Origin: a virus
Length of the DNA: 64,000 nucleotides
Reading direction: 5' to 3' (one strand)
Virus record (IMG/VR): IMGVR_UViG_3300042863_001519
Coordinates: 30,805 to 94,804 of that record
Notes under the pieces: generated by a model
Seen by the model: only the letters and a program-made list of their open reading frames with translations
Database searches by the model: none
Told to the model about the DNA's origin: nothing
Program-made: the position numbers and the translations under genes
In this document: positions 1-64,000 of the stretch, piece by piece
How the letters are laid out: every line of letters begins with the position of its first letter
How positions within the stretch are numbered: position 1 is the first letter of the stretch

Positions 1-223
1 GATGATACTTACCATTTGCTTTGGCACCACCTGATGCAAATGTATACTCTTCACTTCTCAATTTAAAGTCACACCTTTCTAAACTCTCCAAAGTAAGGTC
101 CATAAGTTGACCATGGCTTACTGGTTTGTAGTAAGATGTTTGTTGAGGAACTTCTAAACTTCTAAGAAACTCTCTTGTTGATTTTACTTCTGCTATTGCA
201 TTTACTGCTATATTGTTTTCCAT
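1..223 (-). CDS. DUF932/DUF945-like protein, 5' part (runs off the window)
   Basis: Manual translation from ATG at 223: MENNIAVNAIAEVKSTREFLRSLEVPQQTSYYKPVSHGQLMD...; P..T..Y.PVSH pattern typical of this family. Confidence 0.55.
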   Translation of the reverse strand, partial: MENNIAVNAIAEVKSTREFLRSLEVPQQTSYYKPVSHGQLMDLTLESLERCDFKLRSEEYTFASGGAKANGKYH

Positions 224-233
224 TGTTTTTGTT

Positions 234-431
234 TTAAAATGAGCTGATTACACAAATCATGCCGTTCCCATCGGCACCTAAATTTTCCATTGCCCAAGCA
301 ATTGCCTCTTCTCTTGTTTTGAATGTTGCTAGATTAGTCCACTCACCACTATCTATTCTACTCACATGTGGTATATCTACTGCAAAACACTCTTCATCAT
401 TTTCTTCTATGTTATCTATTATCTCACCCAT
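234..431 (-). CDS. hypothetical protein
   Basis: 65-aa ORF tightly packed in the minus-strand operon. Confidence 0.65.
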   Translation of the reverse strand: MGEIIDNIEENDEECFAVDIPHVSRIDSGEWTNLATFKTREEAIAWAMENLGADGNGMICVISSF

Positions 432-436
432 TGTTT

Positions 437-697
437 CTATTTTATGCTATTTATATAACCTTGTATTGCTTTCTCGTATATCATAGACTGTAATCTATTC
501 CAGTCTGTTTCTATTTCTGAGTTTTCTATATCTCCCTTGTAGTCTTCTACTAACAGCTGGTGAGCACTGTCTCCTTCTTCATACTCTCCTGTCATTAGTT
601 TGAATACTTCAGCTTCTTTTTTTATCCACTCACATGAGCTGTAGTTAGGATAATAATATTCTACAAAATCCCAAACTTCGCTATTATTTGTTAACAT
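437..697 (-). CDS. hypothetical protein, paralogous to the C-terminal half of 3550..4011
   Basis: WDFVEYYYPNYSSC...IYEKAIQGY. Confidence 0.75.
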   Translation of the reverse strand: MLTNNSEVWDFVEYYYPNYSSCEWIKKEAEVFKLMTGEYEEGDSAHQLLVEDYKGDIENSEIETDWNRLQSMIYEKAIQGYINSIK

Positions 698-1173
698 TGG
701 TAGCTGTTTATTGCGTTTATAATATCTGCTAGACTAATAGTTTCTGTGAAGAACTCTTCTCCAGTGTTCTTACCTAGTCCGGTCCAGTTTACATGATTCT
801 CTCCATAGAGCTTTATAGTATGTCCTTCTACTTCTTGTGTTGGTTTGTGAGTAATATGCTCATCATTATCTTCTATTTCTACGAATGCCCAACCTTGTTT
901 TGGTAGCTGTTCTACTAATAACAGTTCTTCCCACTTATCTCCTACACCATCTGTATTAAGAAACTCCACTTTATGAGTAAGAACTTCTATAGACAACATA
1001 GTAGAGTGTTCATTTTTTAACATACTAGCCCTGTTTCCTATTCTTCTCCAAGGATGCATATGATTATTACCTATATTGTCAATGTGAATCAAAGCACAAT
1101 CACAGCTGTCCCATTCGCTGTTTACATGGGCACGTACTAGTATATGCTCTGTTGGTTTTTGCGATATTTTCAT
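691..1173 (-). CDS. hypothetical protein
   Basis: 160-aa ORF overlapping its neighbours in the operon. Confidence 0.75.
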   Translation of the reverse strand: MKISQKPTEHILVRAHVNSEWDSCDCALIHIDNIGNNHMHPWRRIGNRASMLKNEHSTMLSIEVLTHKVEFLNTDGVGDKWEELLLVEQLPKQGWAFVEIEDNDEHITHKPTQEVEGHTIKLYGENHVNWTGLGKNTGEEFFTETISLADIINAINSYQC

Positions 1174-1403
1174 TACGCTTCTTTTAGTAGTTTAACAATA
1201 TCTTCATCACTCATATTCCACTCATCTTCTGTTAGGTAATAGTACATTAGGTCGTCTATAGCTTCTGCTCTTTCATCACATTGGGCTAAACCCATCATAA
1301 TCTCATCTTCTAGACCTTTTGTACTAACAAAAACCATACCTCTAGAATCATCTAAAAATATCTCTCTATACGGATACTTCTCCCTTTTATATGTTAGTTC
1401 CAT
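1173..1403 (-). CDS. hypothetical protein
   Basis: 76-aa acidic ORF with stop/start overlap. Confidence 0.7.
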   Translation of the reverse strand: MELTYKREKYPYREIFLDDSRGMVFVSTKGLEDEIMMGLAQCDERAEAIDDLMYYYLTEDEWNMSDEDIVKLLKEA

Positions 1404-1608
1404 TTTCTTCGTTTTTCCATCTTATATAATCTTCTTCTGCACATATGCCATTATGATCTTGACACTTACAGCACCACGTATCATCTTTGCTATCTTCTAT
1501 ATCATCAAGATTCCACTGTATAGAATCTTCATTCAACTTTACCCACTGTTTGAACTCTACATCTGGCGAACCACAGTGCTCACACACCCATATTATCTTC
1601 GTGTACAT
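1387..1608 (-). CDS. small Zn-ribbon-like protein
   Basis: CEHCGS...WCCKC cysteine pairs. Confidence 0.65.
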   Translation of the reverse strand: MYTKIIWVCEHCGSPDVEFKQWVKLNEDSIQWNLDDIEDSKDDTWCCKCQDHNGICAEEDYIRWKNEENGTNI

Positions 1609-1825
1609 CTGTTATCTCTTTTACTATTCGGTGAATAAAAATACCACTATCCTGTAGCCAACCAAACTCTGTTAGAATAGCTTCCTCTATTGTAGCTGGT
1701 GGGTATGCATCAACCTCAGCATTAGTAGCTGCACATATCTGCATTATCTCTTCAGCTACTAGTATCTCTACTAAGAACTTCCTTGTTTTATGTGCTTCTT
1801 CTACTATTTCATCTACTGTTTTCAT
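1580..1825 (-). CDS. hypothetical protein
   Basis: 81-aa ORF in the operon. Confidence 0.6.
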   Translation of the reverse strand: MKTVDEIVEEAHKTRKFLVEILVAEEIMQICAATNAEVDAYPPATIEEAILTEFGWLQDSGIFIHRIVKEITDVHEDNMGV

Positions 1826-1989
1826 AGGTTATCTATTAGGCTGAGTATTCTACATTCTGTATTATCATCTATTGCTTGGTCAGCACATTCACTAATTATA
1901 CTATTAGCCCACTCTTTGAGTATAGTTTCTGTAGACTCCCAATCATTATATTCTACTAGCTCTTCTGTTATTTTTCTTATTGTTTTCAT
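1822..1989 (-). CDS. hypothetical protein (probable start MKTIRK)
   Basis: ATGA overlap with the downstream gene. Confidence 0.55.
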   Translation of the reverse strand: MKTIRKITEELVEYNDWESTETILKEWANSIISECADQAIDDNTECRILSLIDNL

Positions 1990-2347
1990 AATATATATTT
2001 TACCACTGATGTCCACTTATTTCTGCATTATCTTTAATTTCATCAGCCCACTCCTGTAACAGCTGTTCTATCTGTTTAGTACCCATATTTTTATCTACAA
2101 ATATGCCTTTTTCTATTTCTATAGCTATTTCTTTTGCTGTTTTCATACTATTTGTTTTTGCTTAAAATGTTTGACTATTCATGTTCTTGGTTTTCTTCTA
2201 AATAGAAATTAATAACCTGCTCTTTTGCATTTACATAAGAGCTAGCTTCAATTGCTTTATACCACATGCCTGATTGTTCTGCATTCTCAAGAGATATAAG
2301 GTTTATAAACTTTCCCTTTTCTCTCTCATAGCCAACATAATATGTTT

Positions 2348-3316
2348 TCATATTAAATCTTTTGATTTTAATGTTTCAAGTAATACTTCTTCACCATGTA
2401 ACCGATAAAGATCTGCAAAATCTTTAATAGGTAGATATGACCTTGGTACATTAATGTAATTGTACTTAAACTCTTCAGTTATTTTTATGCAATTCTTTAC
2501 ACCAGCATCATCACTATCATAATTAATCCACACTTCTTTGTCACGCAACTCTTCTACAAAACTTTCAGTAAAACATGCTCTAGTTTCATTCTGTACATTT
2601 ATTACATTGTCAAGGTACTTACTGAGAACCAGTCTGTCCTTCTTTGACTTTGTAATAATTATCCTATCTGCACTTTGTATCACCTTTCTGTTTTCCACAA
2701 TTGTCAATGGAATATTACTCTTCCATCTTTCATCTTTAGGTCTATTTGGAAAATAGAGTTTATATCCTTCATCATACCGGTAAACATATGCAAGCTCATC
2801 TTTGAGAACAGGGCATCTATGTCTATTGATCCAAGCTTCTTTTAAAGGATATACATCATCTTCTTTTAACTGAGCAGAAGTAATACCAAACTGTTTCCAG
2901 TAGTTACCATCGGCCTGGTTAAACTTCCTTACAGTAACTTGGATAAAGGAATGTCTCTTTTGGTCTATAAAGGGTTTTACATACTGAGAGGTAATTCTTG
3001 CAGATTCATCTTTACCATCTTCTATACCAAAGTCTTTTGCAATCTTTATTAATGCAGCTTTGATATCAAGATTGTATAGCTGCTCTACAAGATTGATACA
3101 ATCACCTCTAAAAGTATCATCGGAATGATCTCGGTGTTGTATCTTACCATCTCGCATGTAAACAGAAAAAGAAGGATTGTTGTCTTTGTGAAAAGGACTT
3201 TTTCTGGATTGACCTATAGTAAACTCACCAATGTAATATCTGTAAACATCATACTCGTTAATTTTACTAAACAGATAGTCTTTAGATATTGTTTCTTCCC
3301 TTTTTTCCAGTTTCAT
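2348..3316 (-). CDS. DNA primase (DnaG-like, crAss type)
   Basis: SPFHKDNNPSF zinc-finger-like region, GDCINLV, TOPRIM-like IIITKSKKD...YDSDDAG and KDFAD; probable start MKLEKR. Confidence 0.85.
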   Translation of the reverse strand: MKLEKREETISKDYLFSKINEYDVYRYYIGEFTIGQSRKSPFHKDNNPSFSVYMRDGKIQHRDHSDDTFRGDCINLVEQLYNLDIKAALIKIAKDFGIEDGKDESARITSQYVKPFIDQKRHSFIQVTVRKFNQADGNYWKQFGITSAQLKEDDVYPLKEAWINRHRCPVLKDELAYVYRYDEGYKLYFPNRPKDERWKSNIPLTIVENRKVIQSADRIIITKSKKDRLVLSKYLDNVINVQNETRACFTESFVEELRDKEVWINYDSDDAGVKNCIKITEEFKYNYINVPRSYLPIKDFADLYRLHGEEVLLETLKSKDLI

Positions 3317-3557
3317 CTTCGTTCTCTTTGTTGTCTTTTCTAAAATGAGCAATAAGATGAAGATATACTTCTTTCATTGCAAAAAACTCATGAGCCCAAT
3401 GTCCTTTTATAATCTTTTCAATAGAACCATCTGGCTGTACTACTGAATCATACAGATCTTCATCTGTTTTATTTTTTGTTGTATCTTTCCAATCTATTTC
3501 TGCAAGACAAGTTGCCAATCCATCAATGTCTATTATATCATATACCGTTTTATCCAT
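3282..3557 (-). CDS. hypothetical protein
   Basis: 91-aa ORF in the operon. Confidence 0.6.
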   Translation of the reverse strand: MDKTVYDIIDIDGLATCLAEIDWKDTTKNKTDEDLYDSVVQPDGSIEKIIKGHWAHEFFAMKEVYLHLIAHFRKDNKENEDETGKKGRNNI

Positions 3558-4011
3558 TCTTCTGTCTTTTGTCTTTTAGTGATTCAATGTATCCTTCTAT
3601 TGCACTCTGGTAAATCTTTACCAGTAACTCATCTTGTACCATTGCTGCTTTCACATGACTCCCATTGAGTTTATATTTCCACATTAACTGTGCAGCTTCT
3701 CCCCAATTACAATCAGGCTCTGTCATAATTACATCAAGGTCATTTGCTTTTGCTATCTGATCACAGCTACTATAACCAGGATAATACTTCTCTACAAAAT
3801 CCCATGGGATGGTCAATTTCTGATCTTCATCTTTCTTTGTTTTTATGTATTTAAGTAGTATCAACCAAAGACTATCTAGTTGAATAGCATCGTATGCTTC
3901 TTGTAACTCTTCACCTTCCCATAAAGACTCAGAGGCCCTGGAAATCTCCAGGACCATCTTATCAAAGTCTTTTTTAGGCATTTCTACCATTGCTTGCTTA
4001 ATTGCTTTCAT
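3550..4011 (-). CDS. hypothetical protein
   Basis: C-terminal WDFVEKYYPGYSSC...IYQSAIEGY shared with 437..697. Confidence 0.75.
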   Translation of the reverse strand: MKAIKQAMVEMPKKDFDKMVLEISRASESLWEGEELQEAYDAIQLDSLWLILLKYIKTKKDEDQKLTIPWDFVEKYYPGYSSCDQIAKANDLDVIMTEPDCNWGEAAQLMWKYKLNGSHVKAAMVQDELLVKIYQSAIEGYIESLKDKRQKNG

Positions 4012-4012
4012 A

Positions 4013-4642
4013 TTATGCTTGTTGTATCTTCTGCATGTACTTTACCAAGAGCTGAGAGTGTTCCTTCTGAAACTCTATCATAACATCACGGTTGCTCTTT
4101 GTCATAGATGTTGGTATCTCTGGTAGTTCTATTCCATCAAGCATTTTTGCCATCTCAATCTTCTCCTGCATTACTTTGATAAAGTCAGCAGCACTCTGTG
4201 CTTTGATAGCAGGATTACCATCTGTAATTCTTCTTGTCCACTGTCTTTTTTGCTTATCTGCTACTGGTGTAGGCTCTACTACTGGTGCCGGTGTACCTGG
4301 TTCTGTTGCAAATCCTGGCATTATTGCAGCTATTCCTGTTCCGGTTACTTCATGTACATTGTTCAGTTCCATTGTTGGTGTTGTTTCTACTGTTCTATAA
4401 GCTAATTCTGCATATTGACCTAGTTGCTCAATAATAAAATCTCTTTGATCTTCTTCACAATCATCTTCATCAAGTAAGTACTCATTTACTTGTCTTATAT
4501 CTTGTACTTTGTTAAAAATATTCAAACAGTTGACAATTACATCTGGCTTAATGTCATTGATGTAAAATACTAATTCATTACTGTCTTGTGTATCAACTAC
4601 TGCAGGTATTGCACCATGTGTGCTTAATATGTAACGATTCAT
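4013..4642 (-). CDS. hypothetical protein with Pro/Thr linker
   Basis: 209-aa ORF with A-rich leader. Confidence 0.75.
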   Translation of the reverse strand: MNRYILSTHGAIPAVVDTQDSNELVFYINDIKPDVIVNCLNIFNKVQDIRQVNEYLLDEDDCEEDQRDFIIEQLGQYAELAYRTVETTPTMELNNVHEVTGTGIAAIMPGFATEPGTPAPVVEPTPVADKQKRQWTRRITDGNPAIKAQSAADFIKVMQEKIEMAKMLDGIELPEIPTSMTKSNRDVMIEFQKEHSQLLVKYMQKIQQA

Positions 4643-4654
4643 TGTTTTCTTTTT

Positions 4655-4688
4655 AAAAAGCAGGGGAATTATTATTAGTTCCCCTGCA
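4655..4688 (-). terminator. intrinsic terminator
   Basis: GCAGGGGAA/TTCCCCTGC stem followed by a U-tract on the minus strand. Confidence 0.75.
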
Positions 4689-4701
4689 TTGTTTCAAATA
4701 A

Positions 4702-5640
4702 TTACCAATCTATCTCAGTTGGTGCTACTTTAGGACTTTCTTCTCCATCTTCTTTAAAGGTATTGTCACCAGTAACTTGATGGATACTTGGGTCAAACTT
4801 CTTCAAGAAGCAAAGCTCAAATGCACCTTTGCAACCATATTTACCAATAGCTTGTTCGTGCCATTTACTCACAGCTTTATCAGCATCCCAGTTTTTGGTA
4901 GACATTGCAAATGCAAACTTCTTAAACTTGTAACTAGAGATAAAATCACCGTACAGGTTCTGATACATTTTTGTATCACCATCTTTCTCTACTATACCTA
5001 CAAATGCAAGAGCTGCAAATGGAGAAGCAAGAGAATTACCATCACCTTTTAACTGACTACGGTATTCTTTTTCAATATAGTTATCCAGATTGCGAAACAG
5101 TTTTCCTTTATCAAAAAGAATATTGGTCTTTTCTGAAAAGAAGTTTGCTTTTCCCAACCAAGCTTGGAGGAAGTTGTAGAAGTCAGCTTCACCTTGTATT
5201 GCCTCACGAACTTTCTTCTTACCAGTAAGAGGGTTACCATCTTTGTCTTCAGTAATAAGATTACCATTCTTGTCTTTAAACTCTGTAAACCACGATGGGA
5301 GATTTTCCTCACTATCTACCCAAGTAGACATACCACTTTGGTTCACAAACTGTTTCTTACCAGATGCTTCAGAAACTACTTTCTTATCTACTATACGGAA
5401 ACGGTGATTAAACTTCTGCTTGTCGGCAGTCTGTGCTTCCATCCAGAAACTCAAAGTCAGAACTTCTTCTTGCTTATCGTTCTTGGTTTCATAAACTTGC
5501 TCACTGGCATTATCTTTCAGCTTATAGTCTAAAATTTCAGCAAGCTCTTCTTTAGAAGGATTGATTGCTAATACTCGGTCCATCATTGCAAATCCTACAA
5601 ATAACGGACGTTCTTGGGCACTACTCTTTTCTAATTCCAT
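4702..5640 (-). CDS. putative ssDNA-binding/annealing protein
   Basis: Lies beside the Sak4-like ATPase in the replication module; acidic tail ending in an aromatic residue (TEIDW); function inferred from context. Confidence 0.5.
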   Translation of the reverse strand: MELEKSSAQERPLFVGFAMMDRVLAINPSKEELAEILDYKLKDNASEQVYETKNDKQEEVLTLSFWMEAQTADKQKFNHRFRIVDKKVVSEASGKKQFVNQSGMSTWVDSEENLPSWFTEFKDKNGNLITEDKDGNPLTGKKKVREAIQGEADFYNFLQAWLGKANFFSEKTNILFDKGKLFRNLDNYIEKEYRSQLKGDGNSLASPFAALAFVGIVEKDGDTKMYQNLYGDFISSYKFKKFAFAMSTKNWDADKAVSKWHEQAIGKYGCKGAFELCFLKKFDPSIHQVTGDNTFKEDGEESPKVAPTEIDW

Positions 5641-5676
5641 AATTTAATTTATTTTTATTTGTTTACTTAATTTTTA

Positions 5677-6390
5677 CTACAGTGAATAATACTCAGACAT
5701 ACGATCAAAGATATACTTACCATCATTTGGTATTTCCAGATGATTGTTGCCGTTTTTATCCGGGAACATGCCTTCTGGTACCTTGGTAGATGTATCCATT
5801 TCAAAAGTCTTTAGGAAGTACTGTGGTTTACCATCCTTCATTCTTGTACCTGTGTACAATACAATAGTAAAGTGTTGCTCGATTTTGCCTTCGAACTCTT
5901 TACCATGTACCGACATCATTCTCTTCTTACCCTCACCCTCTACTTTGAGCCATTCGTCATGAGAGAATACAATAACATCCTTCTCAATGTTTTTGAGAAT
6001 CTCAATGTACTCATACACCTGACGATTGTAATTCTTGTAAATATCAAAGCCCTGAAAGTTCATTGCCATTTCCTTGTTCAGTGTATTGAAAGCCATTGTC
6101 TGACTATCAATAATAATCTGTTTGATCTCAGGATTAGCTCCAAACTTCTCAAGGTTGTCTTTGAACGATGCCCATGTCTTTGGCATACCCATAAATTTGA
6201 AAGGTCCACCATCTTTATAAGGAAGTGGTTTCCTCTCCATGTTAATGTAACCGGTTGTGTTCCGGTCTGCTGTTTTTGACAAGTAGGACTTACCTGCACC
6301 TGTCGGTCCTACAACAGCTAATTTGCCGTAGAACGAACGCTTTAATGAAGATGCTTGTTTCTGCTCTTCACCACTTTTTTGGTTTTCCAT
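5677..6390 (-). CDS. AAA_24/Sak4-like P-loop ATPase
   Basis: Walker A GPTGAGKS, Walker B IIIDS, VIVFSH motif. Confidence 0.8.
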   Translation of the reverse strand: MENQKSGEEQKQASSLKRSFYGKLAVVGPTGAGKSYLSKTADRNTTGYINMERKPLPYKDGGPFKFMGMPKTWASFKDNLEKFGANPEIKQIIIDSQTMAFNTLNKEMAMNFQGFDIYKNYNRQVYEYIEILKNIEKDVIVFSHDEWLKVEGEGKKRMMSVHGKEFEGKIEQHFTIVLYTGTRMKDGKPQYFLKTFEMDTSTKVPEGMFPDKNGNNHLEIPNDGKYIFDRMSEYYSL

Positions 6391-6398
6391 ATAATTGA

Positions 6399-6767
6399 TT
6401 AATTGATTACTGCTTTAAAGATTTCTTTTACTTTGGCATCTAGTAGTTCCTTGTTATCTGAAAGTACACCGTTAAGTATCTTGTTACCTTGACTTTGCCA
6501 TCCAAATGAGTGTGAGAAGAAATCAGATAATTTTACTTGTTTGATTGTCTCTTGTATATGCTCATTTAATAGTTCTTTAAAGTTGGGTATCATATCCTGT
6601 ACACCTTCTTTTACTAGATCTTTTGCCAGTTTTCCCATAAGCACTCTTCCTCTTTCACCAGACACTGATACATCTCCTACACAGTTCCTGACATGCTTTC
6701 TTATCTCATCTGTCACTATTTGCTTTATCTCTTCTTCTGAGAGATAGTCTTCTATTTTTATTTCCAT
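6399..6767 (-). CDS. hypothetical protein
   Basis: 122-aa ORF. Confidence 0.7.
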   Translation of the reverse strand: MEIKIEDYLSEEEIKQIVTDEIRKHVRNCVGDVSVSGERGRVLMGKLAKDLVKEGVQDMIPNFKELLNEHIQETIKQVKLSDFFSHSFGWQSQGNKILNGVLSDNKELLDAKVKEIFKAVIN

Positions 6768-6780
6768 TTTTTATAGTTAA

Positions 6781-7890
6781 TTAATCAAGAAAATATGCAC
6801 CTGATGTTACTTGCTGGTATATCTCTTCCTTGATATCTTTCTTTCGAGGAAGGGTGCGAAAAATCCCATATTCCGGTTGTAGTGCCATAGGAAACTGTAC
6901 ACCATTTGTACCAAAGGAGTTTTTGAGAATGTGTAATGATCTGTAATAGGTTTTGAAAAATTCATCTCTAAAACCTTTCAGTACATAACCATTCTCTTTG
7001 TGTCCATCTAAGTCACCTACAATATGTCTGTATGGTTCGAACAATGCAAGAACAACATCAGCATCGTGTTGTGTTTGAGATGAATCAGCAAAGTCACTGA
7101 GCTTTGGTGCTAAATCACCGAGTTTCAATCTTGATACATCGGCCAGGTTACGATTCAACTGTTGGATTACAACTGGTGAGAAACCATAGATGTCCCTTGC
7201 CTGTCTCATTACAGTACTGAACTTATCAATCTGTCCTTTAGACTTCTCAAGATCCTTCTCTGGTTTTAAAATACCAATGTGGTCAACAATAACCAGTACG
7301 ATGTGATTAGGATGATTAGGAACATATGTACGATCAGCAAGGATATTTTCCATGCTTTTGTTACTCTTATCCTTGTCGATAATGGTACCGTGTTTCCTTG
7401 CAAATGCCTCTAGGTAAGCACTGATACCGGAAGGGTTCTTACTGCCCTCAAATGCTATCAGCAAGTCATCTGTTTCCCATTCATCTAGTATAGAATAATT
7501 CATCTGTACCAAAGCATACTCCTGGTCATCCATCTTAAAGTTCTTCTGCCGACTCAATAGTTTTTTAGGTGGTATAGGAATACCCTGTTCTGTGAATATC
7601 TTTCTAGCCAACCATCGTGCACTGTACTGGTACATCTTACGTTCCATACCAAACAGAATGATACTCAACTTGATATCAGGACTTTTGTTGTTCAGATACC
7701 ACTCTATAGGTCGTATCATGAACATATCTTGTGCCAAAGTGCTCTTGCCTGAGTTATGTACCAGTATTGGATCTTTTTGTGTTGCCAGATAGAAGTTGTT
7801 ATTATCTTCTACCGATATGTCATATGTTGTTTCGTAAGGAATCTCCTCAAATGAAACAATATCCTGAAGATTTATAACAGATGCTTCCAT
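6781..7890 (-). CDS. DnaB-like helicase, C-terminal fragment, preceded by a 46-aa split-intein C-half (7753..7890)
   Basis: TYDISVEDNNNFY (block F) ...ILVHN|S (block G), then SGKST, VIVDHIG, IQQLNR, DADVV and KN helicase motifs. Confidence 0.92.
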   Translation of the reverse strand: MEASVINLQDIVSFEEIPYETTYDISVEDNNNFYLATQKDPILVHNSGKSTLAQDMFMIRPIEWYLNNKSPDIKLSIILFGMERKMYQYSARWLARKIFTEQGIPIPPKKLLSRQKNFKMDDQEYALVQMNYSILDEWETDDLLIAFEGSKNPSGISAYLEAFARKHGTIIDKDKSNKSMENILADRTYVPNHPNHIVLVIVDHIGILKPEKDLEKSKGQIDKFSTVMRQARDIYGFSPVVIQQLNRNLADVSRLKLGDLAPKLSDFADSSQTQHDADVVLALFEPYRHIVGDLDGHKENGYVLKGFRDEFFKTYYRSLHILKNSFGTNGVQFPMALQPEYGIFRTLPRKKDIKEEIYQQVTSGAYFLD

Positions 7891-8417
7891 GTTCTTTTTT
7901 GTATTATATTTTTAACAACATCAACTGTAGTTCCAAACTTGTCAGCAAGTTCCTTTCTTGTCATACACAATTGACCATTCTCATCATACTTGTTCTTTCT
8001 CCCATGCTTCCACAACTTTCTCATCTCTATCACATCTTCATCTTTTAAATTAGTGTGAGGGTTTCTTTCACCTGTAATGTTTCTTCTTTTACAAGTAAAT
8101 GACCATTTCTGATTCTCACTTGCTGTACACCACTCCAAGTTAATAAGCCGATTGTCTGTACGGATATGGTTAATATGATTTACCTGTGGCTTGTTTTCAG
8201 GATTAGGAAGAAATGTTTTTGCTACTATCCTGTGGACTTTTACAGTTTCGATTTTCCCCTGATCATTTTTTAACATTGTTCGGAGATAACCTGAACCATC
8301 TAAAGCAGGTTTCATTATTCTTTCCTGTCCTGTATTTTTCCAGTTGTAGGTCTTTATTTCACCATCTGTACTAACTTCATAACTACTGTATCCCGGTATC
8401 TTTTTCCATTGCTTCAT
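7872..8417 (-). CDS. NUMOD4-HNH homing endonuclease between the split-intein halves
   Basis: WKKIPGYSSYEVSTDG (NUMOD4); VHRIVA...QVNHINHIRTDNRLINLEW (HNH); different frame from both flanks. Confidence 0.92.
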   Translation of the reverse strand: MKQWKKIPGYSSYEVSTDGEIKTYNWKNTGQERIMKPALDGSGYLRTMLKNDQGKIETVKVHRIVAKTFLPNPENKPQVNHINHIRTDNRLINLEWCTASENQKWSFTCKRRNITGERNPHTNLKDEDVIEMRKLWKHGRKNKYDENGQLCMTRKELADKFGTTVDVVKNIIQKRTWKHLL

Positions 8418-8832
8418 GTTGCAAAGATAGTAATAAATCTTTGATTTTCACAAACTTTTCCCCGGTAAAAAATTCATGATTTTCGGTTACGTTTATAACT
8501 GTTCCGTTTTTCATTTTTATTCTGAGTAGTTTGTCAACATGAGTCTTATGAGTTATGGTATTGGTAACAGTTTTATACTCATTAACCTTGGTCTTCAGAT
8601 TATAAGACAATACCTTATCTCCTACTTTTATTTGAGAAATAGGCATTACCCCTTGTTCTGTATGAACCAACTGTTCTCCAGTAAAACAACCTGTTTCTCC
8701 CCCAATAACATAACCTGTATTTTTAGCAATATCAATATAATCACCTACCCTGTCATAAGGTACAGGTATAATACCGGCTTTACCGTTTCTACCGTTCTCA
8801 ATCTCTTTATGTAATTGCTCTGATAAACTCAT
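8383..8832 (-). CDS. DnaB-like helicase N-extein (48 aa) plus split-intein N-half (from 8688)
   Basis: ...VIGGETG|CFTGEQLV (block A), VTENHEFF (block B TxxH), ends at a stop codon. Confidence 0.92.
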   Translation of the reverse strand: MSLSEQLHKEIENGRNGKAGIIPVPYDRVGDYIDIAKNTGYVIGGETGCFTGEQLVHTEQGVMPISQIKVGDKVLSYNLKTKVNEYKTVTNTITHKTHVDKLLRIKMKNGTVINVTENHEFFTGEKFVKIKDLLLSLQHEAMEKDTGIQ

Positions 8833-9311
8833 TATGCACTGTTTGATTCCGTATCATCGGAAAGTTCCTTTAACTCTTCATCTTTCCAGTATACAAACTT
8901 ACCACTGTTTAGATATGCAACAGTAGCTTTCATGTATTGGAAATCATTGTACGTTGGGTCTTTGTGAGTATAACTTGTTACCTTTCTTGACTCTATTTCC
9001 ACTTTGAGGCAGTAAAGCATATCACTATCATCAAAACCTGCTGCTTTCTTTGCTTTATTGTATGTCTCAAATGTTTTTGCTTTGTCATCTCTCAAAGCCC
9101 TTGTACCCTTAAACGTCTTTCCTTTAAACACAAAATTCATGCTTGCCGGGAATGTACACCACCACTGTTCAAACTCTTCAGGATATTCTATATTCTTTTT
9201 GTTCTTCTCTCTCACTGGCCTGTATTGCTCATGCCACTCCTCGTAACCACCATCAGGATTAGCCTCTAAAAAGACTTTGATGTTCTTAAATTGCTGTAGT
9301 GTAACTGACAT
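8832..9311 (-). CDS. replication-module protein (initiator/loader-like?)
   Basis: FEQWWCTFP...YLN..KF pattern; lies between polymerase and helicase. Confidence 0.45.
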   Translation of the reverse strand: MSVTLQQFKNIKVFLEANPDGGYEEWHEQYRPVREKNKKNIEYPEEFEQWWCTFPASMNFVFKGKTFKGTRALRDDKAKTFETYNKAKKAAGFDDSDMLYCLKVEIESRKVTSYTHKDPTYNDFQYMKATVAYLNSGKFVYWKDEELKELSDDTESNSA

Positions 9312-9344
9312 AAAATGAGCTTATAAATTTACGATAAATAGTAC

Positions 9345-11420
9345 TTAAAACAAACTTATCTGACCACTTTCTTTCTCTTTTCTATCACGTTGATATATAG
9401 GAGAAATCTTGTCAATTATCTTATTGGTTGCACGTATGTAATACGTATAATCAATACCGTAGTCGTCCCAGTTTTCAGCACTAAAAGGTTTGTTGTACAG
9501 TACCTGGAGCTCACTATCTGATTCACAATTGCTCTTCTCTGGACCTGTTTTATCACTGTTTGGGTTCTTCATCTTATACAACTTCTCACCAATACCTTTT
9601 GAGCAGTAATAACGTACTAGCTTGTTGAGATCAGTTACTGTACCAGTTTTTCTATCAACACTTCGATAGAAGTAATCCCTTGATGCTTTCTTGGCAATAC
9701 AGAAATCGAAGATGTTTCTATGACTTATCACAGTATCTTCAACCGGAATACCCTGAGTAAAGTACTTCTCTAATGCTATAGGAACAATACATTTACTCTT
9801 GTTCTTGTGCAACTCATAACTTGTAAGGAAATCACCTTTCTTTTTTACTCTTTTGTCAAGAGGTTTGTCAATAACTATTGCTTTAAACTCACCATCTTTA
9901 AATACCCAGTCAGCTTTCTTTACTGCCAGATAATCATTAACGGATGTTTGTACAAACAATTCGTACTCTACATACTCCAAGTTACCAAGAATGTCATTAC
10001 CAACTTCTTCTTCCCATGTTTTACATGCATCATAATACTTCTGTACATAATCTTGATGAATCAGTACAGTAATACCATCGGTATTCATACTAGTTATCTT
10101 GAGTGTTGGTATTTGTAGCAGATCCTCAGCTAACATAAATAGATCAACTTGACCACCAATAGTTACTTGCATACTTGCAAATGGGTCATATTGCCAATCA
10201 AACCTATCACCAAGTCGGCCAAAATTCCCATTCATTACTAATTTATAACATTCTTGGAAATTATCATACTTCTTATCACCGGTTTCCTTATACAACTTTT
10301 TAGCCTCTAGTCTCTTTGGAATGTTTATCACATATGCTTCATTCCACTTTGGTCCAAGGTGTGCAGGATAAATGTTTCTTTTACGTATGTTGTTAGGATA
10401 CTGTGAGCCTACGTCAGCATCAATTAGTAGATAACCTTTAGGTATATCAATAATTCTAGGGTTATCTGCAGAGTGTACACCACCCTTTGCAAACATTATT
10501 GTAATGTCAGTAAGAATAAATGGGAACTCCTGTTTTTCATTGAGATTAACCTTTGTCTTACCCAAGTTTGTAAAAAAGTTATTAAACTCAGCTGTATCAA
10601 AATGAGTGTAGTCAGGAAAGCAATCCTTAAATCGGAAACCTGTTTTAGTTTTCCTCTCTTTTACTTTACTATACAACTGAGCTTCATTGATCTTTGCCAG
10701 ATCCATGTACACTTTCTTGTTTAGCTCGGCACCGATCTTAACATCATTCCAGTTAATTGCAAGAGATGGAAACTTATACTCCTCAATAAGATCAAGTCGT
10801 AACTGTACTTTGTTCTTCCCTGCATAATCAGGATGATTAGTATTACCTACTGCAATGTTGTAGAGATTTGCTGTAGCAGCTACATCGTTCCAACAATACT
10901 CAATAACTTCATCAATCTCTTCAGAAGTTAACTCTTCTTTACGAAAGTCAATAGGCAATTCTTCGATGTTACCATCTAAAGAAAACTCTCCAGCCCACTT
11001 CAAAGAACATCTCTTGGCATCATTGTTGTAGTGAAACAACAGAAACAGATCAATCTGTTTGAAGTCAAGATAATGTTCTTTGTAGTGAGGTTGTAATTCG
11101 TAGTTCCTATCATCAATCGTCTTTTGTGCAAACTCAAATATAGCTCTGATGATACGTTCAACCGGCCAGTGTATCCACAATGAACAGTTATCTACTATAA
11201 ACTGAAGTACTTGGGTATCAAAGTAAACTCCATTAAAAGTACAAAATCCCCATCTGTTATACTCAATTAAATGTTTTACAAGAGCATCTAATTGATTTTT
11301 CCTAGATGAAATTTCATACTGAAATCTTTCATTAGTTTTTATATCAAGACCGCAAAACAAAAACATTGAGTAATAGGTTTCAATATCTATCACTTCTATT
11401 TTTAAATCTTCACTTTTCAT
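9345..11420 (-). CDS. polB: family B DNA polymerase
   Basis: ExoI DIETY, ExoII FNGVYFD, ExoIII YCWNDV; polymerase motifs DVGSQYP, KLVMNGNFG, NTDG. Confidence 0.93.
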   Translation of the reverse strand: MKSEDLKIEVIDIETYYSMFLFCGLDIKTNERFQYEISSRKNQLDALVKHLIEYNRWGFCTFNGVYFDTQVLQFIVDNCSLWIHWPVERIIRAIFEFAQKTIDDRNYELQPHYKEHYLDFKQIDLFLLFHYNNDAKRCSLKWAGEFSLDGNIEELPIDFRKEELTSEEIDEVIEYCWNDVAATANLYNIAVGNTNHPDYAGKNKVQLRLDLIEEYKFPSLAINWNDVKIGAELNKKVYMDLAKINEAQLYSKVKERKTKTGFRFKDCFPDYTHFDTAEFNNFFTNLGKTKVNLNEKQEFPFILTDITIMFAKGGVHSADNPRIIDIPKGYLLIDADVGSQYPNNIRKRNIYPAHLGPKWNEAYVINIPKRLEAKKLYKETGDKKYDNFQECYKLVMNGNFGRLGDRFDWQYDPFASMQVTIGGQVDLFMLAEDLLQIPTLKITSMNTDGITVLIHQDYVQKYYDACKTWEEEVGNDILGNLEYVEYELFVQTSVNDYLAVKKADWVFKDGEFKAIVIDKPLDKRVKKKGDFLTSYELHKNKSKCIVPIALEKYFTQGIPVEDTVISHRNIFDFCIAKKASRDYFYRSVDRKTGTVTDLNKLVRYYCSKGIGEKLYKMKNPNSDKTGPEKSNCESDSELQVLYNKPFSAENWDDYGIDYTYYIRATNKIIDKISPIYQRDRKEKESGQISLF

Positions 11421-12192
11421 TCTTTTTGGTTTTTATTCTATTATTTACAATAGGGTATCTATCATACATCAAAAGAAATTCCTTAATTTTTCTACAATTT
11501 GCTGCATATATTCTTACAGTAGATGTTGCACAGTTTAAATAATTTGCACATTTTTCATCATTATTAAAAGTTTCAACAACTGTGTAATCTAAATTACAAA
11601 GCAATAGTGTTCTTCTATTTTTAAAAGTTTTTCCTTTTGTTTTGCTAATTCTTTTTTCTATAGAAGATTTACTTTTTTTCTTACCTTTCCAATAATCACT
11701 TATTTTCTTTTTATGATCAATTGTTAAAAGTTTTCCTGTATTTGCTGCAATAATTGCGGATAAAGTATTAGGGTGCTGAGGTCTTCCTTTCATTTGTTTT
11801 GATTTTTTTGCCTTAAAATCATCACTATGTCGAAAACCTGCATTTGTGCCGGCTATTTGAACAATATTGTACTTTAATTCTATTGGATATTTATCTAAAT
11901 AAAATTGTTCACGAGAGAGTATAAATTTTATCATTTCTTGCTTTGAAACAAACTGACTTTTATCATACTGTTCAATAATCTCAAAATAAAAATTATCTGC
12001 ACCATACTTGTTATAAGCATTTTGCATCTTTTTACAACCGTGTACATTTTTATTTAGTTCTTTTAAATGTAGATGATACCTGTTACTAAAACTACAAAAA
12101 GAACTGCCTATATAAACTTTGTTTGAAATAGGAGTATATATTTGATATACTCCTATTTTTATACCTTCTCCTCTTATTAGTAATGATTTCAT
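11410..12192 (-). CDS. GIY-YIG homing endonuclease with NUMOD3-type repeats (probable start 12192)
   Basis: GVYQI...VYIGSS, Arg and Glu of the nuclease core, HSDDFKAKKS and HKKKIS repeats; TATTTTTG 4 nt before the ATG. Confidence 0.9.
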   Translation of the reverse strand: MKSLLIRGEGIKIGVYQIYTPISNKVYIGSSFCSFSNRYHLHLKELNKNVHGCKKMQNAYNKYGADNFYFEIIEQYDKSQFVSKQEMIKFILSREQFYLDKYPIELKYNIVQIAGTNAGFRHSDDFKAKKSKQMKGRPQHPNTLSAIIAANTGKLLTIDHKKKISDYWKGKKKSKSSIEKRISKTKGKTFKNRRTLLLCNLDYTVVETFNNDEKCANYLNCATSTVRIYAANCRKIKEFLLMYDRYPIVNNRIKTKKNEK

Positions 12193-12222
12193 TTTACAAA
12201 AATAGTAAAATTTTATCAAAGT

Positions 12223-12270
12223 TTACGACTTTAAAAATAAAATCTCTAATCTGAGTTCTTCTGTCTTCAT
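12223..12270 (-). pseudogene. stranded copy of the polB N-terminus (MKTEELRLEILFLKS*)
   Basis: First 10 aa match polB MKSEDLKIEV; ATG overlaps the upstream gene's TGA. Confidence 0.75.
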
Positions 12271-12461
12271 TTTACTTCTTCCTTTTGTTTTTTGCTGATT
12301 ATTACAGTATCTACCAATGCTTTGTCAAAGATTTGTATTTTGTCATAAAAGTGATTCTCTACATCACCTTTGAAAAGTTCCTGTAGCATCATCTTCTCCA
12401 AATCATTCTCTGGGGTAAGTGCTAGTTCTATCTTACCATTGATAGCAAAGTTACATTTCAT
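12267..12461 (-). CDS. hypothetical protein
   Basis: 64-aa ORF with ATGA couplings. Confidence 0.7.
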   Translation of the reverse strand: MKCNFAINGKIELALTPENDLEKMMLQELFKGDVENHFYDKIQIFDKALVDTVIISKKQKEEVK

Positions 12462-12766
12462 GCTTTTTTATTTAAGATACTATCAATGAGGTTATGTGAG
12501 TGAATGGCTATGGTGCCATAGTTGTAACCTACGGTTGCTCTTGGGTTTCTTACTTTCTTTCTAAGCTGCTCCCTTGCTTCTATCACAGCACTCTGCAGTT
12601 CTTGCTTCCTACGTTCAGATGCTTGCCACTTCTGCTCTCTTGTGGCACGTACATAAGTACGGCTTATAAACTCCTTAGAAGGGGCTGGTTTTGGCTCAGG
12701 GCAATATGCTGTTCCCATAATAGCTGATCCTGCAAATAAGAGGATACGTTTCGTGTTATTTTGCAT
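12458..12766 (-). CDS. hypothetical protein
   Basis: 102-aa ORF. Confidence 0.6.
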   Translation of the reverse strand: MQNNTKRILLFAGSAIMGTAYCPEPKPAPSKEFISRTYVRATREQKWQASERRKQELQSAVIEAREQLRKKVRNPRATVGYNYGTIAIHSHNLIDSILNKKA

Positions 12767-12793
12767 GTTATTGGTTTTTGATTGTGAAAAATG

Positions 12794-13339
12794 TTATAAT
12801 CCTTTTTTAATCTTCTCTATACAACCAGCATAACCAGCAAGGTCAACTAGAGAGTCTTGTTTCTCACAGTTGTCTTTATTGGCTCTACAGATCTTCAACC
12901 AGGCCATCATCAAACCTACTTGCTCAGGGGTAATAGTTGCTTTTGTAATTACTTCCCATCCTTTAGCAATATCTTTGAAGTTGTCAGATGTCTTACCATA
13001 GTCTTTTTCTCGGTCTCCGTATATAAGACCTTTAGCTGTATCTAGAATAGTATGACCAGGTGCTGATTGAATGTCGGGTTGTTGCTCGGTATGGTTTTGT
13101 GTAGGCTTACTCTCCAAACTTGCAATGAAATCGGAGTAGGTAATTTCGGGTAGTTTAGCATTGTCGTTGTAATTGTAATATATCCCTTCATGGCTAGATG
13201 GGTCTATTCTAAAAAATAGAAATTCATCATCAAAATGTATTGCAGATTTCAACCCATACCCCCTTGCCAATTCCGCTAAGTGGTTCAATTCTTGCTCCGT
13301 TGCGAACTTAATCGCTTTGCCTTCAAATGGGTTTGTCAT
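12794..13339 (-). CDS. DUF6378-like domain fused to an N-terminal domain shared with 26305..26748
   Basis: GDREKDYG...NF..IA..W...VGLMMAWLKICR...DSLVDLAGYA. Confidence 0.75.
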   Translation of the reverse strand: MTNPFEGKAIKFATEQELNHLAELARGYGLKSAIHFDDEFLFFRIDPSSHEGIYYNYNDNAKLPEITYSDFIASLESKPTQNHTEQQPDIQSAPGHTILDTAKGLIYGDREKDYGKTSDNFKDIAKGWEVITKATITPEQVGLMMAWLKICRANKDNCEKQDSLVDLAGYAGCIEKIKKGL

Positions 13340-13353
13340 GTGTTATGTTGTTT

Positions 13354-13737
13354 TTAGTTTTTACAATATTTGTTAATAAGAATTTCTTTGTACTCTTTCC
13401 CTTCTTTTGTTAAACCGTTTTCATCCCAGTAATCAGGTAGGTCATGAAAAGATTGAAGATGTTGCCATACATTTATGGCTATATTACTATATTCTTCTTT
13501 CATCTCTTTAAAAACATCTTCTTCCTCTATTTCTATATTATTTTTATGAAGACCAACTACACCACAATCATAATTTTGCTTAGGGTCTAGCATACATCTT
13601 CCAACAGCACACATATTACCTGTTTCCTTATTATAGTACTCACAAAGACCAGTTTTATTAACAGCTCTTCTCTCAGGATTATTCTCATAGTATTCAATAG
13701 TCTCTAGTACTAGTTCTTTTACAGTTTTCTTTTTCAT
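13354..13737 (-). CDS. hypothetical phage protein
   Basis: CEY...MCAVGRCM...LQSFHD pattern. Confidence 0.7.
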   Translation of the reverse strand: MKKKTVKELVLETIEYYENNPERRAVNKTGLCEYYNKETGNMCAVGRCMLDPKQNYDCGVVGLHKNNIEIEEEDVFKEMKEEYSNIAINVWQHLQSFHDLPDYWDENGLTKEGKEYKEILINKYCKN

Positions 13738-13738
13738 G

Positions 13739-14191
13739 TTATTTTGTTGCTTTTACGGCTAATCCAGCCTCGATTAAAGATGGTATGTGTAGGTAGCCAC
13801 AATCGTAATGCTTTGAGCGTAGGAAGTCGATAATTTGACACCAAGACAATGCAGAAACATTAGTTTGCCTGTTGATGTAAATAGTTACCAGTTCCCTACC
13901 AGCAATAATAATAGATTCTATTGCTTGATACCTACATTGAGCAATCTTCGCCACCTCAATCGCATCATCATCCGTTATCTCGGATAGTGGGGTTAGGATT
14001 GGTTTAATCTCTCCGTAAAATGCAAAGTTTTGTATGGGGCTTTTGACTACATTATTATTCATGTATTCGTACCAAACCCTTGTTTTATTAATAGAATTAA
14101 CATTGCCAATTCTATTTTGTCTAGTGTCCTTTACCTCGCAGCCCATATAAGCCGCAAACATTCCCATTAAAAATTCGTTCGTGTATTCCAT
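13739..14191 (-). CDS. hypothetical phage protein
   Basis: KPILTPLSEIT...LIEAGLA pattern common in Bacteroidota phage genes. Confidence 0.7.
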   Translation of the reverse strand: MEYTNEFLMGMFAAYMGCEVKDTRQNRIGNVNSINKTRVWYEYMNNNVVKSPIQNFAFYGEIKPILTPLSEITDDDAIEVAKIAQCRYQAIESIIIAGRELVTIYINRQTNVSALSWCQIIDFLRSKHYDCGYLHIPSLIEAGLAVKATK

Positions 14192-14199
14192 GTTATTTT

Positions 14200-14520
14200 A
14201 TTGATGTTACTTTGGTAGGTGAAGATGTGTTTTTGGTAAGATACTGCAACTACTTTACTCACATTGCTCTACCAAAGCTTTTACTGAGAAGTAAGTAACA
14301 GATATTCCTCCCCTATAGTCCCCTCCAATTAAGGAAAAAGCTAAAGTAAGGGCTTTGAGTCAGCTCTGTTCCAGAAACGTGGACTATTTTAAATGAGAAA
14401 ACCCTCATCTGATGAGGACCGGCAAAGGTATCAGAGAGGGTATTCAGAGGAACCAGTCCTCATCATTTTTATCTTAAAGTATGTATTATCCTATTGAAGA
14501 TTTTGCCGGTCCTCTATAGT
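14200..14520 (-). ncRNA. candidate structured RNA or long regulatory leader
   Basis: Non-coding, GC-richer, several competing inverted repeats, directly downstream of TATATTTG (14525..14532). Confidence 0.45.
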
Positions 14521-14524
14521 ATTG

Positions 14525-14556
14525 CAAATATACTACACCCTTTTTCAAATTTCCAA
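14525..14556 (-). promoter_or_regulatory. Bacteroidota sigma70-type promoter
   Basis: -7 TATATTTG with TTG 21 nt upstream. Confidence 0.65.
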
Positions 14557-14571
14557 TAGTTTCTCAGATAT

Positions 14572-15381
14572 TTATTTTCCTACTATCTGCATCAACTGAG
14601 GTGTGCCGAAGTAGAGTGGTTGACGAGTCTTTTCCCATGCCCGGATGAACTCAAGCTGCAGGATCTCTTTGGTAATACCTTTGCTACGGATAAGCATCTG
14701 CTCCGTTTTCAAGGCCTCCAGTTCGTTCAGCTTACGTTGCTCAATGATCTGCTGATCCAGTACAGATACGTTGGTATTTACCTCATTACGGCTATCTATC
14801 TTGGCTTTTACCTTATCACTAAAGTCAAGCTGGCAAGAGAATGTAATAAGCTCCAGACCCTTTGCTTCGAATGCATCTGTAACCTTCTTCTGAACATCCT
14901 GCTCAAAACGTAATGAACCACCGTTTGCCATCAGTGTATCAGTAAGATACTTCCGGCTCTCTTCCTTCATGATATCATAGATCTTAGTCTCCAGGATATT
15001 ATCTTCCAAAGCTTTCATAAAGTCATCACCGGCATCCAGATGTTTGTTCTCAAATACTACATCGACTGCACGTTTCTCCATTATCTTGAAAGAGTAGATA
15101 GGTTTTGAGGTAAACTCAGTGTTATCTGCTGCCTTAAGATGAAGAGTCTTATGTGTCTCATCATTGTCATCAAACGATGCACGTTGCTCCCACAGTGGTA
15201 CCTGGAACAGCTCTGTACCGGCACTCATTGTCCACACACGACCTTTCTGCAGACTGAAATCTGCTTTGCCGGCCTTACCGTAATTTTCCATAAGCACACC
15301 GATATAGTTAGGTGCTACACGATCACAAGATGTCATTGTTCCGATCATTGCTACAAGCAGGAAATACATTACTTTTTTCAT
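14572..15381 (-). CDS. SPFH/band-7 domain lipoprotein
   Basis: Lipobox MTSC, RVAPNYIGV start of the SPFH domain, C-terminal coiled coil and IRAW motif. Confidence 0.85.
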   Translation of the reverse strand: MKKVMYFLLVAMIGTMTSCDRVAPNYIGVLMENYGKAGKADFSLQKGRVWTMSAGTELFQVPLWEQRASFDDNDETHKTLHLKAADNTEFTSKPIYSFKIMEKRAVDVVFENKHLDAGDDFMKALEDNILETKIYDIMKEESRKYLTDTLMANGGSLRFEQDVQKKVTDAFEAKGLELITFSCQLDFSDKVKAKIDSRNEVNTNVSVLDQQIIEQRKLNELEALKTEQMLIRSKGITKEILQLEFIRAWEKTRQPLYFGTPQLMQIVGK

Positions 15382-15382
15382 A

Positions 15383-15559
15383 CTACTTCTGGTTTTTGTT
15401 TTTGTTTACGTAATTAATAATAGAATGGATAATCACTACTACTGCAGAAAAACCTGCAATAATCAGAACATAGGGATGTATGTGATTAAATACAATCCCC
15501 GGCACTATACACATAGAGAGTATAGTAAACAACGCAAGGTAAAGTTTGAACTGTTTCAT
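15383..15559 (-). CDS. small two-TM membrane protein (not in ORF track)
   Basis: MKQFKLYLALFTILSMCIVPGIVFNHIHPYVLIIAGFSAVVVIIHSIINYVNKNKNQK; ends 1 nt before the SPFH ATG. Confidence 0.65.
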   Translation of the reverse strand: MKQFKLYLALFTILSMCIVPGIVFNHIHPYVLIIAGFSAVVVIIHSIINYVNKNKNQK

Positions 15560-15568
15560 TTGTTTGTT

Positions 15569-15820
15569 TTAGTTTATCCTTATGAGATGATCAACATCTG
15601 ATGCTTTAAAAAACCATCCACCAATCTTAAAACTAACCTGATAGATGACATTTGGTTGTTTGCTGGTATCTACTGCATAGTACCTGTGTTCTGACATTAC
15701 AAAAGTGCAATGAGGACACGCTTTACGTATCCCCATTGCTCTCTCATTATAATCAGCTTGCATACTTCTACAACTACTAATGCTCAATGCTAGTAGAGCT
15801 ACTATGATTAACTTTTTCAT
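15569..15820 (-). CDS. small lipoprotein
   Basis: MKKLIIVALLALSISSC lipobox; CPHC motif. Confidence 0.7.
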   Translation of the reverse strand: MKKLIIVALLALSISSCRSMQADYNERAMGIRKACPHCTFVMSEHRYYAVDTSKQPNVIYQVSFKIGGWFFKASDVDHLIRIN

Positions 15821-16623
15821 TACTTTCTGTATAATAAAGATGTTACGTCAATAATTGAACCTTTCCTAGCCTTGTAGTTGTATATCTCACCCAATAGTTC
15901 TATGTAGTGAGTGGCATTGGTACAATCTACCATCTTCTTTTGCTGATATCGTAACTTTTCTATAAAGGTGCTAAAGTTGAAACCAGGTATTGTTGAGATC
16001 TTTACAAAAGCAACAGCAAAGCTTCTCTTTTTATAACCGGCATACAACTCTTTTATAGTTAAAAGCATCTCAGCTACCTCTTCAGCTTTCTTCAGATTCT
16101 TTACCTTAAAGCCACCTATCTTAAAATCATTAAGCATCTGGTTGTAAAAGGTTTCTGTATCACTAAGCAGCATAATATTGATTGCATGACCAAGTTTGTA
16201 CTTCTTTTCAAACTCTTCATACATTTCATAGTCTTTGTTGCCAGTGGTACTGAAGCTATTTACAAACTCAGCAGTACTCCAACGAGAATCATGGTCATTA
16301 ATAGCCCTGACTGTCTCAATGCTGGCACCTTTTACTACATAGTAGTAGAATGGTCTATCTAACCTTTTAGAAGCCTCCAAGCGATGTTGTCCATCAATGA
16401 TCTCAAACTTCTCATTGCATTGTGCAGGTGCAACTGTTTCTGGAAAGTTTTTCATCTTATCCATTACTGAGAGTACACGTCTTTCATCAATAATTCTGTT
16501 ACCACCAATGTATTTAAACATTGCATAGTTTTTAGTTGATGATATTTGATATTGTTTCTGTAGCATGTTATTGCTTTTTAGATGTGAATAAAAATTAAAG
16601 AAATACTCCGTGTTGTTCTTCAA
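15820..16623 (-). CDS. ParB/Srx N-terminal-domain protein
   Basis: GNR...IIDGQHRLEA motif. Confidence 0.75.
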   Translation of the reverse strand: MKNNTEYFFNFYSHLKSNNMLQKQYQISSTKNYAMFKYIGGNRIIDERRVLSVMDKMKNFPETVAPAQCNEKFEIIDGQHRLEASKRLDRPFYYYVVKGASIETVRAINDHDSRWSTAEFVNSFSTTGNKDYEMYEEFEKKYKLGHAINIMLLSDTETFYNQMLNDFKIGGFKVKNLKKAEEVAEMLLTIKELYAGYKKRSFAVAFVKISTIPGFNFSTFIEKLRYQQKKMVDCTNATHYIELLGEIYNYKARKGSIIDVTSLLYRK

Positions 16624-18769
16624 GAGAAGCTAACCATTTGTTAAACAGATGGTCTTGAAATGCTCTTGAGCAATCTTCATGTTTTGTAAGCAGGTGCTCA
16701 TTTTCTTCTATCAAAGTAACAGCAATCTCTCTAATACCTTTTTCAAACTGCTTTGAGGAGATATAGATAGTATTGTTTTTTGCAAGACCTAGTACAGATA
16801 CCTGGCTGAATGTTACTACTTCGATAGGATAACTTATCTCATACTTCATATCAGTGAGTGCTTCAACAGCTTTCTTCAGTTGATAATCCATTTTTGGAGT
16901 AGTCTTTACAGGAATGGTAAAAATATCATTATCTTTATCAACACCACATACTTCCACTTCTGGGAAATCTTCTTTGATCTTTCTTGCCAATGATTTTGAA
17001 ACAATCAGATGCGGTTCTGTTAACCTGTCTACATAAAAACCACTAAGATCCTGATTGATAACTATCCTGTTACCAATTGCATCTCTCCATGCAGAGTTCA
17101 ATTTACGATATGAATCATGAAACTCAAGAGTTGTCTCGATAAACATTGCATCTTTAAAGGCACACTGCATAATAGTTGATGCAACATCTTTAGTTGCATG
17201 TTCCATCAGAAAGTCTCTAATTATTCTTCTTGCACCATACATATTATCTATTACTCTACTCTCGTTAATAGTAAAGTCAGGAAGATCGTAATGATACAAT
17301 GCTTCGCCTGCATCATAACATCTGATACCTCTACGATACAATATTCTCTGGTGCTTCTTACAGATATTCGGAAATACTTTCCCTACAGGTAGATCAATTA
17401 TTGCATCTGTTCTATCAAATGAGAAGTAGGTATCCCAGTTGTTGATTACTTCTTTTATCTGAGCTACATGCTCGATATAGAAACGTGTGTAACCTTCTTT
17501 ACCGGTTACTATTTCTGTACTGGGTATTACGTTATTCTCACCCTCGTCAATAGCATTAGATACAAACTCACGCACTGCCATCCAAGTATCCCACTGTGGT
17601 CCCATATCAGTAGTAAGAGATGTTTCCCTACCATCTATCAATATCTTCTCAAAGCTCTTATCTCTAAAAGCTACAGGTTCTGTTGATAGTACTAACTCCT
17701 TCTCACCAGAGAAGATACGTAATCCTATCTTAGCTTTGAGTAAAAGAGCTATTGCATACTTGTTACCTGAGCCATCAGGTATGTTAACTTATAGTTTCCT
17801 ATAAGATCGGACTATATCATCACCCTTCTCATTAAGAGTTAGGGGCCGGGCACTTATACTGGTAATTAAGAACACTATAGTTCTCCAGTAGTCTCTGAAC
17901 CTTTATAGAGTGTACTCTATACTTGGATGCTGATTGGCATATCATTTCTGACTTAGCTTTCCAGCAGTTCACCTCGGTTTTTATTTTCATCCATCTCTGG
18001 AAGGGGTTTCATGGCTCTTTTGTAATTTCTAAGTTCTAAAATAGACATAGGTTTGAGATACTCTTTTTCAAAGTTGCAACTAGCAAAATCTTTAAAATAA
18101 TATCTGTTTGCAGAATCATAAAATATAGCAGCATAAAAAGAATCTTTAAATCTTCCAATTTTTGTTGGACCAGCTCCTTTTTTTATAGTAATTGAAGAGG
18201 AATAATAATGATAAATTTTTCTACCGTTATTATCAGATGTAAGTTGTACACCTCTATATCCGGTTTTATTATCTACCCTTAATAACTTCTTTTTACTATT
18301 GTTTTCATTAGTACATACTCTAAGATTAACAATTCTATTGTCATCTTTTATGTTGTTAATATGATCAATTTGCATATTATCAGGAATTAATGTACCTGTA
18401 TGCAAAAACCAACATAATCTGTGGTATGTGCTTCTATATTCTATATTATCTACTGTAATGTAGATACATTCTCTATAACCTTTTATTGTCTTTCTTGTGT
18501 AAAGTCTATTTTTACGAATGTTGTTTATCTCACCAGTATTGAGATCATAACTAAACATACGCTTGAACACATCTTTTACTCTTTCAGAACTTGCTTCATT
18601 AAATGTTTTTCGGACTCTTTTCATGAAGCAAATATACAAAATTTTATTCTTAAAACCCAATCATTGTAGTACTATCTCTCTTGGTAGAACCACCCATCAG
18701 TGTGAGTGCATTTACATCAATTTGTCCTTTGTTCTCGATAAGGAGAAACTGCTTGTTTGTGTTTTCCAT
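16595..18769 (-). CDS. GHKL/HATPase-fold protein, 432 aa after splicing (exon 1 18769..18652, exon 2 17775..16595)
   Basis: Spliced junction restores MGGSTKRDSTTMIGF-Y-GSGNKYAIALLL; also REFVSNAIDE; C-terminal EENEH. Confidence 0.85.
17776..18651 (-). mobile_element. group I self-splicing intron with endonuclease in loop L1
   Basis: P AACUGCUGGAAA, Q AAUCAGCAUC, R UUCAGAGACUA, S GAUAUAGUCC; IGS 18004..18017 pairs with both exons; terminal G at 17776. Confidence 0.93.
17953..18624 (-). CDS. HNH-AP2 homing endonuclease (intron encoded)
   Basis: HRLCW...IDHINNIKDDNRIVNLR (HNH); NKTGYRGV...IGRF...AA..YD (AP2); TATATTTG 4 nt before ATG 18624. Confidence 0.9.
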   Translation of the reverse strand: MKRVRKTFNEASSERVKDVFKRMFSYDLNTGEINNIRKNRLYTRKTIKGYRECIYITVDNIEYRSTYHRLCWFLHTGTLIPDNMQIDHINNIKDDNRIVNLRVCTNENNSKKKLLRVDNKTGYRGVQLTSDNNGRKIYHYYSSSITIKKGAGPTKIGRFKDSFYAAIFYDSANRYYFKDFASCNFEKEYLKPMSILELRNYKRAMKPLPEMDENKNRGELLES

Positions 18770-18904
18770 TTTTTTTGTGTGTTTAAAAGTTAAAAATGAT
18801 TAATTTACCCAACTCCATGTTGGTACATCCATTTGAATTGCAAGTAACTCTACGTATTCTTTCATGTTTTTGTATTTACCTGTTAAAAAATTAATTATTT
18901 GTGC

Positions 18905-19225
18905 TTATTTAGCACATTTTTCAAAGTGGAAAATTACCTCATTACTTACATCTGCTACCATACCGTAATCCTTACATAAACTGTATTTACTGTTAAGATA
19001 TTGTAGCTGTTTATGTACCACTGCTATGTGTAGCCTAAACTGCTCAATACTCTTACTCCCCTTACGCCTCTTACACCTCATGCAGCTAGGGTATAACTGG
19101 TTATTAGTGCTGTCTAGTTTTAATGTGCTAATGGTTAACGCATTACCGCAGTACGCACATTTACAGCCATACTTATTTAGCACTTGTAGCCGTTCCGATT
19201 GTGGTATTCTGATTTGTGTTGTCAT
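18905..19225 (-). CDS. degenerate HNH-like Zn-finger protein
   Basis: KYGCKCAYCG...PSCMRC; catalytic DH and N absent. Confidence 0.65.
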   Translation of the reverse strand: MTTQIRIPQSERLQVLNKYGCKCAYCGNALTISTLKLDSTNNQLYPSCMRCKRRKGSKSIEQFRLHIAVVHKQLQYLNSKYSLCKDYGMVADVSNEVIFHFEKCAK

Positions 19226-20424
19226 ATGCCGTTTATATTGTCCAAAATACTACCTATATAATGAGACCACAGCCCTTCTTTTTCTAGATACTTCTGCATA
19301 TTATCTATTACACTTTTCATTTCAGGAGCTGCTGCACAGAGTTTGGCGTTTTCTTCTGCTTCATCCTCTCCTACATCTGTTGGAGATAATATATTGTCAC
19401 CACTTCGGTCTAATATTTTCCAATTTTTCTCGTTTAAGTGCTCTAATACTGTTCTTACAGCATACCATTTCTTACTCTGTTCCATTTTCTATTATACGGT
19501 TTTCGTTAACCTCTGTTATGCTCTGATTGTCTTCAGAGAATGTAAACATGCTTCTTATTACATCCCACCCTTTACCTGTCCATAGAGCTACTTCTCTTTT
19601 TTTAGGATGTCCCACTGCATCTACTGTTACCCAGTAATAGCCTTTCTTTCTTCTTTTCATTTTCTACAGTTTTTCTAGATGATTAATACTCACACAGCCT
19701 GATATACCTTCTACATTACACACTGGGTGTCCTGCTCCTACATGCCATACAGCTGATGTTATAGTTGTGTCTGTTGGGTTGTATCGTTCTCCTGTTGATG
19801 TTATTACAGACCAGTATCTTACTGGTGTACCTGGTATTATTTCTTGTTCTTTCATTTGGTTTTATTAATTGTGAAAATCATCTTCTACTTCCCAGTATCC
19901 TTGTTTAGTTACAGAAGAAGTTTCTTCTTGTTTTTCCTCATCTTGTATGAGTTTGTTAAAAGCTTTTTTCAATATGTCATGATCAACTTTTAGTTTAAAA
20001 AGTCTTTCTTCACATTCTACTTTGGCTGAATATCTACCAATAAGGTATGCACCTAGTGTAAAGATGCATATAAGAAACAGTTGCATTTTGTATAAATTTT
20101 GAGGTTAACGTATGTACAAACTTAAAATAAAAAAGCCAGGAGTAGAAACTCCTAGCCATTTTTCACACACACAAATTATCATCTTGGGTTCTCATCTAAA
20201 TCTATTGCAGCATCTTCTTCTTTACCAAAGTAAGCTTCACTTTCTTCTCTAGTAATACCATTGATCAAAAACTCTCGATCATCTGCACAAAGATGAGGTA
20301 CAATCTTTTGTATAGGTGTACCTGTTTCTCTTCTGTTTTGTACCTGAGCAAACTGCTCTTCTGTAATATCTATCTCCTGGGTATATCTCTTGCCGGAGAG
20401 GATTGATCTTTTAGTTATCTGCAT
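19222..20424 (-). CDS. run of five small hypothetical genes (19222..19485, 19472..19660, 19664..19855, 19865..20086, 20179..20424)
   Basis: Contiguous short ORFs with A-rich leaders; hairpin at ~20130-20156. Confidence 0.6.
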
Positions 20425-21262
20425 TGCTTTTGCTTTTTTGCCAGAGTTCGTATAGTTGTTGTGATGTTTTATTTTTATATTCCTTACCCGGAGCTACTTC
20501 AGTTCTGTTATACCATGATTTATCTTTTTCTGAAAAACTCCAAAAATTTTGTATAACCCATGTTGCAAACTCAATAGCATTATTAGCTTCTTGTTGTTCT
20601 TGCCATGTTGCTCCGGCTTTGAAATGGAATCTACCATATAGACTACCAGGAGCAGATAAGTTAGCAGCATCTTCAAGTTCTTTATCTTCAGAAGCGTTTC
20701 TTGTTTTCTCAATATACTCTTCAGGATTGTTGAGGAACTTTTCATAGCCTTTATCTGATTCAGATTGCTCTACTATAACAACTTTATTAGCTACTGTGAG
20801 TTTGAGATATTTTGTCATTATACCCAAAGCTCTATGTTCTACAAGTATATCTTCACCAACTATTTCTAACCTCACCATATCTATCTTCCCATCAACATCT
20901 ACATACTGCTTTAAGAATGATTCTGGTATAGCAGGTAAACCTAATGAAGGGTCTGTTGATGCTACTATTTTTTCTGCTTTAGGGTGTTGATTTATTAAAG
21001 TCAGTATATGTGCCCATTTTGTTGTATCTATTTTATCATCGGTAGTGTTATAATACCAATCACCTCCTTTTATCTCTTCATCAGAAGTAAAGTAGATATC
21101 AAATGGTTGTAATATTATACCATGACTTTTGTTAGTAATAAATGCATTTCTGTTTGGTGCTATGTTCCATTCTTTAATATTGTCTATACCAGTAAGATGG
21201 CACATATTAGATTTTTCTGTTGGTAGCATTACTACCTGACAATTAATTGTTTCTTTATTCAT
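20411..21262 (-). CDS. hypothetical phage protein (tandem paralog 1)
   Basis: VVMLPT...TSDEEIKGGDW...KIVAST..LP.I. Confidence 0.75.
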   Translation of the reverse strand: MNKETINCQVVMLPTEKSNMCHLTGIDNIKEWNIAPNRNAFITNKSHGIILQPFDIYFTSDEEIKGGDWYYNTTDDKIDTTKWAHILTLINQHPKAEKIVASTDPSLGLPAIPESFLKQYVDVDGKIDMVRLEIVGEDILVEHRALGIMTKYLKLTVANKVVIVEQSESDKGYEKFLNNPEEYIEKTRNASEDKELEDAANLSAPGSLYGRFHFKAGATWQEQQEANNAIEFATWVIQNFWSFSEKDKSWYNRTEVAPGKEYKNKTSQQLYELWQKSKSNADN

Positions 21263-22076
21263 GTCCTAGATCTTTTAGTGCTTGTTTGTAACCTGCTTCA
21301 TAATCTCTTAAACAATTTTCCCACAATTGATGCTCACTTAAAATATTATCCTTACACTTATCGTCAGAGTTATAAAGATTATTTGAATGCTCTAAGGATT
21401 TTTTAAGAATCTCTTCATCAGTAGGAACAGATGGTTTAGATTGTTTTTCACGAATATCATGAGAAAGTTCTTGTAAAAAAGAGTCTTTGAGTTCAGGCGT
21501 TTCTGCATATCGCAATTTTTTGAGAATCTCTTTTTCACTACAAACTTTCTTACCAAACTCTAATAGTAGATTACCTTGAGGGTCGAGTTTTGTTGGGTCA
21601 CCATACTTTACTTTACCTTTTACAACAGAACAATAAATAGTATCACCTATTTCAACACTCCCCTCTCCAGGTGTACCAGCATCTATCCAAGCCTGTACTG
21701 TTTCTTTAGATATTGGTAGAGTACCTGGAAGTTGTGGGTATGAAGCGATTATTTTTTTGCACCAACCTAAACCTGTTTTATAATCTTCAAATTCTATCCA
21801 ACCATTTGTTTTATCTACCGATAAACATTTTCCTATGAGGTGTTTATATGGAGGTTGTCCAGCATCACAATAATCATGACATATATCACCTTCCTGTATC
21901 TCATCATCACTAAGAACCAGTAGTTGTTGTGCTCTTCCATTTTCCCCATCGGGATTATCGTTAGCTGCTATTAAATATTTCTTATCAATAGATGTGAGAG
22001 TATGAGAGCAAATATCACCTTTACCCCAACCTTCTTTATTCAAAGGTATAGTTACTATCTGTACTGTCTTTTTCAT
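21255..22076 (-). CDS. hypothetical phage protein (tandem paralog 2)
   Basis: IVTIPL...LSDDEIQEGD...KIIASY..LP. Confidence 0.75.
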   Translation of the reverse strand: MKKTVQIVTIPLNKEGWGKGDICSHTLTSIDKKYLIAANDNPDGENGRAQQLLVLSDDEIQEGDICHDYCDAGQPPYKHLIGKCLSVDKTNGWIEFEDYKTGLGWCKKIIASYPQLPGTLPISKETVQAWIDAGTPGEGSVEIGDTIYCSVVKGKVKYGDPTKLDPQGNLLLEFGKKVCSEKEILKKLRYAETPELKDSFLQELSHDIREKQSKPSVPTDEEILKKSLEHSNNLYNSDDKCKDNILSEHQLWENCLRDYEAGYKQALKDLGHE

Positions 22077-22087
22077 GTTTATTGTTT

Positions 22088-22471
22088 TTATATAAGTGTT
22101 ATTGCTTTTTCAATTACTGCTTGTCTTGCTTCATGATAAGATTCTGCCGCACCTCCAACATTTATGTAACAATCAACAAAATACCAACGATATAATAACA
22201 TAGTTGTAACACCCCTGCTAGTAGCAAAATCAACTAAATCTTTATCGTTCCTAGCTATGACAATGTGAATATTACGTTTCTCTCTAAACCAATCAATGAC
22301 TTGTTGCCAGAGTGGAGCTGCAATACATTCGCCTATACTCCTGAAGTTTTTAAAATCTGTATCGATTGGTTGTATTTCTTTTTCCCCGTCAAAATAAGCA
22401 AAACACTGTTTATCGAATCCTTTTTCCCTTAAATTAAGTGCTATCTCGTATGGTACAAATTCTTCTTCCAT
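22088..22471 (-). CDS. hypothetical phage protein
   Basis: FVPYEIALNLREKGFD...APLWQQVIDWFREK pattern. Confidence 0.75.
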   Translation of the reverse strand: MEEEFVPYEIALNLREKGFDKQCFAYFDGEKEIQPIDTDFKNFRSIGECIAAPLWQQVIDWFREKRNIHIVIARNDKDLVDFATSRGVTTMLLYRWYFVDCYINVGGAAESYHEARQAVIEKAITLI

Positions 22472-22512
22472 GTTTGTATGTGTTTTTAAAAAGTTTCAGA
22501 AATAATAAAAAT

Positions 22513-22549
22513 AAAAAAGAGAGTAGTGATCGAACAACACTACTCTCTT
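22513..22549 (-). terminator. intrinsic terminator
   Basis: AAGAGAGTAGTG/CACTACTCTCTT stem plus U-tract. Confidence 0.75.
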
Positions 22550-22616
22550 AGTTTGTTGGCATACGTTTGTCTGGTGACAACACTCATGTATACCTGTATA
22601 GCCATGGCAGCTATTG

Positions 22617-22637
22617 TGGACCTGCTCGGAGTCGAAC
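22617..22637 (-). pseudogene. stranded tmRNA-like 3' end (T-loop, T-stem 3' strand, acceptor strand)
   Basis: GTTCGACTCCGAGCAGGTCCA directly after the HNH stop codon. Confidence 0.75.
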
Positions 22638-23177
22638 TTACACTGATTGATATGTTCTACCAGCACTAATATCCCTTATTACAGTCTCTTTTATTTTAAA
22701 CTGTATAGCGATGTCTTTTACTTTCTTTTCTTTAGTTGCTAATAGTCTTTTTATTTCTATAGCATTTTCTCTAGACAGCTTTCTATTGCATATAGATTGA
22801 AACTCTATTACTTTAGGCACATGATCAAACTTAGAGTAATGACCATGTACATATCTGCCATTTTGTTTTCCTTTAGCTTGTCTGAACTTGTTTACTTTAT
22901 CTTGACAGTTGTCATTGTGTGTACCTACAGACAGATGAAAAGGATTTACACATGCTGGTACATCACAAGAATGCATGATTACTTTTCCTTCTGGTATAGT
23001 TCTGTTATAGTAATACATATAAGCAACCCTATGTGCTCTATGATGTAGTTTACATCCATCTACAACTTCTTGAATAATACCATAGCCATCTCTACCTAGT
23101 CTTTTGTATAGTATACATTCGTTCTTATCTATATTCTGCAGATAAGGCTTTATTCTATTCATTACGCTTGTTGTCAT
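22638..23177 (-). CDS. HNH homing endonuclease
   Basis: DGYG...AHRVAY...MHSCDVPACVNPFHL..GT..DN..D; own TATCTTTG promoter at 23194..23201. Confidence 0.88.
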   Translation of the reverse strand: MTTSVMNRIKPYLQNIDKNECILYKRLGRDGYGIIQEVVDGCKLHHRAHRVAYMYYYNRTIPEGKVIMHSCDVPACVNPFHLSVGTHNDNCQDKVNKFRQAKGKQNGRYVHGHYSKFDHVPKVIEFQSICNRKLSRENAIEIKRLLATKEKKVKDIAIQFKIKETVIRDISAGRTYQSV

Positions 23178-23204
23178 ATCTCTATATTTTCAACAAAGAT
23201 AATA

Positions 23205-23245
23205 AAAAAGTGGAACTAATCTACATTAATAGTTCCACTTTTTTT
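23205..23245 (-). terminator. tmRNA terminator
   Basis: AAAAAAGTGGAACTA/TAGTTCCACTTTTTT inverted repeat. Confidence 0.75.
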
Positions 23246-23249
23246 GTAG

Positions 23250-23616
23250 TGGACCCGGAGGCATCCGAGAGCCTCGTCCAAACAGTGTTCCTCTCAAAAA
23301 AGTTACGACTATGACTTGTTTTTACTCTGCTGTCTTCAGAGATGCTTGAAAGTTCTGCATAATCTACATCTACTTACAACGTCAATAGTTTTTATTTTAA
23401 ACAGTCAGATTTCTCTTCTTATCTGTGGTGAATTAGGCTGCTTCTGCTACTAGAGCATTTGCAAAGCACATATTAATAATACGTGCACCTTCTTCCTGAC
23501 GAGCAACTTTTTCGTTGTTTGCATCTATTGTTTGAATCTATTTATTTAAAGGACTACATCCTTGTCCTTAGTCGCCTTTTCTACTATACTAGCTGCTGTC
23601 AAAACCAATCGGGCCC
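23250..23616 (-). ncRNA. ssrA: tmRNA; tag (A)ANNEKVARQEEGARIINMCFANALVAEAA* at 23522..23433
   Basis: 5' GGGCCCGATTGGTTTTGACAG; acceptor GGGCCCG/CGGGTCC with G3:U70 and discriminator A; resume context AATAGAT-GCA; tag ends in AA. Confidence 0.92.
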
Positions 23617-23838
23617 ATATTGTAATAATACACTCTGATCAGTTTCCTAACCAGAGTGCAAAAATAAACTAATAAACTTAATTAGTTTGCTAATTTCTCA
23701 ACAGTTTCTACAACAACATCATCATGTCCTACATCACGGTATTCATTGGCTAAATAGTCAGCTTCTTCTTTTGTAAGAAGGTAATTATTAACCTCAATGC
23801 CCCCTACCCAAACGGTGTAAATCTTTTGTTTCATAATA

Positions 23839-24102
23839 TTAGTTTGCTAATTTTTCAGCATGTTCATACTGTAACCATGTTTTATTTCGACCATCTGGGT
23901 GTTTCCAAACATTGTATTCTGTTTGATCATAGCAATAACCAGCTGCACCAAAGTGACCATTATCAACTACACATACCATGTTTGGTACAAACTCTTCATT
24001 TGATATTCTTGTAGCACCATCTGCTATAAGTGACCTTACTTTCTGATCAAAGCTTGAACCCAGTGGTAAGCTTCTGCTATCTTGGTTGATATACTTTCCC
24101 AT
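23839..24102 (-). CDS. hypothetical protein
   Basis: 87 aa; VCVVDNGHFGAAG pattern. Confidence 0.7.
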   Translation of the reverse strand: MGKYINQDSRSLPLGSSFDQKVRSLIADGATRISNEEFVPNMVCVVDNGHFGAAGYCYDQTEYNVWKHPDGRNKTWLQYEHAEKLAN

Positions 24103-24186
24103 TGTGTGTAAAATTTAGATTGTTAAAAGAAAATAGCCGGAAATTGTTACATCCCCGGCTATTTGTTTACTTTGGTAAAAGAAGTA

Positions 24187-24564
24187 TTAGTCTTGGCTAA
24201 CCATAGCTTTCCATGTTGGAAAATACGTATTACGAAGACCTTTTAATCTGCTGATGCCGGCTTCATAGCCTTCTATCTCTTTGTCTTTCTTGGCCACATC
24301 ATTCCACTGAACATTCTTAGTGTTTAACATACTAGCTCTAAACTTCTTCGCAGTATCCAGATCCCTTTGGGTAGCCGCTATGTTGGACTGCAAAGAGTTC
24401 AGATTGTCCAGAACATCGTAGGCTAGTTCCTGTGCTTCTACTTCCTGTGCTGATTGTTTCCTGATCTGTTCGTAGGTTAAGGGTTGTACCTGAATACCCA
24501 CTGTTTTGGTTGTTGATGTTGCTACTGTAGCTGTCTTGTTGCTGTTTCTGTTTGTTGTTGCCAT
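24187..24564 (-). CDS. coiled-coil protein (probable start MATTNR)
   Basis: A/C-rich leader; heptad pattern; followed by a hairpin at 24131..24164. Confidence 0.7.
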   Translation of the reverse strand: MATTNRNSNKTATVATSTTKTVGIQVQPLTYEQIRKQSAQEVEAQELAYDVLDNLNSLQSNIAATQRDLDTAKKFRASMLNTKNVQWNDVAKKDKEIEGYEAGISRLKGLRNTYFPTWKAMVSQD

Positions 24565-25807
24565 TGTTTGTTGTTTGGTTTTTTGTTTTGTTATTAGTTG
24601 TATTATCTTCTTTTTCTTTACTCTCACTATAAGGTATCCAGTCACCTCTTTTTATGTAGTTGTCTATTTGTTTTGCAGTATATGAATAACGACTCATTTT
24701 GTCTTCTCCATCTACTGTTTCCACTTTATAGTTATCTCTACTGACTTGTTTTATATACCAACCTTCTGTATTAGGTATATCTACATCATCAGCCATATCA
24801 GCAGGATTACAATATCTATCACCCACTTTCCATTTCCTACCAGCTGGTTGTTTCTGCTTACTAATATATTCTTCAGCAGCTTCAAAGGTACTGAACAGTA
24901 GTTTATTATGGTCTTTATGGTTTTCTTTATCTGTAAACAGTACTTTATCACCTTTTTCGTTGCCATACCAGCTACCACTTGGGTTCAACCACCATACTAT
25001 ATCTCCCTCATACACTTTAACACCATCAGTAGTAACAATAGACCACTTTTCTACAGCTGGTTGTTTTACTTGGTTGTCTGGTGTTGTTAGAATCTGTTTC
25101 CAGAGTTCGTATGGTACTATTGGTAGATCGTCTTCTTGCTTTTTTTCTGTTGGTATTACATCTTCTGGAGTTATTTTATACCAGATTCCATCACCAGTCC
25201 AGTGTATACCACCAGTTAACATTTTTAGATATTGAGCTATTTCACAAGACTCGCTATCAGGATTCTCTACCCAATACTCATCTGGTAGTACATCACCATC
25301 CCATATATATAGTTCTGGTTTTTTAACAGCTACAGGTTCTACTTTGGTAACAGATGCTATTTCTTCAGGAGTAGCTGGTCTTATCTTATTTGCACTAGCT
25401 CCCCATTTTGTTAGTGCAGTATCTGTTCTGGTAATATTTCTTACACATACACTATCATTATTCACATTAATTACTTGGGTTACTGTACCTTCAGGATCTC
25501 CACTTTGATCTTCTAGTATAACTACCCAATCACCTACTTCATACTCTATTGTTTCTTGATACTGTTGTAAGAACTGAGCAGCTGTTAGTTTTGTAGTAAT
25601 AGGCCTACCTGTAATATATGCTATTTTCTTGTCTTTAGTAGTTTCTATGGTCTTAAAAGAACATGTTTGTTTTTCATGTGGTTTTTGTCCTGAGAACCAG
25701 ACCCACCCAGCATCTTCAAACACCTGCATTACATCTTTCCATTCTTGTTCTCCATTGAGCTCTATCCGTATATCTTCAGGGATAGGCGGTGCATTTGTTC
25801 TTTTCAT
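24338..25807 (-). CDS. multidomain hypothetical protein with low-complexity tail overlapping the next gene
   Basis: 489-aa ORF; YEVGDWV...IRPATPEEI and WKVGDRY modules. Confidence 0.75.
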   Translation of the reverse strand: MKRTNAPPIPEDIRIELNGEQEWKDVMQVFEDAGWVWFSGQKPHEKQTCSFKTIETTKDKKIAYITGRPITTKLTAAQFLQQYQETIEYEVGDWVVILEDQSGDPEGTVTQVINVNNDSVCVRNITRTDTALTKWGASANKIRPATPEEIASVTKVEPVAVKKPELYIWDGDVLPDEYWVENPDSESCEIAQYLKMLTGGIHWTGDGIWYKITPEDVIPTEKKQEDDLPIVPYELWKQILTTPDNQVKQPAVEKWSIVTTDGVKVYEGDIVWWLNPSGSWYGNEKGDKVLFTDKENHKDHNKLLFSTFEAAEEYISKQKQPAGRKWKVGDRYCNPADMADDVDIPNTEGWYIKQVSRDNYKVETVDGEDKMSRYSYTAKQIDNYIKRGDWIPYSESKEKEDNTTNNKTKNQTTNNGNNKQKQQQDSYSSNINNQNSGYSGTTLNLRTDQETISTGSRSTGTSLRCSGQSELFAVQHSGYPKGSGYCEEV

Positions 25808-26211
25808 AATAGTTGATTTTGTTTTTTCTGTTCAATAAAAGCAATAACCTCTTCTATATCTTCGTCAGAGAGATACGTAATATTCTCTAGTATAACATGT
25901 ATGCTGTTGATATAATCTTCAGCCAGATCTTTTGCTATACTATTCCAGGTGCCGGGCTCAATAACCTTCATCATTTTAGGAATCATACTATCCAGTTGCC
26001 TTATAGCATCTGCAGCTACAACAGTGAGATCTACAAAGTCTCTAGCTTTATTCTGTTTAGCTTGTTCTCTATAGAATATAAGAGTCTCACTAGTACGTAT
26101 ATCATTCAGAGTTTTTCGAAACAGCTGCCTCTCTATGAATAATCTCTTATAAGAGTCAGCTAGTATCTGTCGTCTAGTCTCTGTTATCTGTGATGGGTGA
26201 GTTATTTTCAT
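25804..26211 (-). CDS. hypothetical protein
   Basis: 135-aa helical ORF. Confidence 0.7.
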   Translation of the reverse strand: MKITHPSQITETRRQILADSYKRLFIERQLFRKTLNDIRTSETLIFYREQAKQNKARDFVDLTVVAADAIRQLDSMIPKMMKVIEPGTWNSIAKDLAEDYINSIHVILENITYLSDEDIEEVIAFIEQKKQNQLL

Positions 26212-26304
26212 TACTTATTTTGTTTGCTATTTACAATAAAATACCTAACTACCAAAGCTATAACTAAAAAAACACCAGCACCTATTGATTGTATTATTAC
26301 ATCT

Positions 26305-26748
26305 TTATTGACATACGATATTGGTATGTATAATAGTTGTGTCATAGTGTTTTAATTGAATGGTTAATGATGCTTTTTTAAGTGGGCAAGTGGTGAATAT
26401 GTCTGCACTGCTTACTATGTACGATGGGTGTTCACAAAAATTGCCGCCACCTAAACCAACATGGAACGGACAATCCACACACCCTGTTATTTCTACTACC
26501 TCAGTTGGTAATGAAGGGTTGATAAAATCGGAGTATTTAATAATTACTTTCTCTTGTGGCTTTTGTAAGTTTAGGTAGTACATTTTTGATGTTGTTTCAA
26601 AATAAATGCCACCATTATCATCAAACCATCTTTTAGAAAAACCCCCACTTCCCATTTCTTGTTCCTCAGCCAACTTAGCAAGGTGCAGCATTTGTTCCCA
26701 AGTATCGCATTTTATGCTTTTGCCTGTAAAATCGTGTTTGTTAGTCAT
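26305..26748 (-). CDS. two-domain hypothetical protein (shared N-domain plus Cys-rich domain)
   Basis: FTGKSIKCDTWEQMLHLAKLA...YSDFI; GCVDCPF...C...CPL. Confidence 0.7.
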   Translation of the reverse strand: MTNKHDFTGKSIKCDTWEQMLHLAKLAEEQEMGSGGFSKRWFDDNGGIYFETTSKMYYLNLQKPQEKVIIKYSDFINPSLPTEVVEITGCVDCPFHVGLGGGNFCEHPSYIVSSADIFTTCPLKKASLTIQLKHYDTTIIHTNIVCQ

Positions 26749-28659
26749 TGTGTATATAGTTGCTGTTTTTGTATTTTATTTGATATATTTTCCCATGCTT
26801 GTTCAGGTGTGTTAAATCTTATAGTTATATCGTCCCCGCCTTTTTTATTTTTTATATAATACCTAAAAGCGTGTGTTCCCGATACGTTATAATCCCATTC
26901 GCAATACGCCATAGGATATACTGATAATACCTTTTCTTTGGCTGTCTGTGCCATGTGTTATTTATTTTTAGATAAAAAAAAAGATAGGGTTTATAGGTAC
27001 TCATTACAGATGTTGTTATTCTACTGTTTCTGGTATTACGTAGATAGAGGAGAGTTTGTTGCCTTTGTATACACCAGGATTAGTAGCTTTGTTATTAACA
27101 AAATACACAAAGTTATGTAATATTACCTGAGACTGTATTACAACAGCTTCTTCTGTTGTAGGAGTGTATACTTTGGCATCTCTGATATCGTCAGACATAT
27201 CACAAAATGTACTGCAGTGGTATCCGATAAAGTCATTATCTCTATTGACGTACTTAAATACTTTCTTCATTTTTGTAGTTTTTAGTAGTTGTGAATTATT
27301 CTTTTTGTTCGAAACTTCTTGAAGATATCAAAATGATCAATGTCAATAAAGATTACGTTAAATACAACTAGTGCAGTTGCTATTCCAACTATTGACTTTT
27401 CTTGTTCACTTACAGTATCTACATTTACTATTACTAGCTTTGATAGGTAAACACAAAAGATTGCCAGTAGATTGCAAAACAGTACTAGAAAGTTACTGTC
27501 TCTTGTTACTGTATCTACGTGTTTTTCTGGCAGTATCAACTCTTCTTTTTCCAACTCAAAGTAGTGGTACTTTACAACATCATAATTTGTATAGCTACTA
27601 ATATCTATTGTGAGTGGTGCTGATTCAATAAAGAAACAAATAGCTACATCGGTGTCATACATTTTTACACCCAAAGTAATATTGTTTTTCTCAACAAACT
27701 CTTTGAGTTCTTCATTATTACCAAACCATACAGAACATGTTGTATTTTGGATGTCTTTCAGTTTTATCTTTTTCATTAGATAATTGGTTGTGCAGGTGAA
27801 ACAATAATAACATTGGGGAACTTGTTCTCAAACTCATTCCAGGTACCAACAAAAGTGTATACAATACAACTTTTTGCAACTCTTTTCTTAAACGTGAATA
27901 CAAAGCTCATGATCTGTGTGTTTTTAGAGCGTGAATAATAAAATCGAAAAAAAAGGGGAGTTGAACCCCTTCCCCGGCCTTTAACCGATTTTTTTAGTTT
28001 GCTGATGGATCTACAAGATTATCTTCTGTTTCATCATCGTCATTGTCATTTCCAAATAGTTTTGTTCTCATCTCTTCCAGTTGCTGCAACTCAGCAAACT
28101 GTTCAGTTTTGTATTGGATCATGTATCCCATATAAAGCAATTCTGTTCTACTGATGTCCAATGGCAGCTCTTTCTCACATGCAACAAAGGAGTTAACACG
28201 ATTTACTTTTTCGGTTTTACCAAGTTTTTCAATAGCAGCAATAACAATGCTTACTAATTGATCATTACGTTCTTCAGACATACCAAGACTTGAAGATAAT
28301 GTACTTTCTGTGTTCTGATTTTCCATTTTGTTTGTTTTTGATTGTTAGTATTGTTATTACCAGCTATGATCCTCATGAAAGTAATCATCTTCTGACATCT
28401 GATCATTAAAAAAAGCAGCTATATCCCCATTAAGACTAAACTGATGCCGTTGATGCATATTAGATGTATTTTCCCAATACTGAGCATTTTCAGCTTCTAG
28501 ACAATCATCATGCATAAACATACCATTTGGTCTTTTGTACATTGTACCTGTAGATTCACCACAAGATGCACATTTTACTGTATCACAACCTTGTGTATGT
28601 GTGTATTTCTCAGGTAGTTCTATTTTACCTATTATACGAGGTCCTATTTGATTACTCAT
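26745..28659 (-). CDS. run of small early hypothetical genes (26745..26954, 27016..27270, 27282..27776 with two TM helices, 27994..28326, 28357..28659)
   Basis: Co-oriented ORFs with A-rich leaders and interspersed hairpins. Confidence 0.6.
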
Positions 28660-28973
28660 TGTGTGTTTTGTTTTAGATTGTTACTACAATTATGTTTAGG
28701 AGTGTTAATAAATCAAAGTTTGCTCTCTAGTATAGAGCAACAGGCTGCAAGGCACAAGAATACACCAGCATATAGGAATGTAGTACCATTACTGGTATAC
28801 ATACTACTTACCAAAGCAGCAGCAGCTACTACGGTAAGAAAGACACATAAGAACAAGAGAACAAGATTACGAGTACGTAGCATGATACATAAGCCACTAC
28901 AGTAGGCCCACACTATTTGATTAATACGATTATTGCCAAGAGTACTTCTTTCTACCAAAGTAACTATAGATAG

Positions 28974-29021
28974 AAACAGAAAGAAAGAAAGAAAGAAAGA
29001 AAGATAAAGAACAAGAAAGAA
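28974..29021 (+). repeat. (GAAA)n purine tract
   Basis: gaaagaaagaaagaaagaaagaaagataaagaacaagaaaga. Confidence 0.85.
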
Positions 29022-29185
29022 CCAGTAACAAAAACACTGTGGCAGATGTGCAATAGAGTTCGATACTGATTGTATGGGTAAAAAGAGAGGTTTTAGGGTT
29101 ATTAAGGATAGTGGTTGATATCAATAAGAGGAAAAGGTGAGCAAAATACTGGGTTTTTACCCCTGTTTCACACACATTTACTAAT

Positions 29186-29201
29186 TGTTCCACGTGGAAC
29201 A
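29186..29201. promoter_or_regulatory. parS-type centromere palindrome TGTTCCACGTGGAACA
   Basis: Perfect 16-bp palindrome fitting TGTTNCACGTGNAACA; half-sites at 29164..29171 and 29351..29358. Confidence 0.8.
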
Positions 29202-29617
29202 TTATAAAACTGCATAAACAATCAGTTATACATAACAGATTCTTCTATACGGCTTATTTCATTGATATAACCCTGGGATTTTCGACACTTTATATAACGT
29301 ATAAACTATATGAAGATGTATAACTGCATTGAAAGCTACATGTTATTACTGTGGAACATCATGTATAACTCGTTGATTATCAATACTAATTATAAAACAC
29401 AATTACGTAGCTGAAGTTAAACCGGAAAGGTCAGCTAGATATTAAGTGAGATACACAATACTGACATATCCTTGCAGCACATAGACATATAGTACGTAAC
29501 ACCGACATGGGTCAAAACACCGACATATGGTACGTAGCACAAATACAACATGAGGGAAAACAACACATGGGTATTATCCCATGTGCTGTGTTCATTTCCC
29601 TTTGTTCATGTCATGAG

Positions 29618-30217
29618 CTACTTCTGCTTACGGTTAGCAGCTCCACGAAGTGCATTACTGTTTGGCTTGTTAGCAGCAGCATTGGCAGCAAGATTAACTT
29701 CTTCGATTTCCTCAAAGTTATCATGAGCAAGTAATACGTCTACTGATGTACCAGATGGGTCATAGTACTTTATCTGATAAATTATTTCATCATTAATAGT
29801 ACAAGCTATTCCAGCTAGTTTACAATCATTAGAAGCATACTTCACGTCTTGCTTAATATCTTCAGCATTTGGTGGCTCAAGAGTTTCTTCAATAGCTATA
29901 CGACCAGGTAATATTTGACCTACTTCGTACTTAGCCTCAAAGCGGTCAATACGACCAACAGAGATAGCCCAATGTTCAATCTCAAGGTCAAGACGTTTGT
30001 TCTTGGTTGTCATTGGGGCAACCTGATAGAAACTCACATAACCCATTTTTGGGTTTTTCTTTGAAGGTACAACACATGTATCTTCAATAAGTTCTCCGTC
30101 AATGACTGCTGGTAGAACAATAACAGGGTTAGTGATACCCTTTTTGACAGCCTCTGCCATGATTTCTTGTGCGAATGCACGTTTTAGTTCTGCTGAACTT
30201 TGTGTAATCTTTGCCAT
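29618..30217 (-). CDS. hypothetical early protein
   Basis: 199 aa; downstream of the repeated promoter-like motifs; hairpin at 29565..29587. Confidence 0.75.
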   Translation of the reverse strand: MAKITQSSAELKRAFAQEIMAEAVKKGITNPVIVLPAVIDGELIEDTCVVPSKKNPKMGYVSFYQVAPMTTKNKRLDLEIEHWAISVGRIDRFEAKYEVGQILPGRIAIEETLEPPNAEDIKQDVKYASNDCKLAGIACTINDEIIYQIKYYDPSGTSVDVLLAHDNFEEIEEVNLAANAAANKPNSNALRGAANRKQK

Positions 30218-30290
30218 GTTTTTGATTTTTAGGCGGTTAACAATAAATAATAAAATACATAAAAATGCTGAAGACAGCTCAAGTAAAGAA

Positions 30291-30371
30291 CTCGTGAAAA
30301 TATAATAGTTTCTTGTTACACTTGCTGGACTGTGACAGCAGCAGTATGAGCTCGTGAAAATATAATAGTTT
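30291..30371 (-). promoter_or_regulatory. tandem 21-bp direct repeats, putative early promoters (further copies ~30944..30963 and ~31168..31184)
   Basis: CTCGTGAAAATATAATAGTTT at 30291 and 30351. Confidence 0.6.
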
Positions 30372-30409
30372 TTAAGTTATAACAAGGGTTATTACACCCT
30401 TATTATCTT

Positions 30410-30757
30410 TTAGCATTCAGCACTTTGGTTCTCCAAGCTATTGAGTTCACACTCATTACGAGCATCTTCCATTTCTTTAAACATCTTCTTTAGCCTTATC
30501 TTCTCTTCAAGAATAAAAGCATTTCTAATCTCTTCCTCAAAGCCAGCTTGTTCTCTTTCCTGTTGTATAGCCTCACGTATCAGAACACACGTACTAGCTA
30601 TAGCCATAAAGCTTAGTAATCCTACCCATATCCAGATGTCAACAATAGCATGTTCATACTGCTTCTTACATGTAACATCAATAGCAGCTAAGTTCATTGC
30701 TAGTACAAGCAGTACCAATACAACTGTGTAGGCATTCAAAAACGTACTTCTTTTCAT
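30410..30757 (-). CDS. two-TM membrane protein with coiled-coil tail
   Basis: Two hydrophobic segments followed by a charged helix. Confidence 0.65.
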   Translation of the reverse strand: MKRSTFLNAYTVVLVLLVLAMNLAAIDVTCKKQYEHAIVDIWIWVGLLSFMAIASTCVLIREAIQQEREQAGFEEEIRNAFILEEKIRLKKMFKEMEDARNECELNSLENQSAEC

Positions 30758-30809
30758 TTGTTTTATATATTAAAGGTTAAACAATACTATACTAAAAAGA
30801 AACAGGTGC

Positions 30810-30905
30810 TTATAGTGCACCTGTCTCCATTAACCATATCATCTCTGCAATAGCTACTGCATCAATCTCAGCTTGCTCAAGAGCTATATCTCTATTAGAT
30901 ACCAT
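30810..30905 (-). CDS. 31-aa peptide MVSNRDIALEQAEIDAVAIAEMIWLMETGAL (not in ORF track)
   Basis: Lies between a promoter-like repeat and a terminator hairpin. Confidence 0.4.
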   Translation of the reverse strand: MVSNRDIALEQAEIDAVAIAEMIWLMETGAL

Positions 30906-31252
30906 AGTAAAGCCACTTTTTATTGGGCTATAGCATGGCTATAGTAAAATATAATAGTTTCTTTGTTAAAAAGAATAGAGAACATTACTGTTCTCTATCC
31001 CTAACTCTTGGTAGGAAGCCACTCCTTGTTTACGGTTCTTACATCTCCAAGGCAAGTAAGGAGAACGCCTCTGATTTAAAAAACATGACGTTTCAGTTTT
31101 TATGAGTTATACACAAACTCTCATCTGAAACTTGGCTAGGGGGATACCCCTGCTACAGTAGTGAAGCCGTGCAATATTATAGTTAGGCATATACCTTCTC
31201 TAATATACAACTAGCTATTTGATACAGGTACCGAAAAGGAGGGTCAAAATTT

Positions 31253-31903
31253 TTAGAAAAAGTTTTTTTGAATACCATACTCTGCCATTAGTAAAGCTAT
31301 TTCTCTCTCAAGGTGGTAGTAGTGTTGTTTGTTGTATCTTGTTAAGGGTATTCCGTTGTTGCTGCAGAACTTATCTTTTAGGGTGTCTTTTTCTTTTTGC
31401 TGTGGTGTGCAGTGGGAGCTTTGGCCATCATATTCTATCATGTGTATCCCTTTAGAAGTTAGTATCAGAAAGTCGTACCTGGCATATCCATACTCAGTAA
31501 ACTTTAATCCTTCAAATGCTACCTCCCGGTACCAATCTACTTTGTACTTGTTCAACTCCTGTACTATTAACTTCTCTGCTTCACTAATCTGATTCTGTGC
31601 ACGATCAACTACAAACCAATCTAATGGTCTCTTTACAGAACCTGCAACATTCCTGATTGTAGTACCAGCACCCTTTCTTTTAGCACCAAAGTATTTTCTT
31701 GCTTTTGCCATCTTTTTTTCTTTCTCTTTCTCTTTCTCCTTTTCCTTCTCGTGCCGGTTAGAAATTGTAACTAACTCCTCATGCTTTTTCTGAGTAATAC
31801 TTTTAGATGAATCAAATCTACTACTAGCAATACTGCCATTAGAATTACTCAACAGATAAAGAACAATAATACATATTACAAGCACAGTTATCACAAAAGC
31901 CAT
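31253..31903 (-). CDS. DUF559/Vsr-like endonuclease with N-terminal TM helix
   Basis: SEAE...YDFLI...IEYDGQSSH...D..KD.FC..NGIPLTR; TACCTTTG at 31919..31926. Confidence 0.75.
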   Translation of the reverse strand: MAFVITVLVICIIVLYLLSNSNGSIASSRFDSSKSITQKKHEELVTISNRHEKEKEKEKEKEKKMAKARKYFGAKRKGAGTTIRNVAGSVKRPLDWFVVDRAQNQISEAEKLIVQELNKYKVDWYREVAFEGLKFTEYGYARYDFLILTSKGIHMIEYDGQSSHCTPQQKEKDTLKDKFCSNNGIPLTRYNKQHYYHLEREIALLMAEYGIQKNFF

Positions 31904-32004
31904 AAAAAATATTTTTTACAAAGGTATTGTTATTTCCGAAATAGTTATATCTTTACACAAGAAATGTTTATTGCACATTTAAAATGTATACACAAAAATA
32001 GTTT

Positions 32005-32427
32005 ATGGAAGAGAAAAAACTTAAAAGGCCGACAGTAAGAGAACAGTTTGCAACAGGGCCTGAGCAAACAGAACAGAAAGCTCCAATGAGCAAAGAAGAC
32101 ACGATAAAGTTCTATGAGGAGAACTTACCTTTTATGAGAATGCAGGATGAGTATGAGAAACTTGCATTTGGATTTGCAGAAAGGAAAGTTGAACATCTTG
32201 AACTACAGGTTCGTGAACTAGAAGCTATTGGTTATTTGAGTCAGTGGAAAGCTGGTCAAGACGAAGCTAAAAGAAGACAAGAGCACGAAGAAAAAATGAA
32301 AGCTGAGTGGGATGCTATGACACCTGAGCAACAAGATGAATATCGTAAACAAGCCGAAGCTAATCTTGCAGAGATGCAGAACCAAGCAACAGAAGCAGCA
32401 AAGTTATCTAATCAAACAATAAGCTAG
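32005..32427 (+). CDS. coiled-coil hypothetical protein (first gene of the plus arm)
   Basis: 140-aa E/Q/K-rich ORF. Confidence 0.75.
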   Translation: MEEKKLKRPTVREQFATGPEQTEQKAPMSKEDTIKFYEENLPFMRMQDEYEKLAFGFAERKVEHLELQVRELEAIGYLSQWKAGQDEAKRRQEHEEKMKAEWDAMTPEQQDEYRKQAEANLAEMQNQATEAAKLSNQTIS

Positions 32428-32429
32428 TT

Positions 32430-32705
32430 ATGATTAATGAGCTGAGAGAGTTTGAATATGATATTATTGAAAGCATGGGTTACGTTATCTATGATGAGAT
32501 AGGTCGGAAGCAGAATGGTGATACTACCTGGTCCAAAGTTATTAAAGAGGATCAAATGTTTATAGTAACTGGTACCAGATACTCACAAGGAGGTGAAAAG
32601 AAAGAGTACCGGGAACTATATGACAGTGCAGAAGATTTTAAACTTGGTAAGTTAAGTAACGGTGAAAAGCAGAATGAGAATGAGAAAGAGAAAGAGAATG
32701 AATAG
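32430..32705 (+). CDS. hypothetical protein
   Basis: 91-aa ORF. Confidence 0.6.
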   Translation: MINELREFEYDIIESMGYVIYDEIGRKQNGDTTWSKVIKEDQMFIVTGTRYSQGGEKKEYRELYDSAEDFKLGKLSNGEKQNENEKEKENE

Positions 32706-32725
32706 TATTAAAATAGGAACCAACA

Positions 32726-33103
32726 ATGGCTGAAGTACAAGTAGTAAAATGGAACAAGACAATTCCCAATATGGAGAAACCGGATATTATTCGGTTTCAG
32801 TTTATGGTGCATTGTTATATCCAGAAGACTGCTAACATTAGTCCTGCACTTCTTGATTGTCTAACTTTATTGGGCACATTAGGAAGTGCAGAACTTCTGC
32901 CATTTTGTGAGATGCTTACAAAACAAGGTATATTTCAAAGTATACAAAGTAGCAGAAATGCCATTACTCGTTTACAGGATAAGAACCTTATCATAAAAGA
33001 GGGCAGGAATAAAAAGTTACTCAAAGTTCACCCTGATGTAAAAATATACAACAAGGGTAATGTATTGGTTGATATAAAATGTTTTAGTCCAGATAGAGCA
33101 TGA
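32726..33103 (+). CDS. putative winged-HTH protein
   Basis: SIQSSRNAITRLQDKNLIIKEG helix-wing pattern. Confidence 0.55.
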   Translation: MAEVQVVKWNKTIPNMEKPDIIRFQFMVHCYIQKTANISPALLDCLTLLGTLGSAELLPFCEMLTKQGIFQSIQSSRNAITRLQDKNLIIKEGRNKKLLKVHPDVKIYNKGNVLVDIKCFSPDRA

Positions 33104-33513
33104 CACCAACTAAAGTAAAAGACTTGATTCCTGAGGTTGCAAAAAAACTAGGAATACCAGAAGAGCATCTTGCTGCAATGTATTCGTTCTACATTAAAGA
33201 GAACAAAAAGATATTGTCTAACATGGAAGAACTTCACGTAACTTTAAAAGGACTTGGTACAATGACCATCAAAGGATGGGAAATAAAAAAGGAAATAGAA
33301 AGAAGAAATGCTAAAATACTTAATTCTTTTAATGAAGAGAATATCAAGGAGTTACGTGAGGAGATTGTTTTGTATGAAAAAGTACTTGTAAAATGGGAAG
33401 AGCAGGAACAAAGAAAAAAGCTTACTGGTAAAAAGAAACAAGAATTTTATAAAAATAAAGAAAAAGAAGCTAACAATGAATCTGAAAGAAAAACTACAGG
33501 CAGCTTGGAATAA
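33100..33513 (+). CDS. HU/IHF-like DNA-binding protein
   Basis: KDLIPEVAKKLGI...VTLKGLGTM. Confidence 0.7.
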   Translation: MTPTKVKDLIPEVAKKLGIPEEHLAAMYSFYIKENKKILSNMEELHVTLKGLGTMTIKGWEIKKEIERRNAKILNSFNEENIKELREEIVLYEKVLVKWEEQEQRKKLTGKKKQEFYKNKEKEANNESERKTTGSLE

Positions 33514-33865
33514 CAAGGGTACTATCATGGAGGGTTTCTACAATGCTTATGTTTCCTGCAACCAGGAAGTAAAAGATGAAGCTCTTAAAAGATTGGCATT
33601 ATGTAGAACAAATCAGTGTGGTTTCCATGACCCAAAAGGTCAAAGTGAAAAAGCAGTATTCAAAGGAAAAGAAAGCTGTGGTGGTTGTGGTTGTGATCTG
33701 TTTGCAAAGGCACATGCTATGAGTGCACAGTGTTATCTTGGGGATATAGATCCTGCTACAGGAGAACCAAGGGGTATTCCAATATGGACAGCTATAATGA
33801 CACAAGAACAGGAATTAGAAATAAACAAGATAGCCTATCAACGCCAGTTTGAAAATAGAAAATAA
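33476..33865 (+). CDS. Cys-rich Zn-binding protein
   Basis: C....C, CGGCGC, C..W. Confidence 0.7.
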   Translation: MNLKEKLQAAWNNKGTIMEGFYNAYVSCNQEVKDEALKRLALCRTNQCGFHDPKGQSEKAVFKGKESCGGCGCDLFAKAHAMSAQCYLGDIDPATGEPRGIPIWTAIMTQEQELEINKIAYQRQFENRK

Positions 33866-33904
33866 GTAATCAATAAAACAAACAATTCGAAAATCGTAAA
33901 TAAC

Positions 33905-34288
33905 ATGGACAATATCATAATACCAATGCAGGAAATGACTTCTAATAAGAAGAAGAAACCAACTCTTGAAGAAGCACAGATGTTTCAAATACCATTTGAT
34001 GCATTGCTTAATACAGTAATTGTAGTGCACATTGCAGAGCCGGAGAAAGAAAAAAAAGGTGGTATTTATGTACCTGATTACATCAAGGAGCAAATGGCAA
34101 TAACTGAGAACATGCTTGTCAAAGCTCTTGTAAAATCTGTAGGTACTAATAAAGAAGGTCGGACTCCTGTAGTAGCAGTAGGTGATGTGGTATATGTTTA
34201 CCCTGGTGGCTATGGTGCAAAAATATTTGATGGGGAAGCTGAGTATCTTATATACGCAGAATTGGACATGATTGTTAAACTGAAATAA
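33905..34288 (+). CDS. groES: GroES-like co-chaperonin
   Basis: KGGIYVP mobile loop, VKSVG, VAVGDVV, EYLIYAELDMI. Confidence 0.85.
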   Translation: MDNIIIPMQEMTSNKKKKPTLEEAQMFQIPFDALLNTVIVVHIAEPEKEKKGGIYVPDYIKEQMAITENMLVKALVKSVGTNKEGRTPVVAVGDVVYVYPGGYGAKIFDGEAEYLIYAELDMIVKLK

Positions 34289-34518
34289 TGGAAGAGCAAG
34301 AGAAACTATATTACTGGATACTGTTTGCCAATACCAGAGCAAGCAAAGACTCAATGTATTGGGATGAAACAGTTATTGACATTCACCCATTTACTGCAAC
34401 TAAGATACTGCACAAACAGATTATTAGTTGGAATGTGATTAGCAAAAAAGAGTATGATCTTTGGAAACAATTAAACAATAACAAAGATGAACCAGTAGAA
34501 CCAGTAAGCAATGATTAA
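34288..34518 (+). CDS. hypothetical protein
   Basis: 76-aa ORF coupled to its neighbours. Confidence 0.6.
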   Translation: MEEQEKLYYWILFANTRASKDSMYWDETVIDIHPFTATKILHKQIISWNVISKKEYDLWKQLNNNKDEPVEPVSND

Positions 34519-35329
34519 ATTTATAGAAGAAGGGCATATTTACACCTCAGTTATACCTGACGACATTAAGTGGTTGGGTGTAACTACTCTTGTAGGTCAC
34601 CTCCACGAAAAGTTTGATGCAATTGAGCAATCTGTTAAATCTTCTAACAAAAAACCTACAATAAAATCTGCTAACAAATGGTATGGCTTATCTCCTAAAG
34701 AGATACGTACTGCTTGGGAAACTGAAGGTAAAAGATCAATAGAGCTTGGTAGCTGGTACCACAAAATGAGAGAAGATGCTCTTTATGAAAAAGGAACAGT
34801 AGATACTTTCAAACCGGATATAAGAGAAGGTGTTAAATACGCACCTGACCAAAGCCTTGTAGAAGGAGTATACCCAGAGCATCTTGTATATCTGAAATCA
34901 GAAGGTATCTGTGGACAATCAGACTATGTAGAAGTAAAAGGAGCAAAGGTCTATATCAGAGATTACAAGACATCAAAAGAGATAAAACGTAAGGCTTTTG
35001 TAAACTGGGAAGGAGTTATAAAAATGATGACAGGGCCAGTAAAGCACTTGGAAGATTGTCATTTCTATCACTATGCTTTACAGCTTTCTATTTACATGTA
35101 TATAATACTAAGACACAATCCAAATCTTTCTCCAGGTACTTTGGTAATTGAGCATGTAAAGTTTGAAATAGAAGATGAAGATCAGTACGGATACCCTATT
35201 TACAAAAAGGACGAGAACGGAAACTTTATTGTAAAAGAGATAGAGGAAATAGAACTTCCTTATTTAAAAAAAGAAGTTCATACTATAACTAACTGGTTAA
35301 AGTTAAATAAACAAAAATTGATCAAATGA
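34511..35329 (+). CDS. PD-(D/E)XK (RecB/Cas4-like) nuclease
   Basis: GSWYH, GQSD, IRDYKT, YALQLSIY. Confidence 0.85.
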   Translation: MIKFIEEGHIYTSVIPDDIKWLGVTTLVGHLHEKFDAIEQSVKSSNKKPTIKSANKWYGLSPKEIRTAWETEGKRSIELGSWYHKMREDALYEKGTVDTFKPDIREGVKYAPDQSLVEGVYPEHLVYLKSEGICGQSDYVEVKGAKVYIRDYKTSKEIKRKAFVNWEGVIKMMTGPVKHLEDCHFYHYALQLSIYMYIILRHNPNLSPGTLVIEHVKFEIEDEDQYGYPIYKKDENGNFIVKEIEEIELPYLKKEVHTITNWLKLNKQKLIK

Positions 35330-36402
35330 GGTTACAGTTTGTAGTACAACAGAAGTCAGGTATTGCATATCATCGTCTTGTAACTCCAATGGAGTTTATG
35401 CAATGGGATGAAACAGATAGTTCAGAAATGTTATGGATTGTCAACGATGAACATAAGATAGATGGAGATATACTGTTGTATAGTAAGTTTATATGGACAA
35501 CCCCTGATCAACTTAAAGCAATTAAAGCAAAGGGAACAAAGATTGTAGTAGACGTAGATGACTCTTGGGATATTCCTCCACTGCATCCTTTTTATAATGT
35601 TTGGAAACAAAGAGAGAGTGCACAAAAGGTTATTGAGAATATAAAAATAGCAGATCTTGTTATTTGTACAACATTAAAGTTGCAGGATAAGATTCGACAG
35701 TATAACAAGAACACTGTTGTAATTCCTAATGCTCTTCCTTTTGGTTATGAAAATTACGTACCCAAGCCTATAGCACATGAAAAAATGACATTTATTTATG
35801 TAGGTGGTTCTTCTCACTTACTAGATATTGAAATGCTAAAAGGCAAGTTCAAAAAGATTGGTGGGGAACCATTTATTAAAAACAATGCAGAGTTTGTCTT
35901 AGCAGGTTATGAAGCAACATCAGTTCCTCGTTATTTAAGTAAGGAAGACTTTGATAACAAGAAGCCTACAATGGTACCTGTACGTGATGTTTGGGAAAAA
36001 ATGACTTCAATATTTGCTGAAACAAGATCTCATAGAATACTCCCATCTACTGATCTTGAGAAGTATATTGATTACTACGATCAAGCAGATGTTGCACTAA
36101 TACCTCTTGTTAACAGTGACTGGAACAACCATAAAAGTGAACTGAAGATTATTGAGGCCGGTTGCAAAGGTATACCTGTTATCTGCTCTAAGGTTCTTCC
36201 CTACAGTACCCTTTATGGTAAAGAAGGAATCATGTGGGTAGAAACTCCAGATGATTGGATTAAACATATTAGATATTGTGTTAAGAACCCTAACTTTGTA
36301 AAAGACATGGGTCAGAAAATGAGTGAGTGGGTAAAAGAAGAATACGATCTTTTAAAATGGAACAATGTTAGAAAAGAAGTTTTCAAAAATTTATTAAAAT
36401 GA
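35326..36402 (+). CDS. GT-B (GT4-like) glycosyltransferase
   Basis: DVDD, VIPNA, YVGGSSH..D, DVALIPL...N..KSELKIIEAG..G.PVICS. Confidence 0.88.
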   Translation: MRLQFVVQQKSGIAYHRLVTPMEFMQWDETDSSEMLWIVNDEHKIDGDILLYSKFIWTTPDQLKAIKAKGTKIVVDVDDSWDIPPLHPFYNVWKQRESAQKVIENIKIADLVICTTLKLQDKIRQYNKNTVVIPNALPFGYENYVPKPIAHEKMTFIYVGGSSHLLDIEMLKGKFKKIGGEPFIKNNAEFVLAGYEATSVPRYLSKEDFDNKKPTMVPVRDVWEKMTSIFAETRSHRILPSTDLEKYIDYYDQADVALIPLVNSDWNNHKSELKIIEAGCKGIPVICSKVLPYSTLYGKEGIMWVETPDDWIKHIRYCVKNPNFVKDMGQKMSEWVKEEYDLLKWNNVRKEVFKNLLK

Positions 36403-36572
36403 TAGAAGATATTTTAGAAAAGTTTACTCCTTATTTGCACAATGGTAAACGATTGTACGATGAAGAAGATGTAAAGAAAATGCTGGTATCTGTAATGCAA
36501 AAAAGTTGGTATCCTTATAACAGTAATGAACAACATTGTGTAGAACAATACCCAGAAGCAACATGTTAAAAA

Positions 36573-36800
36573 ATGAAAGAAAAAATAGCAATACTCTTAC
36601 TAAGCTCTGCAGCAAAAAGGCATTTAAAAATTACTAAACATCTACGTTGGTTAATTTCAACAATTCATGATGATTGGGGGAGCCCAAGTAAAGTAAAGAA
36701 AGAAAAAGAAATGCTTGAATCAGATGCAGAGAAACATGAAAATGCTGCTAGAAGAATTGAAAAAATAATAAACTTATATAATGCTGATAAACCTCTTTGA
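36573..36800 (+). CDS. hypothetical protein
   Basis: 75-aa ORF. Confidence 0.55.
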   Translation: MKEKIAILLLSSAAKRHLKITKHLRWLISTIHDDWGSPSKVKKEKEMLESDAEKHENAARRIEKIINLYNADKPL

Positions 36801-37329
36801 TGTTGAAGATCGCAAGCTTACCCCAAGCCAAGCATGTTATGCAATACCTTGGCTAGAACGTATAATGAAGCTGTACCCAAAAAACTACATACAGGTATAT
36901 AAGTACATCTTCTTTACTACTTGCCCTGATGGTACAATCAACCCCTATGTTAATCTGCCTGAAGATGAAAGAGAAGATGTTGTCATGTCTGATTTAGCAC
37001 CACTTACATTCTCTTTAGAAGATGAGATTGTTATTGATACTTTACAAAGGTGTAAAAAGTTATACGAGACACCAGTACTTAGAACCTTTATAGGTGCCAA
37101 AAAAATGCTAGACAAAGTGGGTAGGTTTCTTGATGTAGAAGAGATCACTACAGGTAAAGATGGTAATGCCAGTGAGATAAGAGCTATGCTTAAAGAACTA
37201 TCTACCTACTGGGAGAACTACAACAAGCTAGAGAATGTTTTGAAGGAAGAGCAAGCTAAGGTAAAGGGTGACAGAGTAATACCATTTCATCAACAAGCCG
37301 GATACAAAGAAACTAAAACTTATGAGTAA
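36781..37329 (+). CDS. helical protein upstream of terminase (small-terminase candidate)
   Basis: NPY.NLPE..RE, LYETP, TGKDGN, C-terminal KG; position in the packaging module. Confidence 0.5.
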   Translation: MLINLFDVEDRKLTPSQACYAIPWLERIMKLYPKNYIQVYKYIFFTTCPDGTINPYVNLPEDEREDVVMSDLAPLTFSLEDEIVIDTLQRCKKLYETPVLRTFIGAKKMLDKVGRFLDVEEITTGKDGNASEIRAMLKELSTYWENYNKLENVLKEEQAKVKGDRVIPFHQQAGYKETKTYE

Positions 37330-37903
37330 TATGCAGAACAGTATAAGAATTAAGGTAGAGTTACCTTTAGAGCAATACAATGCTTTTATAAAAAATATGG
37401 ATATTAATAATGTTAAAATTGATTATAACATTTACGATTATCCTGTTATTAATATAAATATTCCAAATCTTCCTAGCATTCATATAGATATAATTAATGT
37501 AAAAGTACCACTGCCTACTAATGAAGAAATAACTGCAGAGTTATGTACTCCGGAAGAATGTTTAAGTACAGGTAGAGGATTGTTTAGCACAGATGTCTTA
37601 GACCAAATAGTAAAAGAGGATAATTATATTTCTCTTGTGTCAAGTTTGTCAAAGATTATGACAGGTGTAATAGATAATGGTTCTTACAATATACATTTAG
37701 GTTTAAAAGCTTTTGAGTTACTGATGCCATTTCTTTTAAAGCAAATAGAGAATGATAGTAATTCAGTTTATTACATCTCAAATGTACCTGAGTTAAAAAA
37801 TACAAAATTTCTAATAGATGAAACAATAAACCCTGTTCTTGCTATAGTTAAACACAAGGATGTTGAGAAAAAACTATGGGCATCTAAACTTGCAAAAGAC
37901 TAA
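37322..37903 (+). CDS. hypothetical protein
   Basis: 193-aa ORF with Ile/Asn-rich N-terminus. Confidence 0.6.
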   Translation: MSNMQNSIRIKVELPLEQYNAFIKNMDINNVKIDYNIYDYPVININIPNLPSIHIDIINVKVPLPTNEEITAELCTPEECLSTGRGLFSTDVLDQIVKEDNYISLVSSLSKIMTGVIDNGSYNIHLGLKAFELLMPFLLKQIENDSNSVYYISNVPELKNTKFLIDETINPVLAIVKHKDVEKKLWASKLAKD

Positions 37904-37905
37904 TT

Positions 37906-38481
37906 ATGAGTAACAAACCAATAGTAACATTTGTAGTCATTACCTATAAGGAACAATGGGAACCGTACATGTTCATAGGTATGCTCAAGTGTATGAAGAA
38001 CCCTAACTGGAAAGCTATTGTGTGGCATGATGGACCTAATCCTGAAATGAGAGCCATCTTTGAAGCTTTTGGTGATGAAAGGATACAGTACATAGAGAAC
38101 GAAGAGAACAAGGGTTCCTGGGGCTGCTATAACCGCATAGAGGCATTGAAGATGGTTGACACAGAGTTTGTGGTACAGACAACAATACAAGAGTACTACG
38201 TGCCGGTTTTTGTTGACTACATAGAGCAGAACAAGAATAATGACCTGATCTACTGGCCTTGTATACATCACTCATTTGGCTATGGTATCATAAATGCAGA
38301 ACCAGTAAGAGGCAGAATGGATTGGAGCAACTTTGCACTCAAAGCCCACATTGCAAGAAAAGTAGGAATCAATCATCCAGATGCATACATGGCAGATGGT
38401 TTATTTATTGAAGAGGTGATAGCATCAAATTTGGTAAAAAAGAAAATAAGAATTGAAAAAGTACTAAACGTAAAAAACTAA
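37906..38481 (+). CDS. GT-A (GT2-like) glycosyltransferase
   Basis: VTFVVITY...IVWHDG...DERIQY...N.G.WG..NR, ADG. Confidence 0.82.
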   Translation: MSNKPIVTFVVITYKEQWEPYMFIGMLKCMKNPNWKAIVWHDGPNPEMRAIFEAFGDERIQYIENEENKGSWGCYNRIEALKMVDTEFVVQTTIQEYYVPVFVDYIEQNKNNDLIYWPCIHHSFGYGIINAEPVRGRMDWSNFALKAHIARKVGINHPDAYMADGLFIEEVIASNLVKKKIRIEKVLNVKN

Positions 38482-39170
38482 TGAAATTTGAACTTTTTTG
38501 TCCGGTGTATAATGAAGAATACATGTTACCTTATATGGTTAATTGGTATAAACATAAAGTAGGTGAACACAATATAGTGTTTAATATCTATGACAATGGT
38601 TCTACTGATAATACTGTCCAAATAGCAAAAGACTTAGGTTGCAATGTAGGTGTGTTTGAAACTGGGGGACAGGTAAGAGATGACCTATTAATGGACTGGA
38701 AAAACTCTATCTGGAAAGACTCTAAAGCTGATTTTGTTATTGTATGTGACTGTGATGAGTTTGTAGATATATGTGTAGAGCAACTTAATGGATATACTCT
38801 TCTACCAACTATTGGGTATAATATGGTTGGTATACTTGGAGAAAATCCCGATATTATAGTTGATGGGGTACCATCTGAAGATATGAATAAAGTTTGTGTA
38901 TTTAATCCTGAAGCAATAAAAAACATAAATTATGTACACGGAGCTCACGTATGTAATCCAAAAGGAGAAATAAAAAAAGCTTCTCCTGTAGGATTATACC
39001 ATATGAAGTTTATATCTGAACAATATATAGTTGATAAATATAAAAGCAGTCAAAAAAGATTAAGTGATATTAATAAAAAACATGGATGGGGGTTTCAGTA
39101 TGAGATGGAAGAAGCTGCAATAAGAGTAATGTATGGACACATGGTAAATGCCAAAAAAAGAATAAGATAA
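38481..39170 (+). CDS. GT2-like glycosyltransferase
   Basis: PVYNEE, IYDNGSTDNT, VIVCDCDEF (DxD), GAH. Confidence 0.85.
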   Translation: MKFELFCPVYNEEYMLPYMVNWYKHKVGEHNIVFNIYDNGSTDNTVQIAKDLGCNVGVFETGGQVRDDLLMDWKNSIWKDSKADFVIVCDCDEFVDICVEQLNGYTLLPTIGYNMVGILGENPDIIVDGVPSEDMNKVCVFNPEAIKNINYVHGAHVCNPKGEIKKASPVGLYHMKFISEQYIVDKYKSSQKRLSDINKKHGWGFQYEMEEAAIRVMYGHMVNAKKRIR

Positions 39171-39240
39171 AAAAACTATAAAAAGAGAAAATTCAGTTAG
39201 GTAATCTTATTAATAAATGTAAACAAGAACTAAGTAAAAT

Positions 39241-39915
39241 ATGAAACTAATAAACGGTACCTCTTTTTTTATATCTCTGGAAGATCCTGCAATAAATGCT
39301 CATTTTAATGATGCTAAAAATTACACTAAAGAAATATTACACCAATTTGACACAGATTACTATATTCCTTTTTTAGATAAAGAAGATCGGATAGTTTTGG
39401 ACATTGGTGCTAATATTGGACTATTTACCTTACATGTACTTCCTTTTGTAGAAAAAATATATAGTATTGAACCAACCACTACTCATTTTAATATATTACA
39501 AAAGTTGACTGCTTTCTCTGACAAAGTTGTACTTTTTAATAAGGCTTTGTCTAATACAGAAGATGATGTTACTTTTTACATAACAGATAGTAACACTACT
39601 ATGAACTCTCTGTTACCGACCAGTAATACTTTTATCACTGTAAAAGCATGCACTTTAAAATCTTTAGTGGGGCTAATAGGTGTTACAGTAGATTTTTGCA
39701 AAATAGATATAGAGGGTAGTGAAAGCATTGCTTTGACTGAATTAGAAATAGCTTCTGTAGCAGACAGAGTTAAAAAGTTTTTTGTGGAATTTCATGCGGT
39801 AAATGGTATAGATTTTGATACTATTAGAAAATCGTTTATACCTATTTTTGAAAAATATGGATACACGGTACAATTATATGCAGCAGATTCTTTATTTTGT
39901 AAAAAGCGTTTATGA
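39241..39915 (+). CDS. FkbM-family SAM methyltransferase
   Basis: VLDIGANIG, SIEP, KIDIEGSE, VEFH. Confidence 0.9.
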   Translation: MKLINGTSFFISLEDPAINAHFNDAKNYTKEILHQFDTDYYIPFLDKEDRIVLDIGANIGLFTLHVLPFVEKIYSIEPTTTHFNILQKLTAFSDKVVLFNKALSNTEDDVTFYITDSNTTMNSLLPTSNTFITVKACTLKSLVGLIGVTVDFCKIDIEGSESIALTELEIASVADRVKKFFVEFHAVNGIDFDTIRKSFIPIFEKYGYTVQLYAADSLFCKKRL

Positions 39916-40592
39916 TAATATATTCTTTATGGATAGCCGGAAAGTTATCCCCTCTTAACAATCTTTGTATAAAGTCTTTTCAAGAACAAGGACATGAAAT
40001 TATTATCTACTCTTTTGATGATAGTATAGATCCTGGTTGTGAGGTAAGAGATGCTGCAAGAATATTACCAAAAGATGAAGTATATTATTATAAGCATCTG
40101 GGAGAGAATTTTAAATTTGGAGGTATTGCTGAAAGATTAAAAGCAGAAATGCTTTATAATTTAGGAGGATGGCATGTAGATTTAGATGTAGTCTGTCTAA
40201 GTAATTTTCAAGATATAAGTAGTGAGTATGTATTAAGACCTCATTCTACTGGAGTAGTTGGAAATATTATAAAAGCTCCTGCTTTTAGTAAATTAGCAGG
40301 TAAATATGTATCATGGACAAGAGAGATAACTTCAGAAAATAGAGATTGGGAAAAAAGTTTTAGAGGCTTAACATTTGCTGTAAATGATTTAGGTCTTCAA
40401 CAGTATATAGTAGATTCTAGTATTTTTGGAACAGATGATTCTTCATTTTGGATGCCTTTTTTAAATACTACAGATACTATACCTAATGTTGAATGTAAAG
40501 CCATACATTTTTGCGGAGCTATGAAATATTATGAAAATTATGTAAAAGGTTCTTTTTATGAACAGTTGTTACAGAAATACAAATTAATATGA
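39912..40592 (+). CDS. DXD sugar-binding (GT32-like) glycosyltransferase
   Basis: SLWI...CIKSF...GHE...DA..ILP, LYNLGGWHVDLD. Confidence 0.8.
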   Translation: MIIYSLWIAGKLSPLNNLCIKSFQEQGHEIIIYSFDDSIDPGCEVRDAARILPKDEVYYYKHLGENFKFGGIAERLKAEMLYNLGGWHVDLDVVCLSNFQDISSEYVLRPHSTGVVGNIIKAPAFSKLAGKYVSWTREITSENRDWEKSFRGLTFAVNDLGLQQYIVDSSIFGTDDSSFWMPFLNTTDTIPNVECKAIHFCGAMKYYENYVKGSFYEQLLQKYKLI

Positions 40593-42910
40593 GCATTCTA
40601 TATAGAAACATACCGACAAGAGAAGAAGATGGTAGCTGGGGATATACTCAGTTTGAGACTAAAGAAGAGTTTAGAGAGTTTGTAAAAGGTCTGTTTAAAG
40701 TTCCTGGTAAATATGACTTTGATAAGGTAGCAATTGAGGAGTTTAGTAAACATGCCAGAACCTTTATGACAAAAGGTATGTTCTCTGATGCTCCAAGAAT
40801 GTCAAGAGATTACATAGACTATTGGGATACTGAAAGAGAGAAGTGTAGGAAAGGTGTTATTATAAAAGGTAGCCGGGGCCAGGTATGGTATCTTCCAAGG
40901 TTTCTATACCACTGGCTGAACTTTTTACAGATATACAATACAGTACATACAAAATTTGAGTTTCCTGGCCTCAGAGATGTACAATACCACATGGCTCTCT
41001 ATGAGATATTAGCAGAACTACATGGAATGAATGTTGCTATAGTTAAGAAGAGGCAGATGGCTTCTTCTTATTTTCATATAGCCAAGCTCTACAACAAGTA
41101 CATCTTTGAGGAAGGTTTTGTTGCTAAGATAGGTGCATCTGATAAGAAGTACATAGATGCTACCAACGGTTGCTGGAAGTTCCTTACCCAGTACCACAAC
41201 TTTACTAATAAGCATACAGCATGGGCATGTGGTAACTTTCCTGATAAAGTATTCTCATGGCAACAAAAGGTTGAGACCAAAACACCAGATGGTAGAAAAG
41301 TAGAGATTGGTACTATGGCAACTATTGCCGGCATCTCTTTTGATAAAGATCCTGTATCTGGTGTAGGTGGTGCCTGTAACGAAATGTTTTATGAAGAAGG
41401 TGGTGTTGCACCAACTGCAGATATTACATACGGTTACATGAAATCGGCAATGAGACAAGGTACAGTTGTAACCGGTGTATTTACAATAGCCGGATCAGTA
41501 GGTGACCTTTCTCAATGTGAACCTCTTAAAAACTTTATACTTGAACCTGAGAGCAATGGTTTTTATCCAGTAGAAAGTAATCTTTTAGACGATAAAGGCT
41601 CTACTGGTACCACAGCCCTTTTCATTCCTGAACAATGGAGTCTAACAGGTGAAGGAGAAACAAACTTTACAGATGAGTTTGGTAACTCTAAAGTAGAAGA
41701 AGCTCTTGTATACCTAGACAAAGAGTTTGAGAGGATGAGAAGAACAATGAGCGAGGAGAAATACCAGCTTGAAGTTTCTCAGAGACCAAGAAACATTGCA
41801 GAAGCATTTGCAATGAGGTCACTTTCCATTTTTCCAGTACAGCATACAGTTAGTCAACTAAGACGTATTGAAGAAAATGAATACGCAATGGAATACGTTG
41901 ATCTCATTCGAAACACAAAGAATGAGATAGAAGCAGTCCCATCTAACAGGAGACCTATCAATGAGTTCCCCCTTCCAATGAAAACTGCCGACAAGAAAAG
42001 CATTGTTTGTATTCATGAACATCCCATAAAGAATGCACCACACGGTACATACGTATGTGCAATTGACCCAGTAGAGGTTGGTAAGACAACAACTTCTGCA
42101 TCATTAGCATCTATTGTATTATACAAAATGGATGTCGAAGTTATTAATGAAGAGGTGTTTCACAAAGCTCCAGCTCCAGGTAAAGAAGGTGTAGAACTTG
42201 AGTGGGGTCCAATTAGCAAAAAGAAACAAGAACAAGAAAAGACTGATGTAAAAGTTACTAGTCATATAGAAGGTGGAAAGATAGTAGCATTTTGGTGCGG
42301 AAGGTTTGATGACCCAAATGAGACCAATGAATACATATCAAGATTGATTGAATATTATAATGCCCGGGCATTGTGTGAAAACAACAAACCTGGCTTTATT
42401 AATTACATGCGTTCAAAGAAACGTCAAAAGTATCTGGTATTCAAAGATGAGATGATTTTTGATAAAGAGCTTGATGTTAAACTTAGTGGTAATGAACGCT
42501 ATGGTATTACAATGACTCCTCGACTTTGGAAAGTTCTTTTGGAATACGCAATCAATTCTTTGTCAGAAGTAATGCATGAAGAAAAAGATCAGGAAGGAAA
42601 TATTACACATATTCACTATGGTGTAGAAAGAATAACTGACCCAATGATTTTAAAGGAGATGCAAATTTATCAACATGGCATGAATGCTGACCGATTGATT
42701 TCTTATGCACTACTTATGGCTTTTGTAAAGATACTTCAGGCTGCAGGTAGAATGAGAAAGAAAATTGAAAGGTCAAATGATAAATTGGAAAATCCATCAA
42801 AATTTGTTACATTTAAAGGGGGAGATAGACCGTTATTTCAAAATATTGGTAGGTCCGGTAATGGAAATATGATGAGGGCAAACAGAAACCCATTCAAAAA
42901 TATTAGATAA
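40589..42910 (+). CDS. terL: terminase large subunit
   Basis: KKRQMASS Walker-A-like, FYEEGG Walker B, AIDP nuclease Asp, CENN, NADR. Confidence 0.9.
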   Translation: MSILYRNIPTREEDGSWGYTQFETKEEFREFVKGLFKVPGKYDFDKVAIEEFSKHARTFMTKGMFSDAPRMSRDYIDYWDTEREKCRKGVIIKGSRGQVWYLPRFLYHWLNFLQIYNTVHTKFEFPGLRDVQYHMALYEILAELHGMNVAIVKKRQMASSYFHIAKLYNKYIFEEGFVAKIGASDKKYIDATNGCWKFLTQYHNFTNKHTAWACGNFPDKVFSWQQKVETKTPDGRKVEIGTMATIAGISFDKDPVSGVGGACNEMFYEEGGVAPTADITYGYMKSAMRQGTVVTGVFTIAGSVGDLSQCEPLKNFILEPESNGFYPVESNLLDDKGSTGTTALFIPEQWSLTGEGETNFTDEFGNSKVEEALVYLDKEFERMRRTMSEEKYQLEVSQRPRNIAEAFAMRSLSIFPVQHTVSQLRRIEENEYAMEYVDLIRNTKNEIEAVPSNRRPINEFPLPMKTADKKSIVCIHEHPIKNAPHGTYVCAIDPVEVGKTTTSASLASIVLYKMDVEVINEEVFHKAPAPGKEGVELEWGPISKKKQEQEKTDVKVTSHIEGGKIVAFWCGRFDDPNETNEYISRLIEYYNARALCENNKPGFINYMRSKKRQKYLVFKDEMIFDKELDVKLSGNERYGITMTPRLWKVLLEYAINSLSEVMHEEKDQEGNITHIHYGVERITDPMILKEMQIYQHGMNADRLISYALLMAFVKILQAAGRMRKKIERSNDKLENPSKFVTFKGGDRPLFQNIGRSGNGNMMRANRNPFKNIR

Positions 42911-42927
42911 GATAAAGATATTATTAT

Positions 42928-45672
42928 ATGGCAGTATTAAATAGTATTCAGTTAAAAGCTGGAGCAAAGGTTGAACCACTTTATGGTAAAACACTTGGTG
43001 GTATATACCAACCTTACCAGATGTTGCCAATGAAGGAGAAGGATCCACAATGGACGGCACAGTGCATGGACTACATTGAGTGGACTGGTATGAGACAGCT
43101 TAAACGAGTTTCGGGCAAGCTGCTCAAAAACTACAAGTTGGCTAACTCACAAATTGAGAAAAGTGATTATATTATAGCAGAGAGTGATTACAGTGAGGTG
43201 ATTGAACCATTAATCCAAGAAGATGTTTCTGCCCTTGAGTTAAAGTTTTATCCAATTATTCCTACAATTGTTGATGTACTAACTAATGAGTTTTCAAAAA
43301 GGTATTCTCGTATCACTTTCGAAATGAGAGATGAACAGAGTGCTAATGAAATGCTTGAGCAAAAATACAAAGATGTTGAAGAAGTTCTTTTACAAAAAGC
43401 TACAATAAAGCAACAGTTTGCTTTACAGCAGATGGGAATGGATCCAGAATCAGAGGAAGCTCAACAAATGATGAATCCTCAAACAATTAAAAGTTTACCA
43501 GAGATTCAGAAGTTTTATGCAAAAGATTATCGTTCAATGTATGCTGAATGGGCAGAGCACCAAATGGCAGTTGACAATGACAGATTTTCAATGCAAGAAT
43601 TGGAACGTCAGAATTTTAGAAACTCATTAATTACTGACAGGGAGTACTGGCATTTTGTAATGGGAGAAGATGACTATGTTGTAGAAACATGGAATCCTAC
43701 CCAAGTATTTTATCGTAAATCTCCCAATGTCAGATACATATCAGATGCTGCATGGGTTGGTATGATTACTTTGATGACAGTACCAGAGGTGATTGATAAG
43801 TACGGTTGGATGATGAGTCAGGATCAAATGGAGACACTGAACTCACTTTATCCTGTACGAGGTGCAATGTACACTCAGACTGGTCTGGGTAATGAGAGTG
43901 GTGCTTTCTACGATCCTACTATGTCTTATGAATGGAATACTCAGGGCCCGGGTGTGGGCATGAGACAGTTTATGAGTGCATACAATACCCATAAAAGCAA
44001 TGGTGATATTATACGTTGGATACTTGATGAGAATGAGGATCTTCAGGATACTGACTCAGCATACCTTGTAAGGGTAGCTACTATTTATTGGAAGACACAA
44101 AGAATGATGGGTCATCTTACTAAAATAGATGAGACAGGTAATGTAATACAGGAAATTGTAGATGAGAGTTATAAAACAACCGATAAACCATTGTATAACA
44201 CAGTGGTGTTTAAAGAGAAGAGCAAGGATAACCTGATTTTTGGTGAGCACATAGATTGGTTCTGGATGAATGAATCGTGGGGTGGTTACAAAATAGGTCC
44301 AAACATTCCTGGTTTTATTGGTATGAATAACCCTTCTGGTTTTGCACCAATGTACGTTGGTATGACTGGTGGTATTCCAGGCAGGATCAAATATCAGTTT
44401 AAAGGAACAAAAACTACTTGGGGCTGTAAGTTGCCAGTAGAAGGTAGAATTTTTAATGACTACAACACTCAAAGTAAATCACTAGTAGACCGACTAAAAC
44501 CGTATCAGGTAGGTTACAACATGGTACTGAACCAGATACAGGATATCCAAATAGATGAGCTGGGTACCATTATTGTATTTGACCAAAGGACACTTCCAAA
44601 GAACTCAATGGGTGAAGATTGGGGTGAGAACAATATCCAGAAAGCATATCTGGCAGCTAAGAACTTCTCAATGATTCCAATAGATACGTCTATTCTGAAT
44701 ACAGAAACTGCTATACAGCAGATGCCTTTCCAGAAAATAGATATGAGTCAGCATGAGAGAATTATGTCTAAGATTAGACAAGCTCAGTGGATTAAGGAAG
44801 AAGCATTGTCGTCTATTGGTTTGAATCCTCAACGTATGGGCACACCAATTGAGCAAACACAAACTGCTACTGGCATAGAGCAAGCTATTGCTGCATCATA
44901 TGCTCAAACAGAACAGTACTTTATTCAACACTCAGATGAATTAATGCCACGAGTTCATCAGATGAGAACTGACTTAGCACAGTTCTATCAATCAACAAAT
45001 CCTTCTATACGTCTGCAATATGTTACTAAAGAAGATGAGAAGGTAATGTTTATGCTTAATGGAGAAGAATTAATTGGTAGAGATATTAATGTTACCTGTC
45101 ATACAAGAGTTGGTATGCGTAATATCCTTGAGAACATTAAGCAGATGATGCTTAAAGATAATACTACAGGTAGCACTCTTTGGGACAGAATCAGAACCAT
45201 CAAAGCTGATGATATGGTTGATCTTGAGAATGGTTTAAAAGCAATGGAAAACCGTTACGAAAAAGAGCAAGCAGAAAAATCACAACAGGAACAGCAAGCA
45301 CAGCAAGCTGAACAAGAGCATCAGGCACAAATGCAACAACAAGCACAACAGTATGAAGCTGAACAAAAACAACTGGACAGAGATGCTCGTATACAAGAAG
45401 CACAAATTAGAGCTGCTGGTTTTTCAGGTGCAGTGGATATTGATGACAATAAACAAAATGATTATATGGATAATCTAAAGTTTATACAAGGTCAATCAGA
45501 ACATTCAGATAAAATGAATCTTGAAAAAGATAAGTATCTGGTTAACACCAGATTAAAAGAAAACGAACAACAAATACAACTTAGAAAACTTGAGGAACAG
45601 GCAAAACGTACTAATGCAATGACCCAAGTTGCTAAGATTAACAACAAAGTTAAAGAGAAAAACAAGAAATAG
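42928..45672 (+). CDS. portal protein
   Basis: 914 aa after terL; KFYPIIP, SLVDRLKPYQ, Q-rich coiled-coil C-terminus; crAss-like gene order. Confidence 0.85.
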   Translation: MAVLNSIQLKAGAKVEPLYGKTLGGIYQPYQMLPMKEKDPQWTAQCMDYIEWTGMRQLKRVSGKLLKNYKLANSQIEKSDYIIAESDYSEVIEPLIQEDVSALELKFYPIIPTIVDVLTNEFSKRYSRITFEMRDEQSANEMLEQKYKDVEEVLLQKATIKQQFALQQMGMDPESEEAQQMMNPQTIKSLPEIQKFYAKDYRSMYAEWAEHQMAVDNDRFSMQELERQNFRNSLITDREYWHFVMGEDDYVVETWNPTQVFYRKSPNVRYISDAAWVGMITLMTVPEVIDKYGWMMSQDQMETLNSLYPVRGAMYTQTGLGNESGAFYDPTMSYEWNTQGPGVGMRQFMSAYNTHKSNGDIIRWILDENEDLQDTDSAYLVRVATIYWKTQRMMGHLTKIDETGNVIQEIVDESYKTTDKPLYNTVVFKEKSKDNLIFGEHIDWFWMNESWGGYKIGPNIPGFIGMNNPSGFAPMYVGMTGGIPGRIKYQFKGTKTTWGCKLPVEGRIFNDYNTQSKSLVDRLKPYQVGYNMVLNQIQDIQIDELGTIIVFDQRTLPKNSMGEDWGENNIQKAYLAAKNFSMIPIDTSILNTETAIQQMPFQKIDMSQHERIMSKIRQAQWIKEEALSSIGLNPQRMGTPIEQTQTATGIEQAIAASYAQTEQYFIQHSDELMPRVHQMRTDLAQFYQSTNPSIRLQYVTKEDEKVMFMLNGEELIGRDINVTCHTRVGMRNILENIKQMMLKDNTTGSTLWDRIRTIKADDMVDLENGLKAMENRYEKEQAEKSQQEQQAQQAEQEHQAQMQQQAQQYEAEQKQLDRDARIQEAQIRAAGFSGAVDIDDNKQNDYMDNLKFIQGQSEHSDKMNLEKDKYLVNTRLKENEQQIQLRKLEEQAKRTNAMTQVAKINNKVKEKNKK

Positions 45673-45756
45673 CTAAGAGTGCCTTTTTCTAAACATAGAA
45701 TGTTTTTTCTTTGCCTTAATGGTGTATATTAATAATGAACCAACAAACAAATATAA

Positions 45757-47019
45757 ATGCAAACAGTAGTAACTAATGAGACTGTAGATCTCGATAAGTT
45801 GTTTCCGGGTATAGATACATCAGATGTACTTACATCCAAAGTGCCAAATATCCTGAGTAATGATACTGACATGTCATTTTTAGATAAACCAGCTTTAACA
45901 AAAGAAAATGAATCTAATACAGATTCAAATTCTGAAAATGAAACTGCTAAAGTAAAACCAATTGTCAATGAAACAGAAGCTAACAAGATTCTGGATTTGA
46001 TAGGCAAAGAAGATGATGAAGATGAGGATGGTCAGGGTTATACAAATGCAGGTACAGGAAGACCAAAATCAGATAAGAATGCTTTGGCAGGATATCTGAA
46101 ACAAAAAATAGAGGCAGGTGATTTTTCTGCTTTTGAAGATTGGGATGAAAAGAAACAAACTCTTGATGAGTATCTTTCAAAACAACCTGAGAAAGTATTA
46201 CATCAAATGCTTGATGCAAACTGGGAGTCTAAGGAGAGAGATCTTCTTGAGCGTACTCCAAAAGAGTTCTTTGAAGCGTTACCTGAAGAGTTGCAATATG
46301 CTGCAAGGTATGCAATGGAAGGTGGACAGGATATGAAAAGTCTGTTTGCTGCACTTGCCCGGGTTGAACAGGTAAGAGAGTTAGATCCTGAAGATGAAGA
46401 TGGTCAAGTTATTATAGCCAGAAATTATCTACAGGCAACAAACTTTGGTACATCTGATGAGATTGAGGATGAAATATCTAACTGGAAAGAAAACAATCGT
46501 CTTGAGAAAAAAGCTAAAGACTTTAAACCAAAGTTAGATCTAATGCAGAAACAGCAGGTTGAATATCAACTTGCACAACAAGCAGAGTTTAACAATCAAC
46601 AAAGACAAGCTGCTCAGACGTATGTAGCAAATGTTGGACAAGCTCTTCAAAAAGGTGACTTAAATGGTTTGAAGCTTGATAGAAAAACACAAGCTATGTT
46701 GTATGAAGGTTTAACCAATGTTGCCTACCCAAGTGCATCGGGCAAAGCAACAAACCTTTTGGGACATATGTTAGACCGTATCCAGTATGTTGAACCAAAC
46801 TTTGAATTACTTGCAGAAGTAACTTATATGCTAAGTGATCCGGAAGGATATAGAAACAGTATAAGACAACAAGGTAAAAATGTTGCAGTGAATGAAACAG
46901 TAAAAAAGTTAAAAACAGAACAGTTACAAAACAATGGTACTTATAGTGTTGATGATGTTGAGGAAAATAAATCAACTAAGAAAAAACTCTTTAAGCCAAA
47001 AAACATGTTTGAGAAGTAA
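45757..47019 (+). CDS. acidic capsid-assembly/scaffold-like protein
   Basis: Acidic helical protein between portal and capsid genes. Confidence 0.6.
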   Translation: MQTVVTNETVDLDKLFPGIDTSDVLTSKVPNILSNDTDMSFLDKPALTKENESNTDSNSENETAKVKPIVNETEANKILDLIGKEDDEDEDGQGYTNAGTGRPKSDKNALAGYLKQKIEAGDFSAFEDWDEKKQTLDEYLSKQPEKVLHQMLDANWESKERDLLERTPKEFFEALPEELQYAARYAMEGGQDMKSLFAALARVEQVRELDPEDEDGQVIIARNYLQATNFGTSDEIEDEISNWKENNRLEKKAKDFKPKLDLMQKQQVEYQLAQQAEFNNQQRQAAQTYVANVGQALQKGDLNGLKLDRKTQAMLYEGLTNVAYPSASGKATNLLGHMLDRIQYVEPNFELLAEVTYMLSDPEGYRNSIRQQGKNVAVNETVKKLKTEQLQNNGTYSVDDVEENKSTKKKLFKPKNMFEK

Positions 47020-47056
47020 ACAATTTTCGTAAACAATAAACAATAAATAAACAGCA

Positions 47057-48679
47057 ATGGCTACTCCAGTTTTAAACAATGGTATCGCACTTCGTGATAA
47101 CGTGTATGAGATAGGTTCAAATTATGATTCCTATCACCTGTACAATATGATGAAGGATGCGAAACCTACCGATCTAGGTCCCATCGAATTTTGGGCAAAC
47201 ACACAGGTTGCACAGATGCCCCTGTACGCATTCTCTAATTTTGGTAAAGGTAATACCATTGATGTAGATGATCCTCGTGGTCGTTATACATGGCAGACAC
47301 CAGTTGCCAATGACCTTCCTCAGATCACTCGTGATATTGATCCTTCTGATGGCAAGAAAGGTATTGCAGAGAAATCATTCCGTATTGTATTAAACCGTAG
47401 GGAATATGGTCATACTGCAGTTCTGACTTTTGATAAATACCGTGGTTTGGAGTTTCGTGTAACGGAAGACCCAATCATCTCTATGGGTAACAACGAGTTT
47501 GTTTACACATGTAAACTGATTAACAACAACACTGCTGCTTACCTTGATAACAAATACCTTGTTCCTGGTACCAAAGTATTCCGTGTAACTTCAGGTCGTG
47601 GTGAATATGGTGAGCGTTGGGATGACGTTGTTTCTCGTGCTGGCTACAGGGAGTTTTATAACATCCTTGGTAATGCAGAAGCGAATGCTTCTTACCACAT
47701 TACTCAGAGAGCTGATGCTATGATGAGAAATGGTCAGAACACAGGTGGTATTCCTGTAACTGAGATATGGAAAGTTAACGATCCATCTCTTCGTGCTGAT
47801 CCATCACTTCGTACTTTGGAAGACATCTCAACACGTCTGGGCCAAGTAGGTATGTTGAAAGCAATGAAAGAAGGTCAGATTAGCAAAGCGTTTATCACTG
47901 AGATAGAGCGTCAAGCAATCAAAAAAGTAACAACAGACCTTGAGACTTACTTGATGTGGGGTAAAGGTGGTCGTGTTCAGCAGGATGGTCCAGATGATCT
48001 GAGATTCTCTACAGGTCTGTGGATACAGTCTGACAACGGTTACAAGAAAGTGTACAACATTGGTACTTTCAGTACTGACATGTTCAACTCTGAAATTTAC
48101 AACTACTACATTGGTAAAGTAAACTTTGAGGGTCCTGATCCTAAGCGTAAGCTGATAGTTCAGACTGGTCTTGCAGGTATGCAGCAGATGAACAAAGCTA
48201 TTCAGCAGTTTGCTATCAACTCTGGTCTGGTACAGAATGCACACGAACTTGGTGCTATCAAAGGTGAAGCTCTTGACCTTGATTTTGGTTATGCGTTCAC
48301 TTCATACACTATACCATTCTTAGCAAACCTGAAGTTTGTTATTAACCCTGCGTTTGATAATGTAGAAGCTAACGAGATTGAGAATCCAATCATCAATGGT
48401 TTCCGTCTGTCTTCATACTCTTACATCATCTTTGACGTAACAGATCGTGGTACAGATAACATCAAAATGCTTCGTGACAAACATGACCACGAGTTCCATT
48501 GGATGTATCAAAATGGTACAGCGGATTACATGGGCCGTACAAAAGGCTTCCAGTCTTCAAGTGACTTCAATGGTTACAAAGTGAAGATGTTCCAAAAGCA
48601 AGGTGCTTTGGTTGTAATGGATCCTACAAGGTTGCTGAAGATAGTTGCCAAGAATCCTATAACAGGGTATTCACTTTAA
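47057..48679 (+). CDS. major capsid protein
   Basis: 540 aa, MATPVLNNG start, LMWGKGG...GLW.Q, strong codon bias, followed by a terminator. Confidence 0.88.
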   Translation: MATPVLNNGIALRDNVYEIGSNYDSYHLYNMMKDAKPTDLGPIEFWANTQVAQMPLYAFSNFGKGNTIDVDDPRGRYTWQTPVANDLPQITRDIDPSDGKKGIAEKSFRIVLNRREYGHTAVLTFDKYRGLEFRVTEDPIISMGNNEFVYTCKLINNNTAAYLDNKYLVPGTKVFRVTSGRGEYGERWDDVVSRAGYREFYNILGNAEANASYHITQRADAMMRNGQNTGGIPVTEIWKVNDPSLRADPSLRTLEDISTRLGQVGMLKAMKEGQISKAFITEIERQAIKKVTTDLETYLMWGKGGRVQQDGPDDLRFSTGLWIQSDNGYKKVYNIGTFSTDMFNSEIYNYYIGKVNFEGPDPKRKLIVQTGLAGMQQMNKAIQQFAINSGLVQNAHELGAIKGEALDLDFGYAFTSYTIPFLANLKFVINPAFDNVEANEIENPIINGFRLSSYSYIIFDVTDRGTDNIKMLRDKHDHEFHWMYQNGTADYMGRTKGFQSSSDFNGYKVKMFQKQGALVVMDPTRLLKIVAKNPITGYSL

Positions 48680-48705
48680 TGCAACCAGTTACAGAATATA
48701 TACAA

Positions 48706-48736
48706 GATGGTGTGGTTTTCGAATCACACCATTTTT
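48706..48736 (+). terminator. intrinsic terminator after the capsid gene
   Basis: GATGGTGTGGTT-TTCG-AATCACACCATT then T-tract. Confidence 0.8.
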
Positions 48737-48803
48737 GTTTTATAATATTTTGAAAAGTCGTACATTTGTCGTACATTTAAAATGAACCAACAAAAAAAGC
48801 AAA

Positions 48804-49871
48804 ATGAATATTAAAGTAGGAAGCAGGGTTAGTATTAAACCTTACATTAGTGGATTACCAAATGCAGGGCTTGAAAAGTATGATATGGTTGTAGCAGACG
48901 GTGCACAACATAAGGAACTTTTAGGTCTTGTAGAACGTAATGGTATTAAGTGTTATTTGACTGGTCTTAATGAACTGGCACCTGAAGTACAGAACATTAG
49001 AGATGTAGAAAAGAAAGAAGCAACTATCAGAGACATTAGAAAAACTGTGGTGTTTCTTGAAAACTCATTAGCAGGTAACTTTAGCCTTACTGAAAAAGAT
49101 ATTGATGAGTATGATGAGAAAGGAAAACCTACTGGTAAACTTTCCCCTATATTCTGGAGTAAGGTAACAATGTTTATCTCTCAGACTCCTGATAAGTTTG
49201 ATGACAAAAAGAATCGTATTCCTACCTATTGGGATGGAGTTGAAATTAAGTGTTCAAACAGTACAACATACCTTGACCCAAAGAATGCACATGACCTTAT
49301 ATTGATACATGCTATCCAAGCCGGTGGATTTCTTTGTGTTGCACCATCTATGGAAGCAGCACGAAATGCAGTAGAACCACCAAAGTGGTACTTGGATAAA
49401 GAAGAGGAGACAGCAGGTATCAAAACTGAAGTTAAGAAACTTCGTAACCAAGCTGGTGCAGAACTGCAAAAACTTTATGACAAAGATCAAACTAAGATGT
49501 TCTATGTTACTAAACTTTGTGCAGTAAACTCTTTGAGTTACAGAAAGTCTACTCCAAATGACATTATGTATGATGATTGTGATAAATACATTAATGGTGA
49601 AACAGTAGACAAGAATAAAAAACTTACTGCTGAAAAGTTTATTGAATATTGCAAACAACCATTGGCACAGTTACGTGTTCAGGCAATTGTCAAAGATTCT
49701 ACTGAAATGCAACTGTTGACTTACAAAACAGACGGTCAGCTGTATTATAATGCTACTGGTACACCAATGGGAAAGAGTGTTAATGATGTAGTGAAGTTTT
49801 TGGAAAATCCTCTAAACAATGATGTTCTTAGTAGTATTACAGATACTGTTGAAGAGGAATGGGTAAAGTAA
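48804..49871 (+). CDS. conserved crAss-like structural-module protein
   Basis: YLTGLNELAPEV, LDP.N.HDLI, FLENPLN; position after the capsid gene. Confidence 0.65.
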   Translation: MNIKVGSRVSIKPYISGLPNAGLEKYDMVVADGAQHKELLGLVERNGIKCYLTGLNELAPEVQNIRDVEKKEATIRDIRKTVVFLENSLAGNFSLTEKDIDEYDEKGKPTGKLSPIFWSKVTMFISQTPDKFDDKKNRIPTYWDGVEIKCSNSTTYLDPKNAHDLILIHAIQAGGFLCVAPSMEAARNAVEPPKWYLDKEEETAGIKTEVKKLRNQAGAELQKLYDKDQTKMFYVTKLCAVNSLSYRKSTPNDIMYDDCDKYINGETVDKNKKLTAEKFIEYCKQPLAQLRVQAIVKDSTEMQLLTYKTDGQLYYNATGTPMGKSVNDVVKFLENPLNNDVLSSITDTVEEEWVK

Positions 49872-49890
49872 TCTCTAAAATCAACATAAA

Positions 49891-49956
49891 ATGGCAAAAG
49901 GAAAAAAGCCAGCACCAATGCCGGCACCGAAACCAAAAAAAGGAAAAATGTGTTAA
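49891..49956 (+). CDS. 21-aa basic peptide MAKGKKPAPMPAPKPKKGKMC (not in ORF track)
   Basis: A-rich leader; fills the intergenic gap and stops 3 nt before the next ATG. Confidence 0.5.
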   Translation: MAKGKKPAPMPAPKPKKGKMC

Positions 49957-49959
49957 CCG

Positions 49960-50667
49960 ATGACCAACGAGTTATTACAGGTAAAATTTCAACAGCGGCT
50001 TAATAAACTATCATCTAGCGATTATGGGAACATAGAATGCTGGATGATAGCTGAAGCCTTTAACAAAGGCATGGATGCTTGGGTATCCAGGCAGTTGCAA
50101 GGTATTAATCAAACCAAGAGTACTGCAGAAGGATCTATTAGGAGTATAGACAAGCTCCAAGTAATTTTGAAACAATCTCCTCTTGCAATGGTTGATCAGG
50201 GTATTTATTGGGATGTAGATCTTCCAACTGATTATCTTGAATGGTCAAGGATAAGTGCAGATGCTCAAGCAGGAGATTGTTGTCCTCCAAGAAGACTCAA
50301 GATATTTCTTGGTGAAGAGGCCGATATGGACATGGTACTCTTAGATAAAAACAGACAACCTTCTTATGACTGGGGAGAGACAGTTGCCACAGTAATGGGT
50401 AAGAAGTTTAAAATCTATACAAACAAGTGTTTTGATATTGTCAATTCTACCATTACCTATTACAGAAAATCAATTCACATAAAGATAGAAGGATGTACTG
50501 ATCCTGATACAGGATTGATTGTACCTCCCGGAGATGGGATAGAATGTGAATTTCCAGATAACATAATAGAGATTCTTATTGATGAAGGTGCAGCAATTCT
50601 CGCAGATGATATGGACAACTATACAAAACAACAAAACTTAAATATGAATGCCGAACGCAATAACTAA
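49960..50667 (+). CDS. virion neck/ring (head-tail) protein candidate
   Basis: RLNKLSS.D, LP.DYL, PS.DW.ET, TYYR, CEF...EILIDE; crAss-like gene order. Confidence 0.6.
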   Translation: MTNELLQVKFQQRLNKLSSSDYGNIECWMIAEAFNKGMDAWVSRQLQGINQTKSTAEGSIRSIDKLQVILKQSPLAMVDQGIYWDVDLPTDYLEWSRISADAQAGDCCPPRRLKIFLGEEADMDMVLLDKNRQPSYDWGETVATVMGKKFKIYTNKCFDIVNSTITYYRKSIHIKIEGCTDPDTGLIVPPGDGIECEFPDNIIEILIDEGAAILADDMDNYTKQQNLNMNAERNN

Positions 50668-51409
50668 CATAGCAGGTATTTATAAAATTACAAATCTTGT
50701 AAATGGTAAGTTTTATATTGGTAGTACGTGTAATTTAAAAAGACGTAAGGGGAATCATTTTGCAGAACTGAATAGAAATAAACACTGTAATATTAAGTTG
50801 CAGAATGCATGGAATAAATACGGAGAAAAGGCATTTTACTTTGAAATTATATCTACCTGTCCGAAGGAATATCTTTTAAAATTAGAGTATTGGTTCATAA
50901 AAACATTATCTCCTTTTTATAATATTATTCAAGTACAGGAAGATTACAAAATAAAGATTAAATCTTTACATAAAAATAAGTTTAGAGAGTCTGTAAATCC
51001 AAGGGGATCAATACCCATATCTGTTTTTGATATAAACAATAATTTAATTGCTAATTTTGTATGTCTTTTAAGATGTGCAGAGTTTTTAAATACTCCAGTT
51101 TCGGGTATAAGTAAATGTCTTAAAAAAGGAAGACCTTTAAACAATAAATATATTTTTAAATATACCAAGAAAGATAATATTGAATATATAGATAATCGAT
51201 TAACAAGAGCAAAACTCTTTACAAAAGAAGGTCAGTTCTTAGGATTATTTGATACTTATGAACAGTTAGCAAAACATTTAAGTGTAAGTAAGGATACAGT
51301 TTATAGAACTATTAATAAAAAGACTACATTTTTATCGGCCAAATATCTTATATTTAAAGAGAAAGATAAAATGCAAGTACTGAATCAAAGTGCAGAACGT
51401 AACAATTAA
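50648..51409 (+). CDS. GIY-YIG homing endonuclease with NUMOD1-type HTH repeats
   Basis: AGIYKITNLVNGKFYIGS...R...H...LQNAWNKYG; AT-rich. Confidence 0.92.
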   Translation: MPNAITNIAGIYKITNLVNGKFYIGSTCNLKRRKGNHFAELNRNKHCNIKLQNAWNKYGEKAFYFEIISTCPKEYLLKLEYWFIKTLSPFYNIIQVQEDYKIKIKSLHKNKFRESVNPRGSIPISVFDINNNLIANFVCLLRCAEFLNTPVSGISKCLKKGRPLNNKYIFKYTKKDNIEYIDNRLTRAKLFTKEGQFLGLFDTYEQLAKHLSVSKDTVYRTINKKTTFLSAKYLIFKEKDKMQVLNQSAERNN

Positions 51410-51434
51410 TGACACCATAGTAAAATTTTAATAA

Positions 51435-53648
51435 ATGTCTTTACCAGTACTAAACCGACTAGGTTTTTGGTATGCAACTACTAACACACCATCTCTTGTA
51501 GATGGTGTTGGTACTTTAGGGGACTGCTATCAAATAGTAACTACTAATTTAACAGCAGATCCTCCTGCTGGTTACTTTATGTTCAATAGGGACTTGGGTA
51601 GTGGTGTAAAGACATGGATATCAACTCTTTACGTTTATTATGATGGTGCTGAATGGCAGATGATTGGTGGTGTTAGTGGAGGTGGTTCCGGCACTGTTAC
51701 CCAAGTAAATACTGCAGGTCTCATCTCAGGTGGACCAATAACAACTACTGGTACTATATCTACTTCTATGAATACCAATAAACTGGTAGGTAGAAGTACT
51801 GCTGGCACAGGTGTTATGGAGGAGATTATAGTAGGTTCTGGACTTACTCTTACAGGAGGTACGCTTAATAATACAGCTACACCATCACCACTTGGTTACT
51901 ATGGTGCATGGCAGGATAATATTACTCAAACTGCAGCAGCAAGTAATGTTGGTTATCCTATGAAGTTTAGGATAGCAGATATTACTCCTAATGGAATATC
52001 TATTGTCAGCGATACTAGGATAACTTTTGCAAACACTGGTATTTACAACATACAGTTTTCTTCCCAGTTTCAAAATACAGATAATACACACCATGATGTA
52101 ACTATTTGGTTGAGATTAAATGGTTCTGATGTTACAGGTTCTTCGGGTTTAGTATCTGTTCCTGCAAGAAAATCAGCAAGTGCAGGTGATCAAGGTCACA
52201 CTATAACAAGTTGGAATTATTTACTAAGTGTTGTAGGTGGTCAGTATTATGAAATTGTGTGGAGTACTGAAGATCATACACATGTTACTATGCAGTTCTA
52301 TGCTGCAGGTAGTCCACCACCATCAGCAGCTTCTGTTATTCTTAGTGTTACACAACAGTCAGGCATTATGGCTGGCACTGGTATAACTGCAATAAACAGT
52401 CTTACAGGTGCTGTTCAAACAATGGTACCCGGTACAACAGGAACTGATTTTGCAATATCTTCTAGTGGTACTGCTCATACATTTAACTTACCAACAGCAT
52501 CTGCTACAAACAGAGGAGCTTTATCTTCTGCTGATTGGAGCACTTTTAGTGCCAAAGTACCAGCAGGTTCTGTTACAACTTCTGGTCTTACTCAGACTAC
52601 TAATAAACTTCTAGGTAGAGGAACAGCAGCTACTGGGGCTATTGAAGAAATAACACTAGGTACCAATCTTAATCTATCAGGAACAACATTAAATGCTGCA
52701 AATCCTCCTGGAGGATCTACTACCCAAGTACAGTATAATAATGCTGGTTCTTTTGGTGGTGCTGCTAATGTTACTATAGATACAGATGGTAGACTCATAT
52801 TTCCTGCCGTTAGTGCCCTTCCTACAATATCTACTGGTGGTAAACTATATGGTGATACATCATCAGGATTACCCCAAGCTAGATGGTTGCCTAATCTAGG
52901 AATAGATGCACCACTACAAAGGAAACTAGGATATGGTACTATAGGTTCTATAACTCCTTCAGCTGTCAGTACTCTTTTTGCAGAGGGACATTTTTCAGGA
53001 GCATCTATTCAGACTAACCCTGTCAGTACCGGTAGTAATAACAGTGGTAAAACACACAGCAGTACTAGTGTGTTGTCATGCAAGACTAGATATGTAATAG
53101 CTAGTGCAGCTGCAATAAACTCTACTGCTCTTGTAAGAATGGGTAACTCTCAGGCCAGTGGTCTAATAATGAATGACAGTGTATATGGTGGTGGCACATT
53201 GCTAACAATAGTGGTAGGTTTTCCTGCATATGCATCTACAGAGAGAGTGTTTCAAGGATACCAAACATCTAACTCTGCTATTGCTAATAACGTAGATATA
53301 TCTACTCTAACCAACATGTTTGGTATAGGAAAAGATACTGGAGATACTAATTTACAATGGATGCACAATGATGGTTCTGGTACTGCTACCAAAGTAGACA
53401 CAGGTATAGCTATCAGCACTAATAATGTATATACTATAGAGCTGTTTGTACCTTCCAACAGTACTGCTATGTACGGAGCACTATATGAGATGACTAAAAC
53501 TACTAATGCTTTAATCAGTACAATCACAGCTAGTACTAACATACCAGCTGTAGGTACTAGGTTGTTTTTCCAGCAGTTTATATCAACAGCAGCAGGCACT
53601 GCTTCCATATCTTTGGCTATTATAACAACAGTAGAAGAAAACTATTAA
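51435..53648 (+). CDS. Thr/Ser/Gly-rich fibre or decoration protein (C1q/BclA-like central domain)
   Basis: Internal repeat TNKL.GR.TA.TG..EEI; GIYNIQFSSQF...IWLRLNG beta domain. Confidence 0.7.
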   Translation: MSLPVLNRLGFWYATTNTPSLVDGVGTLGDCYQIVTTNLTADPPAGYFMFNRDLGSGVKTWISTLYVYYDGAEWQMIGGVSGGGSGTVTQVNTAGLISGGPITTTGTISTSMNTNKLVGRSTAGTGVMEEIIVGSGLTLTGGTLNNTATPSPLGYYGAWQDNITQTAAASNVGYPMKFRIADITPNGISIVSDTRITFANTGIYNIQFSSQFQNTDNTHHDVTIWLRLNGSDVTGSSGLVSVPARKSASAGDQGHTITSWNYLLSVVGGQYYEIVWSTEDHTHVTMQFYAAGSPPPSAASVILSVTQQSGIMAGTGITAINSLTGAVQTMVPGTTGTDFAISSSGTAHTFNLPTASATNRGALSSADWSTFSAKVPAGSVTTSGLTQTTNKLLGRGTAATGAIEEITLGTNLNLSGTTLNAANPPGGSTTQVQYNNAGSFGGAANVTIDTDGRLIFPAVSALPTISTGGKLYGDTSSGLPQARWLPNLGIDAPLQRKLGYGTIGSITPSAVSTLFAEGHFSGASIQTNPVSTGSNNSGKTHSSTSVLSCKTRYVIASAAAINSTALVRMGNSQASGLIMNDSVYGGGTLLTIVVGFPAYASTERVFQGYQTSNSAIANNVDISTLTNMFGIGKDTGDTNLQWMHNDGSGTATKVDTGIAISTNNVYTIELFVPSNSTAMYGALYEMTKTTNALISTITASTNIPAVGTRLFFQQFISTAAGTASISLAIITTVEENY

Positions 53649-53650
53649 TC

Positions 53651-53917
53651 ATGACAAAAGCAATACAAGAAAAGGTAATAGACGGACAAACAGCTACATC
53701 TATACAGATATGGCAGACATTTAACAGTATGGAAACAGACCCTGAGATAGGTGGTTATGCACTCATTCAGTACACTATACTCAACAGCACAGGCAGCTGT
53801 ATAACTACTGGTTATATTAGAATAGATGGAGACAGTTATTACTCATGGAATGGGAACTATGAATATGCAGCTGATTACATAGCAACAGAGCTAGAATTGT
53901 TTTTTTTATTAGACTAA
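53651..53917 (+). CDS. small fibre-associated protein
   Basis: 88 aa directly after the fibre gene. Confidence 0.55.
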   Translation: MTKAIQEKVIDGQTATSIQIWQTFNSMETDPEIGGYALIQYTILNSTGSCITTGYIRIDGDSYYSWNGNYEYAADYIATELELFFLLD

Positions 53918-53935
53918 AAAGCTTATCTTAATCAT

Positions 53936-55093
53936 ATGGGAAGCACAGGCAGAACTCCAAATGTATATGGTATACCGGCCACTTTAAACTGGTGTGTTGA
54001 AGCAATTGCACAACTAAAAGGACAGGTGTGGGGTATTGTTCAGAATGGTAGTGGAGGTACTCAAAATCTTACTTCTGTTCTTTTAGAAGGTAATAGTGCT
54101 AACAACAATATTAACCTAACAGATGGAGGAGCACAACTAGCAATCCATAGCCCATCTGGTTTTGTAGTTACTTATGGTGATATTGATGGTACTGCAAGTA
54201 TTAACTATTTAGCAGATAGTATTGTATCTTCAACTAACGAAGGTACAAGATATACTACTTTAGAGTTTGATCAAACTACTCCAGGGGGAGTAAACATTAT
54301 CACATTTCCTGATGACAGTGGTGACGTTCTTTTAGATAGTCAACTAGGAGTAGCAAACGGTATTGCTACTCTAGGTGGAGACGGTATAGTACCTCTTAGT
54401 CAGTTGCCTTTTGGGTCTGCTCTTATTAATAAAGGGGCTTGGAATGCATCTACTAATACTCCAACACTAATAGATGGGACAGGTACCAATGGGGATTTTT
54501 ATGTGGTTTCTGTAGGAGCTACAAGAGATCTTGGTTCCGGTAACATTGACTTTGTAGCTGGTAATGGCGTGTTATATAATGGGTCTGTTTGGCAACAAAT
54601 AGGAGCTGTAATGACAGCTACTATTACGTCAGTATCTTCTGCTAATGTAGCTAGATTGTCAGTTGTTGCTGGAACAGGTCCTAATCCTACCTTAGACGTT
54701 GTGTCTGCTCCTAAATTACAAACTGCTAGAAACATTAATAATATTGCCTTTGATGGTACTGCTAGTATTCTTCTTAATAGTACGTACAATAATCAAACAG
54801 GTACTACATATACTTTTGTATTAACAGACAATCAAAAGATTGTAACAGCTACTAATGCGTCTCCCCAAACATATACGGTACCTCCTAATACTGGAGCAGG
54901 TTCTGTTGCTTTTCCTATAGGTACTAGAATAGATGTTATACAGCTAGGGGACGGTAAAGTTACTATAGCAGGACCCGGTGTTACTATAAATTCTTATCTT
55001 GGATATAAAGCAATAGCTGCAAAATATGTAGGAGTAACTTTATTAAAAACAGATACTAATACTTGGGTACTAATAGGTAATTTAATAGCATAG
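53936..55093 (+). CDS. virion fibre/baseplate-type protein
   Basis: KGAWNASTNTP domain; C-terminal NQTGTTYT...AFPIGT.I...W.L.G.L module. Confidence 0.7.
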   Translation: MGSTGRTPNVYGIPATLNWCVEAIAQLKGQVWGIVQNGSGGTQNLTSVLLEGNSANNNINLTDGGAQLAIHSPSGFVVTYGDIDGTASINYLADSIVSSTNEGTRYTTLEFDQTTPGGVNIITFPDDSGDVLLDSQLGVANGIATLGGDGIVPLSQLPFGSALINKGAWNASTNTPTLIDGTGTNGDFYVVSVGATRDLGSGNIDFVAGNGVLYNGSVWQQIGAVMTATITSVSSANVARLSVVAGTGPNPTLDVVSAPKLQTARNINNIAFDGTASILLNSTYNNQTGTTYTFVLTDNQKIVTATNASPQTYTVPPNTGAGSVAFPIGTRIDVIQLGDGKVTIAGPGVTINSYLGYKAIAAKYVGVTLLKTDTNTWVLIGNLIA

Positions 55094-55094
55094 T

Positions 55095-55757
55095 ATGTTA
55101 ATAACACTTGGTATATTATCGGCAGCTGGTTCATCAAGAGTATATGCTACACTAGATCCAGTAAGACATAGTTCTAATGTAACTACATCAGACGGAAACT
55201 TAACTGGCTCTAACCCAGGAAATGCTGCTGGTGTTGGTATAGCTACTATAGGAAAAAACAGTGGAAAATGGTATTGGGAAGCAGTAGTAAACAATTCCAC
55301 TATTGGTACTTATGGAAAGATTGGAGTAACTAACGTGCTTATGATACCACCTTACGATAAACCATCTGGACTAGGTGCTGGCGGTACTAATGGCACTGGT
55401 GGAGTAGGGTATTGGGGAACAACAGCAACTGATGGACAGACTAAGGTAGGTGCTAACTTTGCTGGCTCACTTGTTCAATTGCCGGGTAATGGTGGAATAA
55501 TTGTAAATGGAGACATATTATCTGTAGCATTAGATGCAGGTAATAATCAGGTTACGTTTTATCGTAATGGTGTGTTAGCTGTCTCTCTTAATCTGTTACC
55601 TATTAGTAGAACCTGGTATCCAGCATTTGCTTCTACATCTGCTCCTACCTCAGTAACATTTAACTTTGGTCAGAATGCGTGGAGTACAAATCCAGCAGTA
55701 GAAAGTACTAGAAATGACTTGTTTACACTTTATGGTTATAATGAAGGTTTATACTAA
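55095..55757 (+). CDS. SPRY/B30.2-domain protein
   Basis: SGKWYWE, IGV, GDILSVALD, FYRNG, YPA, NFGQ. Confidence 0.85.
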   Translation: MLITLGILSAAGSSRVYATLDPVRHSSNVTTSDGNLTGSNPGNAAGVGIATIGKNSGKWYWEAVVNNSTIGTYGKIGVTNVLMIPPYDKPSGLGAGGTNGTGGVGYWGTTATDGQTKVGANFAGSLVQLPGNGGIIVNGDILSVALDAGNNQVTFYRNGVLAVSLNLLPISRTWYPAFASTSAPTSVTFNFGQNAWSTNPAVESTRNDLFTLYGYNEGLY

Positions 55758-55775
55758 AACAACATACACACTAAA

Positions 55776-56060
55776 ATGAAAATAGATATTACTAAAGCAT
55801 TTTTAACCACTATCTCGATATTTATTGCATTTCTTGGGTGGTTTGGAAAAATTACTTATGACAAATTGACCAAAATTGAGAATGATGTACAGACATTATT
55901 AATTGCTACCGGCATTGATAGAAATGAAATACAGAACATTAAAGATAGATTAAATAGCTCAGGGCCTAAAAAGCCAATAAGTTACCATCATTATCATAGT
56001 GAATTTGTATTACCTGAGAATAACATTCAAAAGAGGAAAAAACTTATTGAGAAAGTATGA
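55776..56060 (+). CDS. holin-like membrane protein
   Basis: N-terminal TM helix plus coiled coil. Confidence 0.45.
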   Translation: MKIDITKAFLTTISIFIAFLGWFGKITYDKLTKIENDVQTLLIATGIDRNEIQNIKDRLNSSGPKKPISYHHYHSEFVLPENNIQKRKKLIEKV

Positions 56061-56422
56061 ACAGTAAAATAGCTTTGGTATCATTAATAGCTGTAATTAC
56101 AATTGTCATTTTTGGTAACTATATTGTTTTCCGTAAAGGAGTAAATCACTTTGATGGTATCACAGCCAAACAACTAACGGATAGTTTAAGAGCTCACAAT
56201 AAACTAAGAGAACAACAACTATCAGTATTAAAAGACAAATACAAACAAGACTCTGTAAGAATAAACAGTATTCAAAATCAGATAAATAAAGTACCAGATC
56301 TTGTAAAAGAAATAAGCAAAAGCTATGATAAAAAAAGGAACCACATTAATTCTCTTTCTGCTGATGAGCAAGTTAGCTATATGTCAGATTGGTTATCCAA
56401 AGATACTAGTATTAGAGAATGA
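56057..56422 (+). CDS. i-spanin-like protein
   Basis: N-terminal TM helix, long coiled coil, overlaps the next gene. Confidence 0.55.
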   Translation: MNSKIALVSLIAVITIVIFGNYIVFRKGVNHFDGITAKQLTDSLRAHNKLREQQLSVLKDKYKQDSVRINSIQNQINKVPDLVKEISKSYDKKRNHINSLSADEQVSYMSDWLSKDTSIRE

Positions 56423-56756
56423 CACTGTTGTAGCAATAACAAAAATGCAGATGAAGAAGATCAACAATCTTTATCTACATAACAACGAGTGCAAAGAAAC
56501 AAACCAGCTTTTAATTAGTACTATAGATAGTTGTAAAGTAACATTTGCAATCTATGATACCATAGTGTCTAATCTTAAAGATCAAGTACAGATATACAAA
56601 CACGGAGCAGCAGAAAGCAATAAAGTTATTACTGAAATAATAGAACTAGATAAGAAAAAGAACAAAAGAATTAACAGCCTTAGCTCTCAAAACAAACTCC
56701 TCAAAGCCAGTACAATAATAGTTCTTATTAGTGCAGTAATCTTTGCAGTTATTTAG
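56325..56756 (+). CDS. spanin-like protein with signal peptide and C-terminal TM helix
   Basis: MIKK..LILFLLMSKLAIC; coiled coil; IIVLISAVIFAVI. Confidence 0.5.
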   Translation: MIKKGTTLILFLLMSKLAICQIGYPKILVLENDTVVAITKMQMKKINNLYLHNNECKETNQLLISTIDSCKVTFAIYDTIVSNLKDQVQIYKHGAAESNKVITEIIELDKKKNKRINSLSSQNKLLKASTIIVLISAVIFAVI

Positions 56757-56887
56757 GTATTTATGATAAAAATAAATATCTCAAAATAATTTGCTGAAGA
56801 ATAAAAAAAGTGTATATTATATATGAGAGGGGAAGATACTCTCTCCATTCAAGTTACTTGGGTGTCACAAAATAACTTTTTTAAACA

Positions 56888-58303
56888 ATGATTTTTCCGT
56901 ATTCATTTAGACGAGCCTACTTAGGCAACACTACTGGACCTAGCTCTAGTCCCACTTTGGTGACTGCTACTGCAGGACAACTAACAGAAGATCTTTCATC
57001 AGGTCAAACAGGTTTCTGTACTGCACCTAACGGTATTGAGGGCAATATGATTTCAGGAGGTACAAGTACTACTCTGAAAATGGTAGTTGGTAGCTGGCAC
57101 ACTGTTGACCAGATTGCACCATTCTATGGTGGTCTTCAAGCACCTTACTACAGTAAGGCAATTGACCCACGTAGAGTAACAAGGTTCATTCACTCAAAAG
57201 CAGCAGAGGCTAAACAGCAAATTATTGTTGCTGGTTGGGATTTGAGCTCTGCATCAACAGTAGGTCCAAAGTTCTACTGTGGTGAATCTTACTTGCTTCG
57301 TTTGGACATGATCGGCTCTCCGGCTCTTCGTCTTTTGAATCACCAATTATATGTAACTCTACCTTCTTTTGGTGGTTGTTGCGGTAATGATTGTTCTTCT
57401 GCTTGTACATCTACTGCAGTTGATGCTGCATGTATTATGCTTCAGTGGAATGACTTTATGAGATATGGTACTTACAATCCTGGTATAGGTGCTCCTGATT
57501 TCCAAGCTCCATCAGGTCAGATACCATATCTGAAGCAGTTCTTCCTACCAGCAGTATATGTACAAAATGGAGCAACTGCTGATCGAGTATATAGTCAACT
57601 TGACTGTGAAGCAGCCCTTGCAGGTAAATACGGTACTGCTGCTGAAAATAATACAGTAAGACTTTGGTATATTGCAAATGGTGAACAAGGTTATCAATGT
57701 AATACTGCAAACCCAGAATCTGTAGTAGCAGGTTTCCAGCTTACTGGTGCTTACTATCAGACAAACTACAACAACTGTACATTTACTCCATCAGATTACT
57801 TTGAGATAGAGCCTATCTTCTGTAAAGTGTCTTTGATGACTGGTAACTTCTCTGGTGTAAACAACTTCTCTCCATGTGGTTGGGATACAACAATCAACAC
57901 ATCGGTACCTAACATGGTTACGGAACTTCAAGCTCCTGTATATCCTAAAGGTCTTGGTGAGCAGGTTGTCCGTGAAATCATACAGTCTGAAAGATACCGT
58001 CAGGATCACTTTGCCGATAGCATCTTTGTAGATAGCTACCGTATGAGGGAGATAGAAAACCAGGATTGGATACTGAATAATGTAAACCGTCAGGGTTACT
58101 ATGACAGTGTTGCAATTGTGTACAATATCTTCAGACCTCAGAACAGTCAGAGTGTACATGACAATGATGAATACACTGAAATTCTTTATGTGCCAACTAA
58201 TACAGATGTAAGTGCATTTACAAATGTTCTTACTCAGTCATTGGTTGCAGTAGGTAGTCCAGTAACACTGGAAACAACTGCAGGTAACGGTTCAGGTATA
58301 TAA
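56888..58303 (+). CDS. abundant virion structural protein candidate
   Basis: 471 aa, capsid-like codon bias, upstream promoter-like GTATATTA, hairpin terminator at 58323..58363. Confidence 0.6.
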   Translation: MIFPYSFRRAYLGNTTGPSSSPTLVTATAGQLTEDLSSGQTGFCTAPNGIEGNMISGGTSTTLKMVVGSWHTVDQIAPFYGGLQAPYYSKAIDPRRVTRFIHSKAAEAKQQIIVAGWDLSSASTVGPKFYCGESYLLRLDMIGSPALRLLNHQLYVTLPSFGGCCGNDCSSACTSTAVDAACIMLQWNDFMRYGTYNPGIGAPDFQAPSGQIPYLKQFFLPAVYVQNGATADRVYSQLDCEAALAGKYGTAAENNTVRLWYIANGEQGYQCNTANPESVVAGFQLTGAYYQTNYNNCTFTPSDYFEIEPIFCKVSLMTGNFSGVNNFSPCGWDTTINTSVPNMVTELQAPVYPKGLGEQVVREIIQSERYRQDHFADSIFVDSYRMREIENQDWILNNVNRQGYYDSVAIVYNIFRPQNSQSVHDNDEYTEILYVPTNTDVSAFTNVLTQSLVAVGSPVTLETTAGNGSGI

Positions 58304-58375
58304 TTAAGAATAATTAATCATCGAGAGGGGAAGGGTAAGAAATGAGACCCCTTCCTCTCTCTTTATTTGCAACTG

Positions 58376-58984
58376 ATGGGAAAGCACATATTACAACTTA
58401 ATTTTCCAGATAGCACTAATGAGGGAGTATTTCTTATAGATGACATATCAATTTATGACAACACTCTTTTAGGAATATCTTCTGCAATATCTGGTTCAAC
58501 AACACCTCCTTGTTCTGGGGTTATAATCCCATGTGCTAATTTACAAATTACTCCTCCCGGTTTCTATACTCCTACATTAATAAGTGTTGCTTATGGGAAC
58601 TTTAGGCTTGTATTCAATGCTTGTACTTTGGGCATTACAGGTTCTATAAATTGTGTATCAAGTTGTCCTGCTATACCGGATGGTTTGTACAATGTTCGAT
58701 ACTCAGTGGCACCGAATGATAAAGTATTTGTAGAGTACAAGATTCTCAGGATTACTCAGGCAATGAATAGGTATTATAACTTACTTTGTAGAATAGGGTT
58801 AACAAATTGTCTACCGAGCCAAGAGTTGCAATATCAGATTAACAATCTCCAAACAATCAATACATACCTTACTGCTGCCAAAGTAATGGTAGAGAATGAA
58901 CATCAGTTTACTGATGGAATGAACCTTTATCGTTTTGCAGTAGAGTTAATGGATAAAATGAGTTTTGAACCAAACAATTGTTAA
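58376..58984 (+). CDS. virion structural protein
   Basis: LQITPPGF...PDGLYNVRYSVAPNDKVFVEY; probable start MGKH. Confidence 0.6.
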   Translation: MGKHILQLNFPDSTNEGVFLIDDISIYDNTLLGISSAISGSTTPPCSGVIIPCANLQITPPGFYTPTLISVAYGNFRLVFNACTLGITGSINCVSSCPAIPDGLYNVRYSVAPNDKVFVEYKILRITQAMNRYYNLLCRIGLTNCLPSQELQYQINNLQTINTYLTAAKVMVENEHQFTDGMNLYRFAVELMDKMSFEPNNC

Positions 58985-58989
58985 TAGTT

Positions 58990-59157
58990 ATGAAGAACCA
59001 ACAAAAACAGTTTATGATTCCCCAAAATGCAACACATTGTCCTAGCTGTGGAAGATGTTTTTGCGGTGTAGCCAAAACAAGTACATCTGATGGCAAACCA
59101 ATTTGTGTTAATTGCAAACCAGCATACGAAGCTAAGATAGCAAAACAACAACAATAA
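58990..59157 (+). CDS. small Cys-rich protein (not in ORF track)
   Basis: CPSCGRCFCG...SDG..ICVNC. Confidence 0.6.
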   Translation: MKNQQKQFMIPQNATHCPSCGRCFCGVAKTSTSDGKPICVNCKPAYEAKIAKQQQ

Positions 59158-59158
59158 G

Positions 59159-59506
59159 ATGAACTACAAAGATGGAATAAAAAGAATCAATAAAGATTAT
59201 GCTAACACAACTTATGCTACCTATTTAAAACAACAGTGGGGCATCAAAGTTGGCTATAACATAGTTAATCCTGATACTATGTACATGAGAAAGAAACTAG
59301 CTGACTGGCAGTTATCTTACGATTGTGCTGATGATCTTTGTAGTAAATCAAGAGTACAACCAATAGTTATAAAAAGTACAGCAGGTAGTTATCCTACAGG
59401 TACATGTGATATACTTAATCCACCTTTACATGCTAATTGTAATAATTGGTGGCGTGACTGGCCAAGAAATGTAAGAGAGATTTTAATAAATAGTTTTACT
59501 AGGTAG
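59159..59506 (+). CDS. hypothetical structural-module protein
   Basis: 115-aa ORF. Confidence 0.6.
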   Translation: MNYKDGIKRINKDYANTTYATYLKQQWGIKVGYNIVNPDTMYMRKKLADWQLSYDCADDLCSKSRVQPIVIKSTAGSYPTGTCDILNPPLHANCNNWWRDWPRNVREILINSFTR

Positions 59507-59541
59507 TATTTTCCAAGATAATTTTGTATATTTAAGATAAG

Positions 59542-60174
59542 ATGGCAGATCCAATAAAAAGTAATTTATTATCAAACACTTGCGGAGAACTTACAAGTTC
59601 TAATTGTGTTACTTGGGCTGGTCCAAATCTTGTTGGTCTGAGTCTATGTAGAGGTGCAACTTTAACTGATGTTATTTATGCTTTAAATAACAGCTGTTGT
59701 AATCAAGGTTTGTCACCTTGTTATACTGGAGAATGGGTCAGCCTAGTACCTACTATACCCCCTTCTGGTACAGCTGGTTCTACTACATGGACACTCAGTA
59801 ACTTTGGTATATCACAAGAGTTTTCTTTATCTGTTAATACAGAAGACGTACCAGGATATAGATGGACTAAAGACGGTAACATACAATTAAGAGGAACATC
59901 TGATTTTACCTTTGTCAGTTTTGTTGGTACCGAGGTATTTTCTATTCCATTAGGAACTGTTTCAACTACTTGCCTACCAGCTGGTATGAAGGCTCAATCA
60001 CATCTCATATCAGCAGATCTTGTAGATGCTGACCAACGGTTTGTAATATTTTGTAAAAGCTATATACGTATTACTAGTTCTGGTACACTAGAATTATTAG
60101 TATCTATTCGTTCACTAGCTCCTTTTACTGGTAGATACGTACTAGGATTAGGAGGCGTAACATTTAATCTATAA
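59542..60174 (+). CDS. Cys-rich fibre-type protein
   Basis: SSNCVTWAGP..C motif; C-terminal YR..G.I.LRG...LP beta module. Confidence 0.6.
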   Translation: MADPIKSNLLSNTCGELTSSNCVTWAGPNLVGLSLCRGATLTDVIYALNNSCCNQGLSPCYTGEWVSLVPTIPPSGTAGSTTWTLSNFGISQEFSLSVNTEDVPGYRWTKDGNIQLRGTSDFTFVSFVGTEVFSIPLGTVSTTCLPAGMKAQSHLISADLVDADQRFVIFCKSYIRITSSGTLELLVSIRSLAPFTGRYVLGLGGVTFNL

Positions 60175-60177
60175 TAT

Positions 60178-61353
60178 ATGCCACAGCTTCAACCATATGT
60201 ATCAAATACTCCCTTAGTAGTAGCTAAGAATTTAAGATTCTTAGTTGCTGGCATTCCTATTACTGAAATGCTACCTATAGGTATGGTAGGTACTGTGGTA
60301 AATGATAATCCTGAGACCGGTTACATCTCAAGAATAGGTGCCACACTAAGTGATCAAATTGACCTGTACAACAATGTTGAGCTTACTTTAAATCAGTACC
60401 TTATTGATATTAACAGTTTGGATACTAGAGTAACTGATCTTGAGATATCTGGCACTACTGTTCCTTCTGTAAATGGTCAATGTTACAATGGTAACTCTGC
60501 TATACTGGTAACAGATATGGTTGACTTGCTTACTTCTGACATGTGTCAATACAAACCTGTTCTTGGTACACCAAGTGAGCTTACATCGGCATTGGGTACT
60601 TATGCACCTGGTACAACAAATCTTTTATCTGCATTTAGTCAGAATAGCACTTTGTCTGGTTTAAATGGATGGTTATCAACATTAACTCCTACCATAGCAG
60701 ATGCTTTTAATAATATCTGGCTAGCATACTTTGATACAAGGGGTGCTATAGAGACTGTACTTGAAGCAGTTACACCAAATTGCTCTCAGGTTATTGTTGA
60801 TTTTCAATCTGTATACAGTTCAACTGCAGGTGGTTTCAATTTGTTTTTTAGTGGCTATTCTTTTATTCCTTCTGGTTATCAAGATGGTGGAAGTACTGTT
60901 ACAATAACAGATGACCAAAGTGGTATACTTTTTACCGGTTTCAATATAGTAAACCAGGCAGCTAATGTAAATCCTCTTTTTCTTCCAATTTCAGGATCTA
61001 CACTATCACCAACATCTGCTTTTTATACAGTTAGTATAACATCAAATGTTGCCAATGCTACTATAGGTACAATTTGTGTAAAGACAGTTATTCATACAAG
61101 TTCTCTTGAAGGAGGTGCTGGTTCTATCTATAACATAGGTAACTACACAGCTGCTATATCAGGAAGTACTGCAACAATAGTTTCTGGTTTAACATATGGA
61201 CCTAGTTTTGTACAGATAACACCTAAGGATAATCAAACAGCAACAGAATTAATAAACGGTTACTACTTGAGTTATACAAATGACGGTGCAACACTTATAT
61301 TGTTGACACCTGCTGTAACAACACTCAACATTGATTGGATAGCTTATAAATAA
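60178..61353 (+). CDS. virion structural protein
   Basis: 391 aa, Thr/Ser-rich, short coiled coil. Confidence 0.6.
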   Translation: MPQLQPYVSNTPLVVAKNLRFLVAGIPITEMLPIGMVGTVVNDNPETGYISRIGATLSDQIDLYNNVELTLNQYLIDINSLDTRVTDLEISGTTVPSVNGQCYNGNSAILVTDMVDLLTSDMCQYKPVLGTPSELTSALGTYAPGTTNLLSAFSQNSTLSGLNGWLSTLTPTIADAFNNIWLAYFDTRGAIETVLEAVTPNCSQVIVDFQSVYSSTAGGFNLFFSGYSFIPSGYQDGGSTVTITDDQSGILFTGFNIVNQAANVNPLFLPISGSTLSPTSAFYTVSITSNVANATIGTICVKTVIHTSSLEGGAGSIYNIGNYTAAISGSTATIVSGLTYGPSFVQITPKDNQTATELINGYYLSYTNDGATLILLTPAVTTLNIDWIAYK

Positions 61354-61358
61354 ATAAC

Positions 61359-61817
61359 ATGTGTAATTGTACTTCATCACCAGCTAATATATGCAATCAA
61401 TGTGCACAAGGAAACACATGTGGTTGCCCTCCTGATTATACTGTAATGCCATTACCTGTAGCATGTGGATGCTGCCCTACTGGATTTGTTTATATTCCTG
61501 CTACCCCTAATACCGCTGCAACATGTAGAGATATAGATGGTAAAACAACACTTCCCATACCTTGCCCAAGTTGTGAGGAAACATTATCTTCAAACTGTGT
61601 AATAGTACCTCCAGTAACTTGTATTAATTTTATAGGAGGATCAGTTACAGATCTTAGTAATCATCTTTGTAGTGAGGCATTTATAACTAGTCTATTAGTA
61701 AAAATAAATAACAGTTCAGCATTAGCAACAGCATTTTGTCGATTAGTAAATGCATGTCCTGCTACACCAGTAGGTAGTACACCAATAATAGGACCTATAA
61801 TTTCTTCTTTCCCATAA
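61359..61817 (+). CDS. very Cys/Pro-rich protein
   Basis: CNC...CNQC...CGCPP...CGCCP...CPSC...SSNCV. Confidence 0.65.
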   Translation: MCNCTSSPANICNQCAQGNTCGCPPDYTVMPLPVACGCCPTGFVYIPATPNTAATCRDIDGKTTLPIPCPSCEETLSSNCVIVPPVTCINFIGGSVTDLSNHLCSEAFITSLLVKINNSSALATAFCRLVNACPATPVGSTPIIGPIISSFP

Positions 61818-61827
61818 ACGATAAAAC

Positions 61828-62403
61828 ATGGCAACTTTTAATATACCAATAGTATGTCCAGATAGAACTGGTACAACTAACTTTAGAGTAAGATATCGTC
61901 TTAGTGGAGATGTTACATGGACTGCATTTCTTATTGCTAATGATGCAACAGATGTTACTATACCACAAGATTCACCTACAACTGTATTGGAGAACAATAG
62001 AATATATGACTTTCAAGTTCAGAACATAAATGGAGCTGATAATCCTTTGTCTTTGATTCTTCCAGGTATTGGTATTACTGATCCTGGTGTTGTTTTCTCT
62101 CCTACCAATACTTCGGTAGGTTTTGAGTTTCCAAATCTCTCAGTTGATATTGATAGTTACTTAATAACTCTTAGTACAGTAGAAGACCCATCTACAATAA
62201 TTGGTACTCAAACATTGTTTACTAGTAATGTTTATCCTTTGACAATGACAGGAACTTTTTCATCTTTGGATCCACTTACTGCTTATAGGTTTGTAATAAG
62301 TCCTGCAGCAAATCAATTTACCGAATCTTTTGTATACACGTTTATTACAGAAGCAACGGAACAATATCCTAACGTAATTTCTGTAACAGCAACTCTTTCT
62401 TAA
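61828..62403 (+). CDS. fibronectin-III-like protein
   Basis: FRVRYR...W, YDFQV, SLDPLTAYRF. Confidence 0.6.
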   Translation: MATFNIPIVCPDRTGTTNFRVRYRLSGDVTWTAFLIANDATDVTIPQDSPTTVLENNRIYDFQVQNINGADNPLSLILPGIGITDPGVVFSPTNTSVGFEFPNLSVDIDSYLITLSTVEDPSTIIGTQTLFTSNVYPLTMTGTFSSLDPLTAYRFVISPAANQFTESFVYTFITEATEQYPNVISVTATLS

Positions 62404-62404
62404 T

Positions 62405-63307
62405 ATGAATTTATCAATAGCTTGGGTACCACCTGTACCTGCTCCGACTTGTGGATATAGAGCTCTTTACCGGGCTAAAGGTGCATCTGCCTATACAGAG
62501 ATCAGTACCTCTGGTACCACAGCTACAGTAGTACTTACTGCACCTGCATGTTATGAAGGACTTGTAAAAAGTGACTACTGTTCAGGTACAGCAAGTGGTG
62601 TACCATTTGGAGTAAATGCATACGGAGAGTTTTCTGTAGATGGCACACTAAATGAAAGTAATGAAGTAGAAATTACAATCACCTCTGTATACCCAAGCCC
62701 ATATGATTTGATGGTATCAGGTACATATGATCTTACTGCAAACTTAGTTACTACTACGGAAACCTTTACTGATATAACACTAACTGCAGGAGATACTACT
62801 TATAGTGAAATAGTTACAGCACCTGTATCTGGTTCTACTACAATTTCAAATACTTTAGTTACTGCATTTGCCTCAGTATTTAATGAAGGAGGAGAGTTGC
62901 AACAACTTGACCTTGTAACTACACCAGAGTACTTTCAATTCTATTGGGACCAGGACGGTGAACCTGTATGGGATGGTGCACCAATAACTCTTCCTTCATT
63001 TACCCTTGATAGCTTTACTGTTACTGAGCAAGACATAGAAGGTAACCCTACTGCTGGTACATTGAACTTTTCTTACATTGTGTCTGATGGTCCTGCTCAA
63101 CCTTTCAATCTTGTAGAGATTATAGCAAACGATGACAATGGTAATATTGGTACAACAATAATATCTATTGAAAACAAAGGTGTTACAAACGGAACAATAG
63201 ATATTACTATTACTGGTTTACTTTCGGACAATCGTAGATTAAGAGCGTACTGGCCAGATACTACTCTTATTGCACTAAGGGATTTTGTGTTACCTACTGT
63301 TGATTAA
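62405..63307 (+). CDS. Ig/FN3-like Thr-rich virion protein
   Basis: IAW.PP....GYRALYR; beta-rich. Confidence 0.55.
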   Translation: MNLSIAWVPPVPAPTCGYRALYRAKGASAYTEISTSGTTATVVLTAPACYEGLVKSDYCSGTASGVPFGVNAYGEFSVDGTLNESNEVEITITSVYPSPYDLMVSGTYDLTANLVTTTETFTDITLTAGDTTYSEIVTAPVSGSTTISNTLVTAFASVFNEGGELQQLDLVTTPEYFQFYWDQDGEPVWDGAPITLPSFTLDSFTVTEQDIEGNPTAGTLNFSYIVSDGPAQPFNLVEIIANDDNGNIGTTIISIENKGVTNGTIDITITGLLSDNRRLRAYWPDTTLIALRDFVLPTVD

Positions 63308-63462
63308 AATAGCTGGTGTTGTTGGTTCCATCACTGCCGAGATAATCCGAAGAGCAATCTTCGGAAGTCTCGTATCTTTGCATTTTTTACACATAAAATG
63401 TTTATTGAGAGTAGCTCTTTGCACAATGGGAGTTTATTCGTATATTTATTCTGATGGAACCA

Positions 63463-64000
63463 ATGAGTAAAAATTTACAATTTACAATAGCAGATCTTCA
63501 TGCCCCTCGATTTTTTAAAAAGAGGTATGATCTTTTAGATAGAGATAATATACCCATCTTTAAAAAAATGAAGAGTGTTTATCCTGAACTAAAAGAGTAT
63601 ACAACTGCTGAGATAATCAAGTGTGTACGAGCAGTTAATGCTGCTATTGCAATAGAGGTTTTAGATAATAGAAATGGTGTTCGTTTGTCTGATGGTCTTG
63701 GAATTATAGTTGCCGGGGCATGTAAAATAAGTACAGAAACAGCAAGTAAAAATATTGATTACAAAGAATCAAAAAGACTAGGTAAGTTAGTTTATTATCA
63801 GAATCAAGTAAGTGATCAATATATTGCCAAAGTTAAATACAGCAATGATTTAGATCGGCACATGTTTGATAACCATCACATGTGGTGCTTTGATGCTGAT
63901 AGAAAATTATCTTCTAGTTTAGCAAAAGAGTTTAGAAAAGAAGGTGGTTATAAAAAGTACATAGTGTTTACTACAAGGCAGCACATTGGTCATTTGTTTC
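63463..64000 (+). CDS. IHF-like tail-module protein (runs off the window)
   Basis: Open from ATG 63463: MSKNLQFTIADLHAPRF...NRNGVRLSDGLGII...NIDYKESKRLG. Confidence 0.6.
   Translation, partial: MSKNLQFTIADLHAPRFFKKRYDLLDRDNIPIFKKMKSVYPELKEYTTAEIIKCVRAVNAAIAIEVLDNRNGVRLSDGLGIIVAGACKISTETASKNIDYKESKRLGKLVYYQNQVSDQYIAKVKYSNDLDRHMFDNHHMWCFDADRKLSSSLAKEFRKEGGYKKYIVFTTRQHIGHLF

Follow-up and report, generated by a model that had tools for sequence, protein, structure and literature searches.

Genes and features at the three loci

The DNA studied is a window of 64,000 nt from the genome of an uncultured lake-water phage (IMGVR_UViG_3300042863_001519, positions 30,805 to 94,804). At three loci in this window a free-standing homing endonuclease gene lies between the working end of a gene and a stranded, diverged copy of that same end. 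The affected ends are the N-terminus of the DNA polymerase PolB, the 3' end of the tmRNA and the C-terminus of a virion protein, and the associated endonucleases are of the GIY-YIG (GIY1), the HNH and again the GIY-YIG (GIY3) type, respectively. An earlier note had claimed this layout of duplicated termini, which was confirmed in the sequence position for position; the Pfam and PHROG matches and Rfam family RF00023 likewise bear out its count of two GIY-YIG enzymes, one HNH enzyme and one RNA gene as target. Moreover, the genome indeed combines terminus replacement with other ways of invasion, as had been noted: it carries a group I intron (17788..18048, Rfam) and a helicase gene (6781..8832) with a split intein and an HNH gene between the halves, where the helicase of the relative L001 is intact (371 aa).

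The polB gene (9345..11420, minus strand) encodes a complete and uninterrupted family B DNA polymerase of 691 aa (phrog_1252 DNA polymerase, E 3.5e-108) that shares 95% aa identity over its full length with the polymerase of L001. This phage and L007 are the endonuclease-free relatives compared at the locus: GIY1 is absent from both and the stop of a 64-aa gene directly overlaps the polB start. The same 64-aa gene is found in the window (12267..12461, minus strand, 98% aa identity to L001 and L007), and its TGA stop overlaps, as ATGA, the original polB start codon, which is now stranded. This codon opens a mini-ORF (12223..12270, minus strand, MKTEELRLEI...) that reaches a stop after 15 codons and is recognized by its likeness to L001 and L007, to which 19 nt (12270..12252) are identical, with a weaker likeness up to about 12240. 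The flank upstream of the stranded start is 97-100% identical to L001 over some 540 nt. In addition, a contig from run X12 matches 12240-12835 and continues beyond 12240 with 261 letters that are not on the window.

Between the stranded and the present polB start (MKSEDLKIEV) lies GIY1 (11410..12192, minus strand, 260 aa), the last codons and stop of which overlap the present start by 11 nt. The protein matches PHROG homing endonuclease families (best E 7e-18), and its match to Pfam GIY-YIG is weak (18.8 bits, under the cut-off), so that its activity is not assured. The first 180 bases of polB (11241..11420, minus strand; codons 1-60, including the DIET exonuclease motif) stand out by an abrupt drop in identity: 116/180 nt are identical to L001 (64%), against 299 of the next 300. 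Put differently, there are 64 mismatches in bases 1-180, a single one at base 222 and then none until base 514. The tract is similarly distant (59-67% identity) from every relative sampled. Bases 1093-1209 of polB form another diverged patch, which no endonuclease gene adjoins.

The block without counterpart in L001 amounts to 1,011 nt and consists of GIY1 plus polB bases 1-180; the exchange deleted 161 nt of the old gene and brought in 180 foreign nt. On the evidence of these boundaries the foreign 5' tract appears to have been imported along with GIY1. The remnant requires that an allele of the L001 type received an insertion; a loss from an allele like that of the window cannot account for it.

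The virion structural gene (49960..50667, plus strand; phrog_29507 virion structural protein, E 6e-8) is also complete, with 235 aa and 147 homologues of about equal length. The working C-terminus reads KQQNLNMNAERNN before the stop. Comparison with the relatives P0005 and L018 points to its last part, QQNLNMNAERNN plus stop (50629..50667, plus strand), as a replacement 3' end, and this end overlaps the first 20 nt of the GIY3 ORF. GIY3 (50648..51409, plus strand) is a free-standing GIY-YIG gene of 253 aa with NUMOD1 and helix-turn-helix regions (Pfam GIY-YIG E 3e-9, NUMOD1 E 1e-5). It has no stop of its own and reads in frame into the stranded original virion 3' end, KMQVLNQSAERNN plus stop (51368..51409, plus strand, recognized by its match to the C-terminus of P0005), the stop of which serves GIY3. 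Downstream follow a native spacer of 25 nt, which by eye resembles that of L014, and the ATG of the next gene at 51435.

The endonuclease-free relatives at this locus are P0005, known as protein only, and L014-L019, from which GIY3 is absent. P0005 is the closest known allele (96% identity). Its C-terminus agrees with the stranded end at 13/13 aa and with the working end at 9/13; P0005 and the window protein are identical from residue 91 to 223 and the differences within the last 145 residues are at 224, 226, 229 and 230. At the DNA level, the stranded end is the window's best match to the gene ends of three of four endonuclease-free relatives (L014, L016 and L019; 33-34/42 nt), and the closest match of the working end is the L018-type end (34/42 nt), i.e. 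another natural allele type. From the virion stop the next gene is reached directly, after 14 nt in L018 and after 27 nt in L014 and L015.

The two comparisons that the earlier note had proposed as checks have thus been made for both protein genes. The stranded copies resemble the uninterrupted alleles (19 identical nt at polB, 13/13 residues at the virion end) and the working ends are discordant with them (64% against 299/300 and 9/13, respectively), which supports its reading of the working ends as replacements. In fact, to judge from the relatives, the polarity of the insertion, the foreign character of the working ends and the native character of the stranded ends are well demonstrated.

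The same data bear on the possibility that the gene ends were duplicated locally in tandem and diverged, and that the endonuclease genes landed between the copies later. The copies are at most 0.8-1 kb apart and in direct orientation, as such a history would have it. Nevertheless, we regard it as very unlikely: the working polB end has 64/180 mismatches to L001 between flanks that are both 97-100% identical, and boundaries as sharp as these cannot stem from divergence in place. Moreover, the polB remnant spans only some 19-30 nt and yet the foreign tract spans 180 nt, and the working virion end fits a different natural allele type.

The tmRNA locus

The full-length phage tmRNA gene (23247..23616, minus strand) was identified by Rfam only (RF00023, 62.1 bits versus a gathering score of 47, positions 1-374) and was not called by ARAGORN. 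The resident molecule has a non-canonical T loop, an acceptor stem that pairs at 7/7 positions including G3:U, and a tag frame that ends in ...ALVAEAA. It is followed by a GC-poor hairpin and T run, read directly from the sequence (23204..23246, minus strand), that looks like a terminator and is conserved in part in a second phage, L042. Then comes the free-standing HNH endonuclease gene (22638..23177, minus strand, 179 aa; Pfam HNH_3 E 6e-9, PHROG HNH endonuclease E 4e-21), the stop codon of which directly abuts, T loop first, a stranded tmRNA 3' fragment of 24 nt, GTTCGACTCCGAGCAGGTCCACAA (22614..22637, minus strand). The fragment comprises a canonical T loop, the 3' strands of the T-stem and the acceptor stem, and ACAA. 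Nowhere else on either strand of the window is the tmRNA 3' end of L036 matched as well (19/24, with the runner-up at 16/24). A variant in run X10 has two 1-nt deletions within the fragment, as expected of dead sequence.

Phage L042 repeats the order of tmRNA, HNH gene and stranded 3' fragment, with the HNH gene (65% aa identity) at the same position. Its fragment is followed by a hairpin and a tRNA, and the same hairpin and tRNA follow the intact tmRNAs of L036 and L037. The layouts in the window and in L042 may go back to one ancient insertion and not to two. Counted from the sequences, the resident 5' acceptor strand of the window pairs at 7/7 positions with the upstream 3' end and at 6/7 with the stranded one; in L042 the counts are 7/7 and 5/7. 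The 5' acceptor strand goes with the new 3' end rather than with its stranded counterpart, which suggests that the exchange at the tmRNA exceeded the 3' end. As at polB, the arrangement is accordingly more than a plain duplication. As no close endonuclease-free tmRNA allele was found, the extent of the replacement is gauged solely by this pairing.

Group I introns can occupy the T loops of tmRNAs, and this genome does carry a group I intron and a split intein. One could therefore suppose that the endonuclease genes reside in unrecognized introns or inteins, and that the stranded ends are true exons or exteins joined by splicing. We consider this highly improbable. At none of the three loci does Rfam detect an intron, with E values up to 10 admitted around the tmRNA, and the genes are already complete on one side of the endonuclease (polB is full length versus L001, the virion protein, at 235 aa, is about as long as its homologues, and 7/7 positions of the tmRNA acceptor stem pair), in line with the insertion without splicing that had been proposed. 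Furthermore, the stranded acceptor strand mismatches the resident tmRNA 5' end, and the polB remnant runs into its stop after 15 codons.

The 3' ends of tRNA and tmRNA genes are also classic integration sites with duplicated ends, and integrative islands typically show such a duplication at tmRNA 3' ends. An origin of the duplicated ends from an integrase-type mobile element, or else from a chimeric assembly, is nevertheless hardly credible. There is no integrase and each insert consists of one endonuclease gene of 0.7-1.0 kb. Contigs of other lake metagenomes span the junctions, and an independent IMG/VR contig (L013/L048) is identical at the virion locus; the three arrangements are not an assembly artefact. 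The pairs of gene ends are too diverged to have been detected by a simple search for DNA repeats, whereas independent relatives identify the stranded ends at all three loci.

Gene conversion by endonucleases as the probable origin

Taken together, the best reading is, in our judgement, that the arrangements probably arose by gene conversion, driven by the endonucleases and with diverged phages as donors, in which one joint was homologous and the other was not. Each endonuclease gene would have entered together with the adjoining end of its neighbour gene, from a diverged phage, during the repair of a double-strand break. The first joint would have formed by homology within the target gene, and the second without homology within the target's own end. 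The outcome would be a native body with a foreign end, and a short native end piece past the break, separated from its gene by the intervening endonuclease gene. Each enzyme would be expected to cut the endonuclease-free allele in or near the sequence that is now stranded, and the diverged imported end would escape cleavage, which would confer immunity on the carrier. Later, when phages co-infect a cell, the stranded end and its downstream flank could serve as a second homology arm, so that the cassette would home like an intron-encoded endonuclease, minus the intron. Searches for a donor genome, be it of GIY1, of GIY3 or of the foreign polB tract, had no success, and the import from elsewhere is therefore deduced from the sharp identity boundaries only.

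Phage genomes are mosaic and nuclease genes are known at the boundaries of exchanges (PMC10448857). The three loci might accordingly be ordinary mosaic scars of homology-facilitated illegitimate recombination, with the endonuclease genes as mere passengers at the boundaries, neither cause nor beneficiary. The diverged patch within polB, which has no endonuclease gene beside it, speaks for such a view. We hold it to be unlikely, albeit less so than the other alternatives, because at 3/3 loci the inserted block contains practically nothing beyond a single endonuclease gene and the gene end next to it, and because the layout of HNH gene and tmRNA recurs in L042. Moreover, every endonuclease ORF is tightly packed against gene ends: both GIY-YIG ORFs overlap the imported one, GIY3 in addition reads on into the stranded one, and the HNH ORF adjoins the stranded fragment. 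Finally, a double-strand break beside the insertion is the textbook trigger of such one-sided repair, as described in the T4 homing review of Edgell et al. (2010, PMC2988022).

Under the proposed gene conversion, the replaced end keeps each target gene whole and makes splicing unneeded. It is plausible that polB and the virion protein are essential genes. In a rough survey covering 39 further phage GIY-YIG loci, flanking C-terminal duplicates were not enriched, so the replacement-end design is not the rule.

Comparison with known systems

The replacement-end design is already known from fungal mitochondria. There, mobile endonuclease ORFs (mORFs) bring foreign C-termini and form 'gene hybrids' (Beaudet et al. 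2013, PMC3630166, citing Paquin et al. 1994), for instance in atp6 of Allomyces macrogynus, in atp6, atp9, cox2 and nad3 of Glomus, in atp9 of Rhizopus and in cox2 of Mortierella. A free-standing GIY-YIG or LAGLIDADG ORF is located within the 3' part of the gene, the native C-terminus is left downstream and is closer to near relatives than the inserted one, and some of the ORFs are in phase with, or stopless against, the neighbouring gene piece (PMC3630166). The virion locus matches this design almost point for point, except that the GIY3 ORF runs into the stranded native end and not into the inserted one. The present cases further differ in that they occur in a bacteriophage and not in an organelle, that at polB the N-terminus is replaced, with the endonuclease upstream, and that one target is an RNA gene (tmRNA) and one enzyme an HNH endonuclease. 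We found no description in the literature of the same combination of endonuclease, replacement end and stranded original in phages.

The intronless homing of T4-like phages provides a second parallel. The free-standing Seg (GIY-YIG) and Mob (HNH) endonucleases, such as SegB, SegF, SegG and MobE, are treated in the review mentioned above (Edgell et al. 2010, PMC2988022). Their genes lie between phage genes, flanking sequence is co-converted in break repair, the ORFs share 11-24 bp with the upstream gene (20 bp for GIY3 here) and SegB works in an RNA-gene cluster, of tRNAs. The review's passages on the topic mention neither stranded remnants of neighbour ends nor duplicated termini; in the window, in contrast, the elements are inserted within the neighbour gene and leave a remnant. 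The route that we propose for the first invasion is one-sided illegitimate double-strand-break repair of the type described for homing of the T4 td intron (Parker, Belisle and Belfort 1999, as summarized in PMC2988022), in which homology on one side suffices for acquisition of the element and the other junction forms at microhomology. As portrayed there, the td case is an engineered laboratory system with an intron, whereas the products found here occur in nature, lack an intron and are fixed at three loci.

Free-standing endonuclease genes can also invade important phage coding regions without intron or intein and leave 'genes in pieces', as in nrdA of Aeh1, split by mobE, and in gene 43 of phage 25 (PMC2988022). 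These yield two polypeptides that reassemble, whereas at the loci described here the product remains undivided, since a full replacement end comes with the cassette. The last related system, the 'fractured genes', in which a free-standing endonuclease gene separates the two halves of a split intein (Dassa et al. 2009, PMC2677866), is present in this very genome, in the helicase gene. It shares the free-standing endonuclease within a gene and relies on protein trans-splicing; the three loci need none.

The start of polB

At the first locus, the order on the minus strand begins with a 64-aa gene (12267..12461), whose stop forms an ATGA overlap with the start, at 12270, of a mini-ORF of 15 codons. 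Next come the GIY-YIG endonuclease gene GIY1 (11410..12192) and polB (9345..11420), the ATG of which is embedded in the final GIY-YIG codons. The polymerase has 691 aa and aligns over residues 1-691 with that of the relative L001. In the contigs L001 and L007 (95% aa identity in polB) there is no endonuclease gene and the stop of the 64-aa gene directly overlaps the polB ATG; genomes that are 95% identical in polB thus differ in whether they have the cassette.

A comparison with L001 revealed 97-100% identity over about 540 nt upstream, continuing through bases 1-19 of the mini-ORF (19/19 nt). Then follows a block of 1,011 nt (12251..11241) without counterpart in L001, which consists of a short spacer, the GIY-YIG gene and bases 1-180 of polB. 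Because the identity runs through these 19 bases and is followed by the foreign block, the mini-ORF represents the original polB start. The present polB bases 1-180 match L001 at 116 of 180 positions (64%), the following 300 bases at 299; the foreign tract thus ends sharply at base 180 and adjoins the endonuclease gene on its other side. As read from this alignment, the original bases 20-180 have been lost and replaced by foreign ones. The insertion point lies inside polB, after about base 19-30, and a remnant was left behind.

The 60 foreign codons are about equally distant (59-67% nt) from all sampled relatives, and the donor lineage is therefore an unsampled one. IMG/VR contains 12 relatives of this polB. 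Among named phages, the polymerase is nearest to those of crAss-like gut phages and of Maribacter phage Panino (27-32% identity). The GenBank phage collection contained no DNA relatives of the region, and its polB relatives reach at most 32% identity. Residues 1-62 alone gave no match when used as a query for the donor, nor did a search of G001 for a family-B polymerase. The genome of L042, a second phage that has the tmRNA arrangement described below, was rejected as donor, its polB being L002-like. Close homologues of GIY1 and of GIY3, the endonuclease at the virion gene, were found neither in IMG/VR nor in the JGI metagenomes. A 41-nt match (71%) between the starts of GIY1 and polB was dismissed as not separable from chance.

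The polB genes of this group carry further irregularities. A second diverged patch (window 10212..10328, bases 1093-1209) is 78% identical to L001 inside flanks of 98-100% and has no adjoining endonuclease gene. It lies some 20 codons downstream of the motif-A site (between DADVG and SQYPN), where L009-L012 contain an insert of about 900 nt with a GIY-YIG ORF and no intron by Rfam; the patch may be the trace of an element that was lost. An apparent duplication of residues 322-343 in L009-L012 proved to be an alignment overlap. Other interruptions occur at residue 530 in L008 (4915..6076, about 1.16 kb) and at residue 610 in L006 (5824..6047, about 0.2 kb), and Rfam detected no intron in either at the gathering score. 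Finally, L003 (1040..1482) and L006 (3559..4001) have an insert of about 440 nt between the 64-aa gene and polB, which is missing in L004 and L005. It encodes a protein of about 130 aa with a motif that, judged by eye, resembles the C-terminal domain of the RNA polymerase alpha subunit. We considered this insert as an endonuclease gene or polB remnant and rejected both: it is a small gene.

The tmRNA

The tmRNA gene at the second locus (23616..23247, minus strand) is full-length, matching positions 1-374 of Rfam RF00023 with 62.1 bits, above the gathering score of 47. Moreover, its acceptor stem GGGCCCG/CGGGTCC pairs at 7/7 positions, including the G3:U pair that belongs to the family, and its tag frame has the alanine ending (ALVAEAA plus stop). 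The T loop is non-canonical, unlike the usual TTCRANY, and ARAGORN made no call for the gene. After a hairpin with a T run 3' of the tmRNA follows the HNH gene (23177..22638, minus strand), and directly past its stop there is a 24-nt piece that comprises a canonical T loop, the 3' strands of the T stem and of the acceptor stem, and ACAA.

Two relatives (L036 and L037) have intact, endonuclease-free tmRNAs. When the 3' end of the L036 tmRNA was scanned along both strands of the window, the stranded piece was the single best match (19/24), the next one reaching 16/24 and the working 3' end less than that. The Rfam E-value mode returned no partial tmRNA match for the fragment, which was validated by this direct comparison. 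L042 encodes an HNH homologue (65% identity) in the same layout: tmRNA, HNH gene and, directly after the stop, a stranded acceptor 3' strand, which is followed by the same hairpin and tRNA that come after the intact tmRNAs of L036 and L037. The HNH cassette is present in these two phages, and the L042 tmRNA combines an odd T loop of its own with a nearly identical tag region. Beyond L042, no closer tmRNA allele came up in two exact-pattern scans of IMG/VR.

The earlier note had described the replacement at this locus as one of the tmRNA 3' end. The stranded acceptor strand, however, has one mismatch with the resident 5' strand in the window and two in L042, whereas the strand upstream of the HNH gene fits perfectly, so that the exchange spanned at least both acceptor strands. 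Probably, to go by these pairings, the whole tmRNA gene was exchanged. The insertion point lies inside the T arm and here, too, a remnant was left. One lake variant has two single-base deletions in the remnant, which fits the expectation for dead sequence.

The tmRNAs of this phage group (window 23247..23616; L042 2555..2948; L036; L037) carry long tags. The non-canonical T loops of both HNH-linked tmRNAs coincide with their being missed by ARAGORN, the L042 copy also by Rfam. The canonical loop is kept in the stranded fragment, and an odd one occurs also in the endonuclease-free L037; the HNH enzyme may target the canonical T loop. Just downstream of the fragment lies a 127-aa gene (22090..22497) that is missing in contigs of at least three lake runs, where 8 other letters (TAGTGTAA) stand instead. 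Relatives of this gene are too distant to inform on the tmRNA alleles.

The end of the virion gene

The gene at the third locus (49960..50667, plus strand) belongs to a PHROG family of virion structural proteins; its product of 235 aa is as long as its homologues and ends KQQNLNMNAERNN. The GIY-YIG gene GIY3 starts 20 nt before the virion-gene stop in a different frame. Lacking its own stop, it ends KMQVLNQSAERNN and uses a stop 25 nt ahead of the next gene. GIY3 is missing from the relatives L014-L019; in the endonuclease-free L014, L015 and L018 the virion-gene stop is separated from the next gene by 14-27 nt.

Among known alleles P0005 comes closest (96% identical); it stems from a public run, where its contig measures 40 kb, and equals the window protein at residues 91-223. 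Its C-terminus matches the stranded copy at 13/13 aa and the working end at 9/13, the latter departing at residues 224, 226, 229 and 230. At the nucleotide level the two ends are identical at 26/42 positions. Across the whole window, the gene ends of L014, L016 and L019 find their best counterpart in the stranded copy (33-34/42 nt), and that of L018 in the working end (34/42 nt). The insert consists of 12 replacement codons plus a stop, followed by the endonuclease ORF, and was placed 13 codons before the original stop; no native sequence was deleted. The identity profile against relatives of 74-82% is too noisy to place a left boundary; over the last 60 nt L018 is the nearest. The arrangement recurs identically in an independent IMG/VR contig (L013/L048). 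Protein relatives of the virion gene were absent from the GenBank phage collection.

Other mobile elements and polymorphisms

The window covers bases 30805-94804 of a virus record of 94.8 kb, and by Pfam the genome contains six homing-type endonuclease genes, two GIY-YIG and four HNH, three of which are the subject here. A DnaB-like helicase gene (6781..8832, minus strand) is interrupted in the P-loop (between GETG and SGKS) by a split intein, and its halves are separated by an HNH gene in another frame (7872..8417); the intein-N starts CFTGE and the intein-C ends VHN, followed by S. The helicase of L001 is intact (371 aa), and contigs of the lake metagenome run X12 join across about 7728-8690. 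A group I intron locus (17775..18660, minus strand) combines an Rfam match (17788..18048, 70.9 bits) with an HNH ORF (17953..18660). In an X12 contig all 884 nt are missing and 8 other letters take their place, which represents an intron-free allele. A nearby 106-aa ORF (18905..19225, minus strand) matches the C-terminal part only of a PHROG HNH endonuclease family (E 9e-14) and may be a truncated endonuclease gene. In addition, a segment of 999 nt (14569..15567) shows a clean presence/absence polymorphism in lake metagenome contigs of at least three runs; it encodes a 269-aa protein (PHROG family 200, 'lipoprotein') and a 58-aa ORF, and no endonuclease.

A common anatomy and its probable origin

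The earlier note had described three loci at which an endonuclease gene separates a working gene end from its stranded duplicate, and GIY-YIG, HNH and GIY-YIG ORFs are indeed so placed. The anatomy is a common one: native gene body, foreign end, an endonuclease ORF packed against the ends and a short native end, in mirrored order for the N-terminal case. As also anticipated, the stranded copies are at each locus nearer to the relatives than the working ends. The reading as terminus replacement is supported by these findings; to call the genes 'essential' and to confine the exchange at the tmRNA to the 3' end was an overstatement.

The sharp identity boundaries, the one-gene inserts and the completeness of the genes are among the specific results that contradict several explanations in turn: chance resemblance, misassembly, a local duplication, an insertion of integrase type and splicing elements. 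DNA nearly identical to the window occurs in many lake-water metagenomes, and contigs from independent samples bridge the junctions. (Run X12 has zero cover over 11308-11908, in GIY1, and low cover over the HNH gene, which was not counted as absence.) Splicing had already been discounted by the earlier note, and rightly so: the only group I intron found by Rfam in the window is that at 17788..18048, none appeared around the tmRNA even at E up to 10, and the uninterrupted host genes at the three loci are not those of a group I intron or intein. A search for DNA repeats around each locus returned only short AT-rich chance pairs, because the duplicated ends are too diverged to be caught in this way.

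The serious alternative is one of ordinary mosaic joints, at which the endonuclease genes lie as bystanders. Against it stand the three-for-three association of endonuclease genes with replaced ends, the inserts that hold one gene each, and ORFs that are all packed tightly against gene ends.

Most likely, the structure arose when broken recipients copied from a diverged donor during double-strand-break repair with homology on one side only. One joint would be homologous and lie in the gene body, as at polB base 180; the other would form without homology at or near the break, and thereby save the distal piece of the old end. Once formed, the structure could home onward into naive genomes, since it has homology to them on both sides of the endonuclease gene. 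We infer that the enzymes would cut in or near the stranded sequences, and that the diverged ends would escape cutting. A step further is to regard the loci as autonomous 'home-and-rescue' cassettes, in which an endonuclease gene and a recoded gene end move as one unit and the stranded native end is kept as second homing arm, a reading that we find plausible yet lean slightly against. If it were true, endonucleases without introns could settle within phage coding genes, and even within a tmRNA T arm. Allele dimorphisms in endonuclease-free relatives, such as KQQNLN versus KMQVLN gene ends or odd versus canonical tmRNA T loops, would then be immunity scars of earlier invasions, and the design would be driving the diversity of phage gene ends in general, as a process not yet described.

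We also screened 39 distant GIY-YIG loci in a crude way, with ungapped 12-aa tails and same-locus controls, and found no enrichment of flanking terminal duplicates (best p 0.03-0.04). Free-standing endonucleases therefore do not typically show this design. The two lowest values came from unrelated phage contigs, both with weak signals (p about 0.03-0.04) and both possibly further cases. In L094 (about 2979..3939) a GIY-YIG ORF and its upstream gene both end in ADREF; in L066 (about 1749..2750) a peptide like the tail of the upstream gene follows directly after the endonuclease stop.

Free-standing homing endonucleases of phages are thought to be intergenic, or to need an intron or intein when inside genes. 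The three loci point to another route, in which a spare gene end is brought along, and which works at an N-terminus, a C-terminus and a structured RNA gene. Consequences for annotation are that gene ends adjoining endonuclease genes may differ in history from the gene body, codons 1-60 of polB being an example, and that short 'orphan' ORFs or tRNA-like fragments beside such genes may be stranded gene ends. Moreover, the stranded ends indicate likely recognition sites of three uncharacterised endonucleases. The phage offers a clean natural example in three replicates, together with endonuclease-free alleles, natural pairs of putatively cleavable and immune alleles, and three candidate enzyme-target pairs.

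Relation to known systems

Judged by its layout, the arrangement is a phage variant of a known design, the gene hybrids of fungal mitochondria, with the N-terminal, RNA-gene and HNH cases as new elements. There, mobile endonuclease ORFs (mORFs) are likewise free-standing inside the terminal part of a gene, without intron or intein, as in atp6 of Allomyces and atp6, atp9, cox2 and nad3 of Glomus (PMC3630166). The likeness extends to the test applied to the mORFs, i.e. that the native C-terminus is nearer to relatives than the inserted one (PMC3630166), which gave the same outcome at the three phage loci. Unlike the mitochondrial cases, those described here have a phage host, include an N-terminus, an RNA gene and an HNH enzyme, and have an endonuclease ORF that runs into the stranded end.

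A full-text literature search, covering searchable texts only and hence no proof, returned no phage paper on duplicated or replaced termini beside endonuclease genes. For the T4-like phages, the passages of the review at hand present co-conversion from the free-standing Seg and Mob enzymes as established and one-sided, microhomology-joined repair as shown for intron homing; these passages make no mention of remnants or duplicated termini (PMC2988022). As far as they go, the enzyme families, co-conversion and ORF overlaps are shared with the window loci. Here as well, free-standing GIY-YIG genes are variably present among close relatives, and foreign tracts adjoin the endonuclease gene (180 nt in polB, 12 codons in the virion gene). 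Unlike T4-type intronless homing, however, the insertions are not cleanly intergenic: they lie inside polB, the virion gene and the tmRNA, and have left remnants of the original gene ends.

What the first reader, a model, noticed from the sequence alone, without database searches (positions are those of the whole stretch)
17776..18651. Group I intron with exact splice sites in an unusual host gene, endonuclease in loop L1
Exon 1 (not in the ORF track) ends ATT GGG TTT T and exon 2 starts AT GGC TCA GGT, giving IGF-Y-GSG. The internal guide 5'-GAGCCAU-GAAACCC-3' (18017..18004) pairs with the exon 1 end GGGUUUU, including the U.G pair at the splice site (P1), and with the exon 2 start AUGGCUC (P10). 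About 630 nt of HNH-AP2 ORF separate the two P1 strands, and the ORF's last codons run through the guide and into the P element. Translation of the endonuclease and ribozyme folding would therefore compete. Phage introns are mostly known from nucleotide-metabolism, replication and packaging genes.
Basis: partly seen in the sequence, partly recalled or inferred. Interest (0 to 1): 0.7.

Follow-up and report, generated by a model that had tools for sequence, protein, structure and literature searches.

The report
Mobile group I intron in phage ATPase gene
A genuine self-splicing-type (group I) intron carrying its own DNA-cutting homing enzyme splits a conserved ATP-binding motif of a phage gene of unknown role; it is a well-formed new example of a known kind of selfish element, unusual mainly in where the enzyme gene sits.

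Summary
On the minus strand an 876-nt group I intron (18651..17776) splits a 432-codon gene at codon 40. Rfam scores the core at 70.9 bits (cut-off 50). The guide at 18017..18004 pairs with both exon ends, including U.G at the 5' site, and the intron ends in G. Intronless homologues read ...MIGF-Y/F-GSGNKY..., exactly the predicted junction. Six related introns support P3-P7.1 by compensatory changes and have short P1 loops, so the 641-nt L1 with the HNH gene is an insertion. The enzyme has an HNH plus AP2-like fold (best fold match I-HmuI). Its last 23 codons cover the guide, P2, P3 and P4 and stop in P5. Three relatives also read through the guide and P2. A second phage (L211) carries the same intron at 97-99% identity while its exons are 81-89% identical. 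A 97%-identical host protein has no intron. So the element is, or recently was, mobile. The host protein is an Hsp90/sacsin-like ATPase of unknown role. Splicing is not shown; no RNA runs were listed. Competition between translation and folding is inferred and is a known theme. Verdict: real, well documented, a new member of a known kind. The same scan noted this stretch before (e1-6052369).

The parts
18652..18769 (-). Exon 1 of the host gene (39 codons plus 1 nt; MENTNKQFLL...TTMIGF)
   Evidence: Translation. Matches phrog_8203 profile positions 3-33. Identical to the N-terminus of the intronless homologue P0004.
18652..18658 (-). P1 5' strand GGGUUUU; the 5' splice site follows U18652
   Evidence: Pairs with GAAACCC at 18010..18004, with U.G at the splice site. 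Related introns have P1 at the same place, just 5' of P2.
18650..18652 (-). UAA stop in the exon-1 frame, straddling the 5' splice site (U|AA)
   Evidence: Read directly from the sequence. Unspliced RNA would give a 39-aa peptide. Pf-WMP3 has a similar feature: its intron begins with UAA (PMC3428280).
17776..18651 (-). Group I intron, 876 nt
   Evidence: Rfam RF00028 at 70.9 bits. Boundaries fixed by intronless homologues. Same intron at the same site in L211.
17953..18624 (-). Homing endonuclease ORF in L1 (223 aa, P0003), HNH plus AP2-like; the stop UAA lies in the P5 internal loop
   Evidence: Pfam HNH_3 at 9e-15. phrog_99. hhalign probability 99.4 to P0139 across that protein's Pfam AP2 domain. 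AlphaFold pLDDT 80.5. Foldseek best match I-HmuI 1u3e, then plant AP2 domains. 10 synonymous against 7 non-synonymous differences from L211.
18011..18017 (-). Guide, P10 part: GAGCCAU pairs with the exon-2 start AUGGCUC (17775..17769)
   Evidence: 7 Watson-Crick pairs, -9.8 kcal/mol.
18004..18010 (-). Guide, P1 part: GAAACCC
   Evidence: 7 pairs with the exon-1 end, -7.3 kcal/mol.
17988..18003 (-). P2 hairpin CUUCCA-GAGA-UGGAUG
   Evidence: Predicted by the single-sequence fold. Every relative has its own hairpin here with a different sequence.
17846..17977 (-). P3 (17977..17970 with 17852..17846), enclosing P4 (17966..17961 with 17933..17928), P5/P5a (17957..17937), P6/P6a (17926..17900), the P7 5' strand (17893..17889) and the P7.1 hairpin (17888..17859)
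   Evidence: Pair counts on alignment A2: these helices are 94-100% paired, apart from the single closing pair of P5a (67%). Compensatory changes occur in P3, P4, P5, P6a and P7.1. P7 is invariant.
17823..17844 (-). P8 hairpin
   Evidence: Rfam alignment and fold. Not aligned well enough across relatives to count pairs.
17810..17814 (-). P7 3' strand UAGUC (pseudoknot with 17893..17889)
   Evidence: Invariant in all six sequences. Matches the Rfam consensus GAUAUAGUC.
17788..17805 (-). P9 hairpin CUUAUAG-GAAA-CUAUAAG
   Evidence: Rfam alignment and fold.
17776..17776 (-). Terminal G of the intron (omega G); the 3' splice site follows it
   Evidence: Read from the sequence. The junction is fixed by homologues.
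16595..17775 (-). Exon 2 of the host gene (2 nt plus 392 codons plus stop)
   Evidence: Translation P0001. Matches phrog_8203 positions 35-387. 330 homologues.

Best explanation
This is a mobile group I intron of subgroup IA type, with a P7.1 insertion hairpin, in the gene for a phage Hsp90/sacsin-like ATPase. The proposed steps are as follows.

1. The gene is transcribed with the intron. Ribosomes on exon 1 stop at a UAA that straddles the 5' splice site.
2. The exon-1 end GGGUUUU pairs with GAAACCC, 641 nt downstream, to form P1 with U.G at the splice site.
3. The P2-P9 core folds. A free guanosine attacks after U18652.
4. GAGCCAU pairs with the exon-2 start AUGGCUC (P10) and aligns the 3' site after G17776.
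5. The exons are joined to ...UUU-UAU-GGC..., restoring the invariant motif IGF-Y-GSGNKY.

Loop L1 holds a 223-aa HNH plus AP2-like homing endonuclease. This enzyme presumably cuts intronless copies of the gene in co-infecting phages, so that repair copies the intron in.

The last 23 codons of its ORF cover the guide, P2, P3 5' and P4 5', and stop at a conserved UAA in P5. A ribosome finishing the ORF must therefore unfold the parts needed for splicing. One RNA molecule can be spliced or be translated to the ORF's end at a given time, not both.

The sequence anatomy, the junction, the L1 insertion, the enzyme family and the mobility signature are shown. Catalysis, enzyme activity and the timing of translation are inferred.
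For: - Core: Rfam RF00028 scores 70.9 bits against a cut-off of 50.
- Structure: my P2-P9 structure on six related introns gives 88% paired cells against 34-48% when the partners are slid. 27 pairs have changes on both sides, and 0 of 500 shuffles reach that.
- Guide: it is the only 14-mer in the intron that pairs 14 of 14 with the exon ends.
- One split gene: exon 1 matches phrog_8203 positions 3-33 and exon 2 positions 35-387.
- Junction: the intronless homologue P0004 (97% identical, 432 aa) and P0005/P0006 read MIGF-F/Y-GSGNKY.
- Continuity elsewhere: L001, L002 and L004 are continuous at the DNA level. 79 of 80 IMG/VR loci and all 9 GTDB loci are unsplit at this site.
- L1 insertion: relatives L018, L020, L050 and L081 have P1 loops of roughly 6-19 nt directly 5' of P2.
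- Enzyme: HNH_3 at 9e-15, an AP2-like part by hhalign, and fold matches to I-HmuI and plant AP2 domains.
- Mobility: in L211 the intron core is 99.1% and the L1/ORF part 97.3% identical, while the exons are 81-92% identical. The closest host protein, P0004, has no intron.
- Selection on the enzyme: 10 synonymous against 7 non-synonymous differences.
- Conserved overlap: the enzyme's relatives P0125-P0127 end ...KRSKEPLPEMEEK, so they also read through the guide and P2.
Against: - There is no RNA evidence, so splicing is not shown.
- P1 must form across 641 nt with only 7 pairs (-7.3 kcal/mol). I found no extra closing helix better than chance.
- The single-sequence fold of the core is only modestly more stable than shuffles (z -1.6).
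- Pfam does not score an AP2 domain in this protein, even at E up to 10.
- The higher identity of the intron in L211 could partly reflect constraint on the ribozyme rather than recent transfer. However, the ORF's synonymous sites are also nearly unchanged.
Confidence: 0.88

Rival explanations
1. The translation-splicing conflict is avoided in time or by separate transcripts. The endonuclease would be made mainly from the excised intron RNA, where unfolding the core costs nothing. Alternatively it would be made from a transcript started at a promoter inside the intron (TATATTTG at 18636..18629, 4 nt before the ATG). Either way there is little real competition on the pre-mRNA.
For: The ORF start lies 27 nt inside the intron in an A/U-rich leader. 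T4 I-TevI is expressed late from its own promoter, and delayed translation is needed for splicing (review PMC3984707, citing Gibb and Edgell 2010).
Against: TAnnTTTG is not enriched in this A/T-rich window: 43 matches on the minus strand against 44.6 expected. The match alone is therefore weak evidence. No transcript data exist. A start inside the intron gives an RNA without the 5' splice site; it removes the conflict only if the full-length pre-mRNA is not translated at this ORF.
Confidence: 0.5
2. The intron is present but no longer self-splices efficiently. It would depend on a protein helper, or the gene would be inactivated in this phage.
For: P1 is weak and long-range. No RNA evidence was obtained. 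The fold z-score is only -1.6.
Against: All core helices are intact, and U.G, the terminal G and a 7-bp P10 are present. Both exons keep open frames with every invariant residue of the family. In L211 the core differs at 2 of 235 positions, and the exons are intact there too.
Confidence: 0.08
3. The insert is a free-standing endonuclease gene that broke the gene in two, and the resemblance to a ribozyme has no function. Alternatively, the true junction differs from the one proposed.
For: None beyond the absence of RNA data.
Against: The Rfam match has E 5.5e-16. There are compensatory changes in P3-P7.1. Removing exactly 876 nt restores the family's invariant motif and the 432-aa length of intronless homologues. 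Shifting the boundaries gives wrong residues, or places A before the 5' site and A at the intron end.
Confidence: 0.02

Closest known systems
Phage group I introns with HNH homing endonucleases: SPO1 DNA polymerase intron with I-HmuI (structure 1u3e); cyanophage Pf-WMP3 DNA polymerase IA2 intron with I-PfoP3I (PMC3428280)
   Same: A subgroup IA ribozyme with an insertion after P7. An HNH endonuclease is encoded inside it. The insertion lies in a highly conserved functional motif of a phage protein gene. A stop codon sits at the very start of the intron. I-HmuI is the best fold match of the enzyme here.
   Different: The host gene is an uncharacterised Hsp90/sacsin-like ATPase, not a polymerase. 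The ORF sits in L1, between the two P1 strands, and reads through the guide. The enzyme carries an AP2-like DNA-binding part.
T4 td intron with I-TevI (delayed translation needed for splicing; Gibb and Edgell 2010, cited in review PMC3984707)
   Same: A mobile phage IA intron in which the endonuclease ORF and ribozyme folding interfere, so expression must be controlled. The review states that some ORFs extend into core sequences.
   Different: I-TevI is a GIY-YIG enzyme. From memory, its ORF is looped out of P6a, not L1. Its regulation is shown by experiment; nothing is shown here.
Nuclear rDNA group I introns with endonuclease genes in P1 (for example Physarum Ppo.L1925 with I-PpoI; review PMC3679873)
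   Same: The review lists P1 among the peripheral segments that hold endonuclease genes, so an L1 position is a known layout.
   Different: Those are eukaryotic rDNA introns with His-Cys box enzymes. I found no phage example described with the ORF in L1. That blank covers only the library searched.
T-loop group I introns of tmRNA genes (tmRNA database 2025, PMC11915505)
   Same: Phage copies of these introns (L020, L050), and a T-loop intron in phage tRNA-Ala (L018), share 78-80% of core positions with this intron. They also have a P1 built on GGGUU.
   Different: They are ORF-less, sit in RNA genes and have short P1 loops. The core tree is unresolved. Introns in protein genes (L029, L048) are equally close.

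Membership tests
Group I intron (Rfam RF00028) | Covariance-model score above the curated gathering score | tested here: met
   70.9 bits against 50, E 5.5e-16, model positions 1-253. The same holds for the copy in L211, at 71.2 bits.
Group I intron (Rfam RF00028) | P1 formed by the 5' exon end and an internal guide, with U.G at the 5' splice site | tested here: met
   GGGUUUU (18658..18652) pairs with GAAACCC (18010..18004), and U18652 pairs with G18010. The guide lies just 5' of P2, as in relatives.
Group I intron (Rfam RF00028) | Terminal G at the 3' end, and P10 aligning the 3' exon | tested here: met
   G17776. GAGCCAU (18017..18011) pairs with AUGGCUC (17775..17769), 7 pairs.
Group I intron (Rfam RF00028) | Conserved core P3-P8 with the P3/P7 pseudoknot, supported by covariation | tested here: met
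   P3, P4, P5, P6 and P7.1 are 94-100% paired in six sequences, apart from the single closing pair of P5a (67%), and they show compensatory changes. P7 is invariant. P2, P8 and P9 are not aligned well enough to count.
Group I intron (Rfam RF00028) | Removal restores the host gene | tested here: met
   The joined exons give 432 aa with MIGF-Y-GSGNKY, as in the intronless P0005 and P0006. phrog_8203 positions 3-33 and 35-387 are matched by the two exons.
Group I intron (Rfam RF00028) | Guanosine-dependent self-splicing | not testable with these tools
   No RNA holder was listed. This needs an in vitro transcript with GTP, or RT-PCR.
HNH homing endonuclease (Pfam PF13392 HNH_3; I-HmuI-like) | HNH motif scored above the Pfam cut-off | tested here: met
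   54.5 bits against 24.8, residues 68-110. The best Foldseek match is I-HmuI 1u3e, probability 1.00, E 1.8e-3.
HNH homing endonuclease (Pfam PF13392 HNH_3; I-HmuI-like) | Site-specific cleavage of the intronless allele and homing | not testable with these tools
   Only indirect evidence. The intron is 97-99% identical in L211 while the exons are 81-92% identical. The host protein P0004, 97% identical, has no intron. The ORF is under purifying selection.
AP2 DNA-binding domain (Pfam PF00847) | Pfam model match | tested here: not met
   No AP2 hit for P0003, even at E up to 10.
AP2 DNA-binding domain (Pfam PF00847) | Three-stranded sheet plus helix fold, homologous to AP2-bearing HNH proteins | tested here: met
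   hhalign probability 99.4 to P0139 across its Pfam AP2 domain, which scores 35.6 bits against a cut-off of 33.3. The model has strands 126-132, 137-145 and 154-159 and helix 162-176. Foldseek matches TEM1, WRINKLED1, AtERF1 and AtERF96 AP2 domains at probability 0.89-1.00.
GHKL / Hsp90-like ATPase (host gene) | Pfam or NCBIfam model above cut-off | tested here: not met
   No Pfam family. The NCBIfam sacsin N-terminal ATP-binding-like domain scores 20.4 bits against a cut-off of 50, E 5e-4, residues 7-45.
GHKL / Hsp90-like ATPase (host gene) | Bergerat-fold similarity and ATP-binding motifs | tested here: inconclusive
   The 15 top Foldseek hits are all Hsp90/TRAP1, E from 3e-6, probability up to 0.99, but TM is only 0.15-0.25. 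VIA-align gives Z 4.9 over 187-193 residues. Invariant residues are E109, N113, D116 (ExxxNxxD) and G38, G41, S42, G43. The glycine motif lies before the N-box, unlike canonical GHKL proteins. Atlas neighbours carry HATPase_c_3 and MPN635_N.

The most novel reading that the evidence does not exclude
The ribozyme belongs to a lineage that switches between T-loop sites in phage tRNA-Ala and tmRNA genes (5' exon ...GGGUU) and this protein gene (5' exon ...GGGUUUU). The switch would be made by reverse splicing, guided only by the short P1 match. After the jump the intron acquired an endonuclease gene in L1 that reads through the guide. Translation of that gene would then act as a built-in switch between splicing and homing. 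The same host gene in another phage (L003) holds a different, Rfam-negative intron-like insert whose LAGLIDADG gene lies in the same position. This would suggest that L1 is a preferred entry point for endonuclease genes in this phage group.
Probability: 0.12. Interest if true: 0.6.

Novelty: new member of a known kind. Interest (0 to 1): 0.35.

Why it matters
It adds a precisely mapped mobile intron to an uncharacterised but widespread phage gene: 330 homologues, mostly in phages of Bacteroidota. Standard gene calling splits this gene into a 39-codon fragment that is missed and a truncated ORF. Because the intron sits in the invariant glycine motif, and a second insert in another phage sits in the ExxxNxxD motif, these two motifs are marked as the functionally critical and most conserved DNA of the gene. 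The L1 layout, with an ORF that must unfold the guide and P2-P5 to be finished, is conserved in at least four lineages. It therefore offers a clean natural system for testing how translation and ribozyme folding are kept apart. None of this changes current understanding of group I introns.

Tried and rejected
- **RNA evidence.** The look-up of sequencing runs (kind rna) listed no RNA holder.
- The DNA of the intronless allele P0004 could not be fetched. Nor could the Logan contigs that appear to carry the same intron. P0126 and the exon-2-only call P0014 both lie on a contig of 27,249 nt. P0127 and P0033 both lie on one of 28,546 nt. P1/P10 covariation at this site is therefore untested.
- **Extra closing helix.** A helix closing L1, between the first 52 nt of the intron and the 53 nt before the guide, gives -7.9 kcal/mol. 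Shuffles average -9.4, so it is not better than chance. Rejected.
- **Own promoter.** TAnnTTTG occurs 4 nt before the ATG, but the motif is not enriched in the window: 43 against 44.6 expected. Kept only as a lead.
- **T-loop kinship.** The idea that T-loop introns are the closest relatives was weakened. With more sequences the core tree is unresolved, and introns in protein genes (L029, L048) are as close, at about 80%.
- **Own genome.** The genome search 'own' with RF00028 gave no match, although cmscan finds the intron in the window. That look-up is uninformative.
- **Other hits.** Megablast to phage records found only short core matches, in crAss-like cr4_1 and Vibrio phage HNL01. Sequence searches of the PDB gave nothing for the host protein or the enzyme. 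A viral-contig search with the enzyme found no close relative; the best was 37%.
- **Literature.** The search found no phage intron described with the ORF in L1. This is a blank in the library searched, not proof of absence.
Full report
**What is in the sequence**

All features lie on the minus strand.
- An ATG at 18769 opens a frame that reads MENTNKQFLL...TTMIGF and reaches ATT GGG TTT T at 18652.
- The next bases, AA, complete a UAA stop in that frame, so the stop straddles the proposed 5' splice site.
- After 876 nt, ending ...ACCTG at 17776, the sequence AT GGC TCA GGT continues the frame to a stop at 16595.
- The joined exons give 432 codons.
- The 14-mer GAGCCAU-GAAACCC at 18017..18004 pairs with the exon-1 end GGGUUUU. 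This is 7 pairs, with U.G at the splice site, at -7.3 kcal/mol.
- The same 14-mer pairs with the exon-2 start AUGGCUC by 7 Watson-Crick pairs, at -9.8 kcal/mol.
- It is the only 14-mer in the intron that pairs at all 14 positions; the next best reaches 12.

The gap between the P1 strands is 641 nt.

**It is a group I intron**

Rfam RF00028 matches 18048..17788(-) over the whole model at 70.9 bits (gathering score 50, E 5.5e-16).

I then collected related cores from IMG/VR with a P7 pattern and aligned the five nearest with the window (A2). I wrote out P2-P9 by hand, with P7 as a pseudoknot with P3, and counted pairs on that alignment.
- 88% of cells are paired, against 34-48% when the 3' partners are slid.
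- 27 pairs have changes on both sides, and none of 500 shuffles reaches that.
- P3, P4, P5, P6 and the hairpin after P7 (P7.1 type, which marks subgroup IA) are 94-100% paired, apart from the single closing pair of P5a (67%), and show compensatory changes.
- P7 is invariant.
- P2, P8 and P9 are hairpins in every sequence, but MAFFT does not align them in register.

A single-sequence fold recovers P2, P3, P4, P5a, P6a, P7.1, P8 and P9. It is only modestly more stable than shuffles (z -1.6).

**The junction is right**

- phrog_8203, a family of unknown function, is matched by exon 1 at profile positions 3-33 and by exon 2 at positions 35-387. One position is left for the split codon.
- A search of 5.8 billion proteins found 330 homologues.
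- P0004 is 97% identical over exon 2, has exactly 432 residues and reads ...TTMIGF-F-GSGNKY....
- P0005 and P0006 read ...MIGF-Y-GSGNKY..., the predicted product.
- L001, L002 and L004 are continuous across the site at the DNA level.
- Of 80 IMG/VR loci with the gene, 79 are unsplit at this site, as are all 9 loci in GTDB genomes.
- Moving both boundaries by one base gives the same joined sequence. Only the stated boundaries put U before the 5' site and G at the intron's end.

**The endonuclease gene is an insertion in L1**

In the relatives L018, L020, L050 and L081, P1 is a short hairpin with a loop of roughly 6-19 nt directly 5' of P2. In the window the guide lies in the same place, but its partner is 641 nt upstream. 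The space holds an ORF running from ATG 18624 to a stop at 17955..17953.

The 223-aa product was characterised as follows.
- Pfam scores HNH_3 at 9e-15, and PHROGs scores phrog_99. Pfam does not score AP2.
- A profile of the family (A3) aligns at probability 99.4 with P0139 across that protein's AP2 domain. P0139's AP2 domain passes the Pfam cut-off.
- An AlphaFold model (pLDDT 80.5) shows three strands and a helix at residues 126-176.
- Foldseek puts I-HmuI (1u3e) first, followed by plant AP2 domains.

'HNH-AP2' therefore stands.

**The ORF overlaps the ribozyme, and this is conserved**

- The last 23 codons (...RAMKPLPEMDENKNRGELLES) cover the guide, P2, P3 5' and P4 5' (the P element).
- The ORF ends at the UAA of GCUAAGU in P5. 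This element is invariant in all six related cores.
- In the family alignment the conserved protein ends near residue 205, and the tails differ.
- In the model the tail from residue 212 has pLDDT below 50.
- Three relatives, P0125-P0127 (80%, 78% and 65% identical), end ...KRSKEPLPEMEEK. They too read through the guide and P2, but stop nine codons earlier, probably in the A-rich joint before P3.

The tail thus appears to be set by the RNA rather than by the protein. A ribosome finishing the ORF must open the elements needed for splicing. That is an inference from geometry. ORFs that extend into the core, with controlled expression, are already described (review PMC3984707). The conflict may be avoided if the enzyme is made from the excised intron or from an internal promoter. 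A TAnnTTTG match lies 4 nt before the ATG, but the motif is not enriched in the window.

**Signs of mobility**

- A metagenome contig, L211, carries the same intron at the same site. The core is 233/235 identical and the L1/ORF part 624/641. Exon 1 is 88.7% identical, and exon 2 falls from 92% near the junction to 81% further away.
- The 17 differences in the ORF are 10 synonymous and 7 non-synonymous.
- The closest host protein, P0004, has no intron.
- Two exon-2-only gene calls, P0014 and P0033, lie on contigs of the same lengths as those that hold P0126 and P0127. The host proteins there are only 63% and 49% identical.

The intron's distribution therefore does not follow the host gene. This is what homing produces.

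**The host gene**

- No Pfam family is matched.
- An AlphaFold model of P0004 with 80 homologues has pLDDT 89.
- The top Foldseek matches are all Hsp90/TRAP1/HtpG (E from 3e-6, probability up to 0.99), with low TM. VIA-align gives Z 4.9 over about 190 residues.
- NCBIfam's sacsin ATP-binding-like domain matches residues 7-45, below its cut-off.
- Atlas neighbours carry HATPase_c_3 and MPN635_N.
- The invariant residues are G38, G41, S42, G43, K45, Y46 and R108, E109, N113, D116, E117. The intron sits at codon 40, inside the first group.
- A ParB-like gene follows, overlapping by 29 nt.

I read the gene as an Hsp90/sacsin-like ATPase of unknown role. Membership of the GHKL family is not settled.

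**Relatives of the ribozyme**

- L018, L302 and L319 hold the intron in the T-loop of a phage tRNA-Ala(UGC) gene. L020 and L050 hold it in the T-loop of phage tmRNA genes.
- ARAGORN finds none of these genes in L018, L020 and L050 as they stand. It finds them, and the tRNA in L302 and L319, once the intron is removed in silico.
- Their 5' exons end GGGUU, like GGGUUUU here.
- T-loop introns of tmRNA are known (PMC11915505).
- With more sequences the core tree is unresolved, and introns in protein genes are equally close. A site switch by reverse splicing is therefore only a possibility.

**What could not be done**

**Verdict**

This is a real and precisely mapped mobile group I intron with an HNH plus AP2-like endonuclease gene in L1. 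It is a new member of a known kind. The L1 layout and the host gene are the less common features.

Noticed in passing
L003 (same contig as L128, IMGVR_UViG_3300046804_004776) 733-2033: The same host gene in another phage is split at a different site, inside the ExxxNxxD motif (..WMAVREF | VSNAIDE..), by an insert of about 1300 nt. A double-LAGLIDADG ORF (773-1774) lies right after the 5' end. It is followed by GGCUCAU, which can pair with the exon end GUGAGUU including U.G. AUACA, just before that, can pair with the exon-2 start UGUAU. Then come a GAAA-capped hairpin and a structured 262-nt tail (z -3.5) ending in G. Rfam finds no family there, even at E up to 10. It looks like a divergent group I intron, again with the ORF in L1.
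   Followed up: partly
L018 9088-9395; also L302 and L319: A group I intron (Rfam 101 bits in L018) sits in the T-loop of a phage tRNA-Ala(UGC) gene. In L018, ARAGORN sees the tRNA only after in-silico removal of the intron; L302 and L319 were run only with the intron removed, and the tRNA is found there too. The survey of tRNA introns that I read (bioRxiv 10.1101/2020.01.27.920355) tests only anticodon-loop positions for tRNAs and knows T-loop introns only from tmRNA.
   Followed up: partly
L020 7609-8193 (minus strand); L050 about 12497-13110: [quoted passage not shown] The L020 tag is 29 codons long (ANVYNSEDMM...LVAA).
   Followed up: partly
window 16595-18769 (protein P0004, model mdd8c4c89797f): In the host protein, the glycine-rich motifs that resemble the GHKL G1/G2 boxes (ENKGxID at 12-18, IGFxGSGNKY at 37-46) come before the N-box-like ExxxNxxD (109-116). 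This is the reverse of the canonical order and may be a circular permutation. The C-terminal 110 residues resemble zincin-type metallopeptidase domains (Z up to 7.2). They have invariant E396, E397, H400 and D407, but no HExxH motif.
   Followed up: partly
window 18905-19225 (minus strand): A 106-aa ORF directly upstream of the intron-bearing gene matches the HNH endonuclease family phrog_2118 (9e-14). The block 18873-19866 that contains it has no counterpart in the otherwise collinear contig L211.
   Followed up: no
window 23247-23616 (minus strand): A phage-encoded tmRNA (Rfam RF00023, 62.1 bits), uninterrupted by an intron here.
   Followed up: no
L081 3707-6668: Three group I introns (84-93 bits) lie within 3 kb of one viral contig, next to a PhotoRC-II motif (6929-7022). 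This is probably a cyanophage photosynthesis gene with multiple introns.
   Followed up: no
L005 (CrAssphage cr4_1, NC_055893.1) 2343-2632 and 868-1029: There is an unannotated group I intron (75.4 bits) in a gap between hypothetical genes of a human-gut crAss-like phage. It shares 75% of core positions with the window's intron. Its 5' flank reads GGGTTCGACT, like a T-arm, but I could not find the matching 3' exon. A RAGATH-9 RNA (134 bits) lies upstream.
   Followed up: partly
window 15820-16623 (minus strand): A ParB-like gene (phrog_12305, DGQHR motif) overlaps the end of the host gene by 29 nt. In L003 a ParB-like gene does not directly follow the host gene (the next ORF there is a small lipoprotein-like one); other loci were not checked.
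   Followed up: no

Follow-up and report, generated by a model that had tools for sequence, protein, structure and literature searches.

How might a selfish nuclease gene come to lie at the end of a gene for an essential structured RNA and leave that gene alive? The question is raised by a lake phage, IMG/VR record IMGVR_UViG_3300042863_001519, in which a tmRNA gene, a terminator hairpin, an HNH_3 nuclease gene and an orphan tmRNA end follow one another, all on the minus strand. Here, we analyse a 64-kb stretch of this record, hereafter the window, whose coordinates are used throughout, and describe in turn the tmRNA and its signals, the nuclease and its relatives, the stranded end and the altered T-loop of the tmRNA, weighing the competing histories as the evidence that bears on them is given.

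An initial annotation, made from the letters of the sequence, had proposed an HNH cassette inserted at the tmRNA T-loop, and the elements that it named, namely the tmRNA, the terminator, the HNH gene and the orphan piece, were each re-found at their claimed positions on the minus strand of the window. A 1457-nt contig from an independent lake metagenome covers 22387-23843 with zero differences, so the layout is no assembly artefact; it is reproduced in contigs of four sequencing runs, and 24 sequencing runs, all of them lake-water DNA metagenomes, hold the phage locus. No empty-site joint was seen, in that no contig bridges the cassette, among assembled contigs that by their nature cannot show absence. 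No nuclease-free close relative of the window phage was found, a blastn search of 50,697 phage records with the locus gave zero matches, and an exact-pattern search of viral contigs returned no match for the tmRNA 5' end or the orphan 21-mer. HNH-free tmRNA loci were found in related phages, namely L003, L039, L022 and 33 others.

The resident tmRNA and its signals

The tmRNA gene (23247..23616, minus strand) is of the one-piece type and matches Rfam RF00023 over its full length, covering model positions 1-374 with 62.1 bits against a gathering score of 47, while ARAGORN makes no call for it. Our predecessor's parse of the 3' end is also that of the Rfam alignment: GGAC is followed by GAGGC (23275-23271), UCUCGGAU (23270-23263), GCCUC (23262-23258), CGGGUCC (23257-23251) and the discriminator A (23250), and then by CUA instead of CCA. 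The lack of an encoded CCA had been correctly pointed out and is ordinary here, the tmRNAs of the relatives being likewise without it. In the acceptor stem, GGGCCCG (23616-23610) pairs with CGGGUCC at 7/7 positions, the third pair being G3.U, the alanine identity pair. The T-arm (23275-23258), a hairpin that is also predicted by folding, has a 5-bp stem of GAGGC and GCCUC around a non-canonical 8-nt T-loop (UCUCGGAU, 23263..23270, minus strand, as placed by the Rfam alignment); the conserved 7-nt T-psi-C loop (UUCGAnn) is thus missing from the window tmRNA, whose RF00023 match still stands.

The tag frame, as read from the sequence (23433..23522, minus strand), starts with the resume codon GCA at 23522, runs for 29 codons and closes with TAA at 23435-23433, giving a tag peptide that ends in AEAA. 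Its core, RQEEGARIINMCFANA, is identical in L054, the most informative relative considered below, and the only two nucleotide changes in the core are synonymous Ile codons. The phage record carries no SmpB gene, so host SmpB would be needed, and we infer that the tmRNA in its altered form is still charged and active. Upstream of the 5' end lies a conserved motif, GGTTAGGAAACTGAT and, after 8 nt, ATTATTACAA (23620..23652, minus strand), which is found at the same position in L054 and is a candidate for the tmRNA promoter.

On the 3' side of the tmRNA is an intrinsic-terminator-like hairpin (23204..23244, minus strand) with an A-run, a 9-bp GC-containing core and a U-run. As a whole, this spacer hairpin folds over 23244-23204 into 15 bp with -22.7 kcal/mol (z = -6.6; 0/200 shuffles were as stable), and a simple terminator scanner misses it because the loop is 11 nt long. 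The terminator and the ATG of the nuclease gene are only about 27 nt apart, and the last 23 nt ahead of this start codon fold as a second small helix (23178..23200, minus strand), which may, if the modelled fold is right, occlude the HNH ribosome-binding region. The promoter that had been claimed before the HNH gene was not recovered, a consensus scan of the spacer finding none on the minus strand. A second strong terminator hairpin with a U-run, a 12-bp helix in the fold of 22640-22495, lies at 22517..22549 (minus strand) and is probably the original terminator of the tmRNA, now placed behind the HNH gene and the fragment.

A nuclease clade found behind phage tmRNA genes

The gene that follows (22638..23177, minus strand) is a free-standing HNH homing-endonuclease gene of 179 aa. 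The ORF, read from 23177 to 22638, matches Pfam HNH_3 (E = 6e-9) and PHROG HNH endonuclease families (4e-21), has its own start and stop, and lies outside any intron or intein. The protein is composed of an N-terminal HNH_3 domain and a C-terminal three-helix (HTH-like) domain, and H69, C71, D72, C76, N78, H81 and N90 are invariant among ten HNH homologues. A sequence search of the PDB with the protein matched no chain. Its predicted structure (pLDDT 75.5) has as its top PDB match I-HmuI (1U3E), a weak one (E = 0.008, TM 0.37); I-HmuI, a nicking homing endonuclease of the HNH type, belongs to the polymerase intron of phage SPO1. This best structural neighbour likewise joins an HNH domain to a C-terminal helix-turn-helix, but it is intron-encoded, whereas the window HNH gene is free-standing. 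In a tblastn search of the 50,697 phage records, the nuclease homologues among the full-length matches listed reached at most about 35% identity, and none was linked to a tmRNA.

The closer relatives have a consistent setting. A tree of 35 HNH proteins unites all those adjacent to a tmRNA in one clade (95/95; 98/93 with L128), with a subclade (99/98) made up of the window HNH, P0001, P0002, L054 and P0003-6, where P0001, P0002 and L054 show 94%, 70% and 65% nuclease identity to the window. Members of the clade lie directly behind phage tmRNA genes at about ten loci: an Rfam tmRNA ends 55-100 nt ahead of the HNH start in L064, L065 (=L143), L066, L067, L068, L069 (=L073) and L144, and L128 has a tmRNA-type 3' end ahead of its HNH gene. 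These comparisons of sequence support the identification of the window gene as a tmRNA-associated, mobile-type nuclease gene, and the clade appears to be dedicated to phage tmRNA genes. In the literature that we searched, we found no description of the tmRNA-HNH-orphan layout common to this clade.

Several of these loci share the whole arrangement, an endonuclease gene flanked by a complete gene end on one side and its displaced duplicate on the other, which we find in the window, in L054 and in L065-L068. Direct repeats of the tmRNA 3' end bracket the spacer and the HNH gene, being perfect over 17 nt in L066/L067 and over 13 nt in L068, and 15 nt long with one indel in L065; in these relatives the 13-17-nt repeats begin in the T-loop or at the boundary of loop and stem. 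Between L054 and the window, colinear homology at 65% identity starts upstream of the tmRNA and takes in the whole fragment, stopping at 22614, just beyond the orphan piece. The order in L054 is a full-length tmRNA (38.5 bits, below the Rfam gathering score), the HNH gene and an orphan AGT-CCACC-CGGGTCC-A, and since the whole block is common to both phages at this level of identity, the insertion predates their split.

The stranded tmRNA end

One base past the HNH stop codon begins a 20-nt orphan piece in the form of a canonical tmRNA 3' end, TTCGACT-CCGAG-CAGGTCC-A (22617..22636, minus strand), located by pattern match. It comprises the T-loop TTCGACT, the 3' strand of the T-stem (CCGAG), the 3' strand of the acceptor stem (CAGGTCC) and the discriminator A, and it is the sole match to the T-loop/acceptor pattern in 64 kb, where 0.01 would be expected by chance. 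Its acceptor strand and trailer, CAGGTCCACAATA, recur unchanged at the 3' end of the tmRNA of L039, an HNH-free locus, yet the resident stems are those of 34 nuclease-free tmRNAs.

Stranded gene ends are familiar from integrative elements, which often target the tmRNA T-loop and restore the end of the gene (PMC11915505), and the orphan might on this model be the remnant of an integrase att site, or else a captured piece of a host ssrA or tRNA-Ala gene, in either case unrelated to the HNH gene. Integrase islands and prophages at tmRNA genes do resemble the window in that the insert brings a fresh 3' end and leaves the previous one stranded downstream. They differ in that the window carries no tyrosine integrase, that it belongs to a phage and not to a bacterial chromosome, and that the repeats in the window are short and non-identical. 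The absence of a visible integrase had been remarked upon, and it extends to the 94.8-kb record, which gave no PF00589 (tyrosine integrase) match; moreover, the layout with its linked nuclease is repeated in several phages of unrelated background. The initial annotation had also raised the possibility that the nuclease might cut ssrA or tRNA genes of competing phages or the host. The orphan 20-mer is absent from every ARAGORN-called tRNA or tmRNA gene of the prokaryote species set, and its 10 exact matches in 596 Gb of prokaryote sequence, mostly in high-GC Actinomycetota, are about as many as chance would give, so there is no sign that it derives from host ssrA. An origin by integration or host capture is, on these results, scarcely credible.

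A second possibility is that the orphan is still in use, the gene being an intron-form or far-end tmRNA from which about 630 nt would be removed to give a mature T-arm of CUCGG/UUCGACU/CCGAG together with the downstream acceptor strand. Intron-form tmRNA genes, in which a group I intron occupies the T-psi-C loop, are well known, and a few carry LAGLIDADG genes (PMC11915505), so that they share with the window both the T-loop hotspot and a mobile element that sometimes brings a homing endonuclease. The pairing has some appeal: the resident loop contains CUCGG(A), a partner for (U)CCGAG of the orphan, the orphan acceptor pairs with the 5' strand save for one C-A mismatch, and a G stands directly before the orphan T-loop. 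However, no Intron_gpI match was obtained in 22450-23700 at E up to 10, with a real intron elsewhere in the window scoring 70.9 bits as a positive control, and the HNH ORF, which is of another nuclease family, occupies nearly all of the interval. The splice boundary fits badly, falling after G and not U (the -1 U, omega G rule) and leaving 6 surplus nt ahead of the T-stem; the upstream tRNA-like 3' half is already complete and a strong terminator comes next; and in L054 neither the T-stem strand nor the acceptor strand of the orphan has a partner. We therefore regard a spliced or far-end tmRNA as highly improbable. A further candidate role, with the orphan as a tRNA-like 3' end of the nuclease mRNA, was rejected, as its complements in the window are the tmRNA's own only and L054 has none.

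In the window, the orphan cannot form a T-stem with the resident 5' strand, and in L054 the orphan finds no partner in the resident T-stem strand or in the resident acceptor strand. A history in which the cassette was simply inserted into the phage's own T-loop is therefore too simple, and resident and orphan ends must be different alleles or have strongly diverged. The original proposal of a cassette at the tmRNA T-loop is thus partly supported, with the position of the clade and the repeats of the relatives in its favour and the mispairing of orphan and resident strands speaking against a direct insertion.

In another reading, the phage's own tmRNA 3' end was duplicated locally, with no foreign end, the upstream copy staying under selection and acquiring compensatory stem changes and the downstream copy being free to drift. 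The perfect repeats of L066/L067 and L068 match each phage's own tmRNA; the orphan pieces of the window and L054 are 14/19 identical, approximately the regional average; the window orphan's CCGAG is the resident T-stem strand of L054, and the L054 orphan acceptor, CGGGTCC, is the resident acceptor strand of the window. Against this stands the tmRNA of L022, which is permuted and otherwise unrelated to that of the window: the two have nearly identical tRNA-like domains, with 21/22 nt shared at the 5' end and a 3' end that matches at every position outside the loop and its closing pair, which suggests that tRNA-like-domain modules are exchanged rather than slowly changed in place. It would also be unparsimonious for all 5 T-stem pairs to change while the free copy keeps a perfect TTCGACT. 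Local duplication followed by divergence in place is accordingly an improbable account of the window.

An altered T-loop on unaltered stems

The initial annotation had called for comparison with HNH-free relatives; in these, namely L003, L039, L022 and 33 further loci, the T-loop is canonical and the downstream fragment is missing, a result that leaves the original proposal standing on this point. Viral tmRNA 3' ends with flanking stems identical to those of the window come from HNH-free loci in 34/34 cases and have 7-nt loops, 33 with TTCGA and one with TTTGA. The claim of a non-canonical replacement T-arm is thus supported in part: the loop is non-canonical, but the T-arm shows no clear sign of foreign origin, its stems and the acceptor strand being letter for letter those of these 34 phage tmRNAs. 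Relative to the canonical loop, the resident one has one inserted base, two substitutions and a swapped closing pair, with the stems unchanged; relative to L022, 12 and 15 flanking nt are identical and all differences are confined to the loop and closing pair, a patch of 9-10 nt.

Such loops were seen only beside HNH genes, in the window, in L054 (GGCAGTG) and in L063 (GGCAGAG), and are absent from about 21 distinct HNH-free loci; the contrast of 3/10 HNH-adjacent with 0/21 HNH-free loci gives a Fisher p of about 0.03, for loci that are not independent. In L054 and L063, the GG of the D-loop analogue is replaced by ACACAG, whereas it is kept in 10/10 canonical-loop tmRNAs compared. Seven or eight HNH-adjacent tmRNAs keep canonical T-loops, so the odd loop is no general requirement for coexistence with the nuclease.

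A precedent for a nuclease that reads T-arm DNA is SegB of phage T4, a free-standing GIY-YIG homing endonuclease encoded in the tRNA gene cluster, which recognises GGTTCRANTCC, the DNA of the T-psi-C stem-loop, and spreads itself together with flanking RNA genes, and whose sites T4 tolerates in its own tRNA genes (PMC2330249). Both SegB and the window HNH are free-standing nuclease genes beside small stable-RNA genes of a phage, and in both cases the carrier may retain cleavable sites. The differences are that SegB is of the GIY-YIG family and lies between complete tRNA genes with no duplicated or stranded end, whereas the window nuclease is an HNH protein with a tmRNA as its presumed target.

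Considering these observations together, the history that we think moderately probable is that of a free-standing homing endonuclease that achieved terminus replacement on an RNA gene, the changed loop being a target-site immunity allele. The phage would have had its own standard tmRNA gene, at the 3' end of which a tmRNA-specialised HNH gene of the I-HmuI type settled. By analogy with SegB, the nuclease most likely recognises canonical tmRNA T-arm DNA in nuclease-free phages, where, after a cut or nick at the T-arm, repair would copy in the gene along with adjoining tmRNA sequence. Either brought in or retained, a complete T-arm and acceptor would thus stand upstream of the nuclease, with the canonical 3' end stranded past its stop codon as the trace of entry within the T-loop region, and the resident loop would most likely be an allele that resists cleavage but leaves the T-arm able to fold. 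We infer the target site, the immunity and the direction of transfer, the target site from the positions of the duplications only. The canonical loops beside related HNH genes and T4's own SegB sites mean that immunity by loop change is optional at best.

These same two observations favour a variant in which a homing element sits at the tmRNA end and the odd loop has nothing to do with immunity, arising instead by drift in a tmRNA under relaxed selection, as a scar left by a templated snap-back patch in mending a break in the T-loop, or as another adaptation, for example one that evades recognition of the T-loop by a host nuclease or modification enzyme. The loop, with 8 nt and no TTCGA, may impair function. 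For a scar, the hexamer CUCGGA of the loop complements UCCGAG in the orphan and, with one wobble, UCCGGG of the resident end just downstream, which is the leftover to be expected of quasi-palindrome or template-switch repair. Decay is, however, hard to reconcile with intact stems, G3.U acceptor and tag frame, or with a tag core kept in L054 through changes that are both synonymous; the matching change in the D-loop analogue of L054 and L063 looks like a maintained design; and the odd loops seen all lie beside HNH genes. A loop unrelated to immunity is, in our judgement, unlikely. Going beyond the immunity allele itself, repeated attack by a homing nuclease specific for tmRNA could have driven phage tmRNAs to rebuild their otherwise universal T-loop, with the D-loop analogue of L054 and L063 changing too, a broader proposal that we advance tentatively as possible rather than probable.

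Comparison with fungal mORFs and wider significance

A close parallel to terminus replacement is provided by the mobile endonuclease ORFs (mORFs) of fungal mitochondria, which bring a substitute terminus for the gene and leave the native one stranded, as in atp6 of Allomyces macrogynus and atp6, atp9, cox2 and nad3 of Glomus (PMC3630166). There, as in the window, an endonuclease gene sits between a functional, sometimes foreign, terminus and a displaced native one, and the two termini differ; because of this position between two termini, the host gene is whole without splicing. The mORFs, however, affect protein genes of an organelle and encode LAGLIDADG or GIY-YIG enzymes, whereas the window has an HNH gene in a phage and a structured RNA as host gene, so that the replacement end must restore pairing with the 5' half. 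The intron-form tmRNAs discussed above differ from the window in turn, the window having neither an intron core nor a splice-boundary fit and its upstream copy being complete.

Terminus replacement is known from these fungal mitochondrial protein genes and not from an RNA gene, and the arrangement proposed here would be a third route by which a selfish nuclease gene enters an essential structured RNA gene without killing it. A clade dedicated to tmRNA would offer a testable explanation for mosaic tRNA-like domains and for some of the lost canonical T-loops. ARAGORN misses such tmRNAs and Rfam misses that of L054, and phage tmRNAs with remodelled T-arms can therefore be expected to be under-annotated. 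Should the nuclease read T-arm DNA, it would have a new specificity for conserved motifs of RNA genes and might serve as a tool. Should attack-driven rebuilding prove true, some functional tmRNAs would lack the T-psi-C motif, the 'elbow' of tRNA could have more than one solution, and selfish nucleases would be diversifying the most conserved part of a stable RNA.

A separate case of a copied gene end occurs in the same genome, where a GIY-YIG/NUMOD1 gene (50648-51409) ends in ..LNQSAERNN, copying the ..LNMNAERNN end of the preceding gene; the C-terminal copy and the end of that gene show four synonymous differences.

The tmRNA-nuclease locus

The window derives from a viral contig of 94.8 kb, estimated to be 74% complete, that was recovered from lake-water metagenomes and has terminase, portal, major head protein and family-B-type DNA polymerase genes. 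A tmRNA gene, a terminator, an HNH gene and a detached second tmRNA 3′ end (here the orphan piece) all lie on its minus strand; positions 22387-23843 are reproduced exactly by an independent metagenome contig, and the layout is real. The tmRNA (23616-23247) matches the full-length Rfam tmRNA model and scores 62.1 bits, where the gathering score is 47; ARAGORN called no tmRNA at this locus. The Rfam alignment reproduces the 3′ end as parsed in the initial annotation, namely a T-stem GAGGC/GCCUC, an 8-nt T-loop, UCUCGGAU, an acceptor strand CGGGUCC that pairs 7/7 with GGGCCCG (G3.U included) and a discriminator A at 23250, with CUA next instead of CCA; we refer to this as the resident end. The tag reading frame of 29 codons (23522 to 23433, minus) shares the core RQEEGARIINMCFANA with L054, a viral locus of similar layout. 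The tag peptide (23433-23522, minus) is unusually long, at 29 residues, and has AEAA at its end.

By folding, the 72-nt spacer between the tmRNA and the HNH gene forms two hairpins, a terminator-like one of very high stability (-22.7 kcal/mol, z = -6.6) and a second, small one abutting the HNH start codon. Of the terminator and promoter previously proposed here, the former thus stands, while a consensus scan of the spacer gave no support for the latter. The HNH_3 ORF of 179 aa (23177-22638, minus) is followed, one base past its stop codon, by the orphan piece TTCGACT-CCGAG-CAGGTCC-A (22636-22617, minus), the canonical T-loop with the 3′ strands of T-stem and acceptor stem that the initial annotation noted behind the stop; a pattern scan finds it only once in 64 kb, with 0.01 occurrences expected by chance. 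A second strong terminator is predicted by folding behind it (22549-22517, minus).

Upstream, the motif GGTTAGGAAACTGAT, 8 nt, ATTATTACAA is conserved in the window (23620-23652, minus) and L054 (about 2521-2552), in both stopping 2-4 nt short of the tmRNA 5′ end; it may be a promoter used by this group of phages. A 50-aa ORF (23682-23834, minus) between an 87-aa gene and the tmRNA is missing in the otherwise colinear L054.

A nuclease clade linked to phage tmRNA genes

Colinearity between L054 and the window starts upstream of the tmRNA and extends to 22614, at 65% nucleotide identity, with homology stopping just past the orphan piece; the two nucleases are likewise 65% identical. L054 has a full-length tmRNA (RF00023, 38.5 bits; T-arm CTCGG/GGCAGTG/CCGAG, acceptor strand CACCTCC), and its nuclease gene is followed by the orphan piece AGT-CCACC-CGGGTCC-A. 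Because tmRNA, nuclease and orphan piece are all present in this colinear locus, the arrangement is inherited and conserved, not a one-off.

The motif residues of the window protein are invariant in 10/10 homologues, and its predicted structure (pLDDT 75.5) has the phage homing nuclease I-HmuI as best, albeit weak, structural neighbour. When the protein and its aligned homologues were used as queries, 160 loci were returned, the closest of which nearly all lie directly behind a phage tmRNA gene. A gap of 55-100 nt separates a full-length Rfam tmRNA from the nuclease start in L064, L065 (the same as L143), L066, L067, L068, L069 (the same as L073) and L144, and L128 has a tmRNA-type 3′ end at the corresponding place. 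In a maximum-likelihood tree, the tmRNA-adjacent nucleases form one clade (95/95) apart from other phage HNH_3 genes, within which the window protein groups (99/98) with its closest relatives P0001 (94% identical), P0002 and P0003-6 and with L054; L062 and L070 are members without an adjoining tmRNA.

Repeats of the tmRNA end flank the nuclease in several of these loci. A perfect 17-nt repeat, which begins at T-loop position 4 and ends with the discriminator A, surrounds spacer and nuclease gene in L066 and L067, with a perfect 13-nt repeat in L068 and one of 15 nt with one indel in L065, and none in L064, L069 or L144. On these comparisons, duplication of the tmRNA end is a property of the element.

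The spacers of L064, L065-L068, L069 and L144 share a conserved structure, a long hairpin then GGGTAAnGC, whose stem carries compensatory substitutions (GGCACG/TGTGCC, GTGACA/TGTCAC, GGTGC/GCACC, GATTGC/GCAATC); those of the window and L054 differ from it. A heptamer, (G/C)TTCCAC or CCTCCAC, recurs before the nuclease start in the window (23205-23211), L054 (about 2963-2969), L062 (about 2450-2456), L065-L068 and L128. It resembles the tmRNA acceptor 3′ end plus discriminator (..TCCA-C), perhaps as the remnant of an older event or as a binding site.

Non-canonical T-loops

A viral pattern search that kept the acceptor strand and outer T-stem pairs of the window but allowed any loop gave 34 loci, all with canonical 7-nt loops (33 TTCGA, 1 TTTGA), and no nuclease homologue is encoded in the stretches fetched around them. 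The comparison with HNH-free relatives that the initial annotation had proposed gave the same picture, as the phage tmRNA loci L003, L022 and L039 have canonical T-loops, L022 being identical to the window over 12 + 15 nt flanking the loop, with all differences confined to the loop and its closing pair. Non-canonical loops turned up exclusively next to these nucleases, in the window, L054 and L063, the last apparently a permuted tmRNA with loop GGCAGAG and the nuclease gene just upstream of its acceptor piece (L063 50-1031). A 115-nt tRNA, probably interrupted, lies behind that gene and acceptor piece (L063 917-1031).

The GG of the D-loop analogue is lost in L054 and L063, which have ACACAG instead, but is kept in the window and in 10/10 canonical-loop tmRNAs compared. 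The GGCAG(T/A)G T-loop thus occurs with a 5′ part ACACAG(A)TTTTGA (L054 2555-2580, L063 about 771-800), and every canonical loop (n=10) with ..GG(T/A)TTTGA or ..GGAATCGA. Together with the intact stems and the conserved core of the tag, this co-variation argues that the odd-loop tmRNAs are working variants, not wrecks. Immunity of the odd loop against the nuclease is plausible but not compelling, since canonical loops persist in seven or eight nuclease-adjacent tmRNAs and the experimentally studied nuclease SegB tolerates sites in its own genome (PMC2330249).

Mosaic termini

There is no pairing between the orphan T-stem strand CCGAG and the resident 5′ strand GAGGC, and the orphan acceptor strand pairs with its resident 5′ strand with one mismatch. 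The pattern is reciprocal, in that the window's orphan T-stem strand is the same as the resident one of L054, and the orphan acceptor strand of L054 the same as the resident one of the window; an ancestral element with CCGAG and CGGGTCC would fit this, with later replacement of tRNA-like-domain modules in each lineage. Such replacement is also suggested by L022, whose tRNA-like domain also matches the window's at 21/22 nt of the 5′ end, while the tmRNAs are otherwise unrelated. The L022 gene (4623-4908) is a permuted, two-piece phage tmRNA (RF04321, 56.8 bits). The resident end may have arrived with the nuclease by co-conversion or may be native.

CUCGGA in the odd T-loop (23264-23269) can pair with UCCGAG of the orphan piece (22625-22630) and also, with one G.U wobble, with UCCGGG at the resident T-stem/acceptor junction (23254-23259); this may be chance or a scar of template-switch repair.

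Other origins of the orphan piece and known parallels

The orphan piece is not exon 2 of an intron-form gene. A search for a group I core found none at E up to 10, with a model that did find a real intron elsewhere in the window (17788-18048, minus; RF00028, 70.9 bits, full-length model). Moreover, the nuclease ORF fills the interval, the boundaries depart from the rules summarised in PMC11915505, the upstream tmRNA is a complete copy with a terminator behind it, and the orphan strands have no pairing partner in L054. An integrase footprint is disfavoured too, as the absence of an integrase noted in the window extends to the 94.8-kb record (tyrosine type searched), and scanned prokaryote genomes gave no recognisable host ssrA or tRNA end.

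The initial interpretation was right in kind: the T-arm of the tmRNA has a nuclease element beside it, a canonical end lies stranded, and no integrase accompanies them. Its specifics, namely that the cassette brought the T-arm, that the odd loop gives immunity and that host genes are attacked, are unproven. Three precedents cover the parts of the arrangement: T4 SegB, a free-standing nuclease within a tRNA cluster, reads T-psi-C stem-loop DNA (PMC2330249), mobile endonuclease ORFs of fungal mitochondria supply a substitute end for the gene and leave the native one stranded (PMC3630166), and the tmRNA T-loop is a preferred target of group I introns and islands (PMC11915505). None of the three describes a clade of HNH nucleases at the 3′ end of phage tmRNAs, or terminus replacement in an RNA gene, and full-text literature searches returned no such case.

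Other nucleases in the genome

A GIY-YIG/NUMOD1 endonuclease gene (50648-51409, plus) overlaps the end of the preceding virion gene (49960-50667), and its end, ..LNQSAERNN*, is a diverged copy of the latter's ..LNMNAERNN*, with four synonymous differences in five codons; the locus is a second case of terminus duplication in this genome, which is dense in homing-type nucleases. Two more HNH_3 genes lie at 8109-8240 and 18295-18423 (38913-39044 and 49099-49227 of the whole record, G000 C1). A 269-aa ORF (11410-12219, minus) with a GIY-YIG-like N-terminus (..VYQIYTP..VYIGSS..) and no Pfam match at E = 0.001 overlaps the start of the DNA polymerase gene (9345-11420). Finally, a terminator hairpin at 27954-27975 (minus) mimics a T-arm, AGGGG-TTCAACT-CCCCT then a T-run, and was picked up by the tmRNA model as a 17-nt partial match.

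Follow-up and report, generated by a model that had tools for sequence, protein, structure and literature searches.

The virulent Bacillus phages phi29 and Nf carry host-chromosome parS sites on genomes without a ParB gene, and are thought to ride on host segregation, as summarised in PMC2731898. The same source, citing Meijer et al. 2005, describes five host parS sites in phi29 that are used with Spo0J, with a genome trapped in the spore as the payoff. Phage-plasmid modules such as P1 ParAB-parS (PMC11652158) combine a centromere-like site on the phage genome with their own ParA and ParB. KorB/OB and phage orphan-ParB systems use palindromic ParB-family-type sites in non-coding DNA, and such systems need an element-encoded ParB or KorB and many dispersed copies. 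On the chromosome of P. aeruginosa, parS2/parS3 and parS1/parS4 belong to the highest-affinity classes, one site is enough for segregation and plasmid stabilisation, and binding is weaker where just one arm of a site is intact (PMC4368675). In this species GTTTCAC heptamers serve as half-sites for ParB, and some ParBs bind both GTTCCAC and GTTTCAC half-sites (PMC7022226). It needs explaining how crAss-like phages remain abundant alongside their hosts when no lysogeny genes can be recognised in them. For the prototypic crAssphage, a phage-plasmid lifestyle with RepL has been put forward, with no partition system named (PMC10983915). The literature that we searched contained nothing linking parS to crAss-like phages.

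Here we describe a parS palindrome in a window of 64,000 nucleotides, bases 30805-94804 of a 94,804-bp IMG/VR virus record estimated to be 74% complete. Like phi29 and Nf, this phage carries a host-type chromosomal parS and no ParB. Unlike phi29, it is known from its sequence alone, has one full site in 94.8 kb plus half-sites instead of five sites, and belongs to a different phage order with presumed non-sporulating, Bacteroidota-type hosts. The 16 bp are identical to chromosomal parS of P. aeruginosa (parS2/parS3) and Bacteroidota, with GTTCCAC/GTTTCAC half-sites nearby as on chromosomes (PMC4368675, PMC7022226), but the site is phage-borne and single, with no origin-proximal cluster and no cognate parAB operon in cis. 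It resembles the P1-type modules in being a centromere-like site on a phage genome that could support plasmid-like inheritance, and differs from them in parS type and in having no ParA or ParB of its own. A self-encoded ParABS or phage-plasmid partition module was rejected, as neither protein was found beside the site. A KorB/OB-like dispersed operator system was likewise rejected on the single palindrome copy and the absence of a ParB/KorB-type protein, although the palindromic site in non-coding DNA is shared with such systems. The principle is already known from phi29; what differs here is the phage order, the host phylum, the absence of sporulation, the single site and the turnover of its position within a clade.

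The TerL, portal and major capsid proteins of the phage match PHROG families for those functions, and the best named matches of TerL are all Crassvirales, at an identity of only 21-26%. With crAss-type TerL, portal and major capsid proteins and an architecture of ~100 kb, the phage is, by its gene content, a distant environmental crAss-like lineage. From the crAss-like affinities of TerL and portal, we infer that its host belongs to the Bacteroidota, the phylum infected by cultured Crassvirales and by the named relatives in the TerL comparison. The phage has genes for a DNA polymerase of its own, a primase-like protein and a DnaB split by an intein, and with its own polymerase, primase and helicase it looks lytic. 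RepL, integrase-type and partition genes were searched for in the record (~74% of the genome) and none was found, nor was any sign of a carrier or plasmid state. The stretch is present in contigs of many lake-water metagenomes from several studies, and a megablast search of positions 28000-31000 against GenBank phages gave zero matches.

The palindrome and its intergenic block

The perfect 16-bp palindrome TGTTCCACGTGGAACA is located at 29186..29201 (no strand assigned). It is present once, as the sole match at up to two mismatches in the whole 94,804-bp record. It agrees with the chromosomal-type parS consensus TGTTNCACGTGNAACA at 16 of 16 positions, and the same spelling is found at chromosomal sites of Bacteroidota and in parS2/parS3 of P. 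aeruginosa (PMC4368675). An earlier, sequence-only reading of the window had reported a perfect chromosomal-type parS in a non-coding block here, flanked by half-sites at 29164 and 29351, and all of this is borne out. The block spans 28886..29617 (~730 bp) between minus-strand early genes. The only open reading frame across the site (28930-29202, minus strand) is not a conserved frame, because the relative G002 has an 8-nt indel there.

The first half-site, TGTTTCAC (29164..29171, plus strand), lies within a conserved motif, CT.TTTCACACAC, which is kept in G002 and reads TCTTTCAC in the relatives L168 and L291. The conserved part is TTTCACACA(C), which is not strictly the half-site. The second half-site, GTGGAACA (TGTTCCAC on the minus strand), is found at 29351..29358 on the minus strand. 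It is the only TGTTCCAC octamer of the window outside the palindrome; counting both strands, the octamer has three copies in the 64-kb window, all inside the parS block. This half-site is kept in the closest relative, L291, and not in G002 or L169.

The upstream neighbour (29618..30217, minus strand) encodes a 199-aa protein of no family, for which the related-locus search gave no relatives and for which no homologue was found at the syntenic place. Just past its stop codon, a terminator-like hairpin is located at 29556..29593 (minus strand), with equivalents in G001 and G002. The downstream neighbour (28713..28885, minus strand) encodes a hydrophobic mini-protein of ~57 aa, followed by a second terminator-like hairpin at 28740-28720 as read directly from the DNA; G001 has a similar small membrane open reading frame at this place. 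A sigma-70 promoter scan gave background level only, Rfam gave nothing near threshold, and ARAGORN found no tRNA. We also considered the palindrome as an RNA hairpin or terminator and rejected this, as the predicted fold comes from the palindrome alone, its extension lacks conservation and a U-run is missing.

The same block contains a (GAAA)n-type microsatellite at 28968-29011, and contigs from other lake runs break or skip at 28964-29020, so its length probably varies in the population. At 29479-29540, after the hairpin of the upstream gene, a 24-nt sequence is directly repeated (83% identity, 38 nt apart), and there are two exact copies of AACACCGACAT; these repeats are not conserved in relatives.

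The spelling of the palindrome was compared with chromosomal sites at the level of the presumed host phylum. Exact TGTT[CT]CACGTG[GA]AACA occurs in 107 of 151 Bacteroidota genomes, as one to five clustered sites each, and the exact spelling of the window was found in Flavobacterium soli, Chitinophaga, Bacteroides and a Daejeonella MAG. One canonical ParB each was found in four of five tested genomes. The phage itself gave no match to ParB_N, ParB-HTH or ParA (AAA_31) at E<=1 in six frames of the record, no ParB-like protein in Pfam scans of 40 window open reading frames, and no ParB-, KorB- or Noc-type HTH in the record. Nor was ParB_N found in eight relatives of the clade, namely the complete genome G001 and G002, G003, G161, G162, G165, G172 and G212. 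The sequence-only reading had mentioned a ParB-like gene in this phage, and our searches found no such gene; its remark that no parA is visible agrees with the empty AAA_31 search. As the phage has neither ParA nor ParB, a host protein is the likelier binder of the site, which that reading had also proposed.

The locus in related phages

Relatives were collected from IMG/VR and JGI metagenomes by means of TerL and a conserved 140-aa protein beside the strand switch. The syntenic region is present in five of them: L291, G002, L169, L168 and G001. The contig L292 ends ahead of the expected block and is outside the site comparison. In the five syntenic relatives, the genes at 26-31 kb of the window have no detectable homologues and both flanks are without nucleotide similarity. 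Despite these unrelated neighbours, the core of the non-coding block (~29160-29390) is still alignable in all five.

Within this core, the fate of the palindrome differs between relatives. L291 has a perfect site (16/16) and also keeps the 29351 half-site. G002 has TGTTCCACGTGGAACC (15/16), which is the spelling of P. aeruginosa parS1/parS4 (PMC4368675). L169 has TGTTCCACGTGTCACA (14/16), with a new GTTCCAC 20 nt further on. In L168 the site is cleanly deleted, and in G001, whose 125-kb genome is complete and has terminal repeats, the site is replaced by a 163-aa gene and no parS is found genome-wide. In a marker tree of the 140-aa protein, rooted at the midpoint only, the carriers span the deepest split, so the simplest history would be an ancestral site lost at least twice. 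Other lake runs are polymorphic at this locus: one variant has diverged flanks with an intact site, and another, from run X13, has TGTTTCAC joined directly to the downstream motif, with the site absent. Given the losses in L168, G001 and the X13 variant, the site is, by these comparisons, dispensable. Among 16-nt windows of the block in the four carriers, the parS window ranks 1 of 306 for conservation, a rank that is conditioned on the sequences having been picked for carrying the site.

The strand switch beside which the 140-aa protein is encoded is flanked by genes at 31253-31903 and 32005-32427, which encode a membrane-anchored DUF2726/restriction-endonuclease-like protein and the charged 140-aa protein. 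Both are conserved, the latter at 68-86% identity in relatives, and going outwards from a hypervariable early region, they are the first genes on each side to be conserved.

The block core also contains repeated motifs. CAGTTATACATAAC (29223..29236, no strand assigned) is a near-palindrome of the form GTTAT-NN-ATAAC, and its core CAGTTAT..AT.A is invariant in the five-way alignment of the window, G002, L169, L168 and G001; L291 keeps it too. ATGTATAACTG(CATTGA) (29316..29332, plus strand) likewise has an invariant core, ATGTATAACTG, in this alignment, and L291 keeps this core. The 29316 motif runs in the opposite orientation to 29223-29233, and there is a third copy at 29361-29370. ATGTATAAC has six copies in the 94.8-kb record, three of them inside a 150-nt span of the block (29223-29370); of the three ATGTATAAC(T) copies in the block, one is inverted and forms the near-palindrome GTTATACATAAC. 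An IMG/VR scan for AACTATAT....ATGTATAACTG gave, besides G001 and G002, just 15 matches, to unrelated coding sequence.

The ATGTATAAC-type copies look like iterons. The parS site is 2.7 kb from the strand switch and the GC-skew minimum, a skew that is confounded by gene orientation. The DnaA-box scan found no box in the block, so a putative origin-proximal position is judged from the iteron-like repeats only. One protein of the complete relative G001 belongs to the RepL family (27 bits, which exceeds the Pfam cut-off). The 163-aa gene of G001 is weakly RepL-like (15 bits, E=0.014) and lies within the conserved block at the place where the others have parS, upstream of the invariant ATGTATAAC-type motifs. 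This hints that the block may be a plasmid-like origin. No homologue was found in the record of the window. The two RepL-type loci of G001 are L331:1294-1785 (G001:C1:109176-109667) and L330:1465-1932 (G001:C1:28285-28752).

These motifs bear on an alternative in which the palindrome is an operator or origin element for a phage-encoded (or other host) DNA-binding protein, and its likeness to parS is coincidental. The block does contain several conserved elements, and in the five-way alignment the ATGTATAAC-type motifs are better conserved than parS; two of them, in contrast to parS, have a core that is invariant in the relatives examined. No family could be assigned to most of the nearby phage proteins, which leaves room for a novel binder, and the weak RepL-like gene of G001 sits at the same place. 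On the other hand, no neighbouring gene co-occurs with the site in the syntenic relatives, no HTH of the ParB, KorB or Noc type was found, and a 16/16 coincidence with the host centromere has a chance of ~1e-5 per genome. Together with the placements at other loci described below, this makes a coincidental operator improbable.

Other placements and occurrence across IMG/VR

Two further members of the TerL clade carry the site at positions unrelated to the locus described above. In G172 (85 kb, TerL 46% identical), exact TGTTTCACGTGGAACA is found in a different intergenic spot, between the stop codon of a small gene and its terminator, 15.7 kb upstream of TerL. In G212 (TerL E=2e-202), the exact spelling of the window is found within the gene that follows the portal gene, at L345:1501-1516 (G212:C1:14961-14976), where it is in frame and encodes DVPRGT. 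This gene encodes a scaffold-like protein of 423 aa, homologous to the product of 45757-47019 in the window. The site falls in a variable acidic linker, at which the window homologue has unrelated sequence. A one-mismatch match in G186 lies inside TerL and was treated as chance.

Thus the site has three placements in one clade, and it is retained or re-acquired in relatives. Its variation is confined to positions where bacterial parS varies (C/T at position 5, terminal A/C), and the variable positions of G172 and G212 all show the C/T and G/A alternatives that host sites also use. The Daejeonella MAG has the G172 spelling 54 nt from the window spelling. This turnover of placement combined with host-like variation points to selection on a ParB site as such, rather than on a local operator or promoter element, and is hard to reconcile with a local operator.

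The chance of finding the site was estimated in several ways. From base composition, the exact 16-mer is expected at ~1.1e-10 per position, or ~7e-6 per 64 kb, close to the ~1e-5 that the sequence-only reading had given. The find comes from ~250,000 scanned windows, in which one or two chance finds are expected, so the statistic of a single window is insufficient by itself. The empirical controls are decisive. A reversed palindrome of the same composition was found in 3 IMG/VR contigs (loci L342-L344), against at least 120 contigs for the parS 16-mer (L002-L121), an enrichment of at least 40-fold. The reversed 14-base pattern was found in none of 151 Bacteroidota genomes, and, with one mismatch allowed, the reversed pattern was also missing from 39 crAss-like records, either related or reference. 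The occurrence of parS is not due to chance.

These counts also weigh on the notion that the site is functionless, having arisen by chance or come in by recombination as a neutral piece of host DNA that is drifting to loss. The losses in G001, L168 and the X13 variant and the degenerate 14/16 site of L169 fit such drift, and with so many windows scanned a chance find somewhere was to be expected. The enrichment over the control across IMG/VR argues against it, as do the retention of the site across lineages whose flanking genes diverged beyond recognition and the two further placements in the clade. We therefore regard a functionless site as very improbable.

Outside this clade, a search of ten complete Crassvirales reference genomes gave no site, with up to one mismatch allowed. 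These gut references comprise Suoliviridae and Steigviridae, including a Bacteroides isolate phage and an Azobacteroides phage. Since the site is absent from all ten, it is, as far as these genomes go, a lineage-level accessory and no crAss hallmark. The scan of crAss-like genomes for parS that the sequence-only reading had suggested thus had a divided outcome: the site recurs in conserved non-coding DNA of relatives, but it is not a general feature, with none of the ten references carrying it and two of the five syntenic relatives having lost it. Among the IMG/VR matches listed, 44 of the 46 larger carriers are without ParB_N, as are 14 of the 15 near-complete ones, and only one of these 46 belongs to the TerL clade of this phage. 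Host-type parS without a partner ParB gene looks widespread in diverse phages.

Possible roles of the site

We consider it most likely that the phage makes use of host ParB in the way known from Bacillus phage phi29. Once the genome is injected, host ParB dimers with bound CTP would nucleate at its parS and close into clamps, which would slide onto flanking phage DNA. Each genome copy would gain a partition complex that is not encoded by the phage itself, and ParA-driven positioning and segregation could bring phage genomes into both daughter cells. SMC loading may be included, and the phase concerned would be a non-lytic carrier or plasmid-like one. The position of the site beside the iteron-like conserved block would mimic the origin-proximal parS of chromosomes.

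We assign a probability of roughly 0.45 to this reading as a whole, in which the palindrome is a working loading site for host chromosomal ParB with segregation or positioning as the payoff. Its parts differ in strength. That ParB binds the site and that binding serves some selected function is probable. Counted against the reading are the presence of one full site only, compared with five in phi29, the lack of the site in two of the five syntenic relatives, in a population variant and in the ten reference genomes, and the absence of DnaA boxes and of any sign of a carrier or plasmid state. Segregation or positioning as the main payoff is favoured by the iteron-like neighbours, the phi29 precedent (PMC2731898) and the phage-plasmid proposal for crAssphage; it seems to us to fall somewhat short of an even chance.

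Host ParB might also bind the site for a different payoff, namely host takeover or regulation instead of phage segregation. In the takeover version, many phage copies would load sliding ParB clamps and drain ParB, and with it SMC loading, from the host origin. In the regulation version, spreading of ParB would silence adjacent early promoters at a set time. All evidence for ParB binding applies equally here, and the phage, with its own polymerase, primase and helicase, looks lytic. The site of the window has a terminator-like hairpin on one side and the next early gene on the other, in a conserved block of regulatory appearance, and in P. aeruginosa parS-bound ParB represses neighbouring promoters, while excess ParB blocks replication of a parS plasmid (PMC4368675; PMC7022226). 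The site of G212 is in a late structural gene and that of G172 in a 3' untranslated spot, which argues against promoter-specific silencing; titration needs no particular placement. Taken together, we consider takeover or regulation rather unlikely.

If the phage does borrow host ParB for segregation, a host centromere would supply the missing partition function for 16 bp. The IMG/VR counts (at least 120 against 3) suggest that the trick reaches beyond phi29 and crAss-like phages. Orphan host-type parS may then be a widespread, essentially undescribed phage strategy, a host-powered centromere that gives lytic-looking phages plasmid-like or carrier-state inheritance, including lake crAss-like lineages without lysogeny or partition genes. 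We put this forward tentatively and with considerable doubt. If true, parS sites on phage genomes could mark non-lytic persistence or interference with host chromosome segregation.

Elsewhere in the window, the phage encodes a Cpn10/GroES-like protein (33905-34288, E=7e-9) and an SPFH/Band-7 protein (14572-15381, E=1e-5).
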